Notes under the pieces: generated by a model | Database searches by the model: none | Told to the model about the DNA's origin: nothing | The model's input: the letters and a program-made list of their open reading frames with translations, nothing else | Program-made: the position numbers and the translations under genes | Virus record (IMG/VR): IMGVR_UViG_3300028048_000038 | Span: 128,001-192,000 of that record | Reading direction: 5' to 3' (one strand) | Origin: a virus | Taxonomy: Duplodnaviria > Caudoviricetes | Length of the DNA: 64,000 nt | Shown here: positions 1 to 64,000 of the stretch, piece after piece | How the letters are laid out: each line of letters starts with the position of its first letter | Numbering within the stretch: the stretch's first letter is position 1

Positions 1-85
1 GGAGTGGGATTCAAACCCACATAATCCGCTATTAACGGAAAGCCAACTTAGGAGGTTGGTGCATCATTCCTTCTGCCATCCCACC
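1..85 (-). tRNA. tRNA with CCU (Arg) anticodon and long variable arm; 3' end runs off the window
   Basis: Revcomp GGTGGGA-TG-D arm-CCAAC CTCCTAA GTTGG-long V arm (TCCG..CGGA)-GTGGG TTTGAAT CCCAC. Confidence 0.75.
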
Positions 86-146
86 AAAAAAAAAAATAAA
101 AGGTTTATCATCCATTCTCCGAAATGATAAACCTTTGTTTAGATTT

Positions 147-683
147 TTAGTGCCTACCAATACGGAATCGGTGTCCCCTAATGACAGGTGCGCCCTCGTC
201 AACAACTCTAGTAGGTCTTGGAGCTGGCTCATCAACCTCTGGCTCCTCGAACTGAGGCTCTTGTCTTACAAAACGTCCATTTGCTGCACGAGCAACGTTG
301 TTTGTAGGAGCTGCAACCTTACGAGCTGCAACTGGAGCACCATACTGATTCTCACGAGGCATAACTGCGCCATTCATCAACTCGGTAACTACGCAAAGCA
401 ATACCGCAGATGCTACTGGCAACTCTGGAACATCCTCAATCTTGTAAACCTCGTTAGTGCCAAGGTCATACGCAAGGATTGCATGGTCGTGACATGAATC
501 AGCCTTAATTGTACGTGCAGTCTCACCCAAACGGAACTGGTCAACGTTAGGAACTGTCGCACACTCCACATGATTCTCAGAGAGGTGGTAAATCACTAGA
601 TTGATGTTAGCTTTGCAAGAGCACTTGGCAAGAATCTCTGCCATAGGACTCTCTCTACGACTAAGTTTTCTGTAATTCCACAT
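147..683 (-). CDS. hypothetical protein
   Basis: 178-aa ORF in the dominant orientation; no recognisable motif. Confidence 0.6.
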   Translation of the reverse strand: MWNYRKLSRRESPMAEILAKCSCKANINLVIYHLSENHVECATVPNVDQFRLGETARTIKADSCHDHAILAYDLGTNEVYKIEDVPELPVASAVLLCVVTELMNGAVMPRENQYGAPVAARKVAAPTNNVARAANGRFVRQEPQFEEPEVDEPAPRPTRVVDEGAPVIRGHRFRIGRH

Positions 684-725
684 AAGTCTCTTTGTGTTTT
701 TTGTTAATACTTAATTTTAGACTAA

Positions 726-755
726 AGGTGGGCGCTCAAGGCTGAACACCCACCT
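726..755 (-). terminator. intrinsic terminator-like hairpin
   Basis: AAGGTGGG...CCCACCTT inverted repeat downstream of ORF 791-1144. Confidence 0.5.
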
Positions 756-790
756 TGTTTTCACTCAGTAATAAGAGCTATTGCTAGTTC

Positions 791-1144
791 TTATTCCTCA
801 GTAGGAGCAAGAGCTGCATCCTCATCATCACCGAAGAACTCCTTCTGAGTAGCCTCGGCAATCTTCAGCTCGATGTTCAACTCGTAAAGACGAGTCTTAG
901 CATCCTGAAGGTCAGATGCCCACTTAGCTGGCTGCCAACCCTTTACGCCTGGACGAAGTGACTGAGTAGTGTCTGGTGCGAAATCAGTAAGATTCTGAAT
1001 CTCAATCTCCACCTCGGCAATGTCGTTCTTCAGCTTCTGAACGATGTTTGCCTGCGCAATTGAAGCCTGCATGTTAATCTGTGACGCACGTGCTACAAGA
1101 GCCTTTGAGTCATTCTGACTCATCATCTGCAAAAACTTTCCCAT
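791..1144 (-). CDS. hypothetical coiled-coil protein
   Basis: 117-aa ORF with upstream Bacteroidetes-type promoter near 1217. Confidence 0.7.
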   Translation of the reverse strand: MGKFLQMMSQNDSKALVARASQINMQASIAQANIVQKLKNDIAEVEIEIQNLTDFAPDTTQSLRPGVKGWQPAKWASDLQDAKTRLYELNIELKIAEATQKEFFGDDEDAALAPTEE

Positions 1145-1400
1145 TTTCTTAAAGTTTTAAAAGTTAATAATGTGAACTGTAATTTTATATGTTTGTTGTT
1201 TGTCTCATTGACATTGCAAAGATATATCCTTTTTTTCTTATTTCCAAATTTTTGAGAAGTTTTTTTGTTAAAATCTCTTAAGGAATTTATCTTTTGTGTT
1301 TCTCACAGTATTAGATAATGTGCTTTTCATAATACTGTTTTAATGTCTCATTGACATTGCAAAGATATAGATAATTTTCGTAACTTCCAAATTTTAAGTG

Positions 1401-2381
1401 TTAACTTTTGTAAAATGTGTCAAAGGCTTCATTTGCCATCTGACTAACTAAGTCTATCTGAGCTGCTGCTAGTTCACTGCGATACATTCTTCTAGATTTA
1501 CGTCCTCTCTTTGCCTTATGAGCCTTTACAACCTTTGTACCTTTGGAAACACTGCTTTTCTTTAACTGTTCATCCTCACTTGAGAAACCGATGTGAGTAA
1601 ATCCTAAGAAACTACCACTCTTCTCAATCTTGCAGAGGTAAACATGGTCAGCACCATACTTGAACTCACCAGTACGCACCTTAATCTGCTTGATATATCT
1701 CACTGAAGGGTCTTTGATACTCATACCAACTGCGAACATTGCATCAAAGAAGTTAGTCAATTTCTTGCTACCACTAAGGCTGTTCTGAGTTAATGGAGAA
1801 CCCAAGTTTCTCTTCGGTGTATGAGAAAGCACTAGAACACTAGCGCCATATTTCTTCTTAATTGTACAAAGCTTCTGCATGAGTTTACCAGCAGTAGTAG
1901 CAGTATCTTTCATATTAACCAACCAACTGAGGTTATCAACAATCAGAATCTTTGAATTGTATTTCTTTATATTGGCTTCAATAGCGTCCATGATGATGTC
2001 ATCAAAGCTAGCTTTTGTAGTCTCACAATACTCTTTTACCTTATCAGTGTTAAGTTCCACTCGAATGAACCTATCATTGAACTTAAAAGTGCTCTTATTC
2101 TTCTCGTCAGTGTAACGAAGCTCAAACTGCTTCTTGCTTAACTCAAAGTCATAATATAATATGTATTCATCCTTTGGTAGCTTTTCAGCAATGGCATTGC
2201 TAATCTGTACGGCAAGGATACTCTTACCGACATTAGCATCTGCAAATAAGCAGCACACCTCGTTCTCAAACCAGAACTCCTTATAGAGCTTCTTTGGATT
2301 CTTCTGCTCTTTCGCCACCTCGATTGTCTCGTTGGCTGTCATTGCACTAAAGATTTCCGTTAAATTTGGTTTTTCTGCCAT
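1401..2381 (-). CDS. RecA-like/AAA_25 P-loop ATPase
   Basis: Walker A-like ADANVGKS, Walker B ILIVDNL, LVLSHTPK motif typical of RecA/DnaB-like ATPases. Confidence 0.8.
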   Translation of the reverse strand: MAEKPNLTEIFSAMTANETIEVAKEQKNPKKLYKEFWFENEVCCLFADANVGKSILAVQISNAIAEKLPKDEYILYYDFELSKKQFELRYTDEKNKSTFKFNDRFIRVELNTDKVKEYCETTKASFDDIIMDAIEANIKKYNSKILIVDNLSWLVNMKDTATTAGKLMQKLCTIKKKYGASVLVLSHTPKRNLGSPLTQNSLSGSKKLTNFFDAMFAVGMSIKDPSVRYIKQIKVRTGEFKYGADHVYLCKIEKSGSFLGFTHIGFSSEDEQLKKSSVSKGTKVVKAHKAKRGRKSRRMYRSELAAAQIDLVSQMANEAFDTFYKS

Positions 2382-2674
2382 TAATCTTGTTTTAAAGTTA
2401 GAGTTATTTCGTTATTATCGTAGTTATAAACCCTATCAATTATTTTCCAATAAAGCCCACCTAATACCACAGTATCGCCTAATTCCAATACTAATGCAGT
2501 ATTATTAACGTAGAAATACATGTCATGCTTTACAAGTGTCCCACATTTAAGTATTTCTTTCAATGTGTCATCTGTAAAGTCATCTGGACGAGGGAAATTC
2601 CCTTTAACGATATATTTCTTAATGAAGTCTTTATCTTCTGAAATATAAAATCTAGTTCTAGTATAATAATCCAT
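2381..2674 (-). CDS. hypothetical protein
   Basis: 97-aa ORF whose stop overlaps the ATPase start. Confidence 0.6.
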   Translation of the reverse strand: MDYYTRTRFYISEDKDFIKKYIVKGNFPRPDDFTDDTLKEILKCGTLVKHDMYFYVNNTALVLELGDTVVLGGLYWKIIDRVYNYDNNEITLTLKQD

Positions 2675-2690
2675 AACGTTTTCTTTTAGA

Positions 2691-2826
2691 GTGCGGTAGA
2701 GGAGTCGAACCTCTGTTTACGGCTTGGAATGCATAATTTTTTCAATAATACATCTGCTGTCTATTTCCTAACGGAAACGTTAAAAAACTTTTAAAGCGTT
2801 GTCCTAGACCACTAGACGAACCGCAC
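2691..2826 (-). tRNA. tRNA (UCC, Gly anticodon) interrupted at position 29/30 by a 64-nt ACAGCA-stem insertion (2733-2796)
   Basis: Acceptor GTGCGGT/ACCGCAC, D arm, T arm AGAGG TTCGACT CCTCT; removing the insert gives a perfect anticodon arm ACGGC ATTCCAA GCCGT. Confidence 0.75.
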
Positions 2827-2924
2827 AGTTGTCTGCTACAAACGATGAACGTAGGTCTCACAGACTATGATGGTCAACCGAAGTCTTATTAAGTATTGCG
2901 CACTACACCATCATGACTTTTTGA

Positions 2925-2995
2925 ATCTCCTAGAGGAATCGAACCTCTCTTCCGACTTGCGATGCCACGTGTCCTAACCGATAGACGAAGGAGAT
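2925..2995 (-). tRNA. tRNA-like gene, irregular anticodon arm (loop ATCGCAA)
   Basis: Acceptor ATCTCCT/AGGAGAT, canonical T arm, Glu/Asp-type D arm. Confidence 0.55.
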
Positions 2996-3205
2996 ATAAA
3001 ATGGGGAAATGATTTTAACTAGTATGTTGCTCACTTCCCCAAAGGCAACGGCTGTACTCAGCCAACGAGACGGTTTATTTTCACCCACAGAGCCGAAATC
3101 CGACAACCCACTCAGCCCCTTAAGACAAGCCAATCTTACGAGTTTTTGAAGACACTTCACCCTAATGTCTTGCTAAAAAAGGAAAACTCGCCCATCCTTG
3201 TATTA

Positions 3206-4033
3206 TTAATGTTTGATGTTCCACATTGGGGTAGAACCACCACCAACCATCACATCAATATTTGCGCCATTCTTAGCTGCAATAGTCTCAATCCACTTCA
3301 GACTAATGAAGTCTTGCGTACTAAGACCAAGCTCCTCTCGATAAGCCTTATCAGCCTTTGCCCTCTGACGTTCAGCTTTCTCACGAGCTAACTCAACCTC
3401 AACTTGTCGCTCTTGAGTCTGCTTTGCTTGCACTGCCTTCGCTGTCTTATTCATTTCCGCAAGCTGCTCCTTATTAGGAATTGCCTTACCAATCGTTACC
3501 TGACGAATTGTTACTGGGAACTCCTTCTCCTTGGACAACTCTGCAACATAATTCTGCATCTGCTTGAGTACCTTTGTATCAATCTCATTCAGAATCGCTC
3601 GATTGGACATGAGGTCAAAGGGACTGTGCTGTGAGATATGGTCTCGCACAAGATTACAGTAGTAGTTGTAAAGGTTTGTGTTGAACCAATCAGTACCGTA
3701 GTTCTGCAAGAGAATTGGTGACTTACCCTTCTGAATCTGTGTGATGATAATGGTGTGGAAGTCCAACGGAGTATTGTCATCACTGAACAAGTCATCCATG
3801 TCTACTTGATGCTTGAAAGGTACAATCTTGAAAGTCTCTGTGTCAGTAGACCACCAAATCCACTCAAGACCAGTCTCAACTGGCTCATTCTGTACACCAC
3901 CATGACCCAAGAACCAAGGCTTGTCAATTAGAACTGTCTCCTCGTCAGCATTAACTGTGGTACAGCCGATGCAAGAGGTTAAACTTGTTGTTGCAAGGAA
4001 TGCAAACAATAACATTGTTAAAAATTTCTTCAT
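3206..4033 (-). CDS. SPFH/band-7 (prohibitin-like) lipoprotein
   Basis: Lipoprotein signal (LTSC), SPFH-like core, C-terminal coiled coil. Confidence 0.75.
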   Translation of the reverse strand: MKKFLTMLLFAFLATTSLTSCIGCTTVNADEETVLIDKPWFLGHGGVQNEPVETGLEWIWWSTDTETFKIVPFKHQVDMDDLFSDDNTPLDFHTIIITQIQKGKSPILLQNYGTDWFNTNLYNYYCNLVRDHISQHSPFDLMSNRAILNEIDTKVLKQMQNYVAELSKEKEFPVTIRQVTIGKAIPNKEQLAEMNKTAKAVQAKQTQERQVEVELAREKAERQRAKADKAYREELGLSTQDFISLKWIETIAAKNGANIDVMVGGGSTPMWNIKH

Positions 4034-4101
4034 TTCTTTGTAATTTTAAAAATTTCGATGCAAAGATACTAAAAAAATCTGAGATAACCAAATTATTTAA
4101 G

Positions 4102-4512
4102 TTAATATATGTTAACGTAATATGTTCCTACTTGTTTCTTAGCCTTTCTTACCAAAGATAAGCCATGTTCTTTCTCACTTGGGTCATACACAAACAATAA
4201 TTCGCCTTTCTTTCTATTACGTAACCTAATGCCAAAACTATGTTGTTTTGTGATTATGGTGTCTCTGAAATATCCAACATCTATAATCTTCCATTCCATT
4301 GAACCATATAGCTCATTGCATTTATTATATTGAGTATGTATGATTTGTTCATCCAAATATATTTCTCCACCTAGAGGAAATACAATACCTTTAGCCACAT
4401 GCACTTGGTTAGCAAACCTACAACCATAGTCGGTAATTTTAACAATATCGCCTATTGAAAATTCTAAATTATCCCTAGATTGAGCACCCCATTTTGTTAC
4501 AATTATATCCAT
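4102..4512 (-). CDS. hypothetical protein
   Basis: 136-aa ORF. Confidence 0.6.
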   Translation of the reverse strand: MDIIVTKWGAQSRDNLEFSIGDIVKITDYGCRFANQVHVAKGIVFPLGGEIYLDEQIIHTQYNKCNELYGSMEWKIIDVGYFRDTIITKQHSFGIRLRNRKKGELLFVYDPSEKEHGLSLVRKAKKQVGTYYVNIY

Positions 4513-4528
4513 TATATCATCTTTTATG

Positions 4529-4603
4529 TAGCGGAGAATGGATTCGAACCATTGACCTCTAGGGCATGCCCCCTAGTGCGCTAACCAACTGCGCCACCCC
4601 GCA
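4529..4603 (-). tRNA. initiator-like tRNA-Met (CAU) with atypical anticodon loop
   Basis: 1:72 mismatch, GCGC D stem, CTAGG-GGGCATGC-CCTAG, T arm AATGG TTCGAAT CCATT. Confidence 0.65.
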
Positions 4604-4729
4604 ATTACTTATTGATAACGCTCAACAAGTAAAGCCTAAACATGTCTAGAATATACCTCAGTGTTAATGAACTTCAAGAAGGTAAAGGCCTGATTACCAA
4701 CTTGCTCTATCTCCACCAAATGTATATTG

Positions 4730-4802
4730 TGGGCCCACCCAGATTCGAACTGGGGATACAAGATTATGAGTCGTGCGTTTTAACCTATTGAACTACAGGC
4801 CC
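4730..4802 (-). tRNA. tRNA-CAU (Ile2-type or Met)
   Basis: GGGCCTG/TGGGCCC acceptor, loop CTCATAA. Confidence 0.8.
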
Positions 4803-4811
4803 TTATTCATT

Positions 4812-5786
4812 TCATAGATACTTCATCAATAGTTTATAAGCAATGAAATACTTGAATATCATCACCACAACAGCGAATAATACTACAATACCAATAAACT
4901 TCCACCAAGAAAACCAATTCCATATCTCCCTAAGATATCCCACTGTTAAACCGCCAACAGAAGCTTCGTTTTCATCCACTTGAGTGGTTATAGGTGCAAC
5001 TCCTGGAAGTGTCGTGGTGGGTTTGGAATCAGCCTCTATTGGTTTCGGAGGAATAGGCTTCTGCGGCTCATTCCTTTTATACGTGTATAGAATGGTGTTT
5101 TCGTTGAATCTTCCTTTCATTGTTGGATGTTGCATATGGAGAAACTTATCAGTATTGTTCTTCAAATAGTTATGCAACTCCTTTGCAACAACCATTCCAT
5201 CCTTATTGGTATCAGCTTTTCCTTTCAAACCATCTATCAATGCAGTAAACAAATGACTATTTCTGTCACCTTCTGTCTCGTAGCTTTCCTCATTGTTTCT
5301 AGAAGATGTGAGGACAATTACATTTTCACCAAGAAGTTTGCCGTGTTTCTGGTTTGTAAAACTGCCACTATAACAAGCATCGATGATAACTACCTTACGT
5401 CTTGCCTTACACCCACTCAGTATAGATTTAATTTCAGAGAAATTGACGTATTGGTTTCCACATTGAATATATCCATCATTGCCGTGACCGCTATAAACGA
5501 ACATAATAATGTCGTTTGGTGTACAAACTGCTGCTTGCTTTTTGAGACCATCAAGGACGTTATTACGAGTGACACCATTACCTCTCACAAGGATAACTTG
5601 ACCACCATTCTTACGATAAAGTTCTGCAAGGTCTGTCACGTCATTCTCTGGACATTCCAAGCCATCGCAATCAATGCCATAGAATAACCCATACATCTTA
5701 GCATCTACGCTGAGTGCAACAAGCAGTGTCAGTACAATCGTAACTATTCTTCTATACATCTGAGTTGTTGTTATAATCTCCCACAT
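4812..5786 (-). CDS. caspase-like (peptidase C14) protease with signal peptide and C-terminal membrane anchor
   Basis: Catalytic dyad motifs YSGHG and IDACYSG; N-terminal hydrophobic signal; Pro/Thr linker then TM helix; true start may be near 5759. Confidence 0.85.
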   Translation of the reverse strand: MWEIITTTQMYRRIVTIVLTLLVALSVDAKMYGLFYGIDCDGLECPENDVTDLAELYRKNGGQVILVRGNGVTRNNVLDGLKKQAAVCTPNDIIMFVYSGHGNDGYIQCGNQYVNFSEIKSILSGCKARRKVVIIDACYSGSFTNQKHGKLLGENVIVLTSSRNNEESYETEGDRNSHLFTALIDGLKGKADTNKDGMVVAKELHNYLKNNTDKFLHMQHPTMKGRFNENTILYTYKRNEPQKPIPPKPIEADSKPTTTLPGVAPITTQVDENEASVGGLTVGYLREIWNWFSWWKFIGIVVLFAVVVMIFKYFIAYKLLMKYL

Positions 5787-6324
5787 TGGTGGGCGTTCCT
5801 ATATTCTGATTATTTGCTGTTGTTGTGTCCTTTTGAGCTGGAGCTACTGTAGGACTCTGCACACTTGGCTGTGCTGTAGGCTTAATTGGCTGCACCTCGA
5901 CAACTTGGGCTGGAGTATTGTCGTTCTCAATTCTAACAATTGCACCATCAACTGAGTTATAGATGACAATCACCTTATAAGCAAGATTTCCTTTGTTAAA
6001 TCTTACATTCTTAACACGATGTGAAACATCATCAAGGTCTTTTACACCCTTAACGCCACTTACGTAATACTCATACTGCTTTGATGGCTTACTAATACTA
6101 GTCACAATAAGGCTATCTGCACCATAGTTCTTCTGCAATTCCTTTGCGATATTCAAGTTGATGTCAGCCTCTGCAATGGTATCCCTTATTTCTTCGTTCC
6201 CAAGCTTGGTATTGACATAGGACTTGGCACTTGAGTATGTGCATTTATCCATAAACTCAAAGAAGAAATTGCCAATAAACAGCAATAATGCGCCAATTAA
6301 AAAACCTTTAAAAAAACCTTTCAT
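5752..6324 (-). CDS. hypothetical membrane-anchored protein
   Basis: N-terminal TM segment, low-complexity P/T/Q tail. Confidence 0.65.
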   Translation of the reverse strand: MKGFFKGFLIGALLLFIGNFFFEFMDKCTYSSAKSYVNTKLGNEEIRDTIAEADINLNIAKELQKNYGADSLIVTSISKPSKQYEYYVSGVKGVKDLDDVSHRVKNVRFNKGNLAYKVIVIYNSVDGAIVRIENDNTPAQVVEVQPIKPTAQPSVQSPTVAPAQKDTTTANNQNIGTPTNVGDYNNNSDV

Positions 6325-6373
6325 ATTCTTCTTTATAAAGTTAATAATGTTGTTTCTCTAGAATAAAAGCTAA

Positions 6374-6757
6374 CTAGTAATTCATACGTGAGGGTATAAC
6401 TCCTCTTACACCACCCCTAGGGTTTTCACAATCCCCATTATAACGAGGTATGATATGTACATGGCAATGCATAATGGTTTGTCCAGCAGCCTCACCACAG
6501 TTAACTCCCACATTATATCCATTTGGATGATATTTGGTATCCAATAGTCTCTTAACGACACCAATTGTCACACCAAGAGATTCAAGCTCAAGAAAATTCA
6601 AATCAAAATATGTTTCACAATGTCTCTTCGGTATTAATAATGTGTGACCCTCTGAAACTGGATATCCATCCAACATTGCAATCCAAGTTGAATCTTGATA
6701 TATTATCCTAGATTTATCAATCTTCTCTTCTATATCACAAAATGTACAACCATCCAT
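6374..6757 (-). CDS. HIT-family nucleotide hydrolase
   Basis: N-terminal CTFC, GHTLLIPK, histidine triad HCHVHII. Confidence 0.92.
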   Translation of the reverse strand: MDGCTFCDIEEKIDKSRIIYQDSTWIAMLDGYPVSEGHTLLIPKRHCETYFDLNFLELESLGVTIGVVKRLLDTKYHPNGYNVGVNCGEAAGQTIMHCHVHIIPRYNGDCENPRGGVRGVIPSRMNY

Positions 6758-6758
6758 A

Positions 6759-7250
6759 TTATTCTACAATTGTTTCCAATATGAGGATAAGAGCCTCTTT
6801 AATTGCCTCTTCGATGTTCCTTCCTCTATCCTTACCTCTAACAATCAGTTTCTTGTATTTGAAAGATACTGATTTTCCAACTAATTTCGCAACACAGATT
6901 TGTACATCCCCAGGTGGAACATTGGTACTTCCATATCCATCAACATACCCATTAATTGCCAACGCAATATTGACATCAAATTTATACAATGTTGTCAATG
7001 CCATTTGACTCATCACTTGAGTACTAACAAAGTCATTCCTTTTAATGGTATAATCTTGCACCTCTAACACTCTACAAGCACTAGCCTCATCATATGTGAC
7101 AATAGTGCCTTTATACCACCTCTGAGCGTAGTCTTGACTTGCAATGGCAGCACCTACAAGACCACTAGTACACTCTTCAGCAGTAGCAATCTTATAGTTC
7201 TTATCCATTAAGGCAATTGCCACTCTCCTTGCTAATTCTTCTATCTCCAT
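6759..7250 (-). CDS. CinA/PncC C-terminal domain protein (catalytic residues altered)
   Basis: IATAEECTSG corresponds to AESCTGG; G..VTY motif; likely start MEIEEL at 7250. Confidence 0.8.
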   Translation of the reverse strand: MEIEELARRVAIALMDKNYKIATAEECTSGLVGAAIASQDYAQRWYKGTIVTYDEASACRVLEVQDYTIKRNDFVSTQVMSQMALTTLYKFDVNIALAINGYVDGYGSTNVPPGDVQICVAKLVGKSVSFKYKKLIVRGKDRGRNIEEAIKEALILILETIVE

Positions 7251-7251
7251 A

Positions 7252-7683
7252 TTATTCTGAATATAATTCGTCTTGTAACTTACTAATTTGTTTATTAATC
7301 TTAAGCTTCTGCAACCTAAGACCATGCATTGCTGCATTATATGCATCTTCCTTTGAGGTGTATGCAGTATAGGTGCGATAGTCGCACTGAACCTTGGCAG
7401 ATGTTATCTCTAAACCTTTCTCAGCATCCTTATTGACTGCGAAAGATTTTATGCCATTGTACCAACTAAAAACTGGTTGTCCAACCTTTGAGTAGCATTG
7501 GCATACACATCTTCTCTCACCATAAGGACTTATTGTTCCCCTAGCCAAATATCTCTTAACTATATTCCCCTTTGCTAGTTTTAAGAACACCTCATAGAAG
7601 GTGGCACTCTTATCATTGAATATATCAGCAAAGGTGTTAGCAACCTTAAATTTAATTTCTGTCTTCTTATTTTCTTTAGCCAT
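7252..7683 (-). CDS. hypothetical protein
   Basis: 143-aa ORF behind promoter near 7703. Confidence 0.65.
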   Translation of the reverse strand: MAKENKKTEIKFKVANTFADIFNDKSATFYEVFLKLAKGNIVKRYLARGTISPYGERRCVCQCYSKVGQPVFSWYNGIKSFAVNKDAEKGLEITSAKVQCDYRTYTAYTSKEDAYNAAMHGLRLQKLKINKQISKLQDELYSE

Positions 7684-7776
7684 GATTAATATAACATTTT
7701 TGCAAATATATCAAAAAAAATTGAGAAAGGCAAATACCTTCCTCAATATTAACATTAATTATAGGACATTAACAGT

Positions 7777-8262
7777 CTAGTCTGAAATCTCAATACTTGA
7801 ATTTAACTCAGCAATCGTCCTAAGAGCATCTTCCTCAGTTGGATTCAGAATACTCTGAGTCTTAACTTGGAGTGCTACGTTGTTCATTATCTTGGCTACA
7901 GAACTATTCACGTAATACTTATGCAATGTGTCCTTATCCTTAAGAACAACTCCTTTGCTGCGATATACCATCTTTGCGACTATCTTATCACCATACTTGA
8001 TATATAAGGAATCGAAGCACTCGCTAGCAGCTTTCTCCATGATGAGAGTGAGTGAGTCTCTTAACTCATCTGCATCTGGTCTGTACTCTCCTTTTGAGTT
8101 GTATATCTTTGTCATATACTCACAATTGACTTGACTCTCTCGACACTCATAGTCAGCAAAGGCATACATGCAATCTGCCCATACTACTTGTGGATGCGCA
8201 TTCTTACAAGATGTGAGACACATCGTTACCAAAGCCACTGTAAATAAAATTACTTTCTTCAT
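7777..8262 (-). CDS. hypothetical lipoprotein
   Basis: MKK start, hydrophobic stretch, LTSC lipobox. Confidence 0.7.
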   Translation of the reverse strand: MKKVILFTVALVTMCLTSCKNAHPQVVWADCMYAFADYECRESQVNCEYMTKIYNSKGEYRPDADELRDSLTLIMEKAASECFDSLYIKYGDKIVAKMVYRSKGVVLKDKDTLHKYYVNSSVAKIMNNVALQVKTQSILNPTEEDALRTIAELNSSIEISD

Positions 8263-8577
8263 ATTTCCTTGTTTTTAAATTTCTGATGTAAAGATACGAA
8301 AAAAAGTTGAACCAACCAAATGATTAATTCAACTTTAACACTCATTAACCTTACACTTGTTCTCGGCTCTATTCACCTTGTTGTAAAAGTTAATCCTTTT
8401 CAACTTAATAGTAAATTAGATTTACCTGTATCAACCATGAAGGTATCCTCTTAACCATCAAGGAACTAGGGCAAGGGACTAATCCTTGCACCGCATTACT
8501 GCTTCATCTGCCATTTCTTACATGGCTTGCGCTTGTCTAACCTATTTCAGTATTTCAATGAATACACCAAGCCGTAG

Positions 8578-8653
8578 TGAGCATAGTAGGATTCGAACCC
8601 ACGCCTTTTACGGTCCTAGAAGCCGTTGCAATCGACCACTCTGCCATATGCCC
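8578..8653 (-). tRNA. tRNA with CUA anticodon (candidate amber suppressor)
   Basis: GGGCATA/TATGCTC acceptor, ACGGC TTCTAGG ACCGT anticodon arm, canonical T arm. Confidence 0.65.
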
Positions 8654-8792
8654 ATATTCTTTATTCAATTATTACAACATCTTTTTCATAATGCAAAGAT
8701 ATACAAAAAAATCTGAAATAACCAAATTTTTCTTGTTAAAAAAACAAAAAACGTCATAAACCACAAGAGCCTATGACGTTCTTATATTGTTT

Positions 8793-9092
8793 TTAGTCTT
8801 CGGTAACAACCTTCAATCTTTTGAATAGCTCTTCGTGTCCGAAAACCGCTAAAGCAGTTGTTTTAAAGTCAAGGTCAGGTTCTTTGAACTCCGTATACTC
8901 AACACCAAAACCCTTTAGCCTTCTCCTCCACTTAGGTACATCAGCACTTAAGTAAATCAAATAATCATTCTGCCATTCTCTACTATTGGGATGCTCTAAC
9001 ATCCATTGAGCAACTGCATGTCCACCTTGTACGCAACCATACACTGGTTTCAACGTCTTGTCAATCAAAACATATAACTTTCTCTTCTCCAT
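8793..9092 (-). CDS. peptidyl-tRNA hydrolase 2 (Pth2)-like protein
   Basis: KLYVLI..L....G..QGGHAV and FKEPDL..TTALA motifs of small Pth2-like proteins. Confidence 0.7.
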   Translation of the reverse strand: MEKRKLYVLIDKTLKPVYGCVQGGHAVAQWMLEHPNSREWQNDYLIYLSADVPKWRRRLKGFGVEYTEFKEPDLDFKTTALAVFGHEELFKRLKVVTED

Positions 9093-9469
9093 TACTCTTC
9101 TGTTGGGTCTGCATACTTGTTATACACCTTGATTACTGCGTTCTTGAATGCTGGGATAACATAACTCTCAGTCATGTCGCCACCGCTTACGCCCCAACGA
9201 CCACTGTGCAACATCTTGTAACAACGGTTTCTAACCTCATCCTCAAGATATGCGTCACGGTCTGCACCCTCGATACGATGCTTAAAAATGTAGTAAGCTA
9301 CATAGTCAGAATGGTCTTTGTATGCGTCTGACTTAATGAATTCCTTAAACTTAAGATACTGTTCCTTTGTGGTCTCCTTATCTGTAAAAATTTTCTTTTC
9401 CATATTAATATATTCTTTAATTTGTTTGTTATTAACTAATAATTTTAACTTATTCACTACTTTTCCCAT
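9092..9469 (-). CDS. hypothetical protein
   Basis: ORF coupled to Pth2-like gene; likely start MEKKIF near 9403. Confidence 0.6.
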   Translation of the reverse strand: MGKVVNKLKLLVNNKQIKEYINMEKKIFTDKETTKEQYLKFKEFIKSDAYKDHSDYVAYYIFKHRIEGADRDAYLEDEVRNRCYKMLHSGRWGVSGGDMTESYVIPAFKNAVIKVYNKYADPTEE

Positions 9470-9571
9470 CCAAATTAAGAATACATCAGGACCACGAATC
9501 TTTTTTAGCTACGTTGCATCTCCATTGTAACACACAATTCTCATACTTTTTTACTTTTTTATTAATATTAT

Positions 9572-9802
9572 GTTGTATTTCATGTAATATTAATACCACA
9601 TGCAACCCCACTTCATAAAAAGGGACGTTAGGGTTAGTTGTATTTCACTGTAATACTAATACCACATACAACTTTATTCTCTTTCTCACTGTAAGGTAGT
9701 TGTTGTATTTCACTGTAATACTAATACCACATACAACTCAGATTTAAATATAACATTTAGGTTGGTGTTGTATTTCACTGTAATACTAATACCACATACA
9801 AC
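9572..9802 (-). CRISPR. CRISPR mini-array: 4 repeats, 3 spacers (30, 29, 29 bp)
   Basis: Repeat GTTGTATTTCACTGTAATACTAATACCACATACAAC (36 bp) exact at 9637, 9702, 9767; degenerate 35-bp copy at 9572 marks the trailer, so the leader is on the TnpB side. Confidence 0.93.
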
Positions 9803-9849
9803 CTATCCGACATAAGTTGCTTATTATCAGTGATTTGTAATATGTATTA

Positions 9850-10008
9850 CGTCCGAAAAATCGCTTCTTCGGTGGTAGGATGACCACTTGTCACCCACTT
9901 TTTCTGTTTCATCCAAGCACTACTTTTTAGGTTTATTACTAAACGGTCATCCATAGGAGGCTAGTCCACAGACTTTACTTTCCCACTACACATGGGTAGG
10001 CACTATTT
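9850..10008 (-). ncRNA. putative omegaRNA/reRNA-like scaffold downstream of TnpB
   Basis: Structured, more GC-rich noncoding stretch right after the TnpB stop, resembling 3' ends of TnpB elements; boundaries approximate. Confidence 0.5.
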
Positions 10009-11166
10009 TCACTGTTGTGCTTCAGTTAGAATTCTATAGCCCTCATTTTTGATATTAATTGCAGCGTTTATATCTCTATCAATACGTTCACCGCAATTAG
10101 GGCATATCCAATATCGTTCACTAAGTTTAAGGTCTTGCTTGACATATCCACAATGACTACAAGTTTTAGAGCTAGGGAAGAACCTATCAATCTCAACAAC
10201 CTTGACACCGTTCCAAGATGATTTATACTGTAGTTTGGTTTTAATCTCGTTAAACGAAGACTCTTGTATACTTTTTGCTAGGTGATGATTACTTACCATT
10301 CCTTTGACATTTAAGTTTTCAAGACATACAGCACTAGTTCTGCTATCATAAGCAATGTCGTGTGTAACCTTGTCAATGAACGCCTTCTTCCTGTTATTTA
10401 TTTTATTCTTGAATTTAGCTAGCTTCAACCTAGCTTTTTCTTTATTCCTAGAACCATTTTTCTTCTTCGATAGCCTTCTGCAAAGCATTTTATATTTTTT
10501 GTCCTCTTTGCTGTCAGTCCTCAATGAATTGTATTTAGTTCCATCACTAGTGATAATTGAATTTTTAACGCCTAAATCAATACCAATAACGGTATCATAT
10601 GTGACTTCTTTTTTTTCAAGCGGCTCTGTTGTATCCTTTACCAAAATCGAAATAAAGTATTGGTCTGACTTGTTATATGACAATGTAGCTTGCTTAATTT
10701 CTCCGTTGAATTTTCTATGAAGCCTAGCATCTATCAAACTTGTCAATTTTGGTATCTTCACCTTATTCTCAGCCCAGAACACCTTAATCCCTTGGTATGT
10801 CGTATATGACCCACTGAAACTCTTTTTTTTGAAGGCTGGACCACCAGCATCGGTTTTAACTCCTTGTTTTCTAGCTTTACAAGCCCTAAAGAAATTATTG
10901 TAGGAAGCATCCAAATATGTAGATGTCCATATTAGAGACTTTGCATCAACACTTTTAAGCCACGAGGTTTCTTCATTCTTTTTGAGAGAAGGTAATTCTC
11001 TAGCTACATTGTATTGACAACTTAAGTGCTCTCCAGTCTCTTTAAAACACTTCTTAATTTTATCAAGAGCATAATTGTAAAACCATCTATTAGCACCTAC
11101 GTTTTGTCTTATAAACTGTTTTTGCTCCTCAGTTGGATAAATTCTATACTTATATGCTCTTAACAT
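10009..11166 (-). CDS. tnpB: TnpB/Cas12f-like RNA-guided endonuclease
   Basis: RAYKYRIYPT N-terminus, RuvC-I GIDLG, RuvC-II CLENL, Zn finger CSHC/CPNC, RuvC-III DRDINAAINI; no TnpA nearby. Confidence 0.93.
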   Translation of the reverse strand: MLRAYKYRIYPTEEQKQFIRQNVGANRWFYNYALDKIKKCFKETGEHLSCQYNVARELPSLKKNEETSWLKSVDAKSLIWTSTYLDASYNNFFRACKARKQGVKTDAGGPAFKKKSFSGSYTTYQGIKVFWAENKVKIPKLTSLIDARLHRKFNGEIKQATLSYNKSDQYFISILVKDTTEPLEKKEVTYDTVIGIDLGVKNSIITSDGTKYNSLRTDSKEDKKYKMLCRRLSKKKNGSRNKEKARLKLAKFKNKINNRKKAFIDKVTHDIAYDSRTSAVCLENLNVKGMVSNHHLAKSIQESSFNEIKTKLQYKSSWNGVKVVEIDRFFPSSKTCSHCGYVKQDLKLSERYWICPNCGERIDRDINAAINIKNEGYRILTEAQQ

Positions 11167-11195
11167 AATTATTTTTTTCTAGTAAAAAAAAAAAG

Positions 11196-11250
11196 CGGAA
11201 GCTAGTTAAACCTAGAGTTGCAATCTATGTAATATTGCTGTGAGCTTCCT
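11196..11250 (-). ncRNA. ACAGCA-stem RNA carrying a bare Cys(GCA) anticodon-like hairpin
   Basis: GGAAGCT-C-ACAGCAA...TAGA TTGCAAC TCTA...AGCTTCC. Confidence 0.65.
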
Positions 11251-11255
11251 ATTTG

Positions 11256-11337
11256 TAGCGGAGGTGGGATTTGCACCCACGAACCACATGGGACTAGGTT
11301 ATGAGCCTAGCGAGTTTGACTACTTCTCTACTCCACA
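11256..11337 (-). tRNA. tRNA-Met (CAU), initiator-like, enlarged variable region
   Basis: CTAGG CTCATAA CCTAG; T loop TGCAAAT. Confidence 0.7.
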
Positions 11338-11423
11338 ATGTTAAAAATGGAAACTATATACCTATAATGTTGTTCACAGAACAATGGAGAAATAGGGTCT
11401 TAGACGTTTAGTTCCCTTAGTTT

Positions 11424-11672
11424 AAAACCTACGGATATGATTTATCAGGAATCTAGCTTAACCTCTGCTGAAGACTTATTTTTACCTATCCACTCATAGG
11501 AACTTCACAGAGTGCTTCTCACACCATTAGGCAGCATCGAAAGAAATAGTATTCTATACGCTAGTGGTACTGCATAGACATTGTTACATATCTCTCCCTA
11601 CATTCTTCTTAGTGTGAACCCTTGCGACAAATGTGCCCACGCTTTCATATCTACGCCTACATCGTAGGTTTT
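11424..11672 (-). ncRNA. unassigned structured RNA (~250 nt)
   Basis: Terminal inverted repeat AAAACCTACG/CGTAGGTTTT plus inner GATATGA/TCATATC; no ORF; between tRNAs. Confidence 0.5.
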
Positions 11673-11675
11673 ATG

Positions 11676-11750
11676 TGGACCCAGACGGCTCTGCCCCGTC
11701 AACCTACTGCTTGCAAAACAGTCGCTCTAGCTAATTGGAGCTATAGGCCC
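11676..11750 (-). tRNA. tRNA-Ala (UGC)
   Basis: G3:U70 pair, loop TTTGCAA, non-canonical T loop GGCAGAG. Confidence 0.8.
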
Positions 11751-11928
11751 ATAAGATACCGATTTAAACTAGATATTACCTAGAATCACATTCACATCTT
11801 GTACTCTATCTAGAATGAATCGTACAATTTGTTACTCAGTTGGCGGTATCTACCAAACATGTGATTGTTGTCTCGTAATATGATTGTCAGTCACTAGGGA
11901 ATCGAACCCTCATTTGCCTTTTGTGACC

Positions 11929-12255
11929 TTAGAGAACTTCTACGACTTTACCATAGATTTGCTTTTTAGATACCCAACCATTCATATGACCATGATTATT
12001 ACCAATAAGGTATTCATTATCATTCTTGATGGCATGTATTAAATGCAAATAGTGATGACCTCTTACTTTACAAAGCACAATGTCTCTTTTGTTAAGTTTA
12101 GTATCATCTTTTACAGGTTCGCATATTACTGCTTGCCTTGATTTTAATATGGGAGTCATAGAGTTTCCAATTCCAGTAACCTTACATGTTTCTCCGTTTC
12201 TTAAATGGTTACATGTTTCTTGATTTTCGAAACCACTATAGGTAAAATCTCTCAT
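11929..12255 (-). CDS. S24/S26 peptidase-like protein
   Basis: GNSMTP motif and GNN signature. Confidence 0.65.
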   Translation of the reverse strand: MRDFTYSGFENQETCNHLRNGETCKVTGIGNSMTPILKSRQAVICEPVKDDTKLNKRDIVLCKVRGHHYLHLIHAIKNDNEYLIGNNHGHMNGWVSKKQIYGKVVEVL

Positions 12256-12418
12256 ATATAATATAAATATTAAGCCGTATAAAAAACGATTGGATGAAAA
12301 CTTTCATTTTACTAGCCACAATTAGTAGCCAAAACTTCTCCAATCTACTATAGCATGTTAACCTACTATAATAAGTAAGATGCTTATCATACGTGGAAGC
12401 ATCATAATCACGGTACGC

Positions 12419-12543
12419 ATGGGCAAAGGGATTCGAACCACTTGACCGTTTCATTATCACTTAAAGCATCAATGCGTTCCGAAGTCGGCATTGTGTATAG
12501 CTTAAATCGCAACAAAATTACTCTACCGCTGAGTTATGCCCAT
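12419..12543 (-). tRNA. tRNA-like gene with ~50-nt hairpin insertion in the anticodon arm
   Basis: ATGGGCA/TGCCCAT acceptor, D and T arms; insert contains CAATGC..TTCG..GCATTG hairpin. Confidence 0.55.
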
Positions 12544-12554
12544 AAATAAAAAAC

Positions 12555-13350
12555 ACAAAAGACTGAGAACATTGTCTTATTGTTGATGCCATTTCACAAC
12601 GGTTGGACGTTGCTGTTCACACGCTACCTTACGATAAGCCGTAGACACCATGCACGGACGGTTTTGAGAAAACCACCAAACACTTACTAGTTTATAACCT
12701 TTCGGTGCAGCATCATAGGTTTCAGTTCTTCGCCAAGCTCTTGCGGATTCATAGGATGCCTCCTATTAACTCAGACGAGTACTTTTAGTCCCTTGTTGGA
12801 TTCCTTGCGAGTCCCCAACCCCTTCATATTGCAGAAGGATAAGTGCATTTTAGCTGCCTAGTGCTCCACACTTTTGCTAATCAATACTATTCGAAGCTAT
12901 TATTCGACTTTTTAATCTGAGCGATATAGAGGATGAGGTGGAGCTAACACCATCCGTACCTTTTGAGTACAGCCCAATGAATCACCCCCTTACAAAGACT
13001 CACCACAAGTCTATTGCTGTTACATACTATTAGCCTTACGGTTCTCGCACCTTTCAATACGAGCCTAGTATATAACTGAACCCAACACGCCAACTGGTGA
13101 CTATTGCATCGAGTTCCATACGGTAATCTATTGTGTCACCACTCACCCAAAGATTCTCCACCCTTGAGAGCTTACACCTATGGTGTTACCCACGATGTAA
13201 ACCGTACCATATGCTTTTCAGTGAAATACCTAGAGTCACCCCTAAATATCTGCAACGCATTATCGCAAACAGCGTCACATTTATCCCATCACTGGATTAT
13301 CCTTCCTTTTGGCTACGAAAGCTAGCCAAACTCCTCATTTTCAGCCGAAA
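12555..13350 (-). ncRNA. large structured noncoding RNA candidate (~800 nt)
   Basis: No credible minus-strand ORF, raised GC, many short hairpins, embedded in tRNA cluster; boundaries approximate. Confidence 0.5.
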
Positions 13351-13368
13351 CCTACGATGTGGGAGTTG

Positions 13369-13483
13369 TTGAACGAGGTGAATTTGAATCACCGAAGTCA
13401 CCGAAGTGACACATTAAGCACGAACTTAATGCCCATTTGTCCACATCTGCCATTGCTGACAGTTCTCCTCTGGTATCGTTCAA
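13369..13483 (-). tRNA. non-canonical tRNA-like RNA, copy 1 (8-nt anticodon loop, D-loop hairpin insert, long V arm)
   Basis: TTGAACGA/TCGTTCAA acceptor; ATTAA GTTCGTGC TTAAT; V arm GTCAC TTCG GTGAC. Confidence 0.65.
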
Positions 13484-13489
13484 AACTAG

Positions 13490-13603
13490 TTGGAAGAGGT
13501 GGATTTGCACACACCGAAGCTCTCGAAAGAGCACATCAATCACGAAATTGATGCCCATTTGTCTACATCTAGGTTTCCCTAGTTCTCCTCTGGTATCTTC
13601 CAA
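13490..13603 (-). tRNA. non-canonical tRNA-like RNA, copy 2
   Basis: TTGGAAGA/TCTTCCAA acceptor; ATCAA TTTCGTGA TTGAT; same D-loop insert flanks as copy 1. Confidence 0.65.
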
Positions 13604-13609
13604 ATTAAG

Positions 13610-13683
13610 TGGCGGCACGCAAGAGTCGCACTTGGTGTTTCTAGGTTATGAGCCTAGCGTGTAATCTGTTTCACTCTGCCGCT
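13610..13683 (-). tRNA. divergent tRNA-Met (CAU)
   Basis: CTAGG CTCATAA CCTAG arm; weak D and T arms. Confidence 0.55.
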
Positions 13684-13699
13684 ATGTTATATAATAAAA

Positions 13700-13763
13700 C
13701 GGAAACTCTTGTTTACCCCTAAATTCACAGTTTAGTATAAAATTCACTTGCTGTTAGTTTCCT
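13700..13763 (-). ncRNA. ACAGCA-stem RNA carrying a bare His(GUG) anticodon arm
   Basis: GGAAAC-TA-ACAGCAA...CTAAA CTGTGAA TTTAG...GTTTCC; own promoter near 13785. Confidence 0.7.
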
Positions 13764-13839
13764 CATTTATTTCTTTCCAACTTTGCAAAGATATAGATAA
13801 TTTTTTTAATTTCCAAATTTTTTAGGAACTTTTTTTCAT

Positions 13840-14091
13840 TTACTTTGCAAATTCTTTCATTTTGGTAAGTTCAGCTAAAGTTTCATCTATATTCAACTCA
13901 GCTACAGTCCAATCATACATTTCTCTTTCAACCTTATCTAAAGCGTTTGATAGATTTTCCTTTAACTTGCCTCTAAGAGCTTCATAGTATTTCTTACCTA
14001 CAATGGCTTGAGCTTCTTTCTTCTCGTAGCCAGCCTCAGTAAGAGACTTATATAACTCTTTTCTAAATTCGCTCTCTAATATCTTACTCAT
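13840..14091 (-). CDS. hypothetical protein
   Basis: 83-aa ORF with promoter near 14116. Confidence 0.65.
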   Translation of the reverse strand: MSKILESEFRKELYKSLTEAGYEKKEAQAIVGKKYYEALRGKLKENLSNALDKVEREMYDWTVAELNIDETLAELTKMKEFAK

Positions 14092-14115
14092 AATGTATTG
14101 TTTTGTTTAACAATG

Positions 14116-14147
14116 CAAAGATATAGATAATTTTTGAGATTTCCAAA
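14116..14147 (-). promoter_or_regulatory. Bacteroidetes primary-sigma promoter (representative of ~20 copies)
   Basis: Minus strand TTTG-N20-TATCTTTG; similar copies near 1217, 1360, 4061, 8694, 13785, 16093, 19818, 25294, 25702, 32928, 36673, 36993, 41338, 46985, 48538, 50344, 52647, 56818, 63678. Confidence 0.85.
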
Positions 14148-14324
14148 TTTTCAAAGAACTTTTTTTCTTTTATAAAATAATCAGCTACACGAACCTCTTC
14201 AATGTACTTATGAAAGATTCCCTTCCACGTATGTTATACAGATTAATACATGACTTTTATCCTAATATAGCATAACTTTACTGTAAAAGTTTACTTCATC
14301 ATCCAACCCTGACTGATTATTAAG

Positions 14325-14780
14325 TGGACTTGCGCAGAGTCGAACTGCGGTCACAATTACCGACCCATAAAGGATTATACAAGCTTAAGAAAATTGGTGA
14401 GTGGCTTGCGCCACCCTTCCTCTCTGCCACCTCATTTTGAGAAAACGAGGAAAACTTGGGGAATGACTAGAGTCACCGATTCCACCATTTGATTATCAGA
14501 ATGTTCTACCAAGCTGTCAACAGCTACAACACACCTAAGTGTTTTGAACTAAAGCATTGCTCCCAAGGTCTCGAACCAGGAACCTTTCTTCTAATCAAAA
14601 AAAATTTGCTAGGATGTTCTGTTCCTAAGAGCCTAGCCTCTCGGCTCACGCTTACGCAGCTATAGCGTACTCGTAAACAGGAGAATCTACGTTCTCTGCG
14701 TTTATTTTTTTTGCTATTTGAAGTGTATGCCCACTGCTTGTCCTTTACCAGACGCATAACGTTCTATACCATTCAAGCCC
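14325..14780 (-). ncRNA. ssrA: tmRNA; tag peptide AENVDSPVYEYAIAA* (14652-14699)
   Basis: 5' GGGCTTG pairs with 3' CAAGTCC-A including G3:U70; terminal T arm CGCAG TTCGACT CTGCG; internal tag ORF ending YAIAA-stop. Confidence 0.88.
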
Positions 14781-14790
14781 ATTATGTTTG

Positions 14791-14864
14791 TGTTGATGAA
14801 GGGAGTTGAACCCCTGACCTCGTGAGTATCAGTCACGTGCTCTAACCTACTGAGCTACATCAAC
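14791..14864 (-). tRNA. tRNA-Ile (GAU)
   Basis: Canonical cloverleaf, loop CTGATAC. Confidence 0.9.
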
Positions 14865-14869
14865 ATCTT

Positions 14870-15088
14870 TTATAAATATACAATCTTGGAATTTTGTTCA
14901 AACTCTTCAAACGTTCCATTGAATCTATACCAATTTGAACCACTTCCTCTATCAAAGAATACTCTTACCACATTCTCACCATTTTCTTTGTATGAGTAAA
15001 TATCAGTAATTGTACTCCTTTTGATTCGTGCCTTATTGCCATCTTTGAAATCTATTTCCAAGTATGGCTCTGCATATTCATAGTTCAT
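14870..15088 (-). CDS. hypothetical protein
   Basis: 72-aa ORF overlapping the stop of the adenylyltransferase. Confidence 0.6.
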   Translation of the reverse strand: MNYEYAEPYLEIDFKDGNKARIKRSTITDIYSYKENGENVVRVFFDRGSGSNWYRFNGTFEEFEQNSKIVYL

Positions 15089-15645
15089 ACGTCTTGAAAT
15101 GCTTCAATGAAATGTTTCAAAATAACTGCATTTTCAGCAACACAAGTTGGTACTGCTTCTGCAAGTGCCTCTTCATCACCTTTGAGAATCATTTGTCTTA
15201 CCTTTGTGGCAGACAAGTTGTTGTGGATTGCACCTCTAGCATTCAATTTAAAAGAAACGAAGTCTCTTGTAATGAATGGAGGAAACCACTGCATGATAAT
15301 CTCAAATCCATCTGAATAATAAATGGTGAATTCAGGTGACTTAGTGATTCCTACTATATGGCTGTAGAGATAAAACCCCCAATCATGAGAATTATCTGAT
15401 TCATCTGTAAGGTCATTGAGTGGCATTACTTTAACTTTGCCAGCATCCTCACCAAACTCATCAGTAATAGCCTTGTTTGCCAAATCCAAACGCATTGCGA
15501 TAGGAATTGGATTACGCTTATTCAACTTATCTGCTGAACCGACAAGGATAAGAACCTCGTCATTCTCATTAAGAGCTTGTCTAACCAACTCAAGGTGTCC
15601 TTTGTGGATTGGCTGAAGTCTTGCGATAATTACACCTACTGCCAT
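15085..15645 (-). CDS. NMN/NaMN adenylyltransferase (NadM-like cytidylyltransferase family)
   Basis: ARLQPIHKGH (HxGH), GSA...RNP, LSATKVR motifs. Confidence 0.85.
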   Translation of the reverse strand: MAVGVIIARLQPIHKGHLELVRQALNENDEVLILVGSADKLNKRNPIPIAMRLDLANKAITDEFGEDAGKVKVMPLNDLTDESDNSHDWGFYLYSHIVGITKSPEFTIYYSDGFEIIMQWFPPFITRDFVSFKLNARGAIHNNLSATKVRQMILKGDEEALAEAVPTCVAENAVILKHFIEAFQDV

Positions 15646-15669
15646 TGCTATTTCGTTTTAATTAAAAAT

Positions 15670-15803
15670 CGGAAACGTTTTTAACATTTTAAGTTGCTCT
15701 ACCGGACTGAGCTACAAGGAGCTTACACCCCTCGATGGGATTTGAACCCATGACCTACTGCTTACAAGGCTTATTAAAAAATAACCATTGCTGTCTGTTT
15801 CCT
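15670..15803 (-). ncRNA. circularly permuted tRNA-Thr(UGU)-like RNA clamped by ACAGCA stem
   Basis: Order: GGAAAC-AG-ACAGCAA, GC CTTGTAA GCAGT, V, T arm, 3' acceptor CGAGGGG, loop, 5' acceptor CTCCTTG, D arm, ACT, GTTTCC. Confidence 0.8.
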
Positions 15804-16143
15804 TGGTGCTTGTGGTAGGATTTGAACCTACTGTTCTGTCAACCCTTGTGGGTCTCGTAGATGTTACCTATTCATATGTCTTCAAGCATTTGGGAGCGTT
15901 TGTTTTTAAAGTGTGATTCGCCCTTTCAACAAGACCTGAGGTTTCCGAAGATTCCACTATTACAGTTCTCTTGTTCCACTGTTTCTTTTGGTTAAAGTCC
16001 TAACTTACCTTTATACTTGTAAGCGAGCCATCCACCAACTAAACCAATGATAAGTTCAAACATAGTATTTAATTTTAAATTGTTTAACGATGCAAAGATA
16101 TGAAAAATATTTGAGATAACCAAATTTTTCTTGTTAATAATTA

Positions 16144-16326
16144 TTAATCATCATATGGGTTAAGTTGAGATTCTAAATTTGTTATATCATTAGTCACTTT
16201 TACTAGTTCCAATTTACTAGCACTTAACCATTCATTCAGTATGTGTATGTCGTTTAATAGTTTCCCTTTCTTTTTTTGGAGAAAGGAAATCTTTTTCATT
16301 AACACTATCTCGTTATTATCATTCAT
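16144..16326 (-). CDS. hypothetical coiled-coil protein
   Basis: Short ORF; likely start MNDNN. Confidence 0.45.
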   Translation of the reverse strand: MNDNNEIVLMKKISFLQKKKGKLLNDIHILNEWLSASKLELVKVTNDITNLESQLNPYDD

Positions 16327-16906
16327 TTGTATTAACTTTAGATTCTGCCAATATTTCCTCGTTGAGTTTATCAAGTTCTAACTCCTCATTTTCATCATAT
16401 GTAAAATTACGGTACTTCTTCTTTTTTACGTTACAACGTCTTACGCATTGAGATTTGTTATTCATATCATCTATCATGGCATTTTCTCCGTATTCAATAG
16501 AGTTTTTACCATTTCCCCAACGGTATTGAAGCCATCCATCATATTCACCAAAGTCCCACTTATAATTATCTGGAACTTCTCCTTCTTTTCTAAAGAACTT
16601 ATCCTTAACTGCTCTTATATCACCGTCTTTCTTGTAGTATTTCAATTGGTCATGTCCCCATTTCACTATTTTCTCTTCATTGAAATCAATGATAACATAA
16701 CCCCAAAGTGCTTCTCCTAAATATGATTCACCCCAAACATAGTCATAGAATCTAAATCTTGGTTTTGGAGTGTCTGAATAGAATTCCTCTAAAAGTTTAG
16801 CTTCTTCTAATGCTTCATTGAGCGTATCATATTCAGTTTTATCCTCATGGAATTTGTATTTGTTCCATTTTTGGAATACTACCATATATCTTTTAGTATG
16901 ATTCAT
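16319..16906 (-). CDS. hypothetical protein
   Basis: 195-aa ORF in an overlapping operon. Confidence 0.65.
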   Translation of the reverse strand: MNHTKRYMVVFQKWNKYKFHEDKTEYDTLNEALEEAKLLEEFYSDTPKPRFRFYDYVWGESYLGEALWGYVIIDFNEEKIVKWGHDQLKYYKKDGDIRAVKDKFFRKEGEVPDNYKWDFGEYDGWLQYRWGNGKNSIEYGENAMIDDMNNKSQCVRRCNVKKKKYRNFTYDENEELELDKLNEEILAESKVNTNE

Positions 16907-17499
16907 TTCTTTTTTCTTTTCATCTTTCTGAAAGATTCCTTTGGGTCAAAACCATGAGATATAATCTTTACCTCATTATCAACTGTGCTATAACCTTTAG
17001 TATTACCAAATATTTCCTTGTAAACTTTGTCCTTGGTTCTAGCAATCCCCTTTATTGGGGCACCAGACACAAAAATGTTATCAAGAACTTTATTTAGTGC
17101 CTTTATAAAGTTTTCTTTCATGGACATATCACCAATACATATATCCCAAGGTCTTGCGTCAAACCCTATTTTAACATCATTGCATGATACTGGATATGTA
17201 ATTGTATAATAATGGTCAGAAAGATAAACATATACTACATGGTATTGTATCTTAGAACTAACTGGAGTTTCTACCTCATGTTCAACCTCTTCCATTGAAT
17301 TATAATAAAATCCCAATGGAGATTCCTTAACAACCTTTTCCCATTTTTTATTAATGGCGGTGATTGTCATACCTTTTGGGTATATTGTTTCATAAGATGT
17401 TGTCCAAGCAACTCTGAACTTCTCAGAATATTTGCCCATATCCGTATAGGTTATCTTAATGTGGTTTTTACTAAAAATGATATTCTCCATTAGAAACAA
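16903..17499 (-). CDS. hypothetical protein
   Basis: 198-aa ORF in an overlapping operon. Confidence 0.65.
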   Translation of the reverse strand: MFLMENIIFSKNHIKITYTDMGKYSEKFRVAWTTSYETIYPKGMTITAINKKWEKVVKESPLGFYYNSMEEVEHEVETPVSSKIQYHVVYVYLSDHYYTITYPVSCNDVKIGFDARPWDICIGDMSMKENFIKALNKVLDNIFVSGAPIKGIARTKDKVYKEIFGNTKGYSTVDNEVKIISHGFDPKESFRKMKRKKK

Positions 17500-17674
17500 T
17501 TCTTCTTTACCATTATATAGTATCCAACATGTTTAAATCTGACACCATAAATATCAATCCACCAAGTTAATTTCTTGTGGTAGAACTCAACCATCTTTTT
17601 CCTTTTATCCTTTCTTACGATTACTGTTTTACCAATCTCGAACAATCTATTCTTGATATATGACTTTGGAAAAT

Positions 17675-17902
17675 TCATAACGTTTTATGTTTTATTAGGT
17701 TTTTTATTAATACAAATGGCCAGAATGCGATGAATCCCAAAAGTAATAATCCAACCATCCCTCTTTCAATTGGTTCATCATTCTCGTCTGCTCTCTCATA
17801 TTCCTCTTCGTAATCACGCTTGAACCAATAAAACGATAATACGAATCCAATAACACAATATGAGACAACTAGTAAAGCTTCTATTCCCATAGCTAATATC
17901 AA
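17675..17902 (-). CDS. small membrane protein
   Basis: Two hydrophobic segments. Confidence 0.55.
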   Translation of the reverse strand: MILAMGIEALLVVSYCVIGFVLSFYWFKRDYEEEYERADENDEPIERGMVGLLLLGFIAFWPFVLIKNLIKHKTL

Positions 17903-17916
17903 AATTTCTTTTATTG

Positions 17917-17990
17917 CAGAGGTGGAGGGACTCGAACCCCCACTAATTCGGTTTTGGAGACCGACTGACTAACCAATTGCCGACACCTCT
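17917..17990 (-). tRNA. tRNA-Trp (CCA)
   Basis: TCGGT CTCCAAA ACCGA; G73. Confidence 0.88.
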
Positions 17991-18113
17991 ATATCTTCTT
18001 TTATCCACCATATACTGCCATGAAGACAGAAAAGGCAAATATTAAGCAAAATATGAAAATTGATTTACAACATCCACAGCTATCCTTCCTACAATCATAA
18101 TTATTCATTTCTC

Positions 18114-18776
18114 TTATCTATATTTAAATCCGTTTTTAGTGCAAGTAGCCATGAATTCATCAACGTCTCCCATTGAGATATCTATTGGCTTTGAATTATA
18201 TTCTTCTTCAAGTTCTTTTTCAATTTCATCACTATCCTCATGCCCAAGTTCCCTTGTTTTAGTATCAACAGCCTTTAAGATTGATGGTATTCTATAATCG
18301 CCATGCATAATCTTTACCATATTTGAATAATGTTCTGCAAGACAAGGCTCACTGCATGTCACAAATAATGGCTTTGCTGATTCCAAACCACGCTCAATAT
18401 CATAGCAATCTGGTATCTCCACATGATATCTGTTCTTGGCAACACCAACAACTGTTATCTTCTCACCATATTTCTCAAGTATCGCTTCTTGAAGATGAGC
18501 ACCCAATCCCTTTGTCAATGTCTTTCCATCCTCAGAAAGCCATACAAAGCCATCTACCATGATAAGGGTAATGTCCTTAAGTGGTAATAGTGTCAAACAC
18601 TGCATAATGCATGGAAGCTCACGCTTATAGAGTTCACCTGGTTTATAGTCAGCATCAATACACATCCTCTTGCTAGTGGCATAATATAAAACCTCCTTGT
18701 CATTCCATGACTTAAATACACCAGCTACGGTATATGAGTAACCGTTGTAATAATATGTATCAAAAGCAACTATCAT
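18114..18776 (-). CDS. endonuclease V-like (deoxyinosine 3' endonuclease) protein
   Basis: AFDTYY, YKPGELYKRELP, VDG and GVAK motifs. Confidence 0.8.
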   Translation of the reverse strand: MIVAFDTYYYNGYSYTVAGVFKSWNDKEVLYYATSKRMCIDADYKPGELYKRELPCIMQCLTLLPLKDITLIMVDGFVWLSEDGKTLTKGLGAHLQEAILEKYGEKITVVGVAKNRYHVEIPDCYDIERGLESAKPLFVTCSEPCLAEHYSNMVKIMHGDYRIPSILKAVDTKTRELGHEDSDEIEKELEEEYNSKPIDISMGDVDEFMATCTKNGFKYR

Positions 18777-18794
18777 TTTTTCTTCTTAAATTCA

Positions 18795-18864
18795 GTGTGC
18801 GGTGAGGAATCGAACCTCAATTGAGCTGTATAAGAACTTGTAATTACCATTATACTACCGCACA
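18795..18864 (-). tRNA. tRNA-Ile (UAU)
   Basis: AGTT CTTATAC AGCT anticodon arm; T arm TGAGG TTCGATT CCTCA. Confidence 0.65.
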
Positions 18865-18965
18865 AGAGACGAATCAATATATCTCTATAACTAGAACTGA
18901 TATATCAATTCATAGTGTCTCATTAAACGCCTTATGTGTTGGAAGAGTGGGACTCGAACCCACAT

Positions 18966-19355
18966 TCACTCCCATATTATTTCTGCAACAAATTCCTTTC
19001 GATTGCACAAACAATCAAACAAGCATCTACAAGAAATACCATCAGTAAGAAAAACAGAAAAACCAAAGTTCTTAAAATGTCCACTCACTGACTCATTTAA
19101 TTCCTTCAAAATGTCTTTCCTAGTGCCCTCATTAGAACTAAGTTTTTTAGGAGAACATGACCTTGGTAATGATATCTTAACTGACTTGCAGTTAAAATTA
19201 TTGTCAATCGCTGACTTGATTACACCTTCATACCTAGAAGAAATGTAGTCAATAATTTTATTGGCAACATTATCTACATTTGTATTCATTCTCTCCTTTA
19301 CTATATTGCTATACGATATAGCAACGTCTTTCGAAAACTTGTCTAACTCTCTCAT
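18966..19355 (-). CDS. hypothetical protein
   Basis: 129-aa ORF. Confidence 0.5.
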   Translation of the reverse strand: MRELDKFSKDVAISYSNIVKERMNTNVDNVANKIIDYISSRYEGVIKSAIDNNFNCKSVKISLPRSCSPKKLSSNEGTRKDILKELNESVSGHFKNFGFSVFLTDGISCRCLFDCLCNRKEFVAEIIWE

Positions 19356-19508
19356 AAATTATTATTTTGCGTATCTAAACGGATAACCACAATGATTACA
19401 TTTGAACACCTCACCATCGGCATCGATGGCCTTGCTAATGTCAATCTCGGTTTCCTTTCCACATTTCGCACATTTAATCTTATCCATATAGTAAATTTTT
19501 TTAATAGA

Positions 19509-19790
19509 TTAGTCTAAATATCCATGTTCAGCAAGATACTTCTCACCTTTCTTCGTTGCACGATATTTTACTCTCACAACTTCGCCATACTTTCTCCTAT
19601 ACTCTTTTGTACGGTATGGATGTCTATCGACAATCTTCTCAATTATAAAGTCTCTCTTAATCAACGTCTCAATTGAAAAATCAATACCATAATGAGATAT
19701 TGTCTTAAGATATGGCAAATCACTTATTTCGCTATATGTCATTGGTGTCGCATGGATGCTAGCCAATATTTTCTCTGTTATTTCTAACAT
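19509..19790 (-). CDS. hypothetical winged-helix-like protein
   Basis: 93-aa ORF ending in YRATKKG..YL wing motif; promoter near 19818. Confidence 0.55.
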   Translation of the reverse strand: MLEITEKILASIHATPMTYSEISDLPYLKTISHYGIDFSIETLIKRDFIIEKIVDRHPYRTKEYRRKYGEVVRVKYRATKKGEKYLAEHGYLD

Positions 19791-20088
19791 GTTATTCGTA
19801 GATTACGTTATTATGATGCAAAGATACGAAAAAAAAATGGAACAACCAAATTTTTTAAGAAAAATTAATATCATCGTTGCTAAAAATAAGCATAATAACG
19901 GCAAACCATGAACCTAATGAGAATACTATCATATTAAATAAATCTTTAGCATCCTCAAACATACGACCATTATAAGCTTTATTTCTAACTTTAAATTCAT
20001 AATAGTCACTTGTACCCCATATAAACGCAATTAAGCATCCTAATATATAAAATACCCAAAAATTCATAACATTTCCTTTCTTCCATTG

Positions 20089-20161
20089 AGCCTCGTGAGG
20101 GATTCAAACCCCCGACATTCACATTACTAAAGTGACGCTCTATCAACTGAGCTAACGAGGC
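20089..20161 (-). tRNA. tRNA-Thr (AGU)
   Basis: GCCTCGT/ACGAGGC acceptor, loop TTAGTAA. Confidence 0.8.
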
Positions 20162-20162
20162 A

Positions 20163-20444
20163 TTAATCTTCAATTTTTATCCATTTCAATTTATCTGAAG
20201 TTACAACACTTTCACAACCATCATAATCTCTAATAAAATATGTATCGCTTTCAATTTCTTTAATAATAGGTCTTCCATGTTTATCTTCTGCCTCAAGACC
20301 TAATTCTTCAACACATTCGACCAACTTATTATCATGCCTAGTTTTAGGATGCTCTAAATTATGTTTTTTAAACCATTCTTTTACTGGTTCCGTCCATATA
20401 GAGCCACCAAATTTTGTATTGATAACTACTTTATGCTTCATCAT
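20163..20444 (-). CDS. hypothetical phage protein
   Basis: Likely start MMKHKVVIN; GG, RHD, YDG.E motifs. Confidence 0.6.
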   Translation of the reverse strand: MMKHKVVINTKFGGSIWTEPVKEWFKKHNLEHPKTRHDNKLVECVEELGLEAEDKHGRPIIKEIESDTYFIRDYDGCESVVTSDKLKWIKIED

Positions 20445-20462
20445 TTTCAATTTTATAAAATG

Positions 20463-20586
20463 CGGTGACGTGTGGACTCGAACCACAGACCAACGGATTA
20501 ACAATCGACATTCATAATCTGCTGTGGGTTACGCACACGAGGTAACACGTGAATTTACGCTGCTCTACCAACTGAGCTACGTCACC
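20463..20586 (-). tRNA. tRNA-Asn (GUU) interrupted at 29/30 by a 51-nt ACAGCA-stem insertion (20507-20557)
   Basis: Canonical acceptor, D and T arms; removal gives GCGGA TTGTTAA TCCGT; insert has GTTAC/GTAAC-CC-ACAGCAG. Confidence 0.8.
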
Positions 20587-20595
20587 ATGTAAAAA

Positions 20596-20727
20596 GGGTA
20601 CATAAAACCAACATTTCAACCCCTCCAGTTTATTTAATTCTCTTTGCGGAGGGGGTGGGAATCGAACCCACGTTACACAAATTGACAGTCTGTTTGAAGT
20701 GTAAATTTATACTTGCTGTGTGTACCC
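20596..20727 (-). ncRNA. circularly permuted tRNA-Asp(GUC)-like RNA clamped by ACAGCA stem (D arm lost)
   Basis: GGGTAC-AC-ACAGCAA, ACAGA CTGTCAA TTTGT, T arm, CCCCTCC-G, linker, GGAGGGG, GTACCC. Confidence 0.75.
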
Positions 20728-20862
20728 ACTATTAAAATCCAAAGTAACCTTCCCTGATATCGAACCTTTGGCACACCATTACAGACTGATGTGTTCTGTT
20801 CTAGATTCCTCACCATACAAAATTACGTCTGTACGTCTATTATATGATTTCTCCTAGCATCG

Positions 20863-20945
20863 AGCTGGGGACAGGATTCGAACCTGCGAGGGCTTTCGCC
20901 TTTGGGTTACAAAGCCAACCTATTCAACCACTCTAGCACCCCAGC
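20863..20945 (-). tRNA. tRNA-Thr (UGU) with long variable arm
   Basis: G1:C72 and C2:G71, loop TTTGTAA, V arm GGC GAAA GCC; a Tyr (GUA) reading is less well positioned. Confidence 0.7.
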
Positions 20946-21112
20946 GATTATTTCTTTTTTTTCTTTTTCTTTGACTTATAACCAATATTCAATAATTCCT
21001 TGTCTAAGTCAGACAGCACATATAAGCTGTTCTTCAACTTGGACTTGATAATCTTGTGGTTAAAATCCACAATATCTATTTTATTCTGTTTACGTTTCAT
21101 ATATTCTTTTTG

Positions 21113-21194
21113 TGCATCGTGTAGGACTCGAACCCACGTTACTGTTACCAGTACAGATTAAGAGTCTGTTGCATAGCCTCTCTGCCAACGATGC
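21113..21194 (-). tRNA. tRNA-Lys (CUU) with long variable arm
   Basis: ACAGA CTCTTAA TCTGT; V arm ACTG GTAA CAGT. Confidence 0.8.
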
Positions 21195-21396
21195 ATATGA
21201 AAACTGCCAATCTTATCTTTCCTCCCAGTCTTTACACGTACAGTCAAAGAATTCGTCCGTAGACATTCCAAATCCGTGTTTGTCACACCATCCAGCGTAC
21301 ATTTCGTCTTCACCATATAGACACGAACAACACGCTTTTGTGATGTATTTGGCTGGAGTTAATTTTACTTTTTTATCCATAATGTATTTTATTTTG

Positions 21397-21486
21397 TCCT
21401 CCGTGTTGGAGTCGAACCAACCACACTCGCTTTAAAAGAGCGATGTTCTTGTCTCTTTCGAGCACTCACCGATGAACTAACGGAGG
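21397..21486 (-). tRNA. tRNA-Lys (UUU) with hairpin inserted in the D loop
   Basis: TCGCT CTTTTAA AGCGA; D loop contains CTC GAAA GAG. Confidence 0.75.
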
Positions 21487-21497
21487 TTAGAAATCAG

Positions 21498-21571
21498 TGC
21501 GCCCAGAGGGACTCGAACCCTCGACCCCGAAATTAAAAGTTTCGTGCATCTACCATCTGAGCTATAGGCGC
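21498..21571 (-). tRNA. tRNA-Lys (UUU)
   Basis: CGAAA CTTTTAA TTTCG. Confidence 0.88.
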
Positions 21572-21576
21572 ATATG

Positions 21577-21648
21577 TGCTCCCATAGGGACTTGAACCCT
21601 AAACCCTCGGCTTAAGAGGCCGCAGCTCTACCATTAAGCTATAGGAGC
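21577..21648 (-). tRNA. tRNA-Lys (CUU)
   Basis: loop CTCTTAA, canonical arms. Confidence 0.88.
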
Positions 21649-21754
21649 AATTATCTATATCTTATTAATAACACTCCTAGCCCAACGGTGTTGGTAGCCA
21701 ACAGAGTGTTACTTCTGTTTCTTACGTTTTATGCACTTTATCTTTTTCATATGT

Positions 21755-22051
21755 TTATTTATGTTTTCTCTTATAATTCATTATTTCAAATAAAAACCTT
21801 TCTCTCTTTTCAAGGCAATCTTTCTTATATTCTTTGTATCTCATGATAACCACTATACCATCAAGTGCCGTAATAAAGAAGTTAAAAACCCCAAATATTA
21901 TTCTGCCAATGACAAAACAATATATCGTGTTAATTAACATACTAATGGACACAATTGCCCATCCAATATACTGCATTTTCTTATTTCCCCAAGTAAGCAT
22001 CAAACCTACGACAATGATAATAAACGAAATAAACGGTATTGCTTCATTCAT
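21755..22051 (-). CDS. small membrane protein
   Basis: Three hydrophobic segments. Confidence 0.55.
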   Translation of the reverse strand: MNEAIPFISFIIIVVGLMLTWGNKKMQYIGWAIVSISMLINTIYCFVIGRIIFGVFNFFITALDGIVVIMRYKEYKKDCLEKRERFLFEIMNYKRKHK

Positions 22052-22071
22052 AACATTAATCTGTTTTTATG

Positions 22072-22160
22072 CGGAGGGAGTGGGATTCGAACCCACGTGC
22101 CGTTTCACCGACCTAACACGTTAGCAGTGTGCCCCCTTACGACCTCTTGGGTATCCCTCC
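22072..22160 (-). tRNA. tRNA-Ser (GCU)
   Basis: Long V arm, G73, loop CTGCTAA. Confidence 0.9.
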
Positions 22161-22272
22161 ATAAAATCAGTTCCTTACATTCCACTATCTCGTACAACTG
22201 TAGCTAGCTAGCCTTGATGAATGATACCGACTCTCTCGTTGCCTACGATAACTTCTCTAGGTGGTTTATTTC

Positions 22273-22551
22273 CTAGCGTTTCCTTCTAGAACGATTATAT
22301 CTTAAACATTTGACATACCTATAGTTTATTTCATATTTGGTATGCTTTTGTTCCCATTTTCTTGTTTCTAAGTTGTATCTATGTGATATTCCATACACGA
22401 TGAAACAATCTCCTAAGATTTCAACTTTTGTCAAATGATTGTCATACTTTTCCTTTTCGCTGTGCTCTTTATAAATCTCAATCCAGCGAGGGTCTTCAAT
22501 TGGTTGATTCCATCTTAACCATTCAAATTGTTTCCTAGTCATATTTATCAA
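22273..22551 (-). CDS. hypothetical protein
   Basis: 92-aa ORF. Confidence 0.5.
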   Translation of the reverse strand: MINMTRKQFEWLRWNQPIEDPRWIEIYKEHSEKEKYDNHLTKVEILGDCFIVYGISHRYNLETRKWEQKHTKYEINYRYVKCLRYNRSRRKR

Positions 22552-22570
22552 CCGCCACCAACTATATTTA

Positions 22571-22960
22571 TTACACCCCTAATGTTGGAAGGGTAGCTTT
22601 TCTAATCATTGTTGGTAATAGTTCCCCACAAGAAACAAAACCAAACTTACTGTAGAATCTCTTCAAGTCACTAACAGTTTTGTGTGCCTCATCACAGTTG
22701 CCTCTTGGCATTGGATGGCATAACAAATACATATTGTGCTCTGGATACAGTTCTATTGCTTTACGAATAAGAGCACTTCCAATACCTTTGTTGGTATGCT
22801 CATTAGATGTTTCAAGTCGAACAATTTTTAATAGTTTATCACCATTGCATCTGTCTTTATATCTCTCGTATTCAATATCATCAGATAAAACAATTGCTCC
22901 TAAATAAACATCATTTTCATATGCAAAAATAGTTTTACAACTTTCTCTAAATGTTATCAT
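22571..22960 (-). CDS. GNAT-family acetyltransferase
   Basis: NKGIGSALI acetyl-CoA motif A and FYSKFGF motif B. Confidence 0.8.
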   Translation of the reverse strand: MITFRESCKTIFAYENDVYLGAIVLSDDIEYERYKDRCNGDKLLKIVRLETSNEHTNKGIGSALIRKAIELYPEHNMYLLCHPMPRGNCDEAHKTVSDLKRFYSKFGFVSCGELLPTMIRKATLPTLGV

Positions 22961-22987
22961 ATTCTGATTATGTATCAGTTAAAATTG

Positions 22988-23073
22988 CGGAAGCAGAGGG
23001 ACTCGAACCCCCAAGCCGTTTCACCGACCAACTGTTTTCAAGACAGCCCGACTACCAATTATCACATGCTTCC
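22988..23073 (-). tRNA. tRNA-Ser (UGA)
   Basis: Long V arm, G73, loop CTTGAAA. Confidence 0.9.
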
Positions 23074-23075
23074 AG

Positions 23076-23151
23076 TGGTGGAGAAGGAGGGACTCGAACC
23101 CTCTAATATAGCTTGCAAAGCTATCAGTTTAGCCAGTTAGCCTACAACCCC
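23076..23151 (-). tRNA. tRNA-Ala (UGC), CCA encoded
   Basis: G3:U70, loop TTTGCAA. Confidence 0.82.
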
Positions 23152-23283
23152 AAGCAATGCACAGCAGCAGTATCGTTGGCTTAGTGCTTCCTTACGGCTA
23201 GGTGAAACAGTTTCATATCATTAAAAAACCTAGCAAGTCATATGTACATCTTTGACTTTTTTCTTGAGACCCACGTCTGGGAG

Positions 23284-23366
23284 TGGGGGCTATGGGAATC
23301 GAACCCATCTTCTATGCTCACCTCAACAATGGCATAGCACACTATTTACCAGTGCTCTCAGCCTCC
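23284..23366 (-). tRNA. tRNA-like gene with 14-nt anticodon loop
   Basis: Acceptor GGAGGCT/AGCCCCC, T arm, CTATGC-N14-GCATAG. Confidence 0.5.
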
Positions 23367-23386
23367 TAATTGCGTTTGGGATATTT

Positions 23387-24151
23387 CTATAAATTGTTTA
23401 TATATTCAATCAAATCTTTTTTTCTCCAAGGGAGATTGTTTCTATAACACCATTTTTGAAGCGCTTTATCTGATACATTAAATTTTTTACTAGTGGCAGT
23501 GAATGATTTTAGTTCTTTGAAAGAAGTTAGAAAATTTTCTTTTGTTAAATCTTTTAATTTTCCGTTATTTTTACTTTCAATATATGTTATACCATTTTTT
23601 CTTAAAAATCTTTTGAGTGTTGTTAGTCCAACAGAATATTTCTTTGCTATATCAGCTTTTTTTATCCTATTAGTTATATCGTTTTTTATTTCTTCAATAT
23701 TTAAAATAATTTTTTTATTTTTTATCTTAATATTTTTATTTTTCTTTTTAGTTTTAAAAATGGCTTCGTTTTCTATTTTCTTTTTATCCCTTTCCAATAT
23801 TTTCCTTTCTCTTTCTTCAGCGTGAATTTCCCTGTGGCAATTTGCACATACCATTATGCATTTATCCGCTTCAGCCTTTAATTTTTCGAAACTCCTTGTA
23901 TCGCCACAAGAAACACCAAAATCCTTTTCATCTGGATTAAGATGATGGAACTCTAAAGCATCAATGCATTTATCATATCCGCATCTTTCACATTTGCCGC
24001 CTTTATATTCTACTAATTTAATTTTATTCCTACGTCTTATATCAATTACAGCGTCTTTCCTACATTCTTTACATTTGTAAGAACCGTTTGTTTGCAAAAC
24101 GTGTTCTGTTAGTCCGTGTTTAGGACATTCTTTGATAATTGTTTTATCCAT
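23387..24151 (-). CDS. HNH homing-type endonuclease
   Basis: CERCG...LEFHH...CANCHREIH. Confidence 0.85.
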   Translation of the reverse strand: MDKTIIKECPKHGLTEHVLQTNGSYKCKECRKDAVIDIRRRNKIKLVEYKGGKCERCGYDKCIDALEFHHLNPDEKDFGVSCGDTRSFEKLKAEADKCIMVCANCHREIHAEERERKILERDKKKIENEAIFKTKKKNKNIKIKNKKIILNIEEIKNDITNRIKKADIAKKYSVGLTTLKRFLRKNGITYIESKNNGKLKDLTKENFLTSFKELKSFTATSKKFNVSDKALQKWCYRNNLPWRKKDLIEYINNL

Positions 24152-24224
24152 AATAAAATACTCTTTATTATAAATATAACAAAAATCTTTAAATTAACAA
24201 TAGATGTTAATCATTTTTTTTTTG

Positions 24225-24296
24225 CTGGAACGGAGAATTTCGAAATCTCGACCCCTTGTTTAACAGACAAGCGCTCTGCCTCTGAGCTACGTTCCA
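24225..24296 (-). tRNA. tRNA-Asn (GUU)
   Basis: CTTGT CTGTTAA ACAAG; G73. Confidence 0.88.
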
Positions 24297-24307
24297 ATTT
24301 TTTTTTG

Positions 24308-24384
24308 TAGGGTATGAGGGAATCGAACCCACGAAACCTCTTGTTTGTAAGACAAGCGCTCTAAACCAACTGAGCTAATACCCT
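24308..24384 (-). tRNA. tRNA-Val (UAC)
   Basis: CTTGT CTTACAA ACAAG. Confidence 0.9.
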
Positions 24385-24390
24385 ATATTG

Positions 24391-24466
24391 TGGATGCAAT
24401 AGGATTCGAACCTATGTTTGTTACCAATCACACGGTCACTCCCCAAAGGAGTCCTTACACGCATCC
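24391..24466 (-). tRNA. aberrant tRNA-like gene
   Basis: Acceptor and T arm intact; D and anticodon regions replaced by other hairpins. Confidence 0.45.
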
Positions 24467-24562
24467 ATTTAAATAAACAAGCAAGGTTTATACATAAAGC
24501 CTACTTACTGCCAGATGACAGTGGAGTTCGCTGTTAAACAGTCCCTCTTTTGCTTGTTTTTG

Positions 24563-24635
24563 TGTGAGAAGATGGAATCGAACCACCGTTGTCGTGGGGC
24601 TTCAACCCACCGCTAAACCTCTCAGCTACTCCCAC
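24563..24635 (-). tRNA. tRNA-Phe (GAA)
   Basis: GTGGG TTGAAGC CCCAC. Confidence 0.85.
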
Positions 24636-24757
24636 ATATGGGGTTGGAACTCTTGCAAGATATATAGTCTTATCTCAGCACCTTTAAGCTTCGGAATATC
24701 CGCATCGTGTCGATTCACTTCTAAACTCTACCTCCAACTATATAAGTTCCAACTTTG

Positions 24758-24834
24758 CAGCCCCAATGGGATTCGAACCCACCTGGTTGAACACTGTGAC
24801 AGAGTGACGGACACACCTAGCATCCCCTGAGGCT
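24758..24834 (-). tRNA. tRNA-Asp (GUC)
   Basis: loop CTGTCAC, G73. Confidence 0.8.
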
Positions 24835-24852
24835 ATTTTGAAAATTTATACG

Positions 24853-24925
24853 TGGAGGTTCGTGCTGCTGCCGCACGTCCTGATGATTTTCAGTCATCCG
24901 CTTCTACTGAGTTAGCTTAACCTCC
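24853..24925 (-). tRNA. tRNA-Phe (GAA) with non-canonical T loop
   Basis: GATGA CTGAAAA TCATC; T loop GGCAGCA. Confidence 0.75.
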
Positions 24926-24936
24926 GAATATATGGA

Positions 24937-25275
24937 TTACGCAAATATGTAATCCCTTATTTTATCGAGTAATGACTCTTTTTCTTCTTTTTTATCTTCT
25001 GTGTCTTCATCCTTGAAACCGAAGTTCCTAAGAAACTCTCTAAAGTCGTTTTCTTCCTCTACAAACTTCTTATTTACCTCAACTGTGCTTCCACTAGTCT
25101 TGTCCTCTACAAGTTCCTCTACGACCTCGAAATGAAGCATGAAGTCCTCTGACTTAACACCTACTGAATCAACAATCCAATAGTTTGCATTCACCATATT
25201 AGCAAGGTATGTCTCTCCCTCTCTGAATGTGAGGCCGTGACCTTCAAACCTCTCTATACATACTGCTACTTTCAT
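24937..25275 (-). CDS. hypothetical protein
   Basis: Likely start MKVAV downstream of promoter near 25294. Confidence 0.6.
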   Translation of the reverse strand: MKVAVCIERFEGHGLTFREGETYLANMVNANYWIVDSVGVKSEDFMLHFEVVEELVEDKTSGSTVEVNKKFVEEENDFREFLRNFGFKDEDTEDKKEEKESLLDKIRDYIFA

Positions 25276-25354
25276 TTCGAACACAATTTTTTGCAAAGAT
25301 ACTAAAATTTTTCTTATAATCCAAACTTATTGGGTTAAGAAAAGTTAAGCACAC

Positions 25355-25398
25355 AAAAAAAAGCTGCTAAAGACTTTCTTGGAGTTCTTCAACAGCTT
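25355..25398 (-). terminator. intrinsic terminator
   Basis: AAGCTGTTGAAGA...TCTTTAGCAGCTT followed by a U run on the minus strand. Confidence 0.7.
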
Positions 25399-25752
25399 GG
25401 GAAATATATAGTGAAGTAAGTGCCTAGATTTTCTTACATCTTATATTTCAGTATAACCGCATAGCTGTTGCTTGACCCCTGTATCAAAATTAGATACAAT
25501 GGCATCATTCCACTTACTTGATGTAAATGAACTAGCATTGGCTTTGACGATATTTTTAACTACTGTAATCATAATATAAAATGTATTGATTTTTTTCTAT
25601 AATTATATACTTAATTTTAAAAAGTTTCGTTTTTGACGAATTTTTTTGGTATTTTTTCTTATTTTTTTAGTTTCTTACTTCATTATAAGCTTCTAACATT
25701 GCAAAGATATAGATAATTTTTGAGAATTCCAAATTTTTTGAGAACTTTTTTT

Positions 25753-26115
25753 TCATTCACTTAAAGCAGCTTCCCATTCAGCTTTCATCATTTCCTCATA
25801 AGCATCTGCTTCATCATCTTCGCAATCACTGTCTGTAATTACAGATAAATGTTTGATGGTTTTCTTAGTGCCATGTTTAATTGCATATAAATCATGGATA
25901 CCCCTTAACTTGATTCTTCTATTACAAGTATATCCATCGACTGTTCCACTAACCCAACAATCTACTCCGAAAGCATTGGTGAAACAAAACTTAACTTTAT
26001 CGCCCTCAATAGCTTCATACTCGTTAGTATTTTTATTGAACAACTTACCATCTTTTACAACTAAACATTGCTCAAATACATTGAGAATAAGTTTCTTATT
26101 TATCTCTATAACCAT
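25753..26115 (-). CDS. hypothetical protein
   Basis: 120-aa ORF. Confidence 0.6.
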   Translation of the reverse strand: MVIEINKKLILNVFEQCLVVKDGKLFNKNTNEYEAIEGDKVKFCFTNAFGVDCWVSGTVDGYTCNRRIKLRGIHDLYAIKHGTKKTIKHLSVITDSDCEDDEADAYEEMMKAEWEAALSE

Positions 26116-26139
26116 AACATTCTCCTTAAAAAAAGTGTG

Positions 26140-26213
26140 TACACCCAGTAGGACTCGAACCTACAACCCCATGCTTCGTAGACAAGTGCTCTAATCCATT
26201 GAGCTATGGGTGC
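26140..26213 (-). tRNA. tRNA-Arg (ACG)
   Basis: loop CTACGAA, A20. Confidence 0.88.
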
Positions 26214-26218
26214 ATGAA

Positions 26219-26509
26219 GGAAGCGTAGGTTTATTCTAGTTGGAGATTCAGCTATTACGATGAGGGCGATATTTCAAGGTTGACTCCACAACTCCTTGCG
26301 AAGATGCTTCAACGTCTCTCGCCTATCCTACACTCACATGCCTTTGCTACTATCTTCACAAGAGTAATACGTTACCTCAACCCTTTGCCTAGTGTGATTA
26401 AAGATTAGAGAGGTACGCTTACTGGTTGCCTTTGCAAGTGTTTAATTGGAAACCTCTAAAATCAGCAATCGTTAGTAACAAGATGATTAAGTACATGCTG
26501 TACGCTTCC
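26219..26509 (-). ncRNA. large (291 nt) ACAGCA-stem RNA with non-tRNA cargo
   Basis: 5' GGAAGCGT-ACAGCAT ... 3' ACGCTTCC. Confidence 0.6.
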
Positions 26510-26542
26510 ACTATGTTTTGTGTCAATTGCGACAAAAGAAAA

Positions 26543-26693
26543 AGGAACGGTCAATTTATTGTCATGACTAGACATTCGCTCCGAAGAGCATAGATAAGTG
26601 CCTCGCAATTATGATTTAGTGCTTCGCTTATCCTCATTTACGAATCTAATTAACAAAATGCTTTTAAATAAGTAAATGCTGCTGTACGTTCCT
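26543..26693 (-). ncRNA. 151-nt ACAGCA-stem RNA with non-tRNA cargo
   Basis: 5' AGGAAC-GT-ACAGCAG ... 3' GTTCCT. Confidence 0.6.
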
Positions 26694-26868
26694 ACTGATG
26701 CAGCTAGGCGCAACTGGGCATCCTAGATACATATTTTTGACCTCAACTTAACCATAATCCCCACGAGTTAACATCGGAAACTCATAGTGTGGAGATAAGC
26801 AAGAATCGAACACTGCTTTGTTGAATTTACCTAATCTCGGTCACTGAAGCGGACTCGAACCGCATTCG

Positions 26869-26949
26869 TGATGGGACTGGGACTCGAACCCAGATTCCTT
26901 TCGGAGCCAGTTTAGAAGACTGGTGCATTATCCATCCTGCCCTCCCACC
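26869..26949 (-). tRNA. tRNA-Arg (UCU) with long variable arm; 5' end overlaps the endonuclease stop
   Basis: CCAGT CTTCTAA ACTGG; V arm TCC GAAA GGA. Confidence 0.8.
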
Positions 26950-27752
26950 AGATAAAATTTATCTATTTTTTCATTATATCTATAAAACTTACAACCAAGT
27001 TCAGATATTATTTCTTTTTGCCTTTTGATGTCTCTTTCACACAATATATTATTATAAACATCACTATAATGTTTTGGTTCATCATATTCAAAGGCAATAT
27101 TTAATTCTTCATCATATCCATCAAGAAAATATCCACATACTTGTTTTTCTCCCCCATTTTTAGCGTGTACAAGATGCCATCCATTTTTTTCATTCAAAAA
27201 ATCAATATACCTACAACCATTTTCCGAAAAATGTTCACCAAAATTACCATTTCCAACACTTTTGATGTAATCTATCATTTTCTCCCTCAAAACCCTTTTT
27301 GTAGCATCGGTATGTGGTTTTCCAATAATAGTAAATTTTCCTTCTTCAAAAGATTTTCTACGACTAACGGATTGTTTAAGGATTCTTTCATCTTGAATCA
27401 TTGTTAAGCCTTTGTTCCAAGCATTATGCCCTTTGTTTTTTCCACCATTACCATTACGATTTGGACACTTTTCCCTATTTGGGTTTAATTCACACGCTTT
27501 CTCGTGAATTGCCAAACATCCAGCATTAGATACAACCTTACCACAATATTGACAAACATAATCAATATTACTGCTATGGTGTTTTACATTTTTCCTTGCT
27601 TCATTTAGGTTTTTTAAATGTTCTTCTAGTTTAGGGTTTTGTGGACAGTATGTTACGTGTCCAGCTAATTTACGTTTATCATTAAAACCCTTTCTACAAT
27701 ATTTACAATAATACGTTTTCTCTAGTGTCTTTTCTTTCTCAGCCATATTCAT
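26928..27752 (-). CDS. putative homing endonuclease (Zn fingers, NUMOD3-like motif, PD-(D/E)XK-type domain)
   Basis: C2HC fingers, AWNKGLT, GKPHT, FLDGYD...AFEYDE..HY. Confidence 0.75.
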   Translation of the reverse strand: MNMAEKEKTLEKTYYCKYCRKGFNDKRKLAGHVTYCPQNPKLEEHLKNLNEARKNVKHHSSNIDYVCQYCGKVVSNAGCLAIHEKACELNPNREKCPNRNGNGGKNKGHNAWNKGLTMIQDERILKQSVSRRKSFEEGKFTIIGKPHTDATKRVLREKMIDYIKSVGNGNFGEHFSENGCRYIDFLNEKNGWHLVHAKNGGEKQVCGYFLDGYDEELNIAFEYDEPKHYSDVYNNILCERDIKRQKEIISELGCKFYRYNEKIDKFYLVGGQDG

Positions 27753-27847
27753 TATACATTACATACAATAAATATCAGCTAAGTTATTTAGTTCAGCTAG
27801 ACAGAGTAACTTTTTTTAATCCAACTGAGCTACCCCACCATTAAGTT

Positions 27848-28132
27848 TTATTTTGGTTCAAAGAACCCATCTGTTTTGCATATAATTGTATTATGATTAC
27901 TCAAGATGCCGAAATTATTTTCATGAAGGCATGTTGCTGTTCCATCAAAGAATTTACAGTTCTTGCAATAAACATTATGATACTTCACATATGGTTCTTC
28001 CTCCACATAGTTACCCTCAAGGAAAGGTTCTGTGTCTGGAACTATCGGTGCATGTCTAATCTCGTAGGAAAATAGTAATGATACTATAAATCCAATAAAA
28101 ATAAGAGCACCAAGTATAATACATAAAATCAT
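27848..28132 (-). CDS. small membrane-anchored protein
   Basis: N-terminal TM, CxxC. Confidence 0.5.
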   Translation of the reverse strand: MILCIILGALIFIGFIVSLLFSYEIRHAPIVPDTEPFLEGNYVEEEPYVKYHNVYCKNCKFFDGTATCLHENNFGILSNHNTIICKTDGFFEPK

Positions 28133-28391
28133 GCTTCTCTTCTCATTTTAATTTCTTTAGCAACTGCTTCAATATCGTCATTGAAAGACTTTCTCTTCTC
28201 TTCCTTTGACATTGTATTACCATTTCTCTTATTGAGGTAGTTATTGACAACTACAACAACAAGCGTCATGATAAAAGCAACGAACAATATAAATAATATT
28301 CTTCCCATAACATTTTCAATTACTGTGCAAATATACGAAAAATATTTGGAATAACCAAATTTATTAATATCTTTTAACATAAAAATAAATA

Positions 28392-28705
28392 GAGAGGTGT
28401 GCTATTACGCCAAAGACAGTATGTGTACCTCATACCTCACGATTTACGTTTACATTCGACCAAGAATCCAGCAGCGGCTTTAAAGGTTCTCCAACTTGAC
28501 TTCACGAGCCTCATTCGGTCTTATATTTCAGATTCTCAGACTTTGACCTCTCGTCTCTCGCCAATTAGGGACTTGCAACTCCCAACTTATTTGGATACAC
28601 CTAGGGTTTTTATACGAGGTGTAAACCCTTTAACATGATACCTCACCACTTACTGAGTACTGTCACTCCTTAGACGATGGCCGCTTCCAAGCCAACATTC
28701 CTCTC
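28392..28705 (-). ncRNA. RNA mimicking the 23S rRNA L11-binding (GTPase-associated) domain with a large insert
   Basis: 5' GGAATGTTGGCTTGGAAGCGGCCATCGTCTAAGGAG and 3' GCGTAATAGCACA closed by GAGAGG/CCTCTC. Confidence 0.75.
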
Positions 28706-28808
28706 CATTCATTAAAAAGGCTGTTTATCAAATTCCATTTAACTACAGCGTTCTACGAACTCGCCACTATCAAATTGGCTTCCACAGTCTGTCGTAGCAC
28801 CTTTTTTG

Positions 28809-28892
28809 TGCGCCTAATCAGACTTGCACTGATACGTGTATTTCAACATATGTTCCTAAGACATACGGGTCTACTTATTCCCCCATAGGCGC
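28809..28892 (-). tRNA. tRNA-Leu (UAG)
   Basis: TATGT CTTAGGA ACATA, long V arm, A73. Confidence 0.85.
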
Positions 28893-28897
28893 AAATT

Positions 28898-29036
28898 CGG
28901 AAACATTTTATTCTCCAATAGCCGTGTTTACCAATTCCACCAACGCCCTCGTTAAGATAGACGTGTGGGAGTCGAACCCACAAACCGTTACGGTAGCAAT
29001 TTACAATAATAACTCTTTATTTGCTGGATGTTTCCT
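28898..29036 (-). ncRNA. circularly permuted tRNA-Tyr(GUA)-like RNA clamped by the stem motif (CCAGCAA variant)
   Basis: GGAAAC-AT-CCAGCAA, loop TTGTAAA, V arm ACCG TAA CGGT, T arm, ACGTCT, linker, GGGCGT, D arm, GTTTCC. Confidence 0.75.
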
Positions 29037-29040
29037 TGCG

Positions 29041-29114
29041 TGGGCCTTGATGGGTTTGAACCAACGACCTTCAGATTATGAGTCTGCTGCTCTAACCAAC
29101 TGAGCTAAAGGCCC
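29041..29114 (-). tRNA. tRNA-CAU (Ile2-type or Met)
   Basis: GGGCCTT acceptor, loop CTCATAA. Confidence 0.85.
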
Positions 29115-29314
29115 CTTACATTATTCCAATATGGATAGTTCTTCTTTTCAGATTGTGGTGTGTCGTATAGTTCATACCTTGCTCCGCAATAAGGGCAAGA
29201 TGCATTTGTTACCATTGCATCATCCTCCTCTGCCAAAATTTCTCCGTTGATTTCACTGAGCATGAAATTACCTCCAATGATAATCTCATGTCCGCAACGC
29301 ATACATTTTTCCAT
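29105..29314 (-). CDS. small zinc-ribbon protein
   Basis: CMRC and CPYC; stop lies inside the tRNA 5' end. Confidence 0.55.
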   Translation of the reverse strand: MEKCMRCGHEIIIGGNFMLSEINGEILAEEDDAMVTNASCPYCGARYELYDTPQSEKKNYPYWNNVRGL

Positions 29315-29340
29315 ATTGTTAGATTTTAGTTTAATTAGTG

Positions 29341-29570
29341 AAAGAATTACTTTGATGTCCCTTTCAAGGCAAAGGAGTCCCGTATGTCCTACCGAAATCT
29401 GAGTTCATAACCTCGCCATACTGCCAACACCTATTCTCTTAGGGTGGACTTTTACCCCATTATAGGTGGCAGACCATTGAGTTTACAATGTCAATTCACA
29501 ATAGTTACCTATTGCTTCTGCCCACTCTTTAGAAGATGGCTTTCTACGCCAACTTTTCATGTAATTCTTT
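29341..29570 (-). ncRNA. divergent second L11-domain-like RNA
   Basis: Closed by AAAGAATTAC/GTAATTCTTT; GTTGGCGTAGAAAGCCATCTTCTAAAGAGTG at 5' end. Confidence 0.6.
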
Positions 29571-29582
29571 ATTATTTAGTTT

Positions 29583-29906
29583 TTATGCGTTCTTTTTAGG
29601 CACAAACTTAAGTTTATCAACGATACTCTGTATGAAAGGAATATCATAGATACCATTACTACTGAGTCCTACAACTCCGCACAAGCATACAACTGCAAGC
29701 CATGTTGGTGTTCCAAGAGGAATCAAACCAAGTAGCCAACCACCTACGGTTAGAACTGAACCGCAAATCCATGCAACGAGCTGTGGCCAAATACCACTAG
29801 TAATGTTAAACTTATTGTTAATCGCACCAGCAAGTGCAACTGTTAATGTGCTAAGAATTGGTGCATAATACCAAAACTCAACTGTAAACAATGTAGATAC
29901 ATCCAT
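29583..29906 (-). CDS. holin-like membrane protein
   Basis: Three TM segments, GLSSNGIYD, basic C-terminus. Confidence 0.55.
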   Translation of the reverse strand: MDVSTLFTVEFWYYAPILSTLTVALAGAINNKFNITSGIWPQLVAWICGSVLTVGGWLLGLIPLGTPTWLAVVCLCGVVGLSSNGIYDIPFIQSIVDKLKFVPKKNA

Positions 29907-29945
29907 AATTTTGAATTTTTTTAATTTATTAGGTTTAAATAATTG

Positions 29946-30020
29946 AGCGATTAAATAGTTTCGAGCTATTGACCTTTAGTTTGGAATAAACTAACGCTCT
30001 ACCGTCTGAGCTATAACCGC
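29946..30020 (-). tRNA. tRNA-Gly (UCC)-like with extended anticodon arm
   Basis: GCG acceptor start, U73, TTAGT TTATTCCAA ACTAA. Confidence 0.6.
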
Positions 30021-30054
30021 ATGGCGCAACTCCTCAATTTAACAACTGTTTGTG

Positions 30055-30126
30055 AGACGATGACCAGAATCGAACTGGCGTCCTCTGCATGGCAAGCAGA
30101 CGCACTAGCCACTGTGCTACACCGTC
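30055..30126 (-). tRNA. tRNA-Gly (GCC)
   Basis: TCTGC TTGCCAT GCAGA, U73. Confidence 0.88.
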
Positions 30127-30128
30127 AT

Positions 30129-30815
30129 TTAATATCTCATTCTATTATCCTTTCTTGTGGCATTTGGATTTCTTCTACCAAAATTCTCGGTCATTGCATG
30201 GCAAGTAGGACATAGCAATTGAAGATTTTCTTCTTTATTGTTAGTACAATCTCCATCTTTATGATGTATTTGTAAAACAGATAAATTAGTATATGGATTT
30301 ATATAACTTTTTCCACAACATTCACATTTGTCTCCATTTTTCTCAAAAATATAATGTCTAACATATTGCGAAATTCCATATTTACCACTCAATCCATTTT
30401 CTTCGCCATTTTTCCAACGTTCAATATATTGTTTTGCATTATATTCTGCACAACAAGTATTGTTACAAAATTTACCTCGTTTTATTTCTTTACCACAATT
30501 AATACAATAGTGTTTTTTTGCACTTCTTAACTTATTATTATATGATGCTGCACAAGAACTATTACAAAATTTCTTTTTACTATCCCCACCTATGATTGGT
30601 TTTCCACAATGTAAACAATATCTAACCCTATTATACCAAGTTGGTATATCCCAACCTTGTTCTTCACATATTTCTTTAATTATAGTTCTAGCAAGTGTGC
30701 TATCTGTGCCTAAAATTTCTCTTGCAGCATAACTAATAGAATTAGTACTTTCAATTATTTTTTTTTGTTCTTCAATGCTTTTATTTATAGTTTTCCTTAA
30801 ATCTTCTTTTTTCAT
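30129..30815 (-). CDS. HNH homing-type endonuclease
   Basis: LQIHHKDG...NN..ENL..LCPTCH plus zinc-binding repeats. Confidence 0.88.
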   Translation of the reverse strand: MKKEDLRKTINKSIEEQKKIIESTNSISYAAREILGTDSTLARTIIKEICEEQGWDIPTWYNRVRYCLHCGKPIIGGDSKKKFCNSSCAASYNNKLRSAKKHYCINCGKEIKRGKFCNNTCCAEYNAKQYIERWKNGEENGLSGKYGISQYVRHYIFEKNGDKCECCGKSYINPYTNLSVLQIHHKDGDCTNNKEENLQLLCPTCHAMTENFGRRNPNATRKDNRMRY

Positions 30816-30895
30816 AATTTATATACATTACCTATATATAAATATAATGAAATGTGCGAAAATATCAAGTCGAACTAACATTTTTTTTTATTTTG

Positions 30896-30973
30896 AGTGG
30901 GATAAGGGAATCGAACCCTCGGATGCTTGCAGAGTGGAAGTCTGCCGTGCCCCTCCAGCTACACTAATCCCAC
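30896..30973 (-). tRNA. tRNA-Gly (UCC)
   Basis: GCAGA CTTCCAC TCTGC, U73. Confidence 0.85.
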
Positions 30974-31174
30974 AATGGTGAACTAACTTAGTGATATTAA
31001 CTCAATATCTGGTTTGGTATTAGTTCGTGAGCTGTTTACCTTTCGCAGCAACCGTTTATCTAGTTATCTGAAGAAAAGGAGAATGTAGACGAATTGATAA
31101 CTGATAAACCTACGGTTTTTGTGCATGTACACCGTCAAAGCATAGTCTTATTCTCCTAACGCCACTCGGCTAAT

Positions 31175-32185
31175 TTACTCTACTGTAGTTACGATAGCGG
31201 TTCTACCAGTTGAGGCATCAACACCCTTACCAACTGCGCTATTGACCTTTACACCACGATTAGTCAAGTAATCTGCAACTGTAGCAGCTCTTTTCTCAGA
31301 AAGCTTCTGATTGAACTCCTTGCTGCCATTTGGACTTGCAGTTGCTACAACGTCAACGATTGAATCTTCACCAATCTGATTAAGGATAAATACAGCCTCC
31401 TCAGACAATGTGGACTTACCGTTTGCGAAAGGAACAACCCACTTAACAGTACCTACTGTAACTGTAACCTCTTCCTTTGCAATCTTCTCAACTACCTTTG
31501 GTTTTCTGCTCTCACACTCTGACAATGCGCCATTCAAACGGTCAATCTCACCAATCATTGCACCAACGTCATATGTCTTGAAATTATGTGTACCATTGCT
31601 TGTCTTGAAGTGATAGATGTATGAAACATTGATAGCAAGCTGTGAGCCACGTCTATCAAAGTATACATTACCGAACTTGTTCAAATTCCAATATACTGCT
31701 GGAGTAATCACAATTGAACTTGCCTTTTTCTTACCAAGATTAAATGCGAGGTCAAAACCAGTCTTTGCTGTCAAGAAATTGTTTGGTGTATCCCAATTAT
31801 GTAACCAACCAAAACCAGTTACGGTGCTAACCTCGAAAGTACGTGGTGTGCCCTTATAGCCGCCAAAGATATTAGAAAGGTTGAAAACACCATTCACGCC
31901 TACATTAGTAGCCTTAATAGCAGTCTTGAGGTCGTTGAAATGGTTGCTGTTAAGAAAAGCGATACCTTCAAGCTGTAGACCAAAACAAGGTGTGAAATCC
32001 TTCTGAAGTTTCAAACCAACGTTTGTGTTAAGCGGAAACATTGAGTTGAAATCAAGAGGAGTAGTTACTCCTGCGGTAACACCAATGCTTACATTATCCA
32101 AAGCATTGCTATTCTCAGTTGCAATCTGTGCATTTGCACTCACTACGGCACTAAACAGTGCCAACATTAAAAGAATTTTCTTCAT
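31175..32185 (-). CDS. OmpA-family outer membrane protein
   Basis: Signal peptide, beta-barrel-like N-terminal region, C-terminal FNQKLSEKRA..V..YL OmpA motif. Confidence 0.88.
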   Translation of the reverse strand: MKKILLMLALFSAVVSANAQIATENSNALDNVSIGVTAGVTTPLDFNSMFPLNTNVGLKLQKDFTPCFGLQLEGIAFLNSNHFNDLKTAIKATNVGVNGVFNLSNIFGGYKGTPRTFEVSTVTGFGWLHNWDTPNNFLTAKTGFDLAFNLGKKKASSIVITPAVYWNLNKFGNVYFDRRGSQLAINVSYIYHFKTSNGTHNFKTYDVGAMIGEIDRLNGALSECESRKPKVVEKIAKEEVTVTVGTVKWVVPFANGKSTLSEEAVFILNQIGEDSIVDVVATASPNGSKEFNQKLSEKRAATVADYLTNRGVKVNSAVGKGVDASTGRTAIVTTVE

Positions 32186-32244
32186 AACTTTTGTTTTTAA
32201 AAAAAAATTACTATTTTATTATTATAAATGTTATTCAATTAAAA

Positions 32245-32332
32245 GGGAACTATAACTTTGATAGGCTCGAACTATCTATTTTCATTTTGGTCAAATAAAA
32301 AATTATCCATTTTAAACTTGCTGTAAGTTCCC
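32245..32332 (-). ncRNA. ACAGCA-stem RNA with residual T arm
   Basis: GGGAAC-TT-ACAGCAA...GATAG TTCGAGC CTATC...GTTCCC. Confidence 0.65.
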
Positions 32333-32343
32333 AAATATTTCAT

Positions 32344-32682
32344 TTAAAAGTCATCATAATAATCATAGTTAAAAGGGAGGTCATCATAATCTACCTCCTT
32401 TCTTATACCCCATTTATATAGATAATGTGGTATTCCATCTACCTTATCCATCTTATATGTTGGAGTTCTCAATTCAAGACCCTTTCGTGTGAATGTCTTT
32501 GCTATTAGGTCAAAGGCATCAGAACAATAAGGATAAGTTGTTTCAACTTCCACGTTTAAGAATTCCATATAGCTCAAGTCATTTTTTGACTTATCAATAG
32601 CCTCTTGTATTTTCTTTATGAAAAAGAGGCAATATTTTGGAAAATTAATGTCTTCCTTTGTGATTTTCCTATATTCACCCAT
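32344..32682 (-). CDS. hypothetical protein
   Basis: 112-aa ORF ending DDLPF-like tail. Confidence 0.55.
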   Translation of the reverse strand: MGEYRKITKEDINFPKYCLFFIKKIQEAIDKSKNDLSYMEFLNVEVETTYPYCSDAFDLIAKTFTRKGLELRTPTYKMDKVDGIPHYLYKWGIRKEVDYDDLPFNYDYYDDF

Positions 32683-32714
32683 AACATTATTTTAAAAATG
32701 TTCCTCTATAATAG

Positions 32715-32787
32715 TCGGGGTGACAGGACTCGAACCTGCGACCCCAGCATCCCAAATGCCGTGCGCTACCAACTGCGCCACACCCCG
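32715..32787 (-). tRNA. tRNA-Pro (UGG)
   Basis: Canonical, loop TTTGGGA. Confidence 0.92.
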
Positions 32788-32792
32788 AATTT

Positions 32793-32913
32793 CGGAAACA
32801 TTTATCCATCTTAGCTATCACGCCAACCTTGGTAGCGTGAGTTGGACTCGAACCAACGACCCTTAAATTATCAGTTTAATGCTATACCTATTAATACTTG
32901 CTGTATGTTTCCT
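32793..32913 (-). ncRNA. circularly permuted tRNA-Ile(GAU)-like RNA, opened in the D loop, clamped by ACAGCA stem
   Basis: GGAAAC-AT-ACAGCAA, GGTATAGC-A, TTAAA CTGATAA TTTAA, T arm, TCACGCT-ACCA, linker, GGCGTGA-TA-GCTA, GTTTCC. Confidence 0.8.
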
Positions 32914-32981
32914 TTTTTTTTCATTTGCAAAGATATACAAAAAAAAATTAAATTCCAAATTTTTTTGATAACTTTTTTCAT

Positions 32982-33056
32982 TGGGTGAAAGGAGAATTTC
33001 GCAATCTCGACCTCTAGAGCCACAATCTAGCGTTCTACTTCTGAACTACAATCACC
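32982..33056 (-). tRNA. tRNA-His (GUG)
   Basis: G-1, C73, loop TTGTGGC. Confidence 0.85.
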
Positions 33057-33339
33057 ATATTTGAACAGTAGTATATACCATTACGAGCAGATACCATTAT
33101 CAGTTACAATCAATTACCTCAACATATCGTCATCATTTTTACAGTACTACTATTATATGACTATTGTTTGTCTACTTCTTATCATGTCTGTTCTTCTGTG
33201 TAGACTTCCCAGCATTGCACGAAGCGGAGACTACAATCCCCCAAGGCGTGAACCGTATCGGACTCGAACCGATGTTTCGCAGTTTGCTATGCATTATACC
33301 GCATTTGCTATCCACGTTGCATAAACGGCTCATAAAAAT

Positions 33340-33455
33340 CGGAATCCTTTAACTTTAGGTAGATATGGACTCGAACCATAATCTCTTGGTAAAATCCAAG
33401 GCTCTAACCAATTGAGCTATCCATCTGATGTTATATCCATTGCTGTAAGATTCCT
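33340..33455 (-). ncRNA. ACAGCA-stem RNA enclosing a whole unpermuted tRNA-like cloverleaf (6-nt anticodon loop)
   Basis: GGAATC-TT-ACAGCAA...AGATGGA, D arm, CTTGG ATTTTA CCAAG, T arm, TCTACCT...GATTCC. Confidence 0.7.
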
Positions 33456-33460
33456 TTTTG

Positions 33461-33541
33461 TCTAGGCGAAGGGACTCGAACCCCCATGCATTACGCCTGC
33501 ATTCCAAATGCAGTTGGAAACCTATTACCAGTTACACCTAG
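33461..33541 (-). tRNA. tRNA-Pro (UGG) with enlarged variable region
   Basis: CTGCA TTTGGAA TGCAG; C1:G72, A73. Confidence 0.75.
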
Positions 33542-33551
33542 ATTTATTTTG

Positions 33552-33632
33552 TTGTGGAGGTAGGATTTGAACCTACGAAGCCGAAGCAGAGGTTTTACAG
33601 ACCCCCCCATTTGACCACTCTGGAACTCCACA
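33552..33632 (-). tRNA. tRNA-Tyr (GUA)
   Basis: loop CTGTAAA, V arm. Confidence 0.88.
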
Positions 33633-33638
33633 GTATTG

Positions 33639-33727
33639 TCGGAAGGGAGGGATTCGAACCCCCAATGTTTACCCTGTGGGACCAGATTTACAGTCTGGCA
33701 CAACACCACCATCGTTGCTGCCTCCCG
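33639..33727 (-). tRNA. tRNA-Tyr (GUA)
   Basis: CCAGA CTGTAAA TCTGG, long V arm, C1:G72. Confidence 0.82.
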
Positions 33728-34176
33728 AAGCTTGTTGATGGAAAGTGCTTAGACTGCTCCATCAAACTTTATCCACTATAATAATAATAATCGTAATAAT
33801 ACATATCTTTATTTTATTTAAATTTATTCATAATCTTCAATATCATTCTCCAAAACCCAATCAATCAATTCCTTATATTCTTTGGCGTTAATTTTGTGTT
33901 TAACTATACAATACAAATAAAATGGTGAGAACCATCTATTCATATGTTCTTCATCACACTTATCAATAAGCTTTTCAAACGCTTTATGCCATCTTTTGAA
34001 TTTAGCCGAATTGTCTGATTTATCCATATATTTTACTTTATTTTGAACTGTTTATAAAACTATTTATTCCTTCTAACTCTCCCTCAAGTTCTGCAAGCTT
34101 ATCTTTATGCCAAGTAATCTTGCTTACTAGAGTATTCTTTCTGTCGTTTAGTATCTTTAAGTCTCTGTCACTCATT

Positions 34177-34614
34177 TTACTTAAATTTCCCAAGTCTTAT
34201 ACCTTCAACAAGGTAATTGTACAATATTTCCCAATCTGTTTCAGCATCAAAGCCAAACTTATCATCGATACCCACATTGAAATAAGTCTTTTCATCGAAG
34301 CAAGACAAATCAGTGTTCTTTGTCTCATGGTTTATGTTCACCATGTCGAATGTGATGCCATTCTCCTTAAAGTGCTTGAGATAGTCAGCGATGATGTCAT
34401 CATAGGTTGATGTCCAGAGAATGAGCGATATTTGCTGCGCATGACTCATGATGTCCAAAGCCTCTTTAGCATATGGAAACCACTGATGCGTTTCTTCATC
34501 ATTGTAACATGCTTTCAATATTGTATCATGGATATCTACTAGCACGTATATCTTTTCCCAATTGCGGTCTCTCATTCGTTTGAAAGCACCATCGAAACTT
34601 TTCTCTATACTCAT
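34177..34614 (-). CDS. HAD-superfamily hydrolase-like protein
   Basis: VDIHDT motif I, LILWTS motif II, IDDK motif IV. Confidence 0.7.
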   Translation of the reverse strand: MSIEKSFDGAFKRMRDRNWEKIYVLVDIHDTILKACYNDEETHQWFPYAKEALDIMSHAQQISLILWTSTYDDIIADYLKHFKENGITFDMVNINHETKNTDLSCFDEKTYFNVGIDDKFGFDAETDWEILYNYLVEGIRLGKFK

Positions 34615-34814
34615 ATTCTATATATTGTCAAAAACAAGGAGAGTAGTATCTAATCAAGCAAACAAGCCAAAGTACCCTCTATGGTTGTTATGACATTCTC
34701 ATATGCCTTGGGTAATCTGCATCAAATGACATATCTCGAAAGACTTGCTCTCCGACAAGGCTTACAATAGTTTTAGTGACGCTTGGCGACTCTAAGGGAC
34801 TAATAAGCTCCATG

Positions 34815-35072
34815 TTACACGTGAGGGATTCGAACCCATCGAAGGAAGTAATTGTACCAAATGCATTTGCAACTACATCAATACCTTCCGAACCGTATCT
34901 AATAAGGGCGATACTAATCGTTTAAGAACCATTACGTTTATGGTAGAAGTTTTTTATTCTTCTTTCTACTCCCCTTATTTCATTGACCTGCGTTCCCATT
35001 TATCCCAGTTATGAGAGAATATGCTCTAGAAAAATATTCCCATTTCACAACCATTCCTTTGGTAACGTGTAA
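34815..35072 (-). ncRNA. giant tRNA-like RNA with ~170-nt insertion in the variable region
   Basis: TTACACGT/ACGTGTAA ends, D-like arm, GAATAT-TTTTCTAGAGC-ATATTC, terminal T arm GGG TTCGAAT CCC. Confidence 0.5.
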
Positions 35073-35075
35073 TTG

Positions 35076-35149
35076 TTGGACTTGAGGGACTCAAACCCCC
35101 ATTCTTCAGAGCCAGAATCTGACGTGTTAATCAATTCCACTAAAGTCCA
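35076..35149 (-). tRNA. tRNA-Gln (CUG)
   Basis: U1:A72, TCAGA TTCTGGC TCTGA. Confidence 0.85.
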
Positions 35150-35156
35150 ATAAAAA

Positions 35157-35231
35157 GGGAACATTTTTTAACCGTACTCTTAAAACCCAAAATTAATTAC
35201 TTGTTAATAGAAATACTTGCTGTGTGTTCCC
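35157..35231 (-). ncRNA. minimal ACAGCA-stem RNA
   Basis: GGGAAC-AC-ACAGCAA...GTTCCC. Confidence 0.65.
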
Positions 35232-35247
35232 ACTTATTTGTTTTTAT

Positions 35248-36402
35248 TTATAATTTTCTACCTCTAACCCATCCTTGAGTTATATACTCTTCAACTTCAT
35301 CTTTTCCAATTCTTTTATTGGTAAAAGTGCCATCATTATTAACATTATAAACCCATAGATTAGATTTTTTCCTATTTTCTTTATCTACTAAACCATTTTC
35401 TTTGATGTATCTCTTATAGCATTCATCACAACAGAATTTACTATTATGAAAGGTTGTATAATATTCTTTACCACATCGTAAACATATATGTGATTCCTTT
35501 GAATATTTATGCTCTTTACCAATCAATTGGTCTATATCCTTTTTACGGTATGGCAGATTATATTGTTTACACCAATTAGCTACTGCTCTATCAGAAACAC
35601 CATATTCTTGTGCTATTGTTGTAAATGGTTTATACTTTACCATTTCAAATAACTTTTCCTTTGATGGTCTTTCAACTCTCCTTTGTTTAAAGGTGTTTAG
35701 TCTTTGCTTGTTGGTTAGTCCGTCTTCACCACGAACAGCTTTCTTGTATACTTTAGGCGCTTTCAAAATGCCAACAGTTTCATAGTGCGTTATTGGTTCT
35801 TCAAGCATATCTAGAACTGCTTTCAATGCCTTTGTACCATCATGAGTAACCTCATTTGCAGCTATTCTAAGAACTTTCCACCCTTTAGATAATAGCAATG
35901 CATCTTTCTTTTTGTCTCTTTTTTTTCTTTCCTCTTCCAAATGTTGTGACCCATCTATTTCAACTGCCAATTTTTCATTTATAAAGGCAAAATCTATAAA
36001 ATATGGAAAAACTGAATATTCCCTATATACTAGATATTTTTTGTCTAATCCATTATCTTCAAGTATTTTTTGAAAGCATTTTTCTGGATATGACATATTT
36101 TTCAGCCTCCAAGCAGTTTGCTCTGGGTGTTCTTTCATCCATCTAAGATGCGCCTTTCTTATCTTATCCTTTGTTTCTTCTGAAAGTTTGTAACTATTTG
36201 GGTGTTTTTTATGGGCAATCTTATTTGCCTCAGATAAACTCCTAGTTTTATCTTTTAATAATTTATCAAGCCAAAGTTTAGACCCTATATTGTACTTTTT
36301 ATAAAGTTCTCTTAGACTTAAGTAATTTTCAACATAATCTTTTATTATTTGTTCTTTTTCTTCTTTAGTGAAAAATTTATCATATGATTCTACTTTTTTC
36401 AT
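35248..36402 (-). CDS. DUF559/Vsr-like putative homing endonuclease
   Basis: YFIDFA...LAVEIDGSQH...GWKVLR; NUMOD3-like SEETKDKI. Confidence 0.8.
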   Translation of the reverse strand: MKKVESYDKFFTKEEKEQIIKDYVENYLSLRELYKKYNIGSKLWLDKLLKDKTRSLSEANKIAHKKHPNSYKLSEETKDKIRKAHLRWMKEHPEQTAWRLKNMSYPEKCFQKILEDNGLDKKYLVYREYSVFPYFIDFAFINEKLAVEIDGSQHLEEERKKRDKKKDALLLSKGWKVLRIAANEVTHDGTKALKAVLDMLEEPITHYETVGILKAPKVYKKAVRGEDGLTNKQRLNTFKQRRVERPSKEKLFEMVKYKPFTTIAQEYGVSDRAVANWCKQYNLPYRKKDIDQLIGKEHKYSKESHICLRCGKEYYTTFHNSKFCCDECYKRYIKENGLVDKENRKKSNLWVYNVNNDGTFTNKRIGKDEVEEYITQGWVRGRKL

Positions 36403-36507
36403 AATAATACTGATTTACATATAAAATATAATGATTATTTTCTATATATAAATAGTACTAACTATGATTTTCGAACACTTTTTTAATGATAATTTTTAAT
36501 GTCTTAG

Positions 36508-36579
36508 TGACGCATCCCAGAGTTGAACTGGGCTTCTAGGGTTGAAAACCCTATGTACTAACCGATATACGAATGCGCC
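36508..36579 (-). tRNA. tRNA-Glu (UUC)
   Basis: TAGGG TTTTCAA CCCTA. Confidence 0.85.
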
Positions 36580-36590
36580 ATTAAATTAAG

Positions 36591-36661
36591 TAGCGGAATT
36601 AGGTACTGCCCCTAAGTCTAGTCCTTGAGAGAGACTTGTTCTACTTTTAAACTATACCGCC
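36591..36661 (-). tRNA. tRNA-Glu (CUC) with non-canonical T loop
   Basis: AGTCT CTCTCAA GGACT; T loop GGCAGTA. Confidence 0.7.
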
Positions 36662-37048
36662 ATAATAGCATTGCAAAGATATGAAAAAAAATCGAGATAA
36701 CCAAATTTTTATCAAACTTTTAACAACTTTAAACAGTTTAAGGTGGATAATCCGTAGACTACCCACCTATTATAGCTCTAATAAACACTATGAAACTTCG
36801 GTTTATGATAATAATAAAATGACGTAAATCTACATTAGAACATGGACACACCTTCATATCTTGGATAACCATATCCAAGACCACGAGGCTGCTCTTCTAT
36901 ATGTAGACTGAATGTAATCATAATATTATTCTCTATTTTTGTTGTTTATTATAAATATAGTATTTATTTCAAAAATTTCAAGTTTTATAATGCAAAGATA
37001 TGAAAAATATTTGAGAAAACCAAATTTTTCACTGATTTTTTAACATTT

Positions 37049-37495
37049 TTAAGAATATGTGGCTTCTCTTTCTGCTTTTTCGGCTTCCATTGCAAGCCTC
37101 ATTTCCTCAGTGAACTCTTGGTATATGTCAGTACCTTTTGCAATTCCATAGACTTCTTTTGTCCAACCGAAGATTGAGGTTCCAGTGCTACCAATCTTAA
37201 ACCAAAGCTCATTGGTATGGCTTGCGTCTGATATCTCCCATACTTGGTGTACCATAGACCATGAACCTCCAGTATCATCATGTAGTACGCAGAATACGGC
37301 ATCACCTCTTTTAACGTCTCTTGGGGCGCAAGGAGTAACCCTACAATATTCCATGTGATTAATTAATGGCGACATTGAGTTACCCATCTCCCAATGATAG
37401 AAGGATTCACCATTCTTTAATGCCTCTTCCATTTCATGTGGGTCTTGTATAACTCTCAACCCATCTATTGTTTTTGGTTCATTTACAATTCTCAT
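37049..37495 (-). CDS. S24/S26 peptidase-like protein
   Basis: GNSMSP and RGDAVF motifs; resembles ORF 11929-12255. Confidence 0.6.
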   Translation of the reverse strand: MRIVNEPKTIDGLRVIQDPHEMEEALKNGESFYHWEMGNSMSPLINHMEYCRVTPCAPRDVKRGDAVFCVLHDDTGGSWSMVHQVWEISDASHTNELWFKIGSTGTSIFGWTKEVYGIAKGTDIYQEFTEEMRLAMEAEKAEREATYS

Positions 37496-37507
37496 ATTGT
37501 TTTTCTA

Positions 37508-39055
37508 TTAAAGTTTTAACATATCAAATAATGAATTCGTGGACTTAGAATTTCTGTCATTTTGGTTAACGCCCATAATCTTAAACATGCCATTCAAGTC
37601 CTTTGAAAGTGTCTTCAATGAAGAATCAAGTGTATCGAAATACACATCAAGACTATCCATATATAGGTTAAGAGAGCTTAATCCATTTGCTATTTTAATA
37701 TTCGGCATTTTAGGGAAGCTTGGGATTTTGATGTTGTATTCTTTCATCTTATCTACGGCTTGCTCCACTAGTTTTCTCTTTTCCTTAAGTCTTCTTTCTT
37801 CCTCGGCTATTCTCTTTTGTCTTTCTTTCTCTTCCCTCTCAATTCTCTCTTTTCTAGCCTTTTCTTTTCTAGCTTTCTCTGCTTCATACTCTTCAACTGT
37901 ATAAGCACCCAATTCATCCCAAGCAATCTTGAAATGGTCGTTTGGATTAAAACCATCCAAGTAAGGTCTCTCAACACCACTTTTTCCATCAATTGCGGTT
38001 GGGTCATTGGTGTGTTTCACAAGTTTGATAAGTATATACACTGTATCGTCCTCAGAAATGAAGTTGCCGTGAGTATAATTCAAACCGCTTGGATATGCAA
38101 TCTGGGCATCCAATCTTGTATTTGACGCAATCATGACTCCATTTTTTGTTTCTCCACTTGGCTTTTCATACACGATTGGCTCATCGCTTGTAACTCTCAA
38201 GGACTTCATGAATCTTTCTTCCTTAATCAGTTTACCGCTTGGCGTTACCACATAACCATCAGAATAATCCTTAAAGCCATTAAGCTTCAATAAGACATAT
38301 CTGATTGTGTTATCTATTTCGCTTGTTGGTGTAGTGCCCAAGTTGTTTTTATCGAATGGTATTGTTTCCTTAACTCTTCGCCAACTAAGGTGTTTTGGGA
38401 ATAGTTGCAATCCATTTTCATATTCTATCCCCATGCATTCGCAATCATGCTTTGAGAGAGTAAAGATTTTATCTTTGTATCCACCAACTTGTTTAACGAT
38501 TACTGAATTAATATTGATACCATCGTACTCATCATGTACGCCAACAAGTTCATATATCTTCTCAGGCATTTCGAATCCCTCACAAGACACACCACTTAAT
38601 GCATACTTTTCTCCTTTTATAAACTTTGGAATACAATTACTTGGCTCATTGACAACCCCCATATCCGTGAAATCGACAGCCTCAAACATTTCCTTTGGAT
38701 GATAAAATAAGTTTTCGACATACCCACTGTCATTTTTTGCTGAACTTGGGTATGCATATGATTTCAGCGTAGTATTGCGTTTGAAGTCAGCATCTACCAT
38801 TTCACTGATACCACTAATCACTTTATTTGACATCTTTGGTCTAGCTATACATGGACTTGCTATTTTTCCCATAGGGTTATGAGTTAATTCAGATAATTTA
38901 ACTGCTATTTCTCTGCCATCTGAGGCATTTTTAAGGTGAATGTAGTCACCAATAACATATGCGCTAGAAACAGTCCAATCATCACTTAGGGTGATTGGAA
39001 CTAGTTCTATCTTATTGTTTCTGTATGTATTTACTAATACTTGCTTATAGTTCAT
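37508..39055 (-). CDS. hypothetical protein with C-terminal coiled coil
   Basis: 515-aa ORF coupled to TelA-like gene. Confidence 0.7.
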   Translation of the reverse strand: MNYKQVLVNTYRNNKIELVPITLSDDWTVSSAYVIGDYIHLKNASDGREIAVKLSELTHNPMGKIASPCIARPKMSNKVISGISEMVDADFKRNTTLKSYAYPSSAKNDSGYVENLFYHPKEMFEAVDFTDMGVVNEPSNCIPKFIKGEKYALSGVSCEGFEMPEKIYELVGVHDEYDGININSVIVKQVGGYKDKIFTLSKHDCECMGIEYENGLQLFPKHLSWRRVKETIPFDKNNLGTTPTSEIDNTIRYVLLKLNGFKDYSDGYVVTPSGKLIKEERFMKSLRVTSDEPIVYEKPSGETKNGVMIASNTRLDAQIAYPSGLNYTHGNFISEDDTVYILIKLVKHTNDPTAIDGKSGVERPYLDGFNPNDHFKIAWDELGAYTVEEYEAEKARKEKARKERIEREEKERQKRIAEEERRLKEKRKLVEQAVDKMKEYNIKIPSFPKMPNIKIANGLSSLNLYMDSLDVYFDTLDSSLKTLSKDLNGMFKIMGVNQNDRNSKSTNSLFDMLKL

Positions 39056-40350
39056 TATTCATTGAGCAACTTTGGGTCTCTCTTCCCACGAAGTTCACTT
39101 GAGATAACTTTCTGAGTGGACTCTGCAACACCGATTGCTTTCATATGCATTTCCTTCTCAAGCTTTGCAATTTCAGCCTCGGCAGCAGCACGTCTTTCAG
39201 CACCTTCCTTCTGAGCCTTTTGTACCCCCTCTACAGTGGCTACAAGCTCTTGTGTAGACTTACGAAGAGTCTCTACATCAAGAACCATACGCTGACTCTG
39301 TTTCGCAACCTCAATGGCTTGTACCTTCATCATTTCAGCGTTCTTACGGAACAACTCATTGGTGGTATCAGTTACCTTTGTACCAATCTCAATGGCTTGC
39401 TTCTGGTCATACAATGCCACAGCCAATGACAACTGATTCTTCCAAAGAGGAATTGTCATAGCAATCTGAGACTCAGTGTTGTTAGCATGCATGATGTTTG
39501 TACGCTGAATAATACGAATCTGAGTCAATGACTGCTTAAACGCATAACGAAGGGCGATAAGGTCAGTGAGTCGCTTATCAAGAGCATTCTTGTACTCTTC
39601 GATGTCACTAATCTGATACTCTTCATACTCATTTGAGCGTGACTTCATATCGTCAATCAGTGTACCAAGCTCCTCAGACTTCATCTTACCTGCTACGATA
39701 AGGTCTTCCAATTGGTCTACATAATCACAGTTATTCTCAAACTGCTTCTGCAAGAGATTATTATCTCGAATGGCAATCTGACGTGTTGCCTCAAGCTTCT
39801 TAACAATACCGTCAATGTTCTTCTCGATAGTGTTGTACTTAGCCTTAATCTGCTCAACAGAAATAACGAGTCTCTTAAGTCCAGGAATACGTCTCAAGAA
39901 TCTCTTGACTGCATTAGGTGCTTCAAGGTCGTTAATGTCAACCTCATGCAACTCACCCAAGAGGTTTGAAATCAACTGAGCTGACTCAATACCAGCCTTG
40001 GAATCAAATGATTGCTTAAGGAAGTCACTTGAGTATGAACTCATTGCTCTCTGGAGGTCTGAGCCATAGCTAGTAATGGTTGACATTTCCTTCTCATTGA
40101 GAACTGATGCAATCTCCTTATAATACGCTTTACGAGCTGGAGTAAGATTACTCGTATTAATCTCTCCACTATCATCAACACGCTTCAGTGAGGTACTACC
40201 ACTAGTAAGTTCAGTCTCTGCCTCTGCTGAAATCTCATCAAGGGCACGTCTTGTGCGTGTTGGAGACTTACGAGTAGTTCTCTTAACTCTTGGCTTCTTC
40301 ACTTCACTTACTTCAGCCTCAACAATTGTTTCTTTTGTCTTTTTCGCCAT
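39055..40350 (-). CDS. toxic anion resistance protein (TelA/KlaB family)
   Basis: Long helical protein with TIPLWKNQL..A and N.L.R.NAEM signature. Confidence 0.85.
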   Translation of the reverse strand: MAKKTKETIVEAEVSEVKKPRVKRTTRKSPTRTRRALDEISAEAETELTSGSTSLKRVDDSGEINTSNLTPARKAYYKEIASVLNEKEMSTITSYGSDLQRAMSSYSSDFLKQSFDSKAGIESAQLISNLLGELHEVDINDLEAPNAVKRFLRRIPGLKRLVISVEQIKAKYNTIEKNIDGIVKKLEATRQIAIRDNNLLQKQFENNCDYVDQLEDLIVAGKMKSEELGTLIDDMKSRSNEYEEYQISDIEEYKNALDKRLTDLIALRYAFKQSLTQIRIIQRTNIMHANNTESQIAMTIPLWKNQLSLAVALYDQKQAIEIGTKVTDTTNELFRKNAEMMKVQAIEVAKQSQRMVLDVETLRKSTQELVATVEGVQKAQKEGAERRAAAEAEIAKLEKEMHMKAIGVAESTQKVISSELRGKRDPKLLNE

Positions 40351-40635
40351 TATTATTCTACTTTTAAGTTATTAATTTGTGCAAATATATAGTTATTTTT
40401 TGAATAATCAAAATTTTAAGTTATAATTAATGTTAATTCAAATGCGTTAAATGCTAAGCATGACATTCTTTACAATAGTATATACGTTTTTCTTGTCGTT
40501 TCCAATTATGAAAACGATTGCGGCTACGCATACATTTGATTAGTGCCAACATCGCACCTATTTTGTCATATCTTTTTTTATTACACACATTTTTATAAAA
40601 AGAAAGCCACCCATCTTGTGAGTGGCTTTGTTTAG

Positions 40636-41049
40636 TTAGAATGGTAAATCATCTGCATCTGTTGATGCTGCTGTCTCTTGTGGTTTTGGCTTATGGGTTC
40701 CAGTGTCTGTGACAGCCTCATTTGTCTGAGTGTCACCACTCTTGCCCAAGTTCACAAAGTCAACTCTATCTGCGAATAAATCAGTAGAGATTGATTGTTC
40801 ACCATTCTTGTTAGTGAAGAGAGAAGTTCTTAATGTACCGTGTACAGAAACGGCACTACCTTTCTTCATGTGCTCTTGCATCTTAACTGCACGTTCTCCA
40901 GACCACATAACATTAGCCCATGTCGTAACATTCTCACCATTGAAGAAGTCGTTAGATGCAACCCTCATGGAAACAAATTGGTTTCCCTTTGCGGAAGTCT
41001 TTAGTTCAGCATCTGCTCCAAGTCTTCCTATTAGTTCTACGTATAACAT
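40636..41049 (-). CDS. ssb: single-stranded DNA-binding protein
   Basis: LIGRLGADAE, KKGS.V.V.G.L, acidic DDLPF tail. Confidence 0.93.
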   Translation of the reverse strand: MLYVELIGRLGADAELKTSAKGNQFVSMRVASNDFFNGENVTTWANVMWSGERAVKMQEHMKKGSAVSVHGTLRTSLFTNKNGEQSISTDLFADRVDFVNLGKSGDTQTNEAVTDTGTHKPKPQETAASTDADDLPF

Positions 41050-41061
41050 AATATGAAATTG

Positions 41062-41316
41062 TTAAATTAATATTTTTAAGTAATTCTCATTTATTGTCCA
41101 ACCTTGCTCTTTCATAACATTATATTCCTCATCTGGCATTTCAGAACCCAATAGTTCGTCAATGCTAACATCGTAATAGTAATCTAATGTCTTATCATCC
41201 ATTCTCAAATTAACGGCTGCAAACTTGATTATGTTTGCCAAAGCTGCTGCTGAAATCCTTTTGGAATCTGATAATTTATTATCCTTAAATAATTCTAATA
41301 ACTCTTCCTTTGTCAT
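41062..41316 (-). CDS. hypothetical protein
   Basis: 84-aa ORF behind promoter near 41338. Confidence 0.6.
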   Translation of the reverse strand: MTKEELLELFKDNKLSDSKRISAAALANIIKFAAVNLRMDDKTLDYYYDVSIDELLGSEMPDEEYNVMKEQGWTINENYLKILI

Positions 41317-41409
41317 GTTAAAATCTGTTTAACACTGCAAAGATATAGTTAAATTTCGTAAATTCCAAATTTTTACATAAAAAAATGAGGACTAATGTAA
41401 AACTAGCCC

Positions 41410-42768
41410 TCATCTTCTCTTGTCCTCTGCTGCCTTGATGTTCATCTTTGGCTTCATGAAGAACTTGATGTCAACTGTTGGCTCAATGAGTTTCACAATC
41501 TCATCCATTGGCTTGTATGCAGCTGGAGCCTCATCCAATGTTTTCTCGTCAGCAGTGGTGGTATAGATACCAGCATCTGCCATCTGCTTCTTGAACTCCT
41601 CAACATCCAAGGTCTTGTTAGCCTTATCACGAGACATAGAACGTCCACAGCCATGCGGGGCTGTCCAGTTCCAATCCTCGTTTGACTTACCTTCACAGAT
41701 TGAGATACCATCCCTCATATTGAATGGGATAATTAACTTCTCTCCCTCATAGGCACGAATAGCACCCTTACGAATCATCATATTTGGCTTTCCACTCAAC
41801 GCCTTAAAGTCATAATCGATGTAATTATGAGTAGTGGCAATAAAGTCAATTGGCTTGCCACCATCTGACATCTTACGATAAATTTCAACCAACTGCTCGT
41901 GGATAACCTCGTGGTTCAACTTGGCATATACTTGAGCAATCAAGACATCGACAAGATAACCCATAAGTTTGTCACCGTTCAAGTATCCTGGAATCTTACG
42001 TGATAAGTACTCCTCTCTTGCTGCATCAATCTCTGCCTTAATCTTCTTTCTATCAGTATTCTTCTCCTTGACCTTATCCTCAAGCATCTTCATTTCCTCT
42101 CTAGAAACTACCATGCTTCTTGCTATCTTATCCCAATAGTTGAATACAGCCAAGCCCAACTTACGTGAGCCACAGTGTACGCACATGCAGTACTTACCAA
42201 GGTCATCATTAACATCGTACTCCACAAAATGATTACCACCACCCACAGAGCCAATAGACTTCATGAAATCACCATAAGGAATGTGTACATGTTTACACCA
42301 ATTCTCTAAATCCATTTCTGAGTTGAAATAGATTGCATAGTCCACAAACTTAGGATAAAGTGAAACCAATCTATCCATAGCTGAATTAATAGCCTTTGCA
42401 ATTCGCTTCCAATCAATCTTGGACTTGTCATTGATGGTGAATCCAAACGGAATATCCTTGCGAATCTTGTGCTCAAACTCCTTCATCTTATCCTCGACAA
42501 TAGGCTTGTCGAAGAAAGTGGCAGAGATTGTACAACCAATGTCACAACCTACATGCTCAGGATTAACGTGGTCTGTTTCAATGTTAACTGGGCATGAGAA
42601 TCCAATCACAATGCCCTTACCATCGTGACAATCAGGCATGATACGAATCTTTCTATCCTTAAATGCCCTACAATCAGCAATCCTATATATCGTTGACAAT
42701 GCGGTCTCCTCCACATTGTCGGTAAAGACCTTTATGTACTTACAATACTGTCCTTTAATTTCTAACAT
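41410..42768 (-). CDS. rtcB: RtcB-family RNA 2',3'-cyclic phosphate/5'-OH ligase
   Basis: MPDCH, VGCDIGC, GGGNHFVE, HCGSR, HNY, RKGA, PHGCGR, DEAP.AYK. Confidence 0.95.
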   Translation of the reverse strand: MLEIKGQYCKYIKVFTDNVEETALSTIYRIADCRAFKDRKIRIMPDCHDGKGIVIGFSCPVNIETDHVNPEHVGCDIGCTISATFFDKPIVEDKMKEFEHKIRKDIPFGFTINDKSKIDWKRIAKAINSAMDRLVSLYPKFVDYAIYFNSEMDLENWCKHVHIPYGDFMKSIGSVGGGNHFVEYDVNDDLGKYCMCVHCGSRKLGLAVFNYWDKIARSMVVSREEMKMLEDKVKEKNTDRKKIKAEIDAAREEYLSRKIPGYLNGDKLMGYLVDVLIAQVYAKLNHEVIHEQLVEIYRKMSDGGKPIDFIATTHNYIDYDFKALSGKPNMMIRKGAIRAYEGEKLIIPFNMRDGISICEGKSNEDWNWTAPHGCGRSMSRDKANKTLDVEEFKKQMADAGIYTTTADEKTLDEAPAAYKPMDEIVKLIEPTVDIKFFMKPKMNIKAAEDKRR

Positions 42769-42777
42769 AACTTAATC

Positions 42778-43659
42778 CTAAAATAACAAACTACCCTTAT
42801 CGTCCCACTGTGTGTATAGCTTGCAGTTTGGACGAAGAATTAGATACTTCAAAGCTTGTTTTTCCTCGCTCTTAGCCATACAATCCTCGTCAATGACTGT
42901 TGATATACCCATTACTGAATAACGTCTGCTACCATATTCCAATGTATCTAGATAACGTCCATTTTTAAGAATATAATCATTAAGACCACCAAAATATGAT
43001 GTTGTTTTAACGTTATTTTCCTTAATCCACGTTGTCTGAGGTGTGTCGCTACCATCAGTGTACATCTTGCGGAATGTAATTTGGTCAGCACCCAATACCT
43101 TGCTGCAATATTCGAATATTGGCTCATATTCTCCATTTGGCTCTTCATAAAGATAAAGCCACTTTGTCACATTGAGGGACAAACGAAGGTTCATACCATA
43201 TTCTTTAATTTTAGAACAAAGCCACTTCAAGTTAATGCGTGTATGCCCACCATTAATAATATCACTATTGATTTCATCGTTGTTTAAACAAGACACTGAA
43301 AGGCTGATTGTGGTAATGCCGTTATTGCGAAGACAATTAAGTGTATACTCATCAATCTTAGCTCCAGTGGTTTGAATCTCAATGTTTCTAAACGGCATTG
43401 TCAATTCAGAATTCATTCTAGCAAATTTGCCAATGAATGCCATGTTCTGCTGTGGCTCACCTTGCCCAGTGAGCATAACGGTATTGCACCCATTATCCCT
43501 AGCAAAAGCCATACGATTCTTATAACTCTCTACATGAAAATAGTCATCAGTAGAAATCAAATCATCATATTCCTCTTTATGCATGCGGCTTACACAGAAC
43601 TTACACTGATTCATGCAGCCATGTGTAGGAACTACGATTGATAACGATTGTATATTCAT
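42778..43659 (-). CDS. radical SAM protein
   Basis: CMNQCKFC (CxxxCxxC), TGQGEP. Confidence 0.9.
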   Translation of the reverse strand: MNIQSLSIVVPTHGCMNQCKFCVSRMHKEEYDDLISTDDYFHVESYKNRMAFARDNGCNTVMLTGQGEPQQNMAFIGKFARMNSELTMPFRNIEIQTTGAKIDEYTLNCLRNNGITTISLSVSCLNNDEINSDIINGGHTRINLKWLCSKIKEYGMNLRLSLNVTKWLYLYEEPNGEYEPIFEYCSKVLGADQITFRKMYTDGSDTPQTTWIKENNVKTTSYFGGLNDYILKNGRYLDTLEYGSRRYSVMGISTVIDEDCMAKSEEKQALKYLILRPNCKLYTQWDDKGSLLF

Positions 43660-43994
43660 TTTCTAAGGTTCTCCCAAACAAACTTCAATAATTCCATAGG
43701 TGCTTCTTTAAGAAAGATGTTGCACCACTGTCCCTCTCTGTTCTTGGTGTTGATTCTGACATTATCCAATGAGATATCACCATCTAAAGGTTTATCACTA
43801 GTTACAGAAACATACACCACTTTTGTAGATTCAAAGTGTTTGTCAATTTTAACTTTCTTGGTATATACCTTGTCTTCCATTGGGTCATCACCCAATATAT
43901 CGGCTTTGGATGTTTCAAGTCCATTTACCATGACAAAACCTAAGATACCATTCTCCAACTTAAATCTTTCACTAAACTTATCCATACCATTCAA
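43656..43994 (-). CDS. hypothetical protein
   Basis: Overlapping operon ORF. Confidence 0.6.
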   Translation of the reverse strand: MNGMDKFSERFKLENGILGFVMVNGLETSKADILGDDPMEDKVYTKKVKIDKHFESTKVVYVSVTSDKPLDGDISLDNVRINTKNREGQWCNIFLKEAPMELLKFVWENLRK

Positions 43995-44248
43995 AATTTA
44001 ATTGTACTTACATATCCCTTATCCTTAAATTTGTTATAGACATCTTGGGTAAGGTCATGTTCCTCTTGTTTCATTTGGTTTACAATCCCTTGCAAAGCAT
44101 CAATACACTCCCTAGAGTTGCGAAGATTGGCAATGGCATAATCAAAGCTGCCTTTATCCTCACCATCCCTTCGTACTTCTTCTTTAGTCTGTTCAAGACG
44201 CATATTGAAATTCCCAATACATGCATCTACGTATTTTTTATCTATCAT
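43991..44248 (-). CDS. hypothetical protein
   Basis: Overlapping operon ORF. Confidence 0.6.
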   Translation of the reverse strand: MIDKKYVDACIGNFNMRLEQTKEEVRRDGEDKGSFDYAIANLRNSRECIDALQGIVNQMKQEEHDLTQDVYNKFKDKGYVSTIKF

Positions 44249-45401
44249 ATAACTTAATTTTACTTATTAACTCATCAACATTTGTAGTGTTCTCATATGG
44301 AAAATCTATTTTTTCTTCGCTATAATACAATATTTTAACTCCATTGTCTTCACAAAGTTTTCTTTTCTTTTCGTCCAAACCAATGCGATATTTGAGTTTA
44401 TCTTCTCCACCGAAATAATCCACAGAATAAAAATGTTGCCCACCTTGACATTCTATGGCAATTTTGTATTGTGGCAAATAAAAATCTAATGTTAGTTCTT
44501 CTAACCAAGGTAAAGTTTTTCTTCTAGCATCATATCTATATTCAATATTATTGTCTATTAATGCTTTTTCAACATTGCATTCAGCATGGCTCATTTTACA
44601 TTTTGGACATCCTTTACTACCTAAGTGATTCGCTGGCGTACAAGTAAAATCTCCGTGTTTTGGGCAAGTAATTATTACATCAGAATGCATTTTCTTATAT
44701 ACCACTTTTGAATAATCATACTTATCACCATATTTTTTAATAAAACGACTTATAATCGTTTCTTGTGATAATTTCTTTTTATTTGACCTTTCTTTTATAC
44801 CACATTCCTTACAGCCCTTGCCACACAAGTGGTTGTGCGGAGTTTGCCAAAAATCTCCGTGAATTGGACAAGTGATTATTATCCTACCTTTTTCATCACG
44901 AGAATTTAAATCAGTTTTATTATAGATGTATTTCATGTTGTGAACTTTAGTGGCTTTGGCGATGAAATCTTCTGTTTTTAAACAACGTTTGTTAGCAGTA
45001 GTAATTTTTCCGCATTCTTTACAGCCTTCACCACCTAAATGTTTATTTGGTGTTTGCCAAAATTCGCCATGAATAGGACAAATAATACATACATCTTGAT
45101 TTGAACGTTTATATTCTACTTTTGAATAGTCATACTTATCACCATGAACTTTTTTAGCTTTTTCAATAAATTCATTGGTGTTACTAAATAAACATTTGTC
45201 CTTTCTTTCTTCCCAGCACTTCGGACACCCACAACCATGTGTGTGAGAGTTAGGTCTTTGCCAGAACTCACCATGTTTAGGGCATATTATACACACTCTA
45301 CCTTTCTCGTCACGATGCTCTAAATCTACCTTAGAATAATCATATTTCTCTCCATGAATATCTCTAGATTTTTCTATAAAAATATCAGTCCTATTTATCA
45401 T
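44238..45401 (-). CDS. putative homing endonuclease with four zinc-binding repeats and a C-terminal PD-(D/E)XK-like domain
   Basis: Repeats HG.KYDYSK...I.CP.HG.F...P..H..G.GC..C; LDFYLP...IAIECQG.QH; likely start MINRTD. Confidence 0.8.
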   Translation of the reverse strand: MINRTDIFIEKSRDIHGEKYDYSKVDLEHRDEKGRVCIICPKHGEFWQRPNSHTHGCGCPKCWEERKDKCLFSNTNEFIEKAKKVHGDKYDYSKVEYKRSNQDVCIICPIHGEFWQTPNKHLGGEGCKECGKITTANKRCLKTEDFIAKATKVHNMKYIYNKTDLNSRDEKGRIIITCPIHGDFWQTPHNHLCGKGCKECGIKERSNKKKLSQETIISRFIKKYGDKYDYSKVVYKKMHSDVIITCPKHGDFTCTPANHLGSKGCPKCKMSHAECNVEKALIDNNIEYRYDARRKTLPWLEELTLDFYLPQYKIAIECQGGQHFYSVDYFGGEDKLKYRIGLDEKKRKLCEDNGVKILYYSEEKIDFPYENTTNVDELISKIKLYDR

Positions 45402-45464
45402 ATAACATAACCATTTATACATATAAATATCAATTACATAATAAAAAAGACTGATAAATTATCC

Positions 45465-46433
45465 TTAATGTAATAAAATATTTCCATCTTTAAGATTTAT
45501 ACAAACCTCAAGATTTCTACGTTTAAATTCGCTATTCCAAGAGCGCATACAAACCTTACGTACAGAGTCCACTCCATATAAATCTCCAAGATTTGGTACA
45601 AACTCTTTGTCACTCTTCTTGCAAGCCTCCATTCTACGCTGCTTAACATCTTCATTTTCAACATCAAATACAGTATTTTTAATGGATTCTGTTAAGCCAT
45701 CAGTAGCATACATTGGTTTAATCTTCTCTGAAAGACCGTCCCATTTGCTTAATACGTGGTCAATCTCATTATAAGTATATCCTGGCATTATCTGTTCAGC
45801 ATCACCTCCAGCTTTAACCCCATTACCATCTGTAGGTATGAGTGCAATCGACTGCTCAAGTGCCTTAGAATCTTTGAAAACATTTTCCTTCATCCACTTT
45901 GCAAGAGCGTAAACTTCTGTTTTCCAAAGTTCACCAATTGGGTTTATATCACCAACATCACCATGTAGTGTCCAAAAGCCTGTTAGCCACTCAGTTTTAT
46001 TTGATGTGCCCATTACAATACCTCCAACCTTTGAAGCGATATCGTACAACGTAATCATACGCAAACGTGCCTTGATGTTACCTTGTGAAATTGGTGTCTT
46101 CTCCTTACCGCTAGCCTCAGTACAGAACTTCTCCATTACCTCATATGGCTCTTGTAGGTTAACCACCTTGAAAGTGTCACAGAACTCGGTGCCAGCAGCC
46201 TTGGCTGCATCATTCTCCACATCTGCATTGGTTGAGCATGGAAGAGATACGCCAATAAGGGGAATGTTTCCAGCCTTACATAGTGCAGCTACTACTGTGG
46301 AGTCAATACCACCACTTAATCCAAGAACTACAACCTTAATATGATTCTGATTTACATAACTCTTAATTCCCTCTACAAGAATCTTAAATACAACTTCCAT
46401 ATCTAATGGAATTGGACGATACGTTTCTACCAT
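45465..46433 (-). CDS. nadE: NH3-dependent NAD+ synthetase
   Basis: LGLSGGIDS, GNIKARLRM, GTSNKTE...G..T.HGD. Confidence 0.93.
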   Translation of the reverse strand: MVETYRPIPLDMEVVFKILVEGIKSYVNQNHIKVVVLGLSGGIDSTVVAALCKAGNIPLIGVSLPCSTNADVENDAAKAAGTEFCDTFKVVNLQEPYEVMEKFCTEASGKEKTPISQGNIKARLRMITLYDIASKVGGIVMGTSNKTEWLTGFWTLHGDVGDINPIGELWKTEVYALAKWMKENVFKDSKALEQSIALIPTDGNGVKAGGDAEQIMPGYTYNEIDHVLSKWDGLSEKIKPMYATDGLTESIKNTVFDVENEDVKQRRMEACKKSDKEFVPNLGDLYGVDSVRKVCMRSWNSEFKRRNLEVCINLKDGNILLH

Positions 46434-46435
46434 AT

Positions 46436-46969
46436 TTATTTATTGTTTATTGCTTTCCTTACTTTATCCTTTCTAAATGCTTCAATGTCAACATCCATCT
46501 TTATCTTGCGACACTTATCAGCAAGTTCCTTAACTTCATCAATAGTCAATGCTGCCTCCAACTGTATATCTGCCATAGATGGAATCGTAGATGGTGCTGA
46601 AACCATAAACCTTGGTTCAAGATTCTTATTAATCACAATTCTACCCAATAATTTTCCAAGTGAACTAAATGATTCTTGAAGACGTTTGATATTATAAGTG
46701 TCATAAGGTTTTAAATCAACCTTAACATCATCCAAAGATAATTTTTCCATCTTACTAGCAAAGTCCATAAGAGAATCATAGAATTTATCACCGAATCTAT
46801 CAGCATATTCGGTTATACCATCTAATTCTTCTTTTACATCATTTTGAAGGTCGGCAATCCTTCTTTCTTCAGCTTCTTTTTTTTCGTTGCGGTCAGATAG
46901 TACCGATTGCGCAAGACATAAAAAAACAATTCCTAAACTTATTAATAGAATATATAAAACACCCATAAT
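46436..46969 (-). CDS. hypothetical membrane-anchored protein
   Basis: N-terminal TM helix; start approximate. Confidence 0.55.
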   Translation of the reverse strand: MMGVLYILLISLGIVFLCLAQSVLSDRNEKKEAEERRIADLQNDVKEELDGITEYADRFGDKFYDSLMDFASKMEKLSLDDVKVDLKPYDTYNIKRLQESFSSLGKLLGRIVINKNLEPRFMVSAPSTIPSMADIQLEAALTIDEVKELADKCRKIKMDVDIEAFRKDKVRKAINNK

Positions 46970-47040
46970 TACATTATTTTTTTGCAAAGATACGAAAAAA
47001 AACTGAGACTACCAAATGATAATCTCAGTTTTAATATTAT

Positions 47041-48333
47041 TTAACCATTTGCAAGAATCAGTGTATAATCTTTGCGTCCTTTGGTTAACAATAGATATTT
47101 ACCATTAATCAAGTTACTAGTATCAATAACGGCTTTTTCATTGGTTGCTTTCTCCTTATTGATAGAGAAACCATTAGCCTTAATCAGTTTTCTAGCCTCA
47201 GACTTTGACGGTACTTTATCATGCATTGTTGCAAGGTCTAATACTGTAAGTCCACTTGTAAACTGCTCCTTGGATACTTCGACCTTTGACACGCCATTCA
47301 TTGCAGCAAGAAGGGACTTTTCATCAATAGAGGCAAGTTGTTCTGTAGTACCCTTACCAAACAGAATCTCAGTAGCTTCTACTGCCTTGTTATACTCTTC
47401 CTCAGAGTGAACCATGCAAGTCATGTACTTTGCAAGCTCTTTCTGTAATACACGAGCTGAAGGCTGCTCACGATGTTTCTCAATTAGAGCATTAATCTCG
47501 TCTAATGGAATAAGAGTAAATAGTTTAATGAAACGTTCTGAGTCTGTATCTGACTGATTAAGCCAAAATTGATAGAACTCATATGGACTTGTCTTTTCGG
47601 CATCAAGCCAAATGTTACCCTTCTCTGACTTACCAAACTTTGTACCATCTGCCTTGGTTACAAGAGGCCAAGTAATCATACATGCATCAGTACCGCCAAC
47701 CATCTTACGGATAAGCTCAATACCAGTTGTACCGTTTCCAAATTGGTCACTACCACCAATCTGAAGTTTACAATTATATTTCTTATATAATTCTACGAAA
47801 TCGTAACCTTGGATAAGCTGATATGTAAACTCAGTGAATGACATTCCGTTACCATCACGTTCAAGACGTTTCTTGACGGAATCCTTTGCCATCATATAAT
47901 TCACGCTAATACACTTACCAACCTCACGTGCGAAATCAATAAATGAGAAGTTTTTCATCCAATCATAGTTATTAACCATAATTGCACCATTCTCATCCTT
48001 TGAATCGAAATCAAGAAGTTTGCTAACTTGTGCATGAATTCCCTTAATGTTGTGTTCTACAGTTTCAGCACTAAGGAGTTTTCTTTCTTCTGACTTAAAC
48101 GATGGGTCTCCAATAAAGGCTGTTGCACCGCCTAAAAGAACAATAGGCTTATGCCCATAGGACTGAAGCAACTTAGCAGTTGTAAAGGCAAGCAAATGCC
48201 CTAAGTGAAGACTATCAGCAGTAGGGTCAGTTCCCACATAGAATGTTGTTGGCGTTTTTAACAATTCCTCTAAGTTTCCAGAGAGACTTGCTATAAGTCC
48301 TCTCTCTTTAAGTTCTGAAAGTAATGGATTCAT
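47041..48333 (-). CDS. tyrS: tyrosine--tRNA ligase
   Basis: DPTADSLHLGH, QIGGSDQ.GN, KFGKS, C-terminal S4 domain. Confidence 0.97.
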   Translation of the reverse strand: MNPLLSELKERGLIASLSGNLEELLKTPTTFYVGTDPTADSLHLGHLLAFTTAKLLQSYGHKPIVLLGGATAFIGDPSFKSEERKLLSAETVEHNIKGIHAQVSKLLDFDSKDENGAIMVNNYDWMKNFSFIDFAREVGKCISVNYMMAKDSVKKRLERDGNGMSFTEFTYQLIQGYDFVELYKKYNCKLQIGGSDQFGNGTTGIELIRKMVGGTDACMITWPLVTKADGTKFGKSEKGNIWLDAEKTSPYEFYQFWLNQSDTDSERFIKLFTLIPLDEINALIEKHREQPSARVLQKELAKYMTCMVHSEEEYNKAVEATEILFGKGTTEQLASIDEKSLLAAMNGVSKVEVSKEQFTSGLTVLDLATMHDKVPSKSEARKLIKANGFSINKEKATNEKAVIDTSNLINGKYLLLTKGRKDYTLILANG

Positions 48334-48642
48334 CTTTATTTTATAATTTTAAATTGATTCACTGAATACAAGCAGTCTCTTTTTACTGAGCACAGCATTA
48401 GTTATCTCCATCATTTGAATTTTACTGATGGAGTTTTTCTTATATGAATTCTCAGTAAACTTGGATTTCTTACCCTTATTTTTCTTTTTCTTCTTTTTAA
48501 AGTAATTAAAGAACATATATACACTATTTTACTTTTGCAAAGATATGAAAAAAAAATCAATAAACAAAATCATTTAACGTTATTTAATAAAAATGACCAT
48601 CAACTCTCGTCAATGGTCATTTTATATATAAGTAGGAACTCA

Positions 48643-50316
48643 TTAAATATTAATGTAGTTCAAAATCTCTTGGCTAAGAGCCTTTTCAACTAGCTCTTCG
48701 GCAGTCATCTGACGCACCTCACCTGTTTTCTCGTCAATCACTTTAGTATCTCCCATCAGCATTGTGATGATTGAAGGGTCAAAGCCAGAAAGGAATGTAC
48801 ATCCTGGTTCTATCGACTTACCCTCAAAGTGAGTAACACCATGCCTTGAAGCTACATCCCACCAAATGAATTTCATGTTATTCACGAACTCCTCTGGGAA
48901 CACTGTCTTCAATGACCTTACTGAGTACTCATAGTTGGTTGGCTCAGTACGTCTTGAGTACCATCCTCCAGTTGGGTTAAACTCCATATCACTTACAACC
49001 AATATACTTGTACAATACTGCTCAAGTGGAATCTCAGGGTGTTCCTTTCTAATCTTAATAATCTCGTCAACCGCAGATTGGAAGTTAGTACCACCGCAAC
49101 CCACGCTTGGAAGATTCATTATTCTATCGCAGAATGAATCACCCTTCATGTCATAAGGTGTTGACACATTATCGAACATGATGACCTTGTTATGGAATGG
49201 ACCAGTGTTAAGGTCAGCAAAGAACAGTGCAAGAGAACTTGCAACATCTGAACAGTAAATATCCTTTAAGCCAGTAACTGGCTGGTTCATACTTCCACTA
49301 GTATCAAGGCAACACCATACATTCTCAGTAATTCTACCGCCATCACGTGCCTTGTCTACAAGACCCTTAAACTGTGCATCAAGGGTGTGCTTAACCTCTA
49401 GAGGAATTGTCATAGAACCTCTACGATATCCACGTGAACCACGTGCCTCACGAAGACGTTTTGCAAGCTCGAAGACATAACCAGTGAATTTTGCTACTGG
49501 CTGCTGCATAATCCACTCTGTGTAGTTATCCTTCAAACCGTGATTTGAAAGGAACTTACTTGTTACAAGGAGGTTAAGAGCACGACCTGGAATGTGATTC
49601 CAATTCAAATCCTTATAGTTACGAGAACAAATCAACTTTTGGAAGTCGTGTGCTCTACCGCTTGACTTCATCTTATTGTACTCCTTATAGGTAATACCCA
49701 TCTGATTAGCAAATGCCTTTGCCAAATCATTAGTGATGGTAGTCCACTCAGTTTTGCACTTGCTCTGTGACTTGATACGAGGCATATACTTCTTAATCAA
49801 GTCAACATGTGTGTCACAAAGCAAACCTTGTGCAATAACCTCAAAGAGTGCCTTTTGATTTAAGCACTTGATGTTATCCTTGATGTCGTAGTACATGAGT
49901 GTCCACAAGTCCTTCCAAGAACCAACAAGAGGCAATGCCCAAATGTTCTTGTAGAATGCGTCCTTTTGCTCTTGAGCAATCCAAAGCAAACGCTTGAATG
50001 ACTCGTCACGAGCACCTTGACCATTCTGAACCTTATCAGTCTCATTATCGGCATTCACCTTAACCTTGCGTGTAACCATACGAAGGTAGAATGGGAAACG
50101 AAGAGCTGCACTTGGATTCTCAGCCCAAATTGTAGCTTGGTCAGCAAATACTTCTGCTAGTGTACGTCCTCTGAAGTTACCAGCCTTACCGAATTGGTCA
50201 ACAATGGCACTACCGCTAGAAATAAGAGTTTTTGCCCCGTTTTCGGTAGTTGTAAAACTCTCGAATCCCACTGCATCAATAAATGCGTTTGTCTTTGTTG
50301 CTGTTTTTGTATTCAT
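48643..50316 (-). CDS. TROVE-like/vWA protein (DUF2828-like, Ro60-related architecture)
   Basis: TENGA N-terminus, G.G.R, GSWKDL, helical region, then MIDAS CLDTSGSM, GTNF, VSDMEF. Confidence 0.75.
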   Translation of the reverse strand: MNTKTATKTNAFIDAVGFESFTTTENGAKTLISSGSAIVDQFGKAGNFRGRTLAEVFADQATIWAENPSAALRFPFYLRMVTRKVKVNADNETDKVQNGQGARDESFKRLLWIAQEQKDAFYKNIWALPLVGSWKDLWTLMYYDIKDNIKCLNQKALFEVIAQGLLCDTHVDLIKKYMPRIKSQSKCKTEWTTITNDLAKAFANQMGITYKEYNKMKSSGRAHDFQKLICSRNYKDLNWNHIPGRALNLLVTSKFLSNHGLKDNYTEWIMQQPVAKFTGYVFELAKRLREARGSRGYRRGSMTIPLEVKHTLDAQFKGLVDKARDGGRITENVWCCLDTSGSMNQPVTGLKDIYCSDVASSLALFFADLNTGPFHNKVIMFDNVSTPYDMKGDSFCDRIMNLPSVGCGGTNFQSAVDEIIKIRKEHPEIPLEQYCTSILVVSDMEFNPTGGWYSRRTEPTNYEYSVRSLKTVFPEEFVNNMKFIWWDVASRHGVTHFEGKSIEPGCTFLSGFDPSIITMLMGDTKVIDEKTGEVRQMTAEELVEKALSQEILNYINI

Positions 50317-50432
50317 TTTTTTTTTCCGATTTTGTTACTTATGCAAAGATATGAAAAATAATTGGAATAACCAAATATTTTAAGACTTTTTTTCAATAAA
50401 AATGTATTTATAGTAAGAAATTAACATATATT

Positions 50433-50882
50433 ATGGATAGTAAGAGAATAAATGCAATTATAAAAGAAGAAATTGAGAAAGTAATCAACGAGGACTTTAT
50501 GGGCGAAAAGAGTAATCACGTTAAAGACCTTGTTCAGAAATACTTTGGTCATACCAAACATCATAATAAAAAGCATCATGATGAAGCGCCTAAAAAGAAG
50601 CTACGTAAGAAAGCTGGCGGTGGTAAGGAGTATTATGATTATGATGACTATGAGAGAAAGAATAAGAAAATATCAAACGGTGATGCAAACTCAATTCGTA
50701 CAACAATTGATACTGAGAAAACCAATATGGCAGCAGTGGCAAGAGAATTGTTTCCAGACCATACAGAGGAAGGTGCTCAATCTCAATTCAGAAAGATTGT
50801 TAATGGTGAGAGGCCAATGACAAAGAATATTGCGTCTAAGGTTGAAAAGATGATTTCAGCAGGACAAATTGCTGTTAAATAA
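50433..50882 (+). CDS. hypothetical protein (only clear plus-strand gene)
   Basis: 149-aa ORF, TATTTATA upstream, convergent terminator at 50889-50917. Confidence 0.7.
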   Translation: MDSKRINAIIKEEIEKVINEDFMGEKSNHVKDLVQKYFGHTKHHNKKHHDEAPKKKLRKKAGGGKEYYDYDDYERKNKKISNGDANSIRTTIDTEKTNMAAVARELFPDHTEEGAQSQFRKIVNGERPMTKNIASKVEKMISAGQIAVK

Positions 50883-50888
50883 GACATA

Positions 50889-50917
50889 AATGGGTGTTAC
50901 AAAATGTAACACCCATT
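50889..50917. terminator. bidirectional terminator
   Basis: AATGGGTGTTACA/TGTAACACCCATT perfect inverted repeat between convergent genes. Confidence 0.8.
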
Positions 50918-50923
50918 ATTTGT

Positions 50924-51829
50924 TTAATTAAGCTTTTTCATTTCTTTAATGTACTCAATCTTGATTTCTTCCATAGCTGCAAGTTCAAGCTGTCTTACAC
51001 GCTCTGAGGTCAAGCCAAGAATCTGCCCGATTTCCTCACGTTCATATTCATGTCTGAGTCCATTATCCTCTTCATACATTCCAAAACGCATCTTGATAAT
51101 CTGTTGTTTACGTGGTGAGAGTTTGCCAAGTAATGAAGATACTAGCTTTCTATTAAATTCATTTGTTTCTTCCTCTTCATAGTCATTATATGAAGCGCTC
51201 ACTCGGTTATATGCTGCCATATCACCATAGTTTGGGCTTTCATCTTCATCGCTTGAAGATTCATCCACGTAACTGACTTTCAAATCTAAGATGTCGTTTT
51301 TGTCCCTAATGTCCTTTCCGTACTTTGTTGTTACAATATCAAACAACTCATCTGGACTTGGTGTCCTCTCATTACTCTGTAGGAAGTCGTTTGTAGCTTT
51401 GGAAATTACGTGGAACGTCTTAGAGAAGTTTGGTCGTTTAACAACTTGCAAATCTCCACAGATATACTTGTTAATTGCACGTTTAATAAACCACATCGCA
51501 TAGGTTGAGAACTTAACGTCCTTGGATATGTCAAATCTCTCAATAGCCTCAAGAAGTCCAAAGTTAGCCTCATTAACATAATCCATATAGGAATCAGTCT
51601 TTGCCCATTTCTTAGCTGCTGCCAACACTAATCTTTGGTTGCATAACATGAGATAATCCCTTGCCATGTCACTCTCCTTCTTATTACCATATTTGTATCT
51701 TTTGAACCATTCTACAGCCTCTTCCTTTGTCAATGTCGGATAGTCCTTAACATCCTTAAGAAATCTAATTGTATTCTCAGTGCGGTCTACAAGTCCTGTG
51801 TCAGCTTTAAGATTAATTACGTAACCCAT
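50924..51829 (-). CDS. sigma-70 family RNA polymerase sigma factor
   Basis: NQRLV..AKK, GLLEAIERFD, KFSTYA.W, region 4 EIG..LGLTSERVRQLE. Confidence 0.92.
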   Translation of the reverse strand: MGYVINLKADTGLVDRTENTIRFLKDVKDYPTLTKEEAVEWFKRYKYGNKKESDMARDYLMLCNQRLVLAAAKKWAKTDSYMDYVNEANFGLLEAIERFDISKDVKFSTYAMWFIKRAINKYICGDLQVVKRPNFSKTFHVISKATNDFLQSNERTPSPDELFDIVTTKYGKDIRDKNDILDLKVSYVDESSSDEDESPNYGDMAAYNRVSASYNDYEEEETNEFNRKLVSSLLGKLSPRKQQIIKMRFGMYEEDNGLRHEYEREEIGQILGLTSERVRQLELAAMEEIKIEYIKEMKKLN

Positions 51830-51833
51830 CTAA

Positions 51834-52373
51834 TTATTGTTTAATGTTATTTTTTCTTTTTAATGTCACTACTGTTTTATTGCCTTCATCACGCAATGCA
51901 GACTCTGGCACTGCCACATCCTCCAATAGAACAACGAATTCAAGAATAGATTTCTTATTTTCCTCTCTCCTAGATAATTCACGTCCCTTCATTGAAAGTG
52001 TTACTCTAACACGACTCCCGTCTTCAAGAAACTTACGAGCATTATTAGCCTTAGTTTCGAGGTCGTGTTTTGCAATATTCACGCTAAGTTGAATCTCCTT
52101 GAGAGGCTTTGCTGCTTGTTTATTCTTTTTTGCAGATTTCTTAAGTTCATACAGCATTTTCTCATAGTTACAGATTCTAATGATTGGAATCTCAAGATTA
52201 CCTTGAATCTCAACCAAATCTAGTTCCATATCATCAGCAATCTCCCTTGCTTCTGACATTGAGACAACTCTACTTTCAATGTCATTACCTACGATTCTCA
52301 CATTGCCCTTGAATCGTATTTCATCGTTCACACGGAACTTTGAAGAAAAATCATTCTTCTTCTGTTTTGCCAT
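51834..52373 (-). CDS. infC: translation initiation factor IF-3
   Basis: VNDEIR, LDLVEI, KEIQLS.NI..HDL.TK...A.KFLE.G.RV.V. Confidence 0.92.
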   Translation of the reverse strand: MAKQKKNDFSSKFRVNDEIRFKGNVRIVGNDIESRVVSMSEAREIADDMELDLVEIQGNLEIPIIRICNYEKMLYELKKSAKKNKQAAKPLKEIQLSVNIAKHDLETKANNARKFLEDGSRVRVTLSMKGRELSRREENKKSILEFVVLLEDVAVPESALRDEGNKTVVTLKRKNNIKQ

Positions 52374-52596
52374 TCTTTTCTTTTAAAGTTTTTATTTCTT
52401 GTTCTAATTTCATTAATCTCTTTTCTTCATCCTCAAGTTCTCTCTTATGCATATCGAAAACTATCTTGCTAACCTCATACCTTCTTTCAAGTTCATCTAA
52501 TGTTGGGGGCGTTTTCGCACGTTCTTCTGCCTTGCGATTATTCTCTTCCATCATTGTGATAAACCTTTCAGCATATTTGCCTTTTAAGGTGGGCAT
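52351..52596 (-). CDS. hypothetical coiled-coil protein
   Basis: Probable start MPTLKG just downstream of promoter near 52647. Confidence 0.55.
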   Translation of the reverse strand: MPTLKGKYAERFITMMEENNRKAEERAKTPPTLDELERRYEVSKIVFDMHKRELEDEEKRLMKLEQEIKTLKEKNGKTEEE

Positions 52597-52687
52597 TGGT
52601 TTTGTGAAGTCAGTATATGCCAATGCCGTAGGCTCAGATTGTGATGCAAAGATACGAAATTTTTTTGGTTTAGCAAAACCTTTTATC

Positions 52688-53596
52688 TTAAATTTTGTTA
52701 ATCGGTGTATTATTTCTATTGAGCCAAAACATTTCATCAATCCATCTATTTTTAAGAGCAGCATTATATGCGCTTTTATTACCGTTTTTAAAACTTCCTC
52801 TACTGTTATATTTCTTCGATTCCTCAATCACTGCGTTTTTATTCCATTTTAACTTAGGGGCAAGCCAAGACATTTCATCAAGCCATCCATTATCTAATGC
52901 AACACGATATGCACCAGGACTACCAACTTTAAATGGTTTTCTATGAGAGTATTTTTTAGACTCTTCAAATACCAATTCTTTTGTCCATTTTTTATAATGA
53001 CCAACTATCTTTAACCAAGGCATTTCGTCTAACCATCTATTCTTCAGCGCAACATTATATGCACTATTACTACCAACTTCAAAGTTTCTTCTAGTTTGAT
53101 ATTTTTTAGCCTCTTCAAATGTTGCTTCTTTTGTCCATTTGATATATATTGGTCTTTTAAACCAAGTCATTTCTTTTAACCATCCATTAAGTCGTGCCGT
53201 TGAATATGCACTATTATTGTTATATTTAAATTGACTTAAAGAATTATATTTTTTGGCTTCTTCAAATACATTATCTTTTGTCCATTTTATAGCGCCACTA
53301 GAGCCGCCTACTTCTCCACCTTTTGTTTTATTTAAGACATTATAAGTACTATGTTCTCTATACTCATTTATCCAATATTTTTCTCGTTCAACACCTTCTT
53401 CAACAGATAAATCACTCTCAATAATAATCATCTTAGGGTGTTTAACTCCATGCTCACTACTGAATTTATATGTAGATTCAGTTTCCCTTGTTCTATGTGC
53501 TTGATGTCTTGATTTTGGATTTACTGTCCTACCTATATATATAGTGTTAAACCCTTCCCACAAATAAATGTAAATATTATCTCTTTTTCCGTTCAT
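52688..53596 (-). CDS. GIY-YIG-like endonuclease with four C-terminal repeats
   Basis: YIY...IYIGRT, R..H, E..WI; repeats KW.KE..FEE.KKY....F......AY..A....WL. Confidence 0.8.
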   Translation of the reverse strand: MNGKRDNIYIYLWEGFNTIYIGRTVNPKSRHQAHRTRETESTYKFSSEHGVKHPKMIIIESDLSVEEGVEREKYWINEYREHSTYNVLNKTKGGEVGGSSGAIKWTKDNVFEEAKKYNSLSQFKYNNNSAYSTARLNGWLKEMTWFKRPIYIKWTKEATFEEAKKYQTRRNFEVGSNSAYNVALKNRWLDEMPWLKIVGHYKKWTKELVFEESKKYSHRKPFKVGSPGAYRVALDNGWLDEMSWLAPKLKWNKNAVIEESKKYNSRGSFKNGNKSAYNAALKNRWIDEMFWLNRNNTPINKI

Positions 53597-53646
53597 AATA
53601 ATACTATTTTAATATAAATATTATCGTAAACGGAAAAGTATACTTT

Positions 53647-54012
53647 TTATGGGCAAATTTCCCAAATCATATCACTATCACGGCACTTATAATGCCCACT
53701 CTGAACCCCTTCCAACACTCTTTGATGCAAAAGTGTTTCAATCAAGTAAAGGTTGTCAGATACATAATGGTATGTGTCAAGCATGTATTTCTCAACATCA
53801 TCTGGATATGCACTCCCATCTGCGTCCTCACTTGTGTTTTTAATTGCTTTATCCCTCAATCCTAGAATCATAGCCACATCATCCAAGATATGTGTCTGCA
53901 TTGTCAACATTACCTTTTTATTAATGGTAAGCACGTCATCGTCTTTGTCCTCGATGTTCAAGAATCTGACCAACTTCAAGTGGTCTTCTGTTAAGTTCAA
54001 ATGTAATATCAT
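53647..54012 (-). CDS. hypothetical protein
   Basis: 121-aa ORF. Confidence 0.6.
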   Translation of the reverse strand: MILHLNLTEDHLKLVRFLNIEDKDDDVLTINKKVMLTMQTHILDDVAMILGLRDKAIKNTSEDADGSAYPDDVEKYMLDTYHYVSDNLYLIETLLHQRVLEGVQSGHYKCRDSDMIWEICP

Positions 54013-54037
54013 AATTTATTTTTTCTGTTTTTTGTCT

Positions 54038-54643
54038 TTAGTATCTTCTATGCCCATTCTTCTTAAATCTTTCCTCTGCTTTCCTTTTTCGTTCTGAAAC
54101 CATTTGATAATAAGCCTTTCTATCGACTTTTTTTACAGCAAGCTCATTATCCCTCACCTCTTTCATTTCTTCAGCTCTAGACTTCTGGAAATAGTCATAC
54201 ACCGTAACATTTACATCTGTTAATGTTCTCTCGAATATCTCCATTATCCTATCCCTATCACCATTACCATCAAATCTACTTGCGCCAAGCAATGTTGTGG
54301 CAATATTTTTCCCCTTATACATAATATTAACTAATGAAAGACATTTTTCAAGACTTTCATAGGATAAATAATCTTTTCTAATATCAGGTCTGAAGTTTCC
54401 CTCATAAATGAAACAAAGACAAAATCTTGGTTCATCTTCATGTTCGCATTCAAGGATTGTTCCAAGCTTCTCAGGGTCACCGTACTTTGTCTCCAAATTC
54501 TTATTATAAGCATAGGGATATTCTAACATGACTTTAAGCTGTATTCCTTGGGTCATGGCACAATAAGTTCCAGTCCCAATTAATACAGCTTCATATTCAT
54601 TCACATGCTCAAATAAATCAACATCCTTTATTATGTTAATCAT
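54038..54643 (-). CDS. macro-domain-like protein
   Basis: DLF start, M..GI, LG...DGNG pattern resembling macro domains; weak. Confidence 0.45.
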   Translation of the reverse strand: MINIIKDVDLFEHVNEYEAVLIGTGTYCAMTQGIQLKVMLEYPYAYNKNLETKYGDPEKLGTILECEHEDEPRFCLCFIYEGNFRPDIRKDYLSYESLEKCLSLVNIMYKGKNIATTLLGASRFDGNGDRDRIMEIFERTLTDVNVTVYDYFQKSRAEEMKEVRDNELAVKKVDRKAYYQMVSERKRKAEERFKKNGHRRY

Positions 54644-55689
54644 TTAAAACCGCTAATTCTAACCTTATTTCTACTAGTTTCTATAATGCAAGGAGTAGGA
54701 TTACAAGTGCTTCCCTCACTTGGTGTGCCTTCGTCTGCCTCGCAATCATTAGATTCTGTGGCTCCAGAGTTGAAACCAATCCTCTTGGCTGCGTCTTCAG
54801 TAACCTTAACCTTTCCATCCTTTTTGATTAATTCCTCAAGTCTCTCAAATAACTGAACTTCAGAGAACCCATCCACATAAATGCCTTGAATAACCTCTTT
54901 CAAGAAATCAAAGGTATATCCCTCTGTCTTCTTAACATATCTTTCAATGTCATTCTTAACTTTCTCATCACTCACATCAATGCCACTGTCAGATAACTTG
55001 TTGATGATATATGCCCTTCTAACTTCGGCATTAGGTTTCTTATACTCAATAACAAGATTAAACCTACTTGGTCTGCAAGTGAACCTCTTCTCAAGAATCT
55101 CTGGATAATTTGTCGTTGCAATCGTCACAACATTATCAAATTGCCCATTACCATCCAATAACTGCAATAGCATTGCTGAATAATAATCATCCCTTGCTAA
55201 ACGCTCAAAGTCCTCGATAAGAGTTATTACCTTACGATTAGGTTCAATACTTCTAAGTCTCTCCATGCAGCCACTATAACTGTTTAGTTCATCTGTACTA
55301 TCAATACAAATAACTACACCATTATAGTCATCAATGAGAGTTTTACAGATGATGTTAATGAGAGAGGTTTTACCATTTCCTGGGAGTGAATACAACAGTA
55401 TGTTCCTTTTATATACTTGCCCAAACTGTCTATAACGTTCCTCTGACTCCCAAAATCGCTGAATGTCATCCAAGATGCTTATCTGAATTTCATTGGGTAA
55501 CACATACAACTTTGGCATTACAATCTCCTTACTAGTGAAGAAATATCTACCATTGTACCTATCCCATATAGGTTTGTAGAAACCACTAGGTAATACCTCC
55601 TTTGTAACACCTATTGGCTCATACATGTTGCCGTTTTTCTCGTAACGTGTGTAATTTCTCTCTTTGGTTTCCTTTTCTTGTTTTGCCAT
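54640..55689 (-). CDS. AAA+ ATPase
   Basis: LPGNGKT, LIEDFE, ATTNYPE, RPSRF. Confidence 0.9.
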   Translation of the reverse strand: MAKQEKETKERNYTRYEKNGNMYEPIGVTKEVLPSGFYKPIWDRYNGRYFFTSKEIVMPKLYVLPNEIQISILDDIQRFWESEERYRQFGQVYKRNILLYSLPGNGKTSLINIICKTLIDDYNGVVICIDSTDELNSYSGCMERLRSIEPNRKVITLIEDFERLARDDYYSAMLLQLLDGNGQFDNVVTIATTNYPEILEKRFTCRPSRFNLVIEYKKPNAEVRRAYIINKLSDSGIDVSDEKVKNDIERYVKKTEGYTFDFLKEVIQGIYVDGFSEVQLFERLEELIKKDGKVKVTEDAAKRIGFNSGATESNDCEADEGTPSEGSTCNPTPCIIETSRNKVRISGFK

Positions 55690-55704
55690 AAAAAATTAAT
55701 AAGT

Positions 55705-56787
55705 TTATTTGAAATGTTCTTGTTTCTTCAATTCATCTATAAGTCTCTTTTCATCGTTGTTAAGTGTCTTAGGTACTGTAACGCTTACAATACCTATCAT
55801 ATTTCCTGGCGAACCAATCGTATTGCCGTATCTAGGCAAACCATATCCTTTAAATCTCAACTCACTGCCACTGCTAGTTCCTTGTGGAATCTTAACCTTA
55901 ATGGTCTTACCATCCAAAGTCTTGATTTCCTTTGTACAACCAAGAATGGCTTCCACAACATTGATGTTAAGGTCAAATACAAGGTCCCTACCTTGTTTTT
56001 CGAATGTATCATGTTCCTTTATCTCAATGGTTACTAATAAACTGCCATTCGTACCCTTACCATGTGGTGAAGCATTTCCAAGTCCTGCGTATTCAATGGT
56101 CATTCCATCTTCCACACCTCTTGGAATGTTGAATGAAATTTGTGAAGTAGCATTTTGAACCACGCCATGACCATTACAATGTTTACATGGATTTTCAATT
56201 ATATACCCACTACCGCCACAAGTGGGGCACTTTTGCTTCATCATGAATCCAGTGGAATCAAATGTCATTCCAGTACCACCACAAGTTTTACAAGTCTTTC
56301 TGCGAGATTCGGCAGTCATGCCAGTACCATTACAATGTTTACATGGTTCAAATCTCTTAATCTTAATAGTCTTGTTACACCCACTCATTACCTCTTCAAG
56401 AGTGAGCTTCATGTTAATCTTGATATTGCCACCCTTGATTGGTTTCTCTTGCTGTTGATTGAATCCAAAGTCGAAATCTGCAAATGGGTTGCCATGCATA
56501 TGAAAATGCCTAAATATTTCATCCATATTCATATGGGCATAATCCGCACCGCCACTATGAAATTCAAACTTGCTCTTAGGACTATCGTATTCCTTGCGCT
56601 TTGCTTCATCCCCTAGTACTTCATAAGCTTCGGCAATCTCCTTAAACTTAGCTTCTGCCTCCTTAGAGCCGTTATTACGGTCTGGATGCCACTTTACACT
56701 AAGCTTACGGAAAGCTTTCTTAATTTCATCTTGAGAAGCACTTTTATCAACACCAAGAATCTTATAATAATCCTTTGTATCAGCCAT
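55705..56787 (-). CDS. dnaJ: chaperone DnaJ
   Basis: J domain HPD, four CxxCxGxG repeats. Confidence 0.97.
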
Positions 56788-56929
56788 TATTCTTATCTTA
56801 AGTTATAAACCTTTTTGCAAAGATATATATATTATTTCTAATTTCCAAATAAAATGCTAAAAATCTGAGAGACTTGTTGGGAAAGCCCCTCAGATTTGCA
56901 CAGATTTATCTTCAACCTTGCCAAGTCAT

Positions 56930-58828
56930 TTACTTCACTTCCTCAAAGTCTGCGTCTTGTACATCCTCTGTAGAAGCTGTAGCAGAGTCAAAATCATTTG
57001 GCTGTTGTGCAGTGTCATTCTGCTGCTGATTCTGACCATAAACACGCTGCGAAATTGTTTGCCATACCTCATTGATGGCAGTCTCAGTCTCGTTAATCTT
57101 GTTCACGTCCTTTGAGCTGACAGCAGACTTCATCTGAGCGATAAGACCCTCAATCTTGCTCTTCTCGTCCTCAGTGATATTGTCTTTCTGCTCCTCAAGC
57201 ATCTTCTCTTGGGTAAATACAATGGTATCACCCTTATTGACAGCCTCGGCAGTCTCACGCTCCTTCTTATCAGACTCAGCGTTAGCCTCTGCCTCTGCTT
57301 TCATGCGCTCAATCTCTTCCTTAGACAAGCTGCTAGAACCCTCTACACGGATAGACTGTGCCTTGCCAGTACCCTTATCGGTTGCACTAACCTCAACGAT
57401 ACCATTGGCATTGATGCTAATCTTAACGGCAATCTGAGGAATACCACGCTTTGCTGGAAGAATGCCAGTCAAGTTGAACTTACCAATTGACTTGTTCTGT
57501 GAAGCCATTGGGCGATTACCTTGCAAAAGGTTAATCGTTACCTCAGTCTGATTGTCTGCTGCGGTTGAGAATACTTGCTCCTTATCGCAAGGGATGGTAG
57601 AGTTAGCCTCGATAAGTGTGGTCATCACACCACCAAGGGTCTCGATACCCAAGTTAAGAGGTGTAACGTCAAGCAATACGATTTCTCCAACACCTTCCTC
57701 ACCACCAAGCACAGCACCTTGGATACATGCACCAAGAGAAACTGCCTCGTCAGGGTTAACTGCCTTTGATGGGTCTTTCTGGAACACGCTCTTTGCAGCC
57801 TCTACGACCTTTGGAATACGTGTAGAACCACCAACAAGGATAACCTCGTCAATATCCTTAATCTCAAGCTTAGAAAGCTTCAATGCCTCGTTACAGAGGT
57901 CAACAAGCTTCTTATACAGAGGTTCAATCAACTGCTCGAATTTAGCACGTGACAATGATGCAACAAAGTGCTTTGGAGTACCATTCACTGGAGCCAAGTA
58001 TGGCAAGTTAATCTCAGTTGACATTGCTGTAGAAAGTTCAATCTTAGCCTTTTCAGCAGCCTCCTTAATACGCTGCATAGCCATAGAGTCAGTGCTTACA
58101 TCAGCACCCTCTTGTTTCTTGAACTCTTCAACCACCCAATTGACAATGGCTTGGTCAAAGTCCTCACCACCAAGGTGTGAGTCACCATTGGTTGAAATAA
58201 CCTCGAATACGCCACCACCAAAGTTAAGGATTGATACATCTGATGTACCACCACCAATATCATATACAACGATATTCATGTCCTTGTCTGACTTGTCGAT
58301 ACCGTAGGCAAGTGCAGCAGCAGTAGGCTCATTGATAATACGCTTAACGTTAAGGCCAGCAATCTGACCAGCCTCACTAGTAGCCTTACGTTGGTCATCG
58401 TTGAAGTACGCTGGAACTGTAATCACAGCATCAGTAACCTCAGTGCCAAGATAATCCTCGGCAGTCTTCTTCATCTTCTGCAAGATGGTTGCTGAAATCT
58501 CTTGAGGGGTATATTTTCGGTTATCAATGCTTACACGTGGAAAACCACCCTCATTAACGACATCGTAAGTCACACGCTTTGCTTCATCTGCAACGCTAGC
58601 AAATGGCATACCCATGAAACGCTTGATAGCGTACACAGTATTCTTAGGGTTAGTAATAGCTTGTCTACGTGCAGCATCACCGACCTTACGTTCACCATCC
58701 TTAAATCCTACAACTGATGGAGTTGTACGATTACCTTCACTATTAACAATAACAGTAGGTTGACCACCTTCAAAAACTGATACGCAAGATGTTGACGTAC
58801 CAAGGTCAATTCCAATAATTTTTCCCAT
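56930..58828 (-). CDS. dnaK: chaperone DnaK (Hsp70)
   Basis: [33 protein letters not shown]. Confidence 0.98.
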
Positions 58829-58935
58829 AAACTATCTTATATTTTTCTCTTAATTATTTTATCCTTTACAAAATACACTGAATAGATTATTCCTATCAGT
58901 GCTAATTTTAACGTATTCTTGTATAGCATAACCTA

Positions 58936-59196
58936 TCACATTATTTTTCCCCAATCTTTAGATAGTATTCCTTTTACATCCTTAAATGGTATTGAAGAGC
59001 GTAGTCTTGAATTATTAGCTTTTCCGTAATAAAGTCTAGTACCATACCCACAATCTTCAATTTGTGGATTTAGTTCATCAATAATATGATTTTCATAACA
59101 CCATTTTAGTTCCAAAGTTCCATCTTCCATTATATACAGAAAATATTTCGAACCTTTGAATATACCATCACAAGAATATATCTCCTTTGCATCCAC
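58936..59196 (-). CDS. hypothetical protein (paralog of 59198-59494)
   Basis: Shares REIY/KEIY, KGSK, LELKWC.EN, PF, W.KIM. Confidence 0.65.
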   Translation of the reverse strand: MDAKEIYSCDGIFKGSKYFLYIMEDGTLELKWCYENHIIDELNPQIEDCGYGTRLYYGKANNSRLRSSIPFKDVKGILSKDWGKIM

Positions 59197-59197
59197 A

Positions 59198-59494
59198 CTA
59201 CATTATTTTCTCCCAACAAGGCTCAAGCTCCCCTTGTTCATTCTGAAACGGCAACATCTGTCTTATCTGAAATAGGTTTGGTTCGCCATATTCCAATTTC
59301 ATTGTCCTTCCAACCTTCACAAACGAAGGGCATACTTGGCGTTCAACTATATTCTCACAACACCACTTCAATTCCAAGTCTCCACTTTCATAGACAATCA
59401 ATACGTTCTTTGAACCTTTGATGCTACTATCTGAGACATATATTTCCCTCACATCCCCTTGCAAATTATATGCCATATTTTTAACAATTTTCAA
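59198..59494 (-). CDS. hypothetical protein (paralog of 58936-59196)
   Basis: Shared motifs as above. Confidence 0.65.
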   Translation of the reverse strand: MKIVKNMAYNLQGDVREIYVSDSSIKGSKNVLIVYESGDLELKWCCENIVERQVCPSFVKVGRTMKLEYGEPNLFQIRQMLPFQNEQGELEPCWEKIM

Positions 59495-59572
59495 TCATAT
59501 GCAAATATATGAAAAAAAATTGAGATAGCAAAATACTATCCCAATCTTTTAAGCTTTTTTAATATTCCAAGA

Positions 59573-59992
59573 TTAATCTTCAGAGATATAATCAGTTATA
59601 TGACCTATCACATGGTTTAGTTTGCAAAGGAGTTCTCCCATAATTGCATCCTCTGTAAGCATTGTAACATTGGTTGTCTCAAGTGAACCAAGGTCATAAC
59701 CCTTTTCAATTCTAGCCTTTGCGATATTAACGCCAATCTCTTCGTCAAATGTGTCAGATGGGTGACAAATTGACATACCTAGTGTCAGTTTTCTCTTCAT
59801 CTGCTTAATCTTATACTTAAGCTCTCCCTTGACAAAGTTAGTTGGCTTTGTCTCAACGTCAACAATCTCAGTTACCTCAGTATTCTCTCGTGACTGCTCA
59901 AGCTTTCCTACGACAGTAACTACATGCTTCTTCCGTCCTGTCTTCGCAATTCCATAAACATGAAAGTACTTTACTCTTACATTATTTGCCAT
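59573..59992 (-). CDS. hypothetical phage protein
   Basis: CHPSDTFDEEIG..IA..R motif. Confidence 0.65.
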   Translation of the reverse strand: MANNVRVKYFHVYGIAKTGRKKHVVTVVGKLEQSRENTEVTEIVDVETKPTNFVKGELKYKIKQMKRKLTLGMSICHPSDTFDEEIGVNIAKARIEKGYDLGSLETTNVTMLTEDAIMGELLCKLNHVIGHITDYISED

Positions 59993-60015
59993 AACTATAT
60001 AGTTTTTTAGTTTTA

Positions 60016-60339
60016 TTATTTCTTCATTGCTGCTTCATACTCCCTATCCCTTCTCTCAATCTCATCGAATGGAGATACACCTTGGGGTAAGGTAGTTATC
60101 TTTTCAAATCCGTTTTCCTCTGTTATAAGTGAATCCTTTTCAGCAACACAACCCTCATATCTCTCACCATATGAGCCACTCATCTTTTTTGTGCTTGGGT
60201 CTAAATCTCCCCAACCAACAGAATGTGCGTTACCAATCACTTCAACAAAATATCTCTTATTGGTTACTTTGGATTTGACAATGAAGCGTCCAGTATTATC
60301 ACTATCCTTCAAAAATCTTTTTTTATCCATTACTACCAT
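60016..60339 (-). CDS. hypothetical protein
   Basis: 107-aa ORF. Confidence 0.65.
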   Translation of the reverse strand: MVVMDKKRFLKDSDNTGRFIVKSKVTNKRYFVEVIGNAHSVGWGDLDPSTKKMSGSYGERYEGCVAEKDSLITEENGFEKITTLPQGVSPFDEIERRDREYEAAMKK

Positions 60340-60615
60340 TTATATGACGGTATCATAAAACGCTGCTCTAAATCGCTGAATTGAGTTTGTTATTTTTTCA
60401 TTTTTCGTATCAATGACCACAGTATTATTATTCGTTTTGTAAACTAACCAATCACTATTAATATCATCAAAATGACGGTTCACAAGTTCTATAAGGTCAT
60501 CATCACTCAATCTATCAAATTTTATTTTTACCTTATTTTCATTATCTAATTCAAAAGAATACTTTTCCCTTAAACCTTTAATAAAGTATTCATTATTTAA
60601 TCTTATTTTCATCAA
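60340..60615 (-). CDS. hypothetical protein
   Basis: Operon ORF. Confidence 0.55.
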   Translation of the reverse strand: MMKIRLNNEYFIKGLREKYSFELDNENKVKIKFDRLSDDDLIELVNRHFDDINSDWLVYKTNNNTVVIDTKNEKITNSIQRFRAAFYDTVI

Positions 60616-60812
60616 AACATATTTTTAGGTATTTTTGCCTTTCTAACATACTCTGGATTTGTAATCAACTTCTTAAGCATTGCATTATAATATGTTGGTG
60701 CTGGACCTCCATTTACCCAAAATTGTCCTCTGAAATAAATGATTTCACTTCCCTCTGGAAGTGTTCCCTCACCAGCTTCGAAAGGTTTGATTAAAATGTA
60801 CTTCTCGCTCAT
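60612..60812 (-). CDS. hypothetical protein
   Basis: Operon ORF. Confidence 0.55.
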   Translation of the reverse strand: MSEKYILIKPFEAGEGTLPEGSEIIYFRGQFWVNGGPAPTYYNAMLKKLITNPEYVRKAKIPKNMF

Positions 60813-61315
60813 AATTTAACTTTGTCTAAGGTGGCACTTATATGTTCCAATATAGGTGTCATTATTTTATCAACTTCAGCCCAATCGACATGTGGTCTGT
60901 TACAACCATTAAGCCACTTAACTGGAGTTCCAATATTTCGGTCATCAATGCAAAATACAGCAAATGACTTTGTGACCTCTTTATGTTTATCATCCCCAAT
61001 TTGTCTTGGGTTCTTTCTTAAATTATAAAGTTTTACACCCTCTTTTTCAAGAGTTATTAAAGGTTCTTTTAATAATTCGTCATTTCTCATTGAATTAAGA
61101 ATCCAACCAACGTTATAATCCTTAGTCCAACGTTTCATAACCTCGAATGCTTCATAGTTTATATCCATTGTTCCATCTTCCCAACAAGAGCATTTTGTAA
61201 GCGTATAATCCCAATCAACCTCAATTGGAATTATCCACCTACCGTCCTCTGTTCTCTCACTATAGAACAAAATTTCATCCACTACTCCATTATATCTTTT
61301 ATCCATCTTCACCAA
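60809..61315 (-). CDS. HAD-superfamily hydrolase-like protein
   Basis: VDWDYTL (DxD) and IDDR motifs. Confidence 0.7.
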   Translation of the reverse strand: MVKMDKRYNGVVDEILFYSERTEDGRWIIPIEVDWDYTLTKCSCWEDGTMDINYEAFEVMKRWTKDYNVGWILNSMRNDELLKEPLITLEKEGVKLYNLRKNPRQIGDDKHKEVTKSFAVFCIDDRNIGTPVKWLNGCNRPHVDWAEVDKIMTPILEHISATLDKVKL

Positions 61316-61887
61316 TTTATCTCTCTTATGGGAGGACTAACAATATCACGTGGATATTCTGTCTTTCCATCCTCATATTGTTTTAAATTATGTTTCTTCC
61401 AATAGGCGTGATTAAGCTTTCCCAATACGCCATAATTCAATACAGTTGTATAGTTATCTCTTTCTTCATATTCAACGTCAATATCATGTTCTTGGCAGTA
61501 TCTATATATGAATTCAGCAAATGCACGTGAACGAGACATTCCAGCTCTACAGTGGATATCAAAGCTCTCAACACCCTTATTGATGTTGTCCTCGATAAAC
61601 TGAATTGCCCTCTCAGCTTGTTCAATCCTCATGGTCTTGAAATGATGCCCATTATACATCACATCGTCTGCAATGTCATCGAAATCAAGGTTAAGGACAT
61701 TTGGATGGTCTTTGAAGAAGTGTTCCGTATTTCCCTCATCCAAATAATACTTAAGGCATTCTGGTGTCCCTATAATCGAGATAAACGCCTTATTCTCATT
61801 CTCCACGTTATCATCATCCAAACCCATTTTTATCATCTTCTCATCAAAGAGATAATGAGAAAGGACTGTTATTCTAATCTTAGCCAT
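61309..61887 (-). CDS. protein-tyrosine/dual-specificity phosphatase-like protein
   Basis: HCRAGMSRS (CX5R) P-loop, FDDI. Confidence 0.85.
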   Translation of the reverse strand: MAKIRITVLSHYLFDEKMIKMGLDDDNVENENKAFISIIGTPECLKYYLDEGNTEHFFKDHPNVLNLDFDDIADDVMYNGHHFKTMRIEQAERAIQFIEDNINKGVESFDIHCRAGMSRSRAFAEFIYRYCQEHDIDVEYEERDNYTTVLNYGVLGKLNHAYWKKHNLKQYEDGKTEYPRDIVSPPIREINW

Positions 61888-62162
61888 TTCTTTACCTTTA
61901 TTTTATATGACCACACGAGGCTCTTCAGAAGTCTTATAATTGCCATTTCAGCAGCCTCATCATATGTATCACCATGTACCCAAAAACCAAATGAGGTACG
62001 GCTATCATTGAGTGTCTTGAAATTCGTAATATAGATTTCAAATACCACATTACTAGTATCACTTAACTCCCAATCTGTTACGCCAATTGGTTTTGTGCGT
62101 ACTTTCTTTTCAATCTTAACATTGGTTAACCTAACCAAAATATCCAAAAATTTACCAACCAT
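61869..62162 (-). CDS. hypothetical protein
   Basis: Operon ORF. Confidence 0.5.
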   Translation of the reverse strand: MVGKFLDILVRLTNVKIEKKVRTKPIGVTDWELSDTSNVVFEIYITNFKTLNDSRTSFGFWVHGDTYDEAAEMAIIRLLKSLVWSYKIKVKKWLRLE

Positions 62163-62496
62163 AACTGTTTGTTGCTAATGTTGTTGTTGATGAAATTGTC
62201 CAAGTACTATATGTATTCGTATTATAGTAATATGTATCTGAATAATATACACTACTAGGCTTCCTTTTCTTTATTTCGAAATCGATAGTCCTCACATACC
62301 CAAACTTATATCTATGTATTTTTGTATATCTGTTCTTTAATGCCCTATATGCCAAGTTTAACACATCCAATTCATTATCTGTGTATTTCCTACTGAAGTC
62401 AATTTCCTTTTCCACTGCATAGCTCCCAAGTTTCTTCTTCAGATTATTAAGGCGTATCCTAATTTCGCTTAAACTATATTTCTTAACATCTTTCAT
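62152..62496 (-). CDS. hypothetical protein
   Basis: Operon ORF. Confidence 0.5.
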   Translation of the reverse strand: MKDVKKYSLSEIRIRLNNLKKKLGSYAVEKEIDFSRKYTDNELDVLNLAYRALKNRYTKIHRYKFGYVRTIDFEIKKRKPSSVYYSDTYYYNTNTYSTWTISSTTTLATNSYGW

Positions 62497-62812
62497 AATC
62501 GTTAGAATTTCTTTATATCATCCCACTTCTCAAAACCTTTTCTGAGTTTCTTAATTGATTTCTTGAACACCACGTAAAAATAACTTGATGATATCAATGT
62601 CAAAAACAACGTACTTATAAAACTACCTAAAAATATTTTCTCTTTTGTTTCCATTTTCTATTATAATGTTTCTCTTAATCTATCAATTAATTCATTATCT
62701 ATATCCCTAAAAAATACATAATTTTTATCTTTATAGAACTCATTTAATAATATCGTTTATATATAAAAACCACAAATAACCTAAAAGATATTATTATTTA
62801 CAATTATTTTAT

Positions 62813-63661
62813 TCAAAAAGCGTTTTTAAACCAATCTTCCCTATATATTAAGTTAATTGGTATCAATTCATATGTTCCATCATCCCTTAGCCAAATAACT
62901 CTAGCTGCTATTGGAGGTAAACCTATGCCAGCTAGACATAAACTATATAAATTCAACTGTAATGTGTAATATGAAAGTGGCTCTTCATATAAATCTCCAA
63001 ATGGTGGTAATAAAAACTTACCATTTTCCCTACTGAAATCTTTTCTTAACTCACGGTTAGTTTTCCAATCTAGTACAACCAAGCCACTTTTACTCTTGTC
63101 TGCTGGGTGCTCATACCAAGCTAAAAGGTCAAAAGTACCACAAAAAGGTTGTCTTACAGTTGAAATATCACTTTTATTTGAATATACCTTTGTCTCAGCC
63201 AACACAAAATGAAGATTCTCATTCAATTCATCATAGAACTTCAATACAGATTCCTCTTTTGGCCTCGTTGGTATCAACCAATCCTTATCCTTAACATACT
63301 TTGGTTCGCAAGATTTTGGCATCAATTCTGGATGTCCATTCCTCAACCAACCCAATCCCTCCGCAAACTCGTGAACCAGGGTGCCTGACGTTGTAGCCTT
63401 AAGATTTGTGAACTTCCATTTGTCCAACCAATACTCTGCTGTCTCTCCATGAGTCTCAGCATACCTTATCGCTTGCGTTTCAGAATCGAAAGGATATTGA
63501 CAGAATTTGTGTGTAACCTCTGATACAGATGGTAACTGCTCCCCATTCAAAAAGTATTTGTGTCCCTCTTCTATAAATGTTAAATCCTTGAATTCCTTTA
63601 GTATCTTATTCCTAATGCTCGTTACTTCCTTTGGTTCTCCATCTACTACTATTTTCTTCAT
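62813..63661 (-). CDS. PD-(D/E)XK exonuclease (Cas4/RecB-like)
   Basis: PSVS, GT.VH, GTFDL, DWKT, QL.LY motifs. Confidence 0.8.
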   Translation of the reverse strand: MKKIVVDGEPKEVTSIRNKILKEFKDLTFIEEGHKYFLNGEQLPSVSEVTHKFCQYPFDSETQAIRYAETHGETAEYWLDKWKFTNLKATTSGTLVHEFAEGLGWLRNGHPELMPKSCEPKYVKDKDWLIPTRPKEESVLKFYDELNENLHFVLAETKVYSNKSDISTVRQPFCGTFDLLAWYEHPADKSKSGLVVLDWKTNRELRKDFSRENGKFLLPPFGDLYEEPLSYYTLQLNLYSLCLAGIGLPPIAARVIWLRDDGTYELIPINLIYREDWFKNAF

Positions 63662-64000
63662 TTTTATACAATTTATGCAAAGATATAGATAAATTTTTAA
63701 AAAAACAAATAATTTAATAAAAAAACAATATTCTTGTTAACACAAAAACTTCCTTACCAAGATATACTATGAGTGGTACACACGTAACAATACGGCATAA
63801 GAAAAGAGCAACCATTGTTGATTGCTCTTTTTTACAACATTAATTGTATTGTTATTCATCCCCGTTCAGGGTGAGAGTATCTTAACCGTTTTTTAGATAC
63901 ACAATACCTGTATCTTCATAATGTTTATTACCACTAGAATCAAGGTAATACCAAGTCACATCGGCTGTTGCTATCTGTTCCACCGTTATGCCAGTCATTG

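What the first reader, a model, noticed from the sequence alone, without database searches (positions are those of the whole stretch)
2691..50316. Candidate new system: 13 RNAs sharing a stem-NN-ACAGCA module grafted onto tRNA parts, with a Ro60-like protein and RtcB
Seen: a 5-8 bp helix (GGAAAC/GTTTCC, GGGTAC/GTACCC, GGAATC/GATTCC, GGAAGC/GCTTCC, GGGAAC/GTTCCC, GTTAC/GTAAC) followed about 2 nt later by ACAGCA(A/G) recurs on the minus strand. Copies lie at 2733-2796, 11196, 13700, 15670, 20507-20557, 20596, 26219, 26543, 28898 (CCAGCAA), 32245, 32793, 33340 and 35157. The stem sequence covaries while ACAGCA stays nearly fixed, as expected of a protein-binding RNA site. The cargo varies: intact tRNAs, permuted tRNAs, bare anticodon arms or non-tRNA domains. 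Known: bacterial YrlA Y RNAs are permuted tRNA-like modules attached to a stem bound by Ro60/Rsr (TROVE + vWA), often encoded with RtcB. The window encodes a helical + MIDAS-vWA protein (48643-50316) and RtcB (41410-42768). Inference: a phage-expanded Y-RNA-like repertoire that, unlike YrlA, keeps anticodon loops. It may act as anticodon-nuclease decoys, protected tRNA precursors matured by cleavage and RtcB ligation, or tethering adaptors.
Basis: partly seen in the sequence, partly recalled or inferred. Interest (0 to 1): 0.95.

Follow-up and report, generated by a model that had tools for sequence, protein, structure and literature searches.

The report
Ro60-like phage protein's partner RNAs
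Thirteen small RNA genes hidden among the tRNA genes of a 410-kb cattle-rumen phage share one short "handle" that, in very different phages and bacteria, sits beside the gene of a ring-shaped Ro60-like protein also encoded here, so they are most likely that protein's partner RNAs, most of them carrying tRNA look-alike parts.

Summary
In detail: all 13 copies exist at the stated places, all on the minus strand of the tRNA island.

- **Eleven clamp copies.** A 6-8 bp clamp helix joins the RNA's two ends, with (A/C)CAGCA(A/G/U) 0-2 nt after its 5' strand. It encloses 30-270 nt of variable cargo.
- **Two permuted copies.** The same handle, circularly permuted, is inserted into the anticodon stem of an otherwise complete tRNA.
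- **Cargo.** Mostly tRNA parts: anticodon arms, T-arm/acceptor hairpins, permuted or whole tRNA bodies.
- **Protein.** The 557-aa protein (48643-50316) is predicted with high confidence to have the Ro60 fold.
- **Co-occurrence.** The same handle lies directly beside this gene family, co-oriented, in a cyanophage, a mycobacteriophage, an Enterococcus phage, a Felix O1-type phage and Saprospiraceae genome bins. It was absent from two TROVE-type Ro phages and from T4.
- **Closest RNA design.** Not YrlA but the Class I RNAs of Dictyostelium (Rfam RF01414), matched below threshold.

Binding, discrete transcripts and function are untested, and RtcB linkage is loose. This scan has met the same family before in many other genomes. 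I found no paper describing it.

The parts
11197..11249 (-). M11, 53 nt. Clamp GGAAGCU/AGCUUCC, ACAGCAA. Cargo is one anticodon-arm-like hairpin with loop UUGCAAC (GCA, Cys type).
   Evidence: 35.0 bits. A GCA loop is kept in the minimal modules of four genomes.
13701..13762 (-). M10, 62 nt. Clamp GGAAACU/AGUUUCC, ACAGCAA. Cargo is an anticodon-arm-like hairpin with loop CUGUGAA (GUG, His type). It has its own TAnnTTTG promoter box 31 nt upstream.
   Evidence: (43.0 bits). The G001 copy in the same flanks has loop CUGUAAA (GUA).
15671..15802 (-). M9, 132 nt. Clamp GGAAAC/GUUUCC. Cargo is a permuted tRNA-like body (T-arm, loop-closed acceptor stem, D-arm) as in YrlA. It starts 1 nt after the CCA of the upstream tRNA.
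   Evidence: Rfam YrlA 36.2 bits, below the gathering score of 69, matching only the tRNA-like part. R1 18.7 bits. ARAGORN finds a tRNA across duplicated cargo.
20463..20586 (-). P1, 124 nt. A tRNA-Asn(GUU)-like body with a 51-nt insert (20507-20557) between positions 29 and 30 of the anticodon stem. The insert is a circularly permuted handle: GUUAC-loop-GUAAC-CC-ACAGCAG.
   Evidence: Rfam tRNA 47 bits. Parsed from the sequence. The G001 counterpart has GUUGC/GCAAC, a compensatory change.
20596..20727 (-). M8, 132 nt. Clamp GGGUACA/UGUACCC. Cargo is a hairpin with loop CUGUCAA (GUC), a T-arm and a loop-closed acceptor-like stem.
   Evidence: (29.0 bits). The G003 counterpart has loop CUGUUAA (GUU).
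26219..26509 (-). M7, 291 nt. Clamp GGAAGCGU/ACGCUUCC, ACAGCAU. Cargo is a large domain that is not tRNA-like.
   Evidence: No Rfam match. Short RNA-library contigs of two studies coincide with it: 26229-26511 and 26218-42.
26543..26693 (-). M6, 151 nt. Clamp AGGAAC/GUUCCU, ACAGCAG. Cargo is not tRNA-like.
28899..29035 (-). M5, 137 nt. Clamp GGAAACAU/AUGUUUCC, variant box CCAGCAA. Cargo is a permuted tRNA-like body with T-arm GUGGG-UUCGACU-CCCAC.
   Evidence: (15.3 bits).
32245..32332 (-). M4, 88 nt. Clamp GGGAACU/AGUUCCC. Cargo is an A/U-rich hairpin plus a T-arm-like hairpin.
   Evidence: (37.2 bits; not in the training set).
32794..32912 (-). M3, 119 nt. Clamp GGAAACAU/AUGUUUCC. Cargo is a permuted tRNA-like body with anticodon loop CUGAUAA (GAU) and a T-arm. 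It has its own promoter box 23 nt upstream.
   Evidence: (35.3 bits; not in the training set).
33341..33454 (-). M2, 114 nt. Clamp GGAAUCUU/AAGGAUUCC. Cargo is a complete, unpermuted cloverleaf with an irregular anticodon loop.
   Evidence: ARAGORN 33356-33426. Rfam tRNA 45.8 bits. R1 18.6 bits.
35157..35231 (-). M1, 75 nt. Clamp GGGAACA/UGUUCCC. Cargo is hairpins with a loop holding UUUGGGU (the type of a Pro-UGG anticodon loop; a 7-nt loop in five relatives).
   Evidence: (41.9 bits).
2691..2826 (-). P2, 136 nt. A tRNA(UCC)-like body with a 64-nt insert (2733-2796) in the anticodon stem. The insert holds the permuted handle GUUUCC-GUUA-GGAAAU-AG-ACAGCAG.
   Evidence: an identical handle hairpin in G001.
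48643..50316 (-). 557-aa DUF2828 + DUF7788 protein. It is predicted to form a Ro60-like helical-repeat ring closed by a vWA domain with MIDAS motif DTSGSM (D338, S340, S342 invariant in 73 homologs).
   Evidence: Pfam. Alignment. AlphaFold2 pLDDT 92, pTM 0.91. The top 12 Foldseek matches in the PDB are all Ro60/TROVE chains aligned at full length. The profile search's best PDB sequence hits are Ro60.
41410..42768 (-). RtcB RNA ligase. It is a possible accessory and is not shown to belong to the system.
   Evidence: Pfam RtcB E 4e-56. Found near DUF2828 in only 3 of 17 other loci.

Best explanation
The 13 elements are genes for small structured RNAs of one family. Each has a constant 'handle' and a variable cargo.

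- **Handle.** A 6-8 bp clamp helix, the single-stranded box (N)NACAGCAA on its 5' side, and an A-rich 3' strand.
- **Partner (inferred).** The handle is the docking site for the phage's Ro60-like ring protein (DUF2828/DUF7788, 48643-50316). Together they would form a ribonucleoprotein analogous to Ro60 with Y RNA.
- **Cargo (shown).** It projects from the handle and displays tRNA parts: anticodon arms of Cys, His, Asp, Ile, Pro, Asn and Gly type, T-arm/acceptor hairpins, and whole or permuted tRNA bodies.
- **Function (inferred, less certain).** These cargoes engage proteins that recognise tRNA, most plausibly host anticodon nucleases or tRNA-modifying or repair enzymes. The particle would act as a decoy or tether that protects the phage's large tRNA set. 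RtcB may act as an occasional repair accessory.

Most copies are co-transcribed with tRNAs and must be cut out of precursors. Two have their own Bacteroidetes-type promoter box.
For: **Shown**
- The family is real and non-random.
- A circularly permuted handle sits inside two tRNA bodies, with a compensatory change in a sister phage. The handle therefore works as a folded unit, not as an end signal.
- The protein has the Ro60 fold: pLDDT 92, and the 12 best PDB matches are all Ro60/TROVE at full length (E 1e-8 to 3e-6), while the next matches are vWA domains only. The profile search hits Ro60 first.
- Every large module-bearing phage record encodes the protein.
- Handle arrays lie directly beside the gene in Leptolyngbya phage Lbo-JY46 (5 in tandem), Mycobacterium phage LilDestine (3), Enterococcus phage EFDG1 (2), Felix O1-type phage allfine (3) and five bacterial genome bins, four of them Saprospiraceae.
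- A covariance model of the handle gives 20 hits in 10 of 18 DUF2828 loci. All are co-oriented with the gene and within about 1 kb of it.
- In whole-record scans of four phages the only hits are those beside the gene.
- There are no hits in TROVE-type phages Bxz1 and CcrColossus or in T4.
- Only one hit outside megaphage relatives turned up in 850 kb of unrelated viral loci.

**For the tRNA-directed function**
- Nearly all cargo shows anticodon-type or T-type loops.
- Sister phages swap the displayed anticodon in the same flanks (GUG to GUA; GUC to GUU), and related minimal modules show GUC and UUU.
- From established knowledge, UUU (PrrC) and GUN of Tyr/His/Asn/Asp (colicin E5) are classic anticodon-nuclease targets.
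Against: - No binding, transcript ends or phenotype have been observed. The partnership rests on co-occurrence and fold analogy.
- Here the gene lies 13 kb or more from the nearest module, not adjacent.
- 8 of 18 DUF2828 loci gave no model hit at E <= 0.05. Some are cut contigs, and the model is only moderately sensitive.
- Pfam TROVE does not match the protein.
- In Dictyostelium, the protein shown to bind the look-alike Class I RNA is an RRM protein, Rnp1A/CIBP (PMC7919456), not a Ro-like one.
- RNA data were assembled contigs only, so they show neither ends nor strand.
Confidence: 0.7

Rival explanations
1. The elements are tRNA maturation intermediates: split, permuted or intron-bearing tRNA genes. 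The clamp brings the ends together for cleavage and RtcB ligation (through a circular intermediate for permuted copies), giving functional tRNAs.
For: - P1 and P2 are otherwise regular tRNAs with an insert in the anticodon stem.
- M3, M5 and M9 are permuted tRNA-like bodies.
- RtcB is encoded 6 kb away.
- One RNA-library contig joins 26527 back to 26217 around M7, as a circle or tandem copy would.
Against: - M1, M4, M6, M7, M10 and M11 have no tRNA body to mature.
- The same handle occurs as 50-70-nt stand-alone RNAs beside DUF2828 in phages with no RtcB within 6 kb of the gene.
- The acceptor stems of M8 and M9 are closed by loops, as in YrlA.
- A normal tRNA-Asn exists at 24224-24296.
- The back-joint does not fall on the clamp ends.
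Confidence: 0.1
2. The handle is a processing, stability or termination signal of tRNA operons, read by host RNases or RNA polymerase, and has nothing to do with the Ro-like protein.
For: - Most copies lie directly behind a tRNA or another module.
- Most are followed by a U-rich run, (G/U)(A/U)UUUU.
Against: - The handle also occurs in tandem arrays right behind DUF2828 genes with no tRNA array beside them.
- It is kept inside tRNA bodies, where it marks no end.
- It is absent from the tRNA-rich phage T4 and from Bxz1 and CcrColossus.
- The box ACAGCAA is invariant across phyla with different RNases.
Confidence: 0.07
3. The handle binds a different protein (a host RNA-binding protein or nuclease), and the Ro-like protein acts in the same pathway without touching the handle.
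For: In Dictyostelium the look-alike Class I RNA DdR-21 is bound directly by the RRM protein Rnp1A/CIBP (PMC7919456; preprint 10.1101/2020.04.05.026054).
Against: - DUF2828 is the only gene seen next to the handle in all of the distant lineages examined.
- Hosts range from cyanobacteria to actinobacteria, so a shared host partner would have to be universal.
Confidence: 0.1

Closest known systems
Class I RNAs of Dictyostelium (Rfam RF01414; Kjellin et al. 2021, PMC7919456)
   Same: The design is the same: a short stem joins the 5' and 3' ends, a conserved box lies directly after the 5' strand (Rfam consensus GaUcuC-CUUACAGCAA), the 3' side is A-rich, and the rest is variable. RF01414 scores the Leptolyngbya-phage members at 39.3, 30.7, 26.2 and 19.2 bits. 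In whole-record scans its best hits are the modules beside the DUF2828 gene.
   Different: - No phage member reaches the gathering score of 41.5.
- The window's own copies give no hit at E <= 10 or at E <= 1.
- Class I RNAs are 42-65 nt, transcribed singly from DUSE promoters, reported as unique to Dictyostelia, and known to bind an RRM protein.
- The window's copies are 53-291 nt, sit in tRNA operons and carry tRNA parts.
- Common descent is not shown.
Ro60 (Rsr) with Y RNAs, especially YrlA/YrlB of bacteria and phages (Rfam RF02553; Chen et al. 2014, PMC4201824; Thermus phage phiLo Ro60, PMC12135203)
   Same: - A ring protein with a vWA/MIDAS domain is paired with small RNAs whose paired ends form the presumed binding stem and whose other end is a variable module.
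- M9 has YrlA's permuted tRNA-like domain (36.2 bits).
- RtcB is sometimes nearby, as in the Salmonella rsr-yrlBA-rtcBA operon.
   Different: - The protein belongs to another sequence family (PF11443/PF25043, not TROVE PF05731).
- The handle differs: ACAGCAA in a 5' bulge, against the CGAAUGC / ACUUGUCG stem in the YrlA consensus.
- TROVE-type phages lack the ACAGCAA handle.
- Many cargoes keep anticodon loops, which YrlA lacks.
- There are 13 RNAs per genome instead of 1-2.
Permuted and intron-bearing tRNA genes matured through RtcB-type ligation (red alga Cyanidioschyzon, archaea)
   Same: The 3' half comes before the 5' half in M3, M5 and M9. P1 and P2 have inserts in the anticodon arm. RtcB is present.
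   Different: - There is no bulge-helix-bulge motif.
- The insert lies in the stem at 29/30, not at 37/38.
- Acceptor stems are closed by loops.
- Half of the family has no tRNA body.

Membership tests
Dictyostelium Class I RNA (RF01414) | A short stem connects the 5' and 3' ends. | tested here: met
   A 6-8 bp clamp is present in 11 copies, with covariation.
Dictyostelium Class I RNA (RF01414) | A conserved 11-nt motif (Rfam consensus C-CUUACAGCAA) lies next to the 5' stem strand. | tested here: inconclusive
   ACAGCAA is kept in 9 of 13 copies (one as CCAGCAA). The preceding UU is variable here, and is UU in cyanophage and Felix O1-type members.
Dictyostelium Class I RNA (RF01414) | Score at or above Rfam's gathering score (41.5 bits). 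| tested here: not met
   The window has no hit at gathering, at E <= 10 around M10/M11 or at E <= 1 genome-wide. The best relative scores 39.3 bits.
Dictyostelium Class I RNA (RF01414) | Length 42-65 nt, with a single gene behind a DUSE promoter in Dictyostelia. | tested here: not met
   Only M10 (62 nt) and M11 (53 nt) fall in the range. The others are 75-291 nt and sit in phage tRNA operons.
YrlA Y RNA (RF02553) | A tRNA-like domain with T-arm, loop-closed acceptor stem and D-arm. | tested here: met
   Met for M9 only: the full-length model alignment has strong T- and D-arm matches. M8 lacks the D-arm.
YrlA Y RNA (RF02553) | Score at or above the gathering score (69 bits), including the Rsr-binding stem. 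| tested here: not met
   36.2 and 21.8 bits. The stem columns are mismatched.
YrlA Y RNA (RF02553) | Encoded next to a TROVE-domain Ro60/Rsr gene. | tested here: not met
   The window's Ro-like protein gave no TROVE match in Pfam. TROVE phages Bxz1 and CcrColossus have no handle hits.
Ro60 / TROVE proteins | A helical-repeat ring closed by a vWA domain (fold). | tested here: met
   AlphaFold2 pLDDT 92. Foldseek ranks 1-13 are all Ro60/TROVE chains with 553-589 aligned columns and TM 0.35-0.60.
Ro60 / TROVE proteins | MIDAS motif DxSxS in the vWA domain. | tested here: met
   DTSGSM at 338-343. D338, S340 and S342 are invariant in 73 homologs.
Ro60 / TROVE proteins | Sequence membership in Pfam TROVE (PF05731). 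| tested here: not met
   Pfam gives DUF7788, DUF2828 (below its cut-off) and VWA_2 only. Profile against PDB sequences: Ro60 is the best hit, but over the vWA part only, E 3e-4.
Ro60 / TROVE proteins | Binds Y RNA through the terminal stem, and misfolded RNA ends in the central hole. | not testable with these tools
   Needs EMSA, CLIP or a solved structure.

The most novel reading that the evidence does not exclude
The ACAGCAA-handle RNAs of phages and bacteria and the 'Dictyostelia-only' Class I RNAs are one ancient RNA family. Its general partner is the DUF2828 Ro-like ring, so Class I RNAs would be Y-RNA-like cofactors. The uncharacterised protein DDB_G0281243, pulled down with Class I RNA DdR-21, is a candidate to check. 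In phages the particle would be a programmable display of anticodon arms that decoys or senses host anticodon nucleases, with cargo cassettes swapped between sister phages in an arms race.
Probability: 0.15. Interest if true: 0.9.

Novelty: new variant of a known kind. Interest (0 to 1): 0.8.

Why it matters
Ro60 with Y RNA is a classic RNA-surveillance particle, but its bacterial and viral biology is known from only a few systems of the TROVE/YrlA type.

This window adds a second, sequence-distinct Ro-like protein family with its own RNA handle. That family is present in hundreds of phage records (574 INPHARED records carry the gene). Here it has a 13-member repertoire, two members of which carry the handle inside a tRNA body.

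If confirmed, three things would follow:
- A common phage 'DUF' would get a function.
- Many 'pseudo-tRNAs' and odd gaps in phage tRNA arrays would be explained.
- Tractable models would be available (Felix O1, KVP40, Enterococcus Schiekvirus, cluster mycobacteriophages).

It might also explain the Class I RNAs of Dictyostelium, whose mechanism is unknown. The swapping of displayed anticodons suggests a direct role in the conflict over tRNA cleavage between phages and hosts.

Tried and rejected
- **Self-cleaving ribozyme behind tRNAs (HDV-like 'theta', hammerhead, hatchet and others).** Rfam gave no match at gathering or at E <= 5. The only conserved single-stranded box is 7 nt, and the helix covaries freely.
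- **TnpB/IS605 end or omega RNA.** Of the ORFs sent to Pfam, only 10009-11166 is a TnpB, and it merely follows M11.
- **Plain terminators.** Rejected because of the conserved cargo and the permuted copies.
- **Rfam RF01414 on the window itself.** No hit.
- **Genome-scale co-occurrence in bacteria with the RNA model.** This failed technically: only 150 of thousands of first-look candidates are scored, and known modules were missed. No statistic was drawn from it.
- **The search for related loci with the 73-sequence alignment.** A 15-sequence alignment gave 13 loci.
- **RNA evidence.** All runs were assembled contigs, so there are no ends, no strand and no levels. Parts without cover mean nothing.
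- **Does Dictyostelium encode DUF2828, and is DDB_G0281243 such a protein?** Not answerable here. No eukaryote genomes are held, Avesson et al. 2011 is not held, and the protein atlas gave only viral and bacterial clusters. Amoebozoan transcriptome entries (Rhizamoeba, Stereomyxa) carry about 50%-identical homologs of bacterial type, which may be contamination.
- **A hairpin-ACAGCAG at 43453.** It lies inside the radical-SAM ORF and is taken as chance.

Full report
**Setting**

The window is bases 128001-192000 of a 409,537-bp virus record with inverted terminal repeats. RNA-library contigs from bovine gut samples hold it. Nearly all long ORFs lie on the minus strand. Positions 1-37000 form a tRNA island:
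- 37 ARAGORN tRNAs, plus further Rfam tRNA hits.
- A tmRNA at 14322-14780.
- A sub-threshold GOLLD-like RNA at 12560-12990.

Some units carry Bacteroidetes-type TAnnTTTG promoter boxes.

**The observation**

ACAGCA as a bare hexamer is not enriched: 39 sites against 32.6 expected. The composite element is.
- The pattern GGRWDCNNMCAGCA occurs 10 times in the whole genome. All hits are on the minus strand and all lie inside the window. The reversed control gives none.
- Each of the 10 has an exact 6-nt complement of its first six bases 47-285 nt downstream.
- Clamp-closed ACAGCA sites number 13 on the minus strand, against a mean of 1.7 (maximum 5) in 300 simulated sequences.

With one 6-bp variant (26543-26693) this gives 11 'standard' elements, M1-M11 (coordinates under parts). 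Their layout is:
- a clamp 5' strand;
- 0-2 unpaired bases;
- ACAGCA followed by A (9 copies, one of them the CCAGCAA variant), G (3) or U (1);
- 30-270 nt of cargo;
- an A-rich stretch;
- the clamp 3' strand;
- usually (G/U)(A/U)UUUU.

There the clamp is a local hairpin, followed by 2-3 nt and ACAGCAG. The whole unit is inserted between positions 29 and 30 of the anticodon stem of otherwise regular tRNA bodies of the Gly-UCC and Asn-GUU types. This is the circular permutation of the standard layout. In sister phage G001 the hairpin of the Asn copy reads GUUGC/GCAAC instead of GUUAC/GUAAC, a compensatory change. Since the handle is kept where it marks no RNA end, it acts as a folded unit and not as a processing or termination signal.

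**Relatives**

Sister megaphages G001, G002, G003 and G005 each hold 7-11 clustered modules, and G006 and G007 hold them too. All six encode the DUF2828 protein at 55-90% identity where measured.

Among 44 non-redundant modules the clamp takes at least ten different sequences, each with its own complement. Position 15 (A) is kept in 42 of 44, although it was not part of the search pattern.

Flanks and handle can be identical while the cargo is replaced:
- M10 shows loop CUGUGAA (GUG) here and CUGUAAA (GUA) in G001, in the same flanks.
- Related minimal modules show GUC (G003), UUU (G002, G003) and GCA (G005).
- M8 shows GUC here and in G002, and GUU in G003.
- The smallest module keeps a GCA loop in four genomes, while its stem changes.

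**Cargo in the window**

| Cargo type | Copies |
|---|---|
| Bare anticodon-arm-like hairpins | M10, M11; M1 has a UUUGGGU loop |
| Complete cloverleaf | M2 |
| Permuted tRNA-like bodies (ARAGORN finds a tRNA across duplicated cargo) | M3, M5, M8, M9 |
| T-arm-like hairpin | M4 |
| Not tRNA-like | M6, M7 |

M9 matches Rfam YrlA over the full model at 36.2 bits (gathering score 69). Only the T-arm, closed acceptor stem and D-arm match; the stem columns do not. M8 has an anticodon-type hairpin and a loop-closed acceptor stem but no D-arm.

**The protein**

ORF 48643-50316 matches DUF7788 (E 2e-17), DUF2828 (E 6e-6, below its cut-off) and VWA_2 weakly. It does not match TROVE.
- A 73-sequence alignment has invariant D338, S340 and S342 (MIDAS motif DTSGSM) and several invariant arginines.
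- The AlphaFold2 model has pLDDT 92 and pTM 0.91.
- All Foldseek PDB matches ranked 1-13 are Ro60/TROVE chains: Thermus phage phiLo 9kop, Xenopus 1yvr, human 9nfa and Deinococcus 2nvo. They have E 8.5e-9 to 2.8e-6, 553-589 aligned columns and TM 0.35-0.60.
- From rank 14 on, matches cover vWA domains only, at E > 2e-3.
- The sequence profile's best PDB hits are human and Xenopus Ro60, over the vWA part only (E 3e-4 and 1e-3).
- tblastn finds the family in 574 phage records. Mycobacteriophage annotators call it 'Ro-like RNA binding protein'.

**Does the handle travel with the gene?**

I fetched the gene's surroundings in four unrelated phages. Clamp-ACAGCAA modules lie on the gene's strand, directly beside it:
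- Leptolyngbya phage Lbo-JY46: five in tandem, starting 8 nt after the stop codon.
- Mycobacterium phage LilDestine: three, starting 41 nt after the gene.
- Enterococcus phage EFDG1: two, in the 678-nt gap before the gene.
- Felix O1-type phage allfine: three, in the tRNA array that follows the gene.

Five of 13 bacterial loci (four Saprospiraceae bins and one unclassified bin) have them right after the gene, and a sixth, a rumen Bacteroidaceae bin, has one just before it.

I then built a covariance model, R1, from 32 short members. Seven clamp pairs all show changes on both sides.
- **In the window.** R1 recovers the three training copies. It also finds non-training copies M4 (37.2 bits), M3 (35.3), M8 (29.0), M9 (18.7), M2 (18.6) and M5 (15.3).
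- **In DUF2828 loci.** Over 18 loci (211 kb) it gives 20 hits at E <= 0.05, in 10 loci. All are co-oriented with the gene and within about 1 kb of it.
- **In whole phage records.** In the four phages above, the only hits at E <= 0.01 are those beside the gene.
- **In controls.** There are no hits at E <= 0.1 in the TROVE-type Ro phages Bxz1 and CcrColossus, nor in T4.
- **An unplanned positive.** KVP40 was meant as a negative control. It turned out to encode a DUF2828 homolog just downstream of its tRNA array, and it gave the only weak hits.
- **In unrelated viral loci.** In 850 kb that had even been pre-selected for the 5' half of the motif, only one hit fell outside megaphage relatives.

RtcB lies within 6 kb of the gene in 3 of 17 loci and in none of the four phage loci. 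It is therefore an occasional neighbour, not a core part.

**Closest known RNA**

The evalue-mode Rfam scan of the distant loci matched Dictyostelium Class I RNA (RF01414) to the cyanophage modules. Scores were 39.3, 30.7, 26.2 and 19.2 bits, against a gathering score of 41.5. The consensus GaUcuC-CUUACAGCAA...A-rich...GagAuC-UG is the same handle. In whole-record scans RF01414's best hits are again the modules beside the gene. The window's own copies do not score.

Kjellin et al. 2021 (PMC7919456) describe Class I RNAs as 42-65 nt long, with a short stem joining the ends and an 11-nt motif next to the 5' strand. They report them as unique to Dictyostelia, after searching a few eukaryotes and Myxococcus. 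The pull-down partners of DdR-21 were GuaB, NdkC, the RRM protein CIBP/Rnp1A (a direct binder) and DDB_G0281243, of unknown function. I could not check whether the last is a DUF2828 protein.

I found no paper that links Class I RNAs with Y RNAs or Ro, and none that describes an ACAGCAA handle with Ro-like proteins.

**RNA evidence**

Only assembled contigs of metatranscriptome runs were available, so ends, strand and levels cannot be read. Three weak hints concern M7:
- A 283-nt contig of one study covers 26229-26511 exactly.
- A 225-nt contig of another study, at depth 143, covers 26218-26442.
- One contig at depth 329 joins 26527 back to 26217.

**Mechanism**

| Status | Point |
|---|---|
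| Shown | The RNA family and its two topologies |
| Shown | The Ro60 fold prediction |
| Shown | The gene-RNA neighbourhood across distant lineages |
| Shown | The tRNA-like nature and variability of the cargo |
| Inferred | The handle docks on the Ro-like ring as Y RNA stems dock on Ro60, and the cargo presents tRNA features to third parties |
| Speculative | A decoy or tether for anticodon nucleases or tRNA enzymes |

The speculative step rests on the displayed anticodons (GUN of His/Tyr/Asp/Asn, UUU, GCA) and on their swapping between sister phages.

**Earlier notes of this scan**

The same family was noted and followed up in many other genomes, with the same reading and the same Class I resemblance. 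One note records that a later check gave a bold reading low odds. I reached the Ro fold, the co-occurrence and the RF01414 match through my own calls. The 29/30 insert reading came from earlier notes on this window, and I verified it.

Noticed in passing
window 26217-26527: In one bovine metatranscriptome run, a contig at depth 329 joins 26527 back to 26217 ('goes back 311'), around the 291-nt module M7. This could be a circular or tandem RNA form, a strain variant or an assembly artefact. The joint does not fall on the clamp ends.
   Followed up: no
window 12560-12990 (-): There is a sub-threshold but full-length match to GOLLD RNA (62 bits, gathering score 150, E 6e-14). A 126-nt tRNA-like hit lies next to it at 12418-12543.
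   Followed up: no
window 14322-14780 (-): A phage-encoded tmRNA (Rfam 53.4 bits, above the gathering score) lies directly beside tRNA-Ile at 14790-14864.
   Followed up: no
window 8577-8653 (-): A tRNA with anticodon CUA, an amber suppressor type that ARAGORN labels 'Pyl'. It may mean TAG is read through in part of this phage's genes.
   Followed up: no
window 10009-11166 (-): A 385-aa TnpB (HTH_OrfB_IS605, OrfB_IS605 and Cas12f1-like TNB domains) lies immediately downstream of module M11.
   Followed up: partly
window 42778-48333 (-): Between RtcB and the Ro-like gene lie a radical-SAM protein, a zinc-finger/DUF723 protein, a NAD-synthase-like PP-loop enzyme and a full tyrosyl-tRNA synthetase. 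TelA lies further on at 39055-40350.
   Followed up: partly
L160 (Vibrio phage KVP40, NC_005083: 165000-181000): KVP40 was chosen as a negative control, but it encodes a DUF2828 homolog (KVP40.0300, annotated 'RNA-binding protein') just downstream of its tRNA array. It has weak handle candidates with 4-7 bp clamps, including one just upstream of the gene's start. Its 116-124-nt 'pseudo-tRNAs' may be handle-bearing tRNA bodies.
   Followed up: partly
P0148 (EukProt, Rhizamoeba saxonica transcriptome): This 843-aa DUF2828/DUF7788 protein is fused to a 2H phosphoesterase (PF13563, LigT-like) domain. The fusion links the family to RNA-end healing. It may be bacterial contamination of the amoeba data.
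   Followed up: no
L140 5637-5760 (Enterococcus phage EFDG1): A YrlA-like hit (44.9 bits) lies between the two ACAGCAA modules upstream of the DUF2828 gene. My ACAGCA scan found no handle on it, so it may carry a variant handle.
   Followed up: no
modules of window, L129-L137: The displayed anticodon-type loops are biased to GUN (His, Tyr, Asp, Asn), UUU, GCA, GAU and UGG. They are exchanged between sister phages in conserved flanks, as if the cargo were a swappable cassette.
   Followed up: partly

What the first reader, a model, noticed from the sequence alone, without database searches (positions are those of the whole stretch)
2691..2826. tRNA(UCC) with an intron-like insert at non-canonical position 29/30
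Seen: deleting 2733-2796 joins ACG to GC and gives a perfect 5-bp anticodon stem ACGGC/GCCGT with a 7-nt loop. The 64-nt insert carries GTTTCC-GTTA-GGAAAT-AG-ACAGCAG. Known: bacterial and phage tRNA introns are typically self-splicing group I introns of 200 nt or more in the anticodon loop, which this is too short to be. Inference: a protein-spliced intron type (RtcB-ligated) or a permanent protein handle.
Basis: partly seen in the sequence, partly recalled or inferred. Interest (0 to 1): 0.85.

Follow-up and report, generated by a model that had tools for sequence, protein, structure and literature searches.

The report
Phage tRNA mimic with Ro60-type handle
This phage gene is a tRNA look-alike with a 64-base side arm in its anticodon stem; the arm is more likely a permanent docking site for the phage's own ring-shaped Ro60-like protein than an intron, and it belongs to a widespread phage RNA family I could not find described.

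Summary
In detail: deleting 2733-2796 gives a valid tRNA(UCC) cloverleaf. The break is not chance. Two more genes in this 410-kb phage, and 25 of 37 such genes overall, restore a full anticodon arm at 28/29 or 29/30 (shuffles: 0.8). The insert is a hairpin-NN-ACAGCA(A/G) module. In this phage it also clamps permuted tRNAs; in relatives it clamps bare anticodon hairpins that no splicing could turn into tRNA. It travels with a DUF2828/DUF7788 protein (window 48643-50316) that folds like Ro60 (Z 18.7): 20/22 phage records versus 5/38 controls. RtcB occurs in only 3/22. I found no splicing endonuclease, bulge-helix-bulge motif or intron-less allele. A rumen RNA contig holds the unspliced form (weak evidence). 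The body is tRNA-Glu-type with a Gly anticodon and A32, and anticodons vary among orthologous sibling RNAs. Phage Phosso has nearly the same tRNA module and break, but a classical Y-RNA handle and classical Ro60. Best reading (0.65): an unspliced, circularly permuted Y-RNA-like tRNA mimic bound by the Ro60-like protein, probably an anticodon decoy. Spliced intron: about 0.17. Binding and function are untested. The scan noted this family before on other genomes.

The parts
2797..2826 (-). tRNA positions 1-29: acceptor 5' strand, D arm, first three bases of anticodon stem; tRNA-Glu-type body
   Evidence: 57 of 64 tRNAs with this D arm have Glu anticodons
2779..2796 (-). Left linker of the insert; its U6 tract can pair with the A tract of the right linker (possible second helix, not significant family-wide)
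   Evidence: sequence
2763..2778 (-). Handle hairpin (6 bp, GUUA loop): the loop-closed form of the GGAAAC/GUUUCC clamp helix of the free RNAs
2754..2760 (-). ACAGCAG motif, 2 nt after the helix; inferred protein-binding strand
   Evidence: 2-nt spacing in 20/37; A or G at the 7th position in 35/37
2733..2753 (-). Right linker of the insert
   Evidence: sequence
2722..2732 (-). Anticodon mini-hairpin, positions 30-40 (2 bp plus loop with A32, U33, UCC at 2728-2726); the same hairpin recurs in permuted RNAs of other phages
2690..2721 (-). Positions 41-73: stem strand, 4-nt variable region, T arm, acceptor 3' strand, U73; no encoded CCA
20463..20586 (-). Sibling: tRNA-Asn(GUU)-like gene with a 51-nt module at 29/30 (20507-20557). 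A third sibling (His GUG) lies at genome 124727-124847, just outside the window
15670..15802 (-). Permuted sibling in YrlA wiring: clamp, ACAGCAA, Thr(UGU) 3' half, closed acceptor stem, 5' half, clamp; break at 29/30; weak Rfam YrlA hit (36 bits, cut-off 69)
11196..11249 (-). Minimal clamp RNA without tRNA body (similar ones start at 13762, 32332, 35231; larger ones at 20727, 26692, 29035, 32912, 33454)
48643..50316 (-). 557-aa DUF2828/DUF7788 protein with Ro60 fold; inferred partner
41410..42768 (-). RtcB RNA ligase; present here but not linked to the insert family
2923..2995 (-). Upstream paralogous tRNA-like gene, same D/T arms and A32-type loop, no insert; anticodon region highly variable in relatives
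3206..4033 (-). Band-7/SPFH gene upstream of the two tRNA-like genes

Best explanation
The gene makes an unspliced RNA of about 137 nt: a tRNA-shaped body whose anticodon stem is a three-way junction (27-29:41-43 helix, the handle arm, and the 30-40 anticodon hairpin). The helix-NN-ACAGCAG arm docks the phage's Ro60-fold DUF2828/DUF7788 protein, as a Y-RNA stem docks Ro60. It is a circular permutation of YrlA-type Y RNA in which the free ends sit at the acceptor stem. Shown: anatomy, family, permutation series, predicted fold of the protein, co-occurrence. Inferred: binding, lack of splicing, and 5'/3' trimming with CCA addition (the phage has a CCA/poly(A)-polymerase-family gene). Most likely job (about half of this confidence): a protein-stabilised decoy that shows a Gly(UCC)-like loop and a tRNA elbow to host tRNA-attacking defence enzymes. 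The alternative job is a tether that brings RNA repair or decay enzymes to the ring.
For: Same module in three wirings in one genome and its relatives. DUF7788 in 20/22 insert-bearing phage records (7/7 near-complete) vs 5/38 controls, Fisher p 2e-9, not corrected for kinship. Reverse test: motif plus T arm in 3/4 control records with the protein vs 1/12 without. Three clamp RNAs within 400 nt behind the homologous gene in LeBron; others behind it in SUSP1 and Aeh1. Model's top 13 Foldseek hits are all Ro60/TROVE; VIA Z 18.7, rmsd 4.9, 420 aligned. Phosso: near-identical tRNA module and break, GCCGAUG-type Y handle, TROVE present, DUF7788 not detected. Glu body with Gly anticodon and A32 (identity rules from my own knowledge). 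Anticodons differ among orthologous sibling RNAs: His/Gln, and UCC/UAC/UUC/GCU. Intact Gly(UCC) gene at 30895. Unspliced RNA contig over 2693-2921.
Against: No binding or function test exists. The classical Ro-binding motif is absent and the TROVE profile does not hit the protein. The restored arm is perfect in most members, and the Asn sibling has the matching discriminator G73, as a spliced tRNA would need. At this locus UCC is the same in the window and L122 (the six other copies were picked by a pattern holding it), so decoy-like variation is shown for sibling loci only. RNA contigs cannot show absence of a spliced form. The phage encodes RtcB and two more RNA ligases.
Confidence: 0.65

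Rival explanations
1. Protein-spliced intron of a new type. The module is a recognition signal, perhaps read by the Ro60-like protein with a nuclease; it is cut out at 29/30 and the halves are joined by RtcB or another ligase. The permuted genes would mature through a circle, as algal and archaeal permuted tRNAs do.
For: Canonical arm restored in 29/37 genes vs 2.4 expected; same site in three genes here and in the permuted copy; RtcB, two RNA_ligase genes and a CCA-type gene in the genome.
Against: RtcB in only 3/22 records (hosts may supply it); no EndA, no BHB; site varies from 28/29 to 32/33 with no fixed junction letters; 8/37 cannot give an arm; bare clamp RNAs; Glu/Gly mismatch and A32 make a poor product; no intron-less allele.
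Confidence: 0.17
2. The RNA keeps the arm but is charged and used in translation or sensing, a Ro-handled working tRNA.
For: Normal 7-bp acceptor stem, G1-C72, G3-C70, U73 and a GC-closed UCC loop; CCA-type enzyme in the phage.
Against: A 64-nt branch at 29/30 should clash with the ribosomal decoding site (inference); Glu-type body with C35; only 5/37 members encode CCA.
Confidence: 0.08
3. Neutral recombination product: a tRNA pseudogene that picked up a Y-RNA handle and does little.
For: The same slot holds other cargo or nothing in related phages.
Against: Eight copies are 96% identical with changes mostly in linkers and loops; the wiring recurs in at least 22 phage records; RNA covers it.
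Confidence: 0.07

Closest known systems
YrlA Y RNAs with Ro60/Rsr (Rfam RF02553; PMC4201824; bioRxiv 10.1101/312249; phiLo Ro60, PMC12135203)
   Same: tRNA elbow joined through the anticodon stem to a handle helix; Ro60-fold protein in the same genome; the permuted sibling at 15670-15802 has YrlA order and a weak YrlA hit.
   Different: Handle motif ACAGCA(A/G), not GNCGAAN0-1G; partner is DUF2828/DUF7788, not TROVE-positive; free acceptor ends and loop-closed handle; an anticodon loop is kept; the protein gene is 46 kb away.
Lak megaphage tRNA introns (PMC6784885)
   Same: Short AT-rich inserts in tRNA genes of large gut phages, including a Gly(UCC); splicing never shown.
   Different: The Lak introns I read (79-114 nt) lie just after the anticodon, resemble nested tRNAs and had no ACAGCA match in the stored table.
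Archaeal non-canonical tRNA introns and split or permuted tRNAs (BHB, EndA, RtcB; from my own knowledge)
   Same: Breaks inside the anticodon stem, including 29/30; permuted gene order.
   Different: No BHB at the junctions and no EndA in the phage.
[quoted passage not shown]
   Same: tRNA-like genes directly behind a Band-7 gene in an RtcB-encoding genome.
   Different: RtcB is 38 kb away; the original paper was not available, so sequence features were not compared; fits 2923-2995 at least as well.

Membership tests
YrlA / Y RNA | Rfam RF02553 score at or above 69 bits | tested here: not met
   No hit on the element; sibling 36.2 bits
YrlA / Y RNA | GNCGAAN0-1G Ro-binding motif | tested here: not met
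   Absent from the insert; motif
YrlA / Y RNA | tRNA-like D/T elbow joined to a handle helix through the anticodon stem | tested here: met
YrlA / Y RNA | Order T arm, closed acceptor stem, D arm | tested here: not met
   Element has normal tRNA order; met by sibling 15670-15802
YrlA / Y RNA | Ro60-fold protein encoded | tested here: met
   By predicted fold; TROVE profile negative; not within 4 kb
YrlA / Y RNA | Binds Ro60 | not testable with these tools
   Needs EMSA or pull-down
Group I tRNA intron | About 200 nt or more with P3-P7 core; Rfam match | tested here: not met
   64 nt; no Rfam intron hit
BHB / EndA tRNA intron | Bulge-helix-bulge at the junctions | tested here: not met
   1 of 4 central pairs here; a 4-bp helix in 1/37
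BHB / EndA tRNA intron | Splicing endonuclease available | tested here: not met
   PF01974 absent from the phage; host not examined
Any spliced tRNA intron | Ligated exon junction in RNA | tested here: inconclusive
   No 2732-2797 joint among those listed, 11 joints not shown; contigs of long-RNA libraries only
Lak-type tRNA intron | Insert just 3' of the anticodon | tested here: not met
   Only 29/30 restores the arm
Skipping-rope RNA (RF02924) | Rfam match | tested here: not met
   No hit; paper read
b7a-tRNA | Sequence model of b7a-tRNA | not testable with these tools
   Source paper not held

The most novel reading that the evidence does not exclude
The ACAGCA module is a protein-read splice signal: phages carry a third tRNA-splicing route (neither group I nor BHB/EndA), in which the Ro60-like protein positions cuts at 29/30 and a ligase joins both interrupted and permuted tRNA genes.
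Probability: 0.17. Interest if true: 0.9.

Novelty: new variant of a known kind. Interest (0 to 1): 0.62.

Why it matters
It proposes an RNA partner and a Ro60-like role for DUF2828/DUF7788, which has matches in 574 deposited phage records. It explains odd, over-long 'tRNA' annotations such as the 122-nt Aeh1 tRNA-Val. It shows a Y-RNA architecture with an intact anticodon loop and, here, free acceptor ends, which bears on the open question of what YrlA's tRNA domain is for. Cultured phages (LeBron, SUSP1, Aeh1) carry both the protein and the RNAs, so it can be tested directly. If the arm is spliced instead, it would be a new tRNA-splicing route.

Tried and rejected
Skipping-rope RNA: recalled as a match, rejected (no Rfam hit). 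TROVE profile on the genome: negative; phmmer against PDB: nothing; only the fold search found Ro60. Second helix between the linkers: plausible here but significant in only 3/37, so not claimed for the family. T4 rnaD contains ACAGCAG after a hairpin, but no DUF7788 was detected in T4 (a search with no positive control): left as a weak lead. The single DNA hit for the spliced junction has no tRNA arms around it and looks like coding sequence. Promoter and terminator scan: no excess over shuffles. Parts without RNA cover were not interpreted. Not held: Sim and Wolin 2018 review, Burroughs and Aravind 2016, so a description of this motif there cannot be excluded. ACAGCA invariance in my 37-gene set, and 3'-half invariance in the six metagenome copies, come from the search patterns and were not counted as evidence. 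Host not determined.

Full report
Setting. The window is part of a 409,537-base phage record with a minus-strand tRNA cluster. Bovine gut RNA runs hold the region. The host was not determined.

Observation. The element runs from 2826 (G1) to 2690 (U73). Deleting 2733-2796 gives a cloverleaf that ARAGORN calls tRNA-Gly(UCC), with a perfect 5-bp anticodon stem. For this gene alone the chance of such a fit is about 1.6%. Two more genes in the genome are broken at the same place by the same kind of insert: Asn at 20463-20586 and His just outside the window. Pattern scans of viral and bacterial contigs gave 37 distinct tRNA bodies with an ACAGCA-type insert. A canonical arm can be restored in 29 of them (shuffle mean 2.4), and in 25 at 28/29 or 29/30 (0.8). 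The set includes close relatives, so these are not 37 independent events.

Anatomy of the insert. It reads linker, hairpin, 2 nt, ACAGCAG, linker. Across the family the hairpin averages 6.8 bp against 4.5 in shuffles, varies in sequence while staying paired, and ends 2 nt before the motif in 20 of 37. Seven near-identical copies from related phages differ mostly in linkers and loops; a loop change in two of them favours the 6-bp register over the 11-bp one RNAfold prefers. The same helix and motif form the two ends of about ten other small RNA genes in this genome. Their cargo is a permuted tRNA broken at 29/30 (15670-15802), a whole tRNA-like unit, or a short hairpin. In relatives the cargo is often a bare anticodon hairpin. 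This element is the circular permutation of the permuted type. An unrelated 224-kb phage has an identical anticodon arm in the permuted wiring on a different body.

Is the spliced product a working tRNA? Doubtful. The D arm is typical of tRNA-Glu: 57 of 64 tRNAs carrying it have Glu anticodons and none has A32. U2-A71, U11-A24, U13-G22 and the 4-nt variable loop are Glu identity features (own knowledge), but the anticodon is Gly. An intact Gly(UCC) gene exists at 30895. The His sibling has a Gln anticodon in the closest relative, and one permuted locus shows four different anticodons in four relatives. The same genomic slot carries non-anticodon hairpins or a second tRNA-like module in other relatives. 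Against this, the Asn sibling looks fully consistent, with G73.

Protein partner. The TROVE profile finds nothing in the genome. An earlier scan note pointed to ORF 48643-50316. It is DUF2828/DUF7788. Its AlphaFold model (pLDDT 73, pTM 0.60) has only Ro60/TROVE structures in the 13 hits below E 0.001; VIA-align gives Z 18.7, 15.7 and 14.4 for three Ro60s against 9.4 for the next fold. DUF7788 is in 20 of 22 insert-bearing phage records, including contigs of 8-20 kb, against 5 of 38 tRNA-bearing controls. RtcB is in 3 of 22 against 2 of 38, and TROVE in 0 of 22. In the reverse test the motif plus a T arm is in 3 of 4 controls with the protein and 1 of 12 without. In LeBron three clamp RNAs follow the homologous 'Ro-like RNA binding protein' gene within 400 nt; SUSP1 and Aeh1 carry them too. 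Phage Phosso is a natural swap: nearly the same tRNA module with the same break, a classical GCCGAUG-type bulged handle, a TROVE gene, and no DUF7788 detected. One example only, but it ties the 29/30 branch point to Y-RNA architecture.

Splicing tests. No EndA in the phage. No bulge-helix-bulge at the junctions. No fixed junction letters, and some members branch at 28/29 or 31/32. No intron-less DNA allele in viral contigs. In RNA contigs, one of 852 nt at depth 26 spans 2693-2921 with the insert in place and ends at the tRNA 3' end; no 2732-2797 joint is among those listed. That evidence is weak: contigs drop minor forms, long-RNA libraries miss tRNAs, and the contig could be a precursor or DNA. 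The phage does encode RtcB, two other RNA ligases and a CCA-type enzyme, so splicing stays possible.

Mechanism. Most likely (0.65) the arm stays in and docks the Ro60-like ring, while the tRNA part shows an elbow, free ends and an anticodon loop. Selection for a displayed anticodon hairpin explains the perfect 'spliced' arm without splicing, and also explains the bare clamp RNAs. A decoy against host tRNA-cutting defences fits the shifting anticodons; a tether for repair or decay enzymes fits what is known of Ro60 (PMC4201824, PMC12135203, 10.1101/312249). Binding, lack of splicing and function are all inferred.

Comparison and novelty. It works like YrlA but fails membership on motif, Rfam score and strand order. 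It is not a group I, BHB or Lak-type intron. I found no paper on the ACAGCA family or on DUF2828 as an RNA partner, but two relevant papers were not available. Earlier scan notes reached the same reading on other genomes; they are not independent support. Verdict: new variant of a known kind, interest 0.62.

Noticed in passing
window 11427-11674 (-): RNA contigs of one sample close on themselves over 248 nt (depth 92 and 62), starting just after the CCA of a tRNA-like gene at 11676-11750; the two ends pair. Possible circular RNA or tandem copy.
   Followed up: partly
window 2830-2921 (-): Structured mobile segment between the two tRNA-like genes, present or absent in relatives, and in an RNA contig at depth 708 with other flanks; no Rfam hit.
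   Followed up: partly
window 2996-3200 (-): Conserved structured non-coding stretch between the Band-7 gene and the tRNA-like gene, kept in all eight relatives; no Rfam hit.
   Followed up: partly
L129:9580-9690: The orthologous tRNA body holds a second, permuted tRNA-like module in its anticodon arm, giving a two-elbow RNA.
   Followed up: no
L122:9600-9750 (also L125, L127, L129): Another conserved insertion of about 140 nt with paired ends appears at this locus in relatives but not in the window.
   Followed up: no
window 12560-12990 (-): GOLLD-like RNA (62 bits, below cut-off 150), in the most deeply covered part of the RNA contigs.
   Followed up: no
window 12418-12543 (-): tRNA-like gene with a 52-nt insert that lacks the ACAGCA motif.
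   Followed up: no
window 14322-14780 (-): tmRNA above the Rfam cut-off.
   Followed up: no
window 8577-8653 (-): tRNA with CUA anticodon although genes read in code 11 and 34 long ORFs end in TAG.
   Followed up: no
L619:1554-1672 (phage T4 rnaD): T4 species 2 RNA has a hairpin followed by ACAGCAG near its CCA end; T4 showed no DUF7788 or TROVE hit.
   Followed up: partly
L622:24060-24305 (phage Aeh1): Two insert-type genes with variant motifs, one annotated as a 122-nt tRNA-Val, 2.7 kb from the Ro-like gene.
   Followed up: partly
L623:2985-3130 (phage Phosso): Unannotated YrlA-like RNA with an intact Glu(CUC) anticodon hairpin, missed by Rfam.
   Followed up: yes

Follow-up and report, generated by a model that had tools for sequence, protein, structure and literature searches.

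Cas12 nucleases are proposed to have originated when a fused transposon guide became a tracrRNA plus an array. In the TranC systems (PMC13565253, PMC13639567) the reRNA is split into tracrRNA and crRNA, with several origins from IS605 and IS607 TnpBs. CauTranC9 is an active phage-encoded TranC; the mean length in its clade 9 is 414 aa, and the repeats are of 38 bp (bioRxiv 10.64898/2026.03.27.714800). Compact type V-U and V-F systems are also known from phages, most phage systems being without adaptation genes (PMC7162821), and forty candidate V-U lineages (V-U6 to V-U45) are listed in PMC10691335. The spacers of the Cas12r-CRISPR systems of Thermus Lalka phages are reported to target competing mobile elements (bioRxiv 10.64898/2026.04.20.719267). 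The guides of TnpB and Cas12 are described as containing a pseudoknot, and the TAM of the IS607 nuclease CboTnpB is TGGG (10.1101/2023.11.20.567912). The II-C/VI-B arrays of Flavobacterium have 36-nt repeats, spacers of about 30 nt and a leader-distal GTTGT, and the VI-B array borrows the II-C Cas1-Cas2 in trans (PMC8092290).

The locus described here belongs to a large rumen phage and lies in a window of 64,000 nucleotides (positions 128,001-192,000 of the 409,537-bp virus record IMGVR_UViG_3300028048_000038, rated complete). As judged from sequence, it is likely to hold a phage-borne intermediate between TnpB and Cas12, that is, a minimal type V system of the TranC type. The features by which a TranC is recognized at this level were all found computationally: an intact RuvC triad, clade-wide linkage to an array and a split reRNA. 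A preliminary description had proposed a nascent TnpB-to-Cas12 intermediate. The intermediate stood, on the strength of the linkage, the covariation of the anti-repeat and a repeat that carries the pseudoknot strand; the word nascent was dropped for this locus, because the clade proteins span down to about 40% identity.

The nuclease gene and its genome

The window contains 37 tRNA genes and a tmRNA gene (14322-14780, minus strand, inside the tRNA cluster). A tRNA with a CUA anticodon at 8577-8653 (minus strand) is a possible amber suppressor; the genome still uses TAG stops, with no sign of code 15. Genetic codes 15 and 4 were rejected because coding cover barely rose (0.67 vs 0.69) and nine open reading frames end in TAG, and code 11 was kept for translation. 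The locus was present in bovine and sheep gut sequencing runs from 15 studies. We infer a Bacteroidota host from this habitat and from the motif TATATCTTTGC, which occurs 32 times in the 409.5-kb genome and which we take to be a Bacteroidota promoter motif.

The 385-aa protein matched the Pfam families HTH_OrfB_IS605, OrfB_IS605 and Cas12f1-like_TNB. Its catalytic residues D197, E283 and D365 and both CxxC motifs were invariant in 26 aligned clade proteins, in agreement with the D/E/D triad of the preliminary description. Residues 3-376 were colinear with ISDra2 TnpB, and the nearest folds to the predicted structure (pLDDT 82) were TnpB structures. Membership in Cas12f (V-F) was rejected on this colinearity, on the TnpB-like fold and on the score of the Cas12f2 model, 59 bits vs a cut-off of 450. 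The protein also scored below the cut-offs of both IS607_TnpB and IS200_TnpB.

No TnpA or cas1 had been noticed in the window, and this absence extended to the whole 409,537-bp genome, in which no Cas1, no IS607-type resolvase TnpA and no Y1 TnpA were found; nor was there a second array of this kind anywhere in it. An ordinary IS200/IS605 or IS607 mobile element was rejected, as the locus has no complete omegaRNA with a transposon right end, no TnpA and no multiple copies. A second, distant TnpB of 375 aa, 27% identical, lies outside the window (positions 296,657-297,784 of the record, minus strand); it has an ordinary TGTCAA-type end and is without an array. The features of the locus are listed in Table 1.

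Table 1. Coordinates of the nuclease gene, the tail, the leader and the array in the window.
Feature	Position	Strand	Remarks
TnpB-sized RuvC nuclease gene (TranC-type effector)	10009..11166	-	385 aa
OmegaRNA-derived scaffold, 5' part of predicted tracrRNA	9853..10008	-	Profile matches and covariation
Nexus hairpin	9982..9996	-	Loop GTGTA (9987-9991), predicted pseudoknot with repeat 3' end
8-bp hairpin, GNRA-type loop, scaffold closure	9853..9872	-	
Anti-repeat (core 9844-9852)	9833..9852	-	Pairs with middle of own repeat
Short leader	9803..9832	-	IHF-consensus site at 9813-9825, -23 to -11 from first repeat
Repeat 1, leader-proximal, 36 nt	9767..9802	-	
Spacer 1, 29 nt	9738..9766	-	No target found
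Repeat 2, 36 nt	9702..9737	-	
Spacer 2, 29 nt	9673..9701	-	One 17-nt seed match with ATGG flank
Repeat 3, 36 nt	9637..9672	-	
Spacer 3, 30 nt	9607..9636	-	No target found
Repeat 4, degenerate terminal copy, 35 nt	9572..9606	-	

A predicted split guide RNA and a putatively reversed array

The preliminary description had seen a retained omegaRNA-like tail behind the gene. Of this, the 5' omegaRNA scaffold was indeed kept; the 3' part with the transposon end was gone, and the tail lacks the ends of TATAC[G/T]G or TTCAC type that were found in sister and outgroup loci. A profile built from the clade tails matched, over its 5' part only, IS607-type omegaRNAs behind mobile TnpBs (E 7e-16 to 2e-11), one of which (L083) has an IS607 TnpA upstream. 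The scaffold fold showed compensatory change in 23 of 36 consensus pairs, and its GNRA-type hairpin stood 49-50 nt upstream of the first repeat at all nine loci measured. In the mobile sister RNAs a 5-bp 5' hairpin bears the loop CCGTA, CAGTA or CTGTA, complementary to the RNA's own 3' end (TACGG, TACTG and TACAG, respectively), and these joint changes of loop and end are those of a predicted, compensated pseudoknot. In the array clade the nexus loop was invariantly GTGTA, and the complementary TACAAC ended every repeat, which allows four base pairs and a fifth across a bulge. The host integrase alone might also account for the invariance of ATACAAC. One IS605 locus (L114) shares the 5' scaffold too, so that it is the loop and end sequences that assign the RNA to IS607; the ancestry is read from the RNA because the quick protein tree does not settle which TnpB family is sister to the array clade. 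TnpBs with a homologous scaffold also occur in Lak megaphages (L103, L104 and L159 1470-1620, the last being Prevotella phage Lak-A1); one Lak copy has a fused IS607-type end, and no array was seen in the Lak stretches examined.

Between scaffold and leader the clade has gained an anti-repeat. In nine divergent loci its duplex with the repeat of the same locus averaged -6.3 kcal/mol vs -2.7 kcal/mol with the repeats of other loci. An exact permutation test of this covariation gave p = 5.5e-6 (nine loci), and a 12-locus version p = 2e-5; the loci are related, so these values overstate independence. Control segments from the leader gave p = 0.03 and 0.18 in the same test. The pairing was weak in three loci (L015, L021 and L109). 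Because the gained anti-repeat covaries with its own repeat, the reading of the tail as a predicted tracrRNA, and not as a whole omegaRNA, is well supported.

Four repeats with spacers of 29-30 nt had been described about 205 bp past the gene; we counted 206 nt from the stop codon to the first repeat, and three repeats of 36 nt and one of 35 nt. The first three are identical, and the fourth carries one deletion and two substitutions. Since this degenerate copy stands at the end away from the gene and a phased IHF-type site at the end next to it, the leader end lies on the gene side, as had been claimed. The IHF consensus occupied precisely -23 to -11 in every one of 13 leaders, scoring 7.9 of 9 vs 3.7 in shuffled leaders, where the maximum among 5000 was 5.1. 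IHF sites are reported for some II-C leaders, and the literature that we found supports IHF for type I-E only. From the fixed position of the site at -23 in all 13 leaders, together with the II-C/VI-B-like geometry of the array, we infer that a host II-C Cas1-Cas2 with IHF supplies the phage array with spacers. In the leader of one relative (L097 5314-5363) an apparent 3' end of a repeat, with an 18-nt stretch behind it, takes the place of the IHF site.

On the plus strand GTTGT stands at the end of the repeat that is farther from the leader, and the resemblance of the GTTG...CAAC 36/30 geometry to II-C and VI-B arrays, pointed out earlier, was borne out by the Flavobacterium arrays (PMC8092290). 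This geometry probably reflects the host integrase that feeds the array and the source of the repeat, not the effector that uses the array.

In the mechanism that we propose, the nuclease unit would be transcribed on the minus strand along with the surrounding phage genes, and scaffold and anti-repeat would act as a tracrRNA. About 20 nt at the 3' side of the repeat would pair with the anti-repeat, and the last bases, TACAAC, with the nexus loop, which would restore the pseudoknot made in a fused omegaRNA with the RNA's own end. The spacer downstream of the repeat would then guide the nuclease to double-stranded DNA with a G-rich 5' motif, and new spacers would be inserted by the host II-C-type Cas1-Cas2 and IHF. 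TnpB would read the array from the strand opposite to that for Cas9 or Cas13b. Read as its reverse complement, GTTGTA gives the pseudoknot strand, and this may be the reason why an IS607-type RNA could adopt such an array.

Linkage of gene and array in related phages

A protein search returned a group at 62-92% identity, nearly all of 384-386 aa besides fragments, after which identity dropped to 47%. Fourteen clade proteins had readable DNA: the window protein, nine traced to contigs, and four distant ones (39-47%) from metagenome and IMG/VR searches. In all 14 (39-92% identical) the gene was followed by the conserved tail and then by a repeat; full arrays of 3-9 repeats were present at 11 loci, and the remaining three contigs stop 29 nt into the first repeat. 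Whether related phages keep this linkage with different spacers had been asked in the preliminary description: they do, in 14 of 14, with different repeats and mostly different spacers among the 11 full arrays. Variation between the repeats is confined to the middle; the ends are kept, and ATACAAC was present without change in all 11. The array-linked proteins formed one clade in a quick tree (SH-aLRT 100), and such an array stood at only two of 80 metagenome TnpB loci, both inside the clade. An alignment-based metagenome scan used generic patterns and returned mostly outgroups. Two sequencing-run contigs join position 9512 to 11251 or 11424, so that gene, tail and array are skipped together. 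Gene and array are thus one unit, gained or lost together, and their linkage is not chance. In run X13 a contig over 9767-9991 was deeper than the gene contigs; contig depth cannot rank expression, RNA libraries may contain DNA, and this was not counted as evidence.

A chance neighbourhood was the other reading in the preliminary description, in which a host Cas9 or Cas13b uses the mini-array and an ordinary TnpB element has inserted alongside, into its leader. Phage mini-arrays are already known (PMC10120712), and the repeat and spacer lengths, with GTTGT far from the leader on the plus strand, are like those of Flavobacterium. However, an exact scan with a degenerate repeat pattern, no mismatches allowed, gave no match in 185,579 prokaryotic GTDB genomes, a set from which the true host may be absent, and the repeat had no Rfam CRISPR-repeat match. 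From phage to phage the middle of the repeat is free to diverge, and it covaries with the tail, which is conserved and has no transposon end, and gene and array come and go together. The two observations that had been named as pointing to a host array, an array without TnpB in relatives and a repeat identical to a host type II/VI repeat, were not made: the contig joints skip both gene and array, the same exact scan found no host repeat, and the sole gene-free array copy (L004) still has the TnpB scaffold, with the gene 1.3 kb away. This reading is therefore largely refuted, and we regard it as hardly credible. The tail motif was also without a match in the 185,579 prokaryotic genomes (exact scan), and the absence of repeat and tail from them is in keeping with a lineage restricted to phages and mobile DNA.

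Several relatives carry rearranged forms. In L003 (2231-2250) a deletion fuses the last hairpin of the scaffold to the 3' end of a repeat, with anti-repeat and leader gone; this resembles a re-fused single guide, and as it was seen in one contig an assembly error is possible. In L100 (1254-1680) the clade gene has a different C-terminus and is followed by a complete fused IS607-type omegaRNA; what is left of the original last codons comes next, and behind it stand the split tail and the array, so that this chimera combines both RNA forms. A 335-kb phage (G002, IMGVR_UViG_3300028888_000045; 231,500-318,100) contains the array form with nine repeats, the fused IS607-type form, two TnpBs with TTCAC ends and one partial copy, and at about 311,700-311,850 a gene-free fused omegaRNA directly before a tRNA-like sequence.

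The L003 and L100 forms bear on a dual use of the locus, in which the minus strand serves TnpB and a plus-strand array RNA serves a host Cas13b or Cas9, or in which a fused, omegaRNA-style transcript is made as well. The L003 deletion and the full fused omegaRNA of L100 between gene and split tail would suit the latter, as would the TACA in the anti-repeats of L001, L007 and the window, a possible cis partner for closing the pseudoknot; and the window repeat folds into a terminal GTTG/CAAC stem. Yet the inner repeat fold is not conserved among the clade repeats, the cis TACA is kept in one subclade only, and all genes flanking the locus lie on the minus strand. We consider dual use improbable and retain the reading as a TnpB-to-Cas12 intermediate with a split guide.

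Guides, targets and comparison with known systems

The gene-free copy in L004 consists of the scaffold and two shortened repeats beside a 114-aa gene of no known function (4460-4720 and 4859-5203). It has its own promoter motif in front and its own matching anti-repeat. Two guides, right after ATACAAC, match the adjacent gene over 17 and 16 nt, one of them at the start codon, and the targets have the 5' flanks ATGG and ATTG. Because the guides follow ATACAAC and are flanked in this way, they support both the orientation of the guide and a G-rich 5' motif; the TAM is probably 5' AT[G/T]G, as predicted from these two guides of L004 only, and is G-rich like that of CboTnpB. The targets are intact in cis, one possibility being that short guides bind without cutting. 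A homologue of the targeted gene lies at 791-1144 of the window (minus strand), with the first target intact, two tandem promoter motifs and no cassette.

Binding without cutting might be the natural role of the whole system, which would then repress genes of the phage or the host under RNA guidance. The sole clear targets, those of L004, lie in the phage's own gene and are intact. Three main arrays have shortened spacers of 19-21 nt, namely L004 spacer 3 (19 nt; L004 7185-7203), L001 spacer 4 (21 nt) and L015 spacer 4 (20 nt). One spacer is common, with a single mismatch, to the arrays of L001/L003 and L007/L008, phages with different repeats whose TnpBs are 92% and 76% identical to that of the window; it is either an old conserved target or the product of spacer exchange. 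The catalytic triad, however, is invariant, and most spacers are of full length and not the same from phage to phage, as they should be if they turn over against foreign DNA. The three spacers of the window were without a match in its own 409.5-kb genome. We judge a purely repressive role highly improbable, although the short-guide cassettes may still act by repression, and a TnpB-to-Cas12 intermediate with predicted cutting activity remains our preferred reading.

Among 47 main-array spacers the one convincing protospacer was that of the 19-nt spacer of L004, which matches the family's own tail and scaffold at 17 of 19 positions, with the flank ATGG in some relatives and ATAG in L004's own copy. 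Searches with the arrays of the window and four relatives against phage and plasmid records returned only chance or tRNA matches; matches to Lak-B (E 0.8) were rejected as targets, as they lay mostly over the repeat. Exact scans of IMG/VR gave no match for spacer 1 (20 nt) or for the spacer common to several arrays, and nine matches for spacer 3 (16 nt), none of which extended. The TAM with the seed of spacer 1 had one match in IMG/VR, rejected for its 10 mismatches. For spacer 2 (17 nt) there was one match, with an ATGG flank that had been predicted beforehand; it was not counted, since there are mismatches at eight of the 12 distal positions and the genes of the 57.8-kb provirus are, in our judgement, of Firmicutes type. 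The precedent of CauTranC9 and Cas12r and the match of the L004 spacer to its own family's tail suggest that competing phages or mobile elements in the Bacteroidota host are the likely targets.

A broader joint reading is possible, though less likely than not: an undescribed, independent origin of Cas12 from TnpB in rumen jumbo phages, combined with reverse capture of a II-C/VI-B-type array and with cassettes of 16-17-nt guides that regulate the phage's own genes. Under this joint reading the GTTGTA end required by the integrase would be TACAAC on the other strand and would double as the pseudoknot strand, and the same intact 385-aa enzyme might serve both the array and the stand-alone cassettes. 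In the literature we did not find described the 385-aa size, a reversed II-C/VI-B-type array with a phased IHF site, or short-guide satellite cassettes against a phage's own gene. The lineage shows fused and split forms in one phage (G002), a chimera (L100), a re-fused deletion (L003) and a gene-free cassette (L004), so that it opens to direct tests the splitting model, the repeat's origin and the supply of spacers by a host integrase. If confirmed, a TAM so short and G-rich would have uses in editing.

The arrays of Bacteroidota II-C/VI-B systems (PMC8092290) share with the window the 36-nt repeat, the spacers of about 30 nt and the leader-distal GTTGT; the predicted crRNA of the window, in contrast, is read off the other strand in the direction leading away from the leader, and host genomes yielded no identical repeat. 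IS607 TnpBs with a fused omegaRNA (CboIStron; L083, L112 and the Lak-A1 copy) have a homologous 5' scaffold, an NNGTA nexus loop, a TAC-containing 3' pseudoknot strand and a G-rich 5' motif, whereas in the window two hairpins, anti-repeat, leader and array replace the transposon right end, and the genome has no TnpA. By description, the phage V-U/V-F systems (PMC7162821) are alike in being compact, phage-encoded type V effectors with an array, and so is Cas12r of the Thermus Lalka phages, from a different host group. With TranC (Jin et al., Cell 2025, doi 10.1016/j.cell.2025.09.004, as described in PMC13639567, PMC13565253 and bioRxiv 10.64898/2026.03.27.714800) the window system shares a TnpB-like effector, a split reRNA and an array without cas1 or cas2; LaTranC (PDB 9jfo/9jfq), of 478 aa, aligns to the window TnpB only over residues 247-373. 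The TranC kind is thus already published, and we could not match the window lineage to any described one, the numbered TranC and V-U clades being known by description. CauTranC9 is like the window system in being phage-encoded and TnpB-sized, with no REC/WED expansion and a short array, and is set apart, by description only, by about 414 aa and 38-bp repeats vs 385 aa and 36-bp repeats. Its 414-aa clade has been called the smallest active CRISPR-associated nuclease (bioRxiv 10.64898/2026.03.27.714800); the window nuclease, whose activity is predicted, is smaller still, and its system probably represents a very early stage in the emergence of CRISPR-Cas12.

What the first reader, a model, noticed from the sequence alone, without database searches (positions are those of the whole stretch)
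15670..15803. Circularly permuted tRNA-Thr(UGU): 3' half precedes 5' half, break again at 29/30
Seen: the order is clamp strand, anticodon loop, V, T arm, 3' acceptor strand, 6-nt loop, 5' acceptor strand, D arm, ACT, clamp strand. This is the circular permutation of the intron-type copies. Known: permuted tRNA genes are described from some algae and archaea, where they mature through a circular intermediate, and YrlA has the same topology. Inference: either a permuted tRNA gene in a bacteriophage or an anticodon-bearing Y RNA.
Basis: partly seen in the sequence, partly recalled or inferred. Interest (0 to 1): 0.88.

Follow-up and report, generated by a model that had tools for sequence, protein, structure and literature searches.

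The report
Scrambled-tRNA partner of phage Ro60-like protein
A giant phage carries a real, conserved "back-to-front" threonine tRNA look-alike that is most likely never stitched into a working tRNA, but is one of about 13 small RNAs sharing a short "handle" that travels with a ring-shaped Ro60-like protein in very many phages: probably an undescribed second kind of Ro/Y-RNA particle.

Summary
Confirmed. On the minus strand (15802-15671) the 3' part of tRNA-Thr(UGU) (30-73) precedes the 5' part (1-29). Ten phage orthologs keep all 27 base pairs, 10 with compensatory changes, including one across the break. It is probably not a spliced permuted tRNA gene: there is no bulge-helix-bulge, no splicing endonuclease, no fixed spacing, and the acceptor helix has an extra 73:-1 pair in 10/10 orthologs, closing a 3-6-nt loop. 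The clamp is a handle (6-bp stem, 2 nt, ACAGCA) shared by about 13 RNAs of this 409-kb phage carrying varied tRNA parts. The handle travels with a DUF2828/DUF7788 protein (window 48643-50316) whose model matches only Ro60 structures. It was found in all 14 named DUF2828-encoding phages examined (usually beside the gene; variant forms in three) and only at chance level in T4, T5 and K. A cultured mycobacteriophage has the same 29/30 layout; the Bas63 homologue is a reported counter-defence gene. It fails the YrlA definition (no GNCGAAG motif, no Pfam TROVE) but works like one, and resembles Dictyostelium Class I RNAs. Binding, expression and function are inferred, not shown. This scan found the same family earlier in several other genomes.

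The parts
15671..15802 (-). The element: handle RNA carrying a circularly permuted tRNA-Thr(UGU) mimic, opened at 29/30 (132 nt)
15788..15802 (-). Handle, 5' side: 6-nt stem strand (15802-15797), 2 nt, ACAGCAA (15794-15788)
15757..15770 (-). tRNA positions 30-43: 2-bp stub, 7-nt anticodon loop (UGU at 15766-15764), 3' strand of anticodon stem
15735..15756 (-). Variable region and T arm
15715..15734 (-). Acceptor-like hairpin: 3' strand 66-72, U73.G-1 pair, GUAA tetraloop (15726-15723), 5' strand 1-7; no CCA
15692..15714 (-). Positions 8-29: D arm, A26, ACT (27-29) pairing with 41-43
15671..15676 (-). Handle, 3' stem strand
2689..2826 (-). Linear tRNA-Gly(UCC) with the handle as a hairpin insert at 29/30 (unpermuted counterpart)
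11197..11249 (-). Handle RNA, anticodon stem-loop only (GCA)
13701..13762 (-). Handle RNA, anticodon stem-loop only (GUG)
20463..20586 (-). Linear tRNA-Asn(GUU) with handle insert at 29/30
20596..20727 (-). Handle RNA, permuted Asp(GUC)-like, reduced D arm
26543..26693 (-). Handle RNA with non-tRNA cargo
28899..29035 (-). Handle RNA (CCAGCAA variant), permuted Tyr-like, 6-bp acceptor helix
32245..32332 (-). Handle RNA with anticodon-like loop and T arm
32794..32912 (-). Handle RNA, permuted Ile(GAU)-like opened in the D loop, CCA in the linker
33341..33454 (-). Handle enclosing a whole unpermuted cloverleaf
35157..35231 (-). Handle RNA, minimal hairpin cargo
48643..50316 (-). DUF2828 + DUF7788/vWA protein, 557 aa, Ro60 fold; inferred binding partner
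41410..42768 (-). RtcB RNA ligase (context; no link to the handle shown)

Best explanation
The element is a small non-coding RNA with two modules. The handle (terminal 6-bp stem plus single-stranded ACAGCA) is bound by the phage's Ro60-fold DUF2828 protein, as Y RNAs are bound by Ro60. The other module is a tRNA mimic that stays permuted and unspliced: T arm, D arm and a capped acceptor helix form the tRNA elbow, and a Thr(UGU) anticodon loop is displayed from a three-way junction where the handle enters the anticodon stem. The particle most likely serves in the conflict over host translation, presenting tRNA-shaped bait or docking sites to host tRNA-attacking nucleases or other tRNA-recognising enzymes. 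Shown: anatomy, conserved pairing, handle family, co-occurrence with the protein, Ro60-like fold. Inferred: expression, binding, absence of splicing. Most speculative: the bait role (about 0.35-0.4 on its own).
For: Covariation in 10 orthologs. Handle stem varies (22 different 6-mers in 35 copies, which were selected for a perfect stem) beside a near-fixed ACAGCA, whatever the cargo. DUF2828 in 13/14 handle-bearing records, 0/14 control genomes. All 13 Foldseek hits at E<=0.001 are Ro60/TROVE. Handles abut the gene on the same strand in distant genomes: 4 upstream on a MAG contig, 5 in Leptolyngbya phage Lbo-JY46, 3 in mycobacteriophage LilDestine incl. a permuted Asn(GUU) opened at about 29/30, and in 7 of 9 further cultured phages within 2 kb; the other two carry them slightly further away or in their tRNA arrays (GAP32 11, K567 3). 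T4 0/160 kb, T5 1/120 kb, K 3/140 kb chance-like hits, none with DUF2828. In K567 the handle stem covers the gene's own start codon, as expected for autoregulation. Against maturation: 73:-1 pair in 10/10, 11/45 family acceptor helices closed by 4-nt loops and 11/45 only 5-6 bp; cargoes with only an anticodon loop; ordinary tRNA genes for the same anticodons exist, e.g. Thr(UGU) at 20862-20945. Bas63 gp130, a homologue (24% over 507 aa) with three handle RNAs beside it, is a reported counter to the Ppl defence system (PMC11482910).
Against: In this genome the protein gene is 33 kb from the element. Model confidence is moderate (pLDDT 72, pTM 0.52; best TM-score 0.51). Handles in Aeh1, Lak-A1 and one Bas63 copy are variants found only with looser rules; GC-rich Bxz1 gives 7 hits under the same rule. 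Only three negative phages were scanned. Ppl is described as a DNA-end exonuclease, not a tRNA nuclease (PMC12904381), so the one genetic link does not support anticodon bait. Anticodon loops drift in the Ile-type subfamily. The rejoined Thr sequence is a perfect cloverleaf, and RtcB plus a CCA/poly(A)-type nucleotidyltransferase are encoded.
Confidence: 0.65

Rival explanations
1. Genuine permuted tRNA gene: the handle directs an unknown nuclease (or Ro-like particle) to cut at 29/30, RtcB ligates to a circle, RNase P/Z open the acceptor loop, CCA is added. The linear Gly, Asn and His copies would be protein-spliced introns.
For: Perfect 5-bp anticodon stem on rejoining; both halves of that stem covary; the same break in permuted and linear copies and in a mycobacteriophage; U follows position 29 in 10/10; RtcB and a CCA-type enzyme are encoded; archaeal permuted tRNAs can have a 1-nt linker (PMC3978253).
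Against: No BHB, no EndA, variable spacing; break point moves within the family (D loop, after the D arm, 29/30); capped 8-9-bp acceptor; pair 2-71 is U.G in 8/10 and 1-72 and 73 vary, unlike a charged tRNA-Thr (C2-G71 identity, from my own knowledge); many handle RNAs cannot yield a tRNA.
Confidence: 0.1
2. Partly processed Y-like RNA: not spliced, but RNase P and the CCA enzyme open the acceptor loop, giving a two-piece tRNA-like RNA held by the handle, possibly chargeable.
For: M. smegmatis YrlA with a 7-bp acceptor stem is cut by RNase P and gains CCA (PMC4201824); the Ile copy has CCA in its linker and some copies have 14-19-nt linkers.
Against: For this Thr copy the helix is 8 bp with a tetraloop and no CCA; the 73:-1 pair is kept by compensatory change and such pairing hinders RNase P cleavage at +1 (own knowledge).
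Confidence: 0.12
3. The handle is recognised by something other than the DUF2828 protein (a host protein, the Band-7/SPFH protein, RtcB), or acts as a processing signal of the tRNA operon.
For: Band-7, TelA and RtcB genes are in the same window; Dictyostelium Class I RNA, with a similar motif, binds an RRM protein directly (PMC7919456).
Against: Handles sit directly beside DUF2828 genes in phages of cyanobacteria, actinobacteria, firmicutes, fusobacteria and campylobacters, far beyond one host group.
Confidence: 0.1
4. Artefact or relic: outer-degenerated tandem tRNA pair (the 'dimeric tRNA' false positive known for YrlA searches), without function.
For: Lies in a dense tRNA array; Chen et al. 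warn of such false positives.
Against: No D arm upstream or T arm downstream; halves pair with each other and covary; conserved in different gene contexts.
Confidence: 0.03

Closest known systems
Bacterial/phage YrlA Y RNA with Ro60/Rsr (Rfam RF02553; Chen et al. 2014, PMC4201824); Thermus phage phiLo Ro60 with Yrl1/Yrl2 (PMC12135203)
   Same: Topology T arm - closed acceptor stem - D arm on a terminal stem; encoded with a Ro60-fold ring protein, same strand, often adjacent; several RNAs per protein.
   Different: No GNCGAAN0-1G/CGAA motif but stem-NN-ACAGCA; partner is DUF2828/DUF7788, not Pfam TROVE; keeps an anticodon loop; about 13 copies with interchangeable tRNA cargo; 36 bits against a gathering score of 69.
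Circularly permuted tRNA genes of Cyanidioschyzon, green algae and Thermofilum (Soma 2014, PMC3978253)
   Same: 3' half precedes 5' half with a short linker across the acceptor stem; rejoined sequence is a normal cloverleaf.
   Different: No BHB at the junction, no EndA in the phage, bacterial host, extra 73:-1 pair, redundant ordinary tRNA gene; no circular intermediate shown.
Dictyostelid Class I RNAs (Rfam RF01414; Kjellin et al. 2021, PMC7919456)
   Same: Terminal 6-bp stem conserved in structure not sequence, adjacent single-stranded motif ending UUACAGCAA, variable interior, ends often AAG...CUG (17/35 and 11/35 phage copies); a Leptolyngbya phage copy scores 39.3 bits (gathering 41.5).
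   Different: One nucleotide fewer between stem and motif; this genome has no significant RF01414 hit; Class I RNAs carry no reported tRNA cargo, were reported only in dictyostelids, and no Ro-like partner is reported.
Lak megaphage tRNA introns (10.1101/356790)
   Same: Short non-group-I inserts in jumbo-phage tRNAs, incl. Thr(UGU), of unknown splicing route.
   Different: The Lak-A1 inserts I extracted lie in the anticodon loop and showed no handle; Lak-A1 handles are separate small RNAs.
Felixounavirus Bas63 gp130 (PMC11482910)
   Same: Same protein family; authors note the Ro60 fold and guess that nearby tRNA genes may be Y RNAs.
   Different: They identified no RNA; the three handle RNAs lie between the annotated tRNAs (82240-82910 of MZ501086).

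Membership tests
YrlA Y RNA | T arm, closed acceptor-like stem, D arm in permuted order on a terminal stem | tested here: met
YrlA Y RNA | 5' GNCGAAN0-1G Ro-binding motif | tested here: not met
   absent in 10/10 orthologs
YrlA Y RNA | Rfam RF02553 score at or above 69 bits | tested here: not met
   36.2 bits
YrlA Y RNA | TROVE-domain Ro60 gene within 4 kb, same strand | tested here: not met
   no PF05731 hit; a Ro60-fold DUF2828 gene is on the same strand 33 kb away, adjacent in other phages
Y RNA in the broad sense | Bound and stabilised by a Ro60-family protein | not testable with these tools
   inferred from co-occurrence only
Ro60 family (protein 48643-50316) | Helical-repeat ring closed by a vWA domain with MIDAS | tested here: met
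   model and Foldseek; invariant DxSxS at 338-342; sequence identity only 12-15%
Permuted tRNA gene | 3' half upstream of 5' half; halves form a full cloverleaf | tested here: met
Permuted tRNA gene | BHB motif at the junction | tested here: not met
   0-2 of 4 central pairs in 10/10
Permuted tRNA gene | tRNA splicing endonuclease available | tested here: not met
   no PF01974 in the phage; host unknown; an unrelated nuclease is not excluded
Permuted tRNA gene | Circular intermediate and mature CCA-ended tRNA | not testable with these tools
Dictyostelid Class I RNA | Terminal 6-bp stem with adjacent 11-nt motif | tested here: inconclusive
   stem and last nine or ten motif positions match in many copies, spacing one nt shorter
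Dictyostelid Class I RNA | RF01414 gathering score 41.5; 42-65 nt; DUSE promoter | tested here: not met
   no significant hit in this genome; element is 132 nt; best family member 39.3 bits; DUSE not tested

The most novel reading that the evidence does not exclude
The handle is a splicing signal: the Ro60-like particle with RtcB excises it and joins 29 to 30, so this is a working permuted tRNA gene in the bacterial world, matured without BHB or EndA, and the linear copies are protein-spliced phage tRNA introns.
Probability: 0.1. Interest if true: 0.95.

Novelty: new variant of a known kind. Interest (0 to 1): 0.72.

Why it matters
If the best reading holds, DUF2828 proteins (632 INPHARED phage records hit) are a second branch of Ro60 with their own, uncatalogued RNA partners, and phages deploy libraries of tRNA mimics on one protein scaffold. 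It names the RNAs that the Bas63 knockout study could only guess at, so the open question of what phage Ro/Y particles do becomes testable in E. coli and M. smegmatis. The likeness to Dictyostelium Class I RNAs offers a testable origin and partner for an RNA class thought unique to social amoebae. It also warns that permuted or 'intron-containing' phage tRNA calls may be mimics. Caveat: Iyer et al. 2021 (PMC7824862) mention jumbo-phage ROT/TROVE proteins with a tRNA-like partner, citing Burroughs and Aravind 2016, which I could not read; part of this may be anticipated there.

Tried and rejected
Rfam gathering scan of the window: only tRNAs and tmRNA. Pfam TROVE search: none, which first misled me; the protein is found only as DUF2828/DUF7788 and by fold; phmmer against PDB found nothing. 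blastn of the locus in cultured phages: nothing relevant. BHB splicing: rejected. Tandem-tRNA or long-intron pairing with distant halves: rejected. Theta/HDV-like, hammerhead and pistol ribozyme readings were considered from memory and dropped because strand order and core motifs do not fit; not tested with a model. A pattern 'canonical loops in handle RNAs, altered loops in ordinary tRNAs' was looked for by eye and not found consistently. Burroughs and Aravind 2016, Sim et al. 2020 and the Lak and YrlA supplements were not held. Ten literature searches found no paper on these RNAs or on DUF2828 as an RNA-binding protein. L031 (archaeal bin, 2.2-kb contig) has one handle but no DUF2828 in its bin.

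Full report
Setting. The window is 128001-192000 of a complete 409,537-bp virus record with 35% G+C. It holds most of a large minus-strand tRNA array, a tmRNA, RtcB, TyrRS, IF3, a sigma factor and NAD enzymes. TAnnTTTG boxes upstream of genes suggest a Bacteroidota host (interpretation from my own knowledge).

Observation. On the minus strand the element reads handle strand, ACAGCAA, AU-rich spacer, tRNA positions 30-73, short linker, positions 1-29, spacer, handle strand. Rejoined in silico it is a clean tRNA-Thr(UGU). Pattern scans of IMG/VR returned orthologs in other jumbo phages; four of the nine were found without specifying the anticodon and still have UGU. Across ten sequences all 270 cells pair, ten of 27 pairs change on both sides, and pair 29-41, which spans the break, is U-A in five and G-C in five. 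No other half in the genome fits better. The linker is better described as a 73:-1 pair closing a tetraloop.

The clamp is a family handle. The same module, a 6-bp stem followed after two nucleotides by ACAGCA, occurs about 13 times in the tRNA region (11 strict hits in 50 kb against 0.47 expected from shuffles). Cargo varies: a lone anticodon stem-loop, anticodon plus T arm, a whole cloverleaf, permuted tRNAs opened at 29/30 or in the D loop, and linear tRNAs with the handle as a hairpin insert at 29/30. The finding is the exact circular permutation of the last type, opened in the handle hairpin's loop. Stem sequence varies widely while the motif is near-fixed, the usual signature of a protein-binding site.

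The partner. Pfam TROVE is absent. DUF2828 is present in 13 of 14 handle-bearing records and none of 14 control genomes. Starting from the protein instead, handle RNAs lie directly beside the gene in a MAG contig, an NCBI contig and cultured phages of Leptolyngbya, Mycobacterium and E. coli, and of Enterococcus, Listeria, Campylobacter, Bacillus, Fusobacterium, Synechococcus and Staphylococcus. GAP32, like this phage, keeps eleven in its tRNA array far from the gene; K567 has three, one covering the gene's own start codon; Aeh1 and Lak-A1 have variant handles. T4, T5 and K lack the protein and give none or chance-like hits. The negative set is small, the rule gives spurious hits in GC-rich DNA, and no phylogenetic correction was made.

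Spliced gene or mimic. Known permuted tRNA genes need a BHB at the junction, EndA, and opening of the acceptor loop (PMC3978253). Here the BHB central helix does not form in any ortholog, the distance from handle to junction varies from 10 to 19 and 8 to 15 nt, and the phage has no EndA. The acceptor helix gains an eighth or ninth pair in all ten Thr orthologs through U.G, U-A, G-C or A-U at 73:-1; among 45 permuted family members 11 are capped by 4-nt loops, one a UUCG, and 11 have only 5-6 bp. The break point moves among family members. Ordinary genes for the same anticodons exist in the genome. These points favour an unspliced mimic of the YrlA kind. In favour of splicing remain the perfect rejoined stem, the recurrence of 29/30 (also in mycobacteriophage LilDestine), and RtcB plus a CCA/poly(A)-type nucleotidyltransferase. 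No RNA data could be had.

Mechanism. Most likely the Ro60-fold ring binds the handle and carries a tRNA-shaped module that displays a Thr anticodon loop. Its purpose is inferred: many handle RNAs show only anticodon loops, which suggests bait or docking for host enzymes that act on tRNA. The one genetic datum is that Bas63 gp130, a homologue, counters the Ppl system (PMC11482910); this supports counter-defence in general, but Ppl is described as a DNA-end exonuclease, so it does not support anticodon bait in particular. Tethering to a nuclease such as PNPase, as for phiLo Ro60 (PMC12135203), is equally open.

Comparison. It works like YrlA but fails its definition: no GNCGAAN0-1G motif, 36 of 69 bits, no TROVE gene within 4 kb. 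It is not a member of the permuted tRNA gene class by the BHB test. Unexpectedly, minimal family members resemble Dictyostelium Class I RNAs: 39.3 bits against a gathering score of 41.5, with the same stem-plus-motif design and often the same AAG and CUG ends. This genome has no significant hit to that model, so homology is a lead only.

Novelty and verdict. I found no Rfam family or paper for these RNAs; one unread review may anticipate part of it. Earlier agents of this scan reached the same family reading on other genomes; that is not independent evidence. Verdict: real and conserved; a new variant of the Ro/Y-RNA kind (confidence 0.65 for the unspliced partner RNA), 0.1 for a true spliced permuted tRNA gene. 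Interest 0.72.

Noticed in passing
window 15803-15895 (-): Uncalled tRNA-like element directly upstream: 6-bp acceptor-like stem, T arm, ends in CCA abutting the handle; stem and T loop conserved in L003, L005, L018 with a divergent interior. Its processing could make the handle RNA's 5' end.
   Followed up: partly
L096 ~3490-3530 (Vibrio phage K567, OZ196593): A minimal handle RNA encloses the Shine-Dalgarno sequence and pairs over the start codon of the DUF2828 gene: possible translational autoregulation.
   Followed up: partly
L051 6924-7273 (Leptolyngbya phage Lbo-JY46): Five tandem handle RNAs with five different stems; four align to Rfam Dictyostelium Class I RNA.
   Followed up: partly
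L003 ~4205-4252 (+): A handle-like stem with ACAGCAA lies inside the tmRNA of this relative; the window's tmRNA (14322-14780) lacks it at that place.
   Followed up: no
window 20862-20945 (-): The ordinary Thr(UGU) gene has a long variable arm and a C.C mismatch at 31-39.
   Followed up: no
window 11676-11750 (-): tRNA-Ala(UGC) with G3.U70 but a non-canonical T loop, missed by ARAGORN; similar odd T loops at 13610-13683, 32984-33055 and 36591-36661.
   Followed up: no
window 8577-8653 (-): tRNA with CUA anticodon (amber suppressor-like), although TAG ends 34 of 260 long ORFs under code 11.
   Followed up: no
window 33248-33331 (-): tRNA-like gene with an expanded D-loop region and an irregular anticodon arm.
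   Followed up: no
window 10009-11166 (-): IS605-type TnpB gene inside the tRNA array.
   Followed up: no
window 15085-15645, 18114-18776, 39055-40350, 45465-48333 (-): Nucleotidyltransferase of NadR/NMNAT type, endonuclease V, TelA, NAD synthase and TyrRS; a Band-7/SPFH protein, HIT, CinA, DnaK/DnaJ elsewhere in the window.
   Followed up: no
genome 107031-107438 (-), outside the window: CCA-adding/poly(A) polymerase-family gene, 466-aa frame.
   Followed up: no
L046/L047 (contig 47 of a Chroococcidiopsis MAG): Contig of mostly short co-oriented ORFs with DUF2828, four handle RNAs and tRNAs; probably a phage or prophage piece in the bin.
   Followed up: partly
L098 2337-2523 and 10003-10167 (Lak-A1): Lak tRNA inserts containing nested T-arm-like hairpins; no handle detected in them.
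   Followed up: partly
L091 4384-4505 (Aeh1): Linear tRNA-like gene with an insert in the anticodon arm region, about 2.8 kb downstream of the DUF2828 gene.
   Followed up: no
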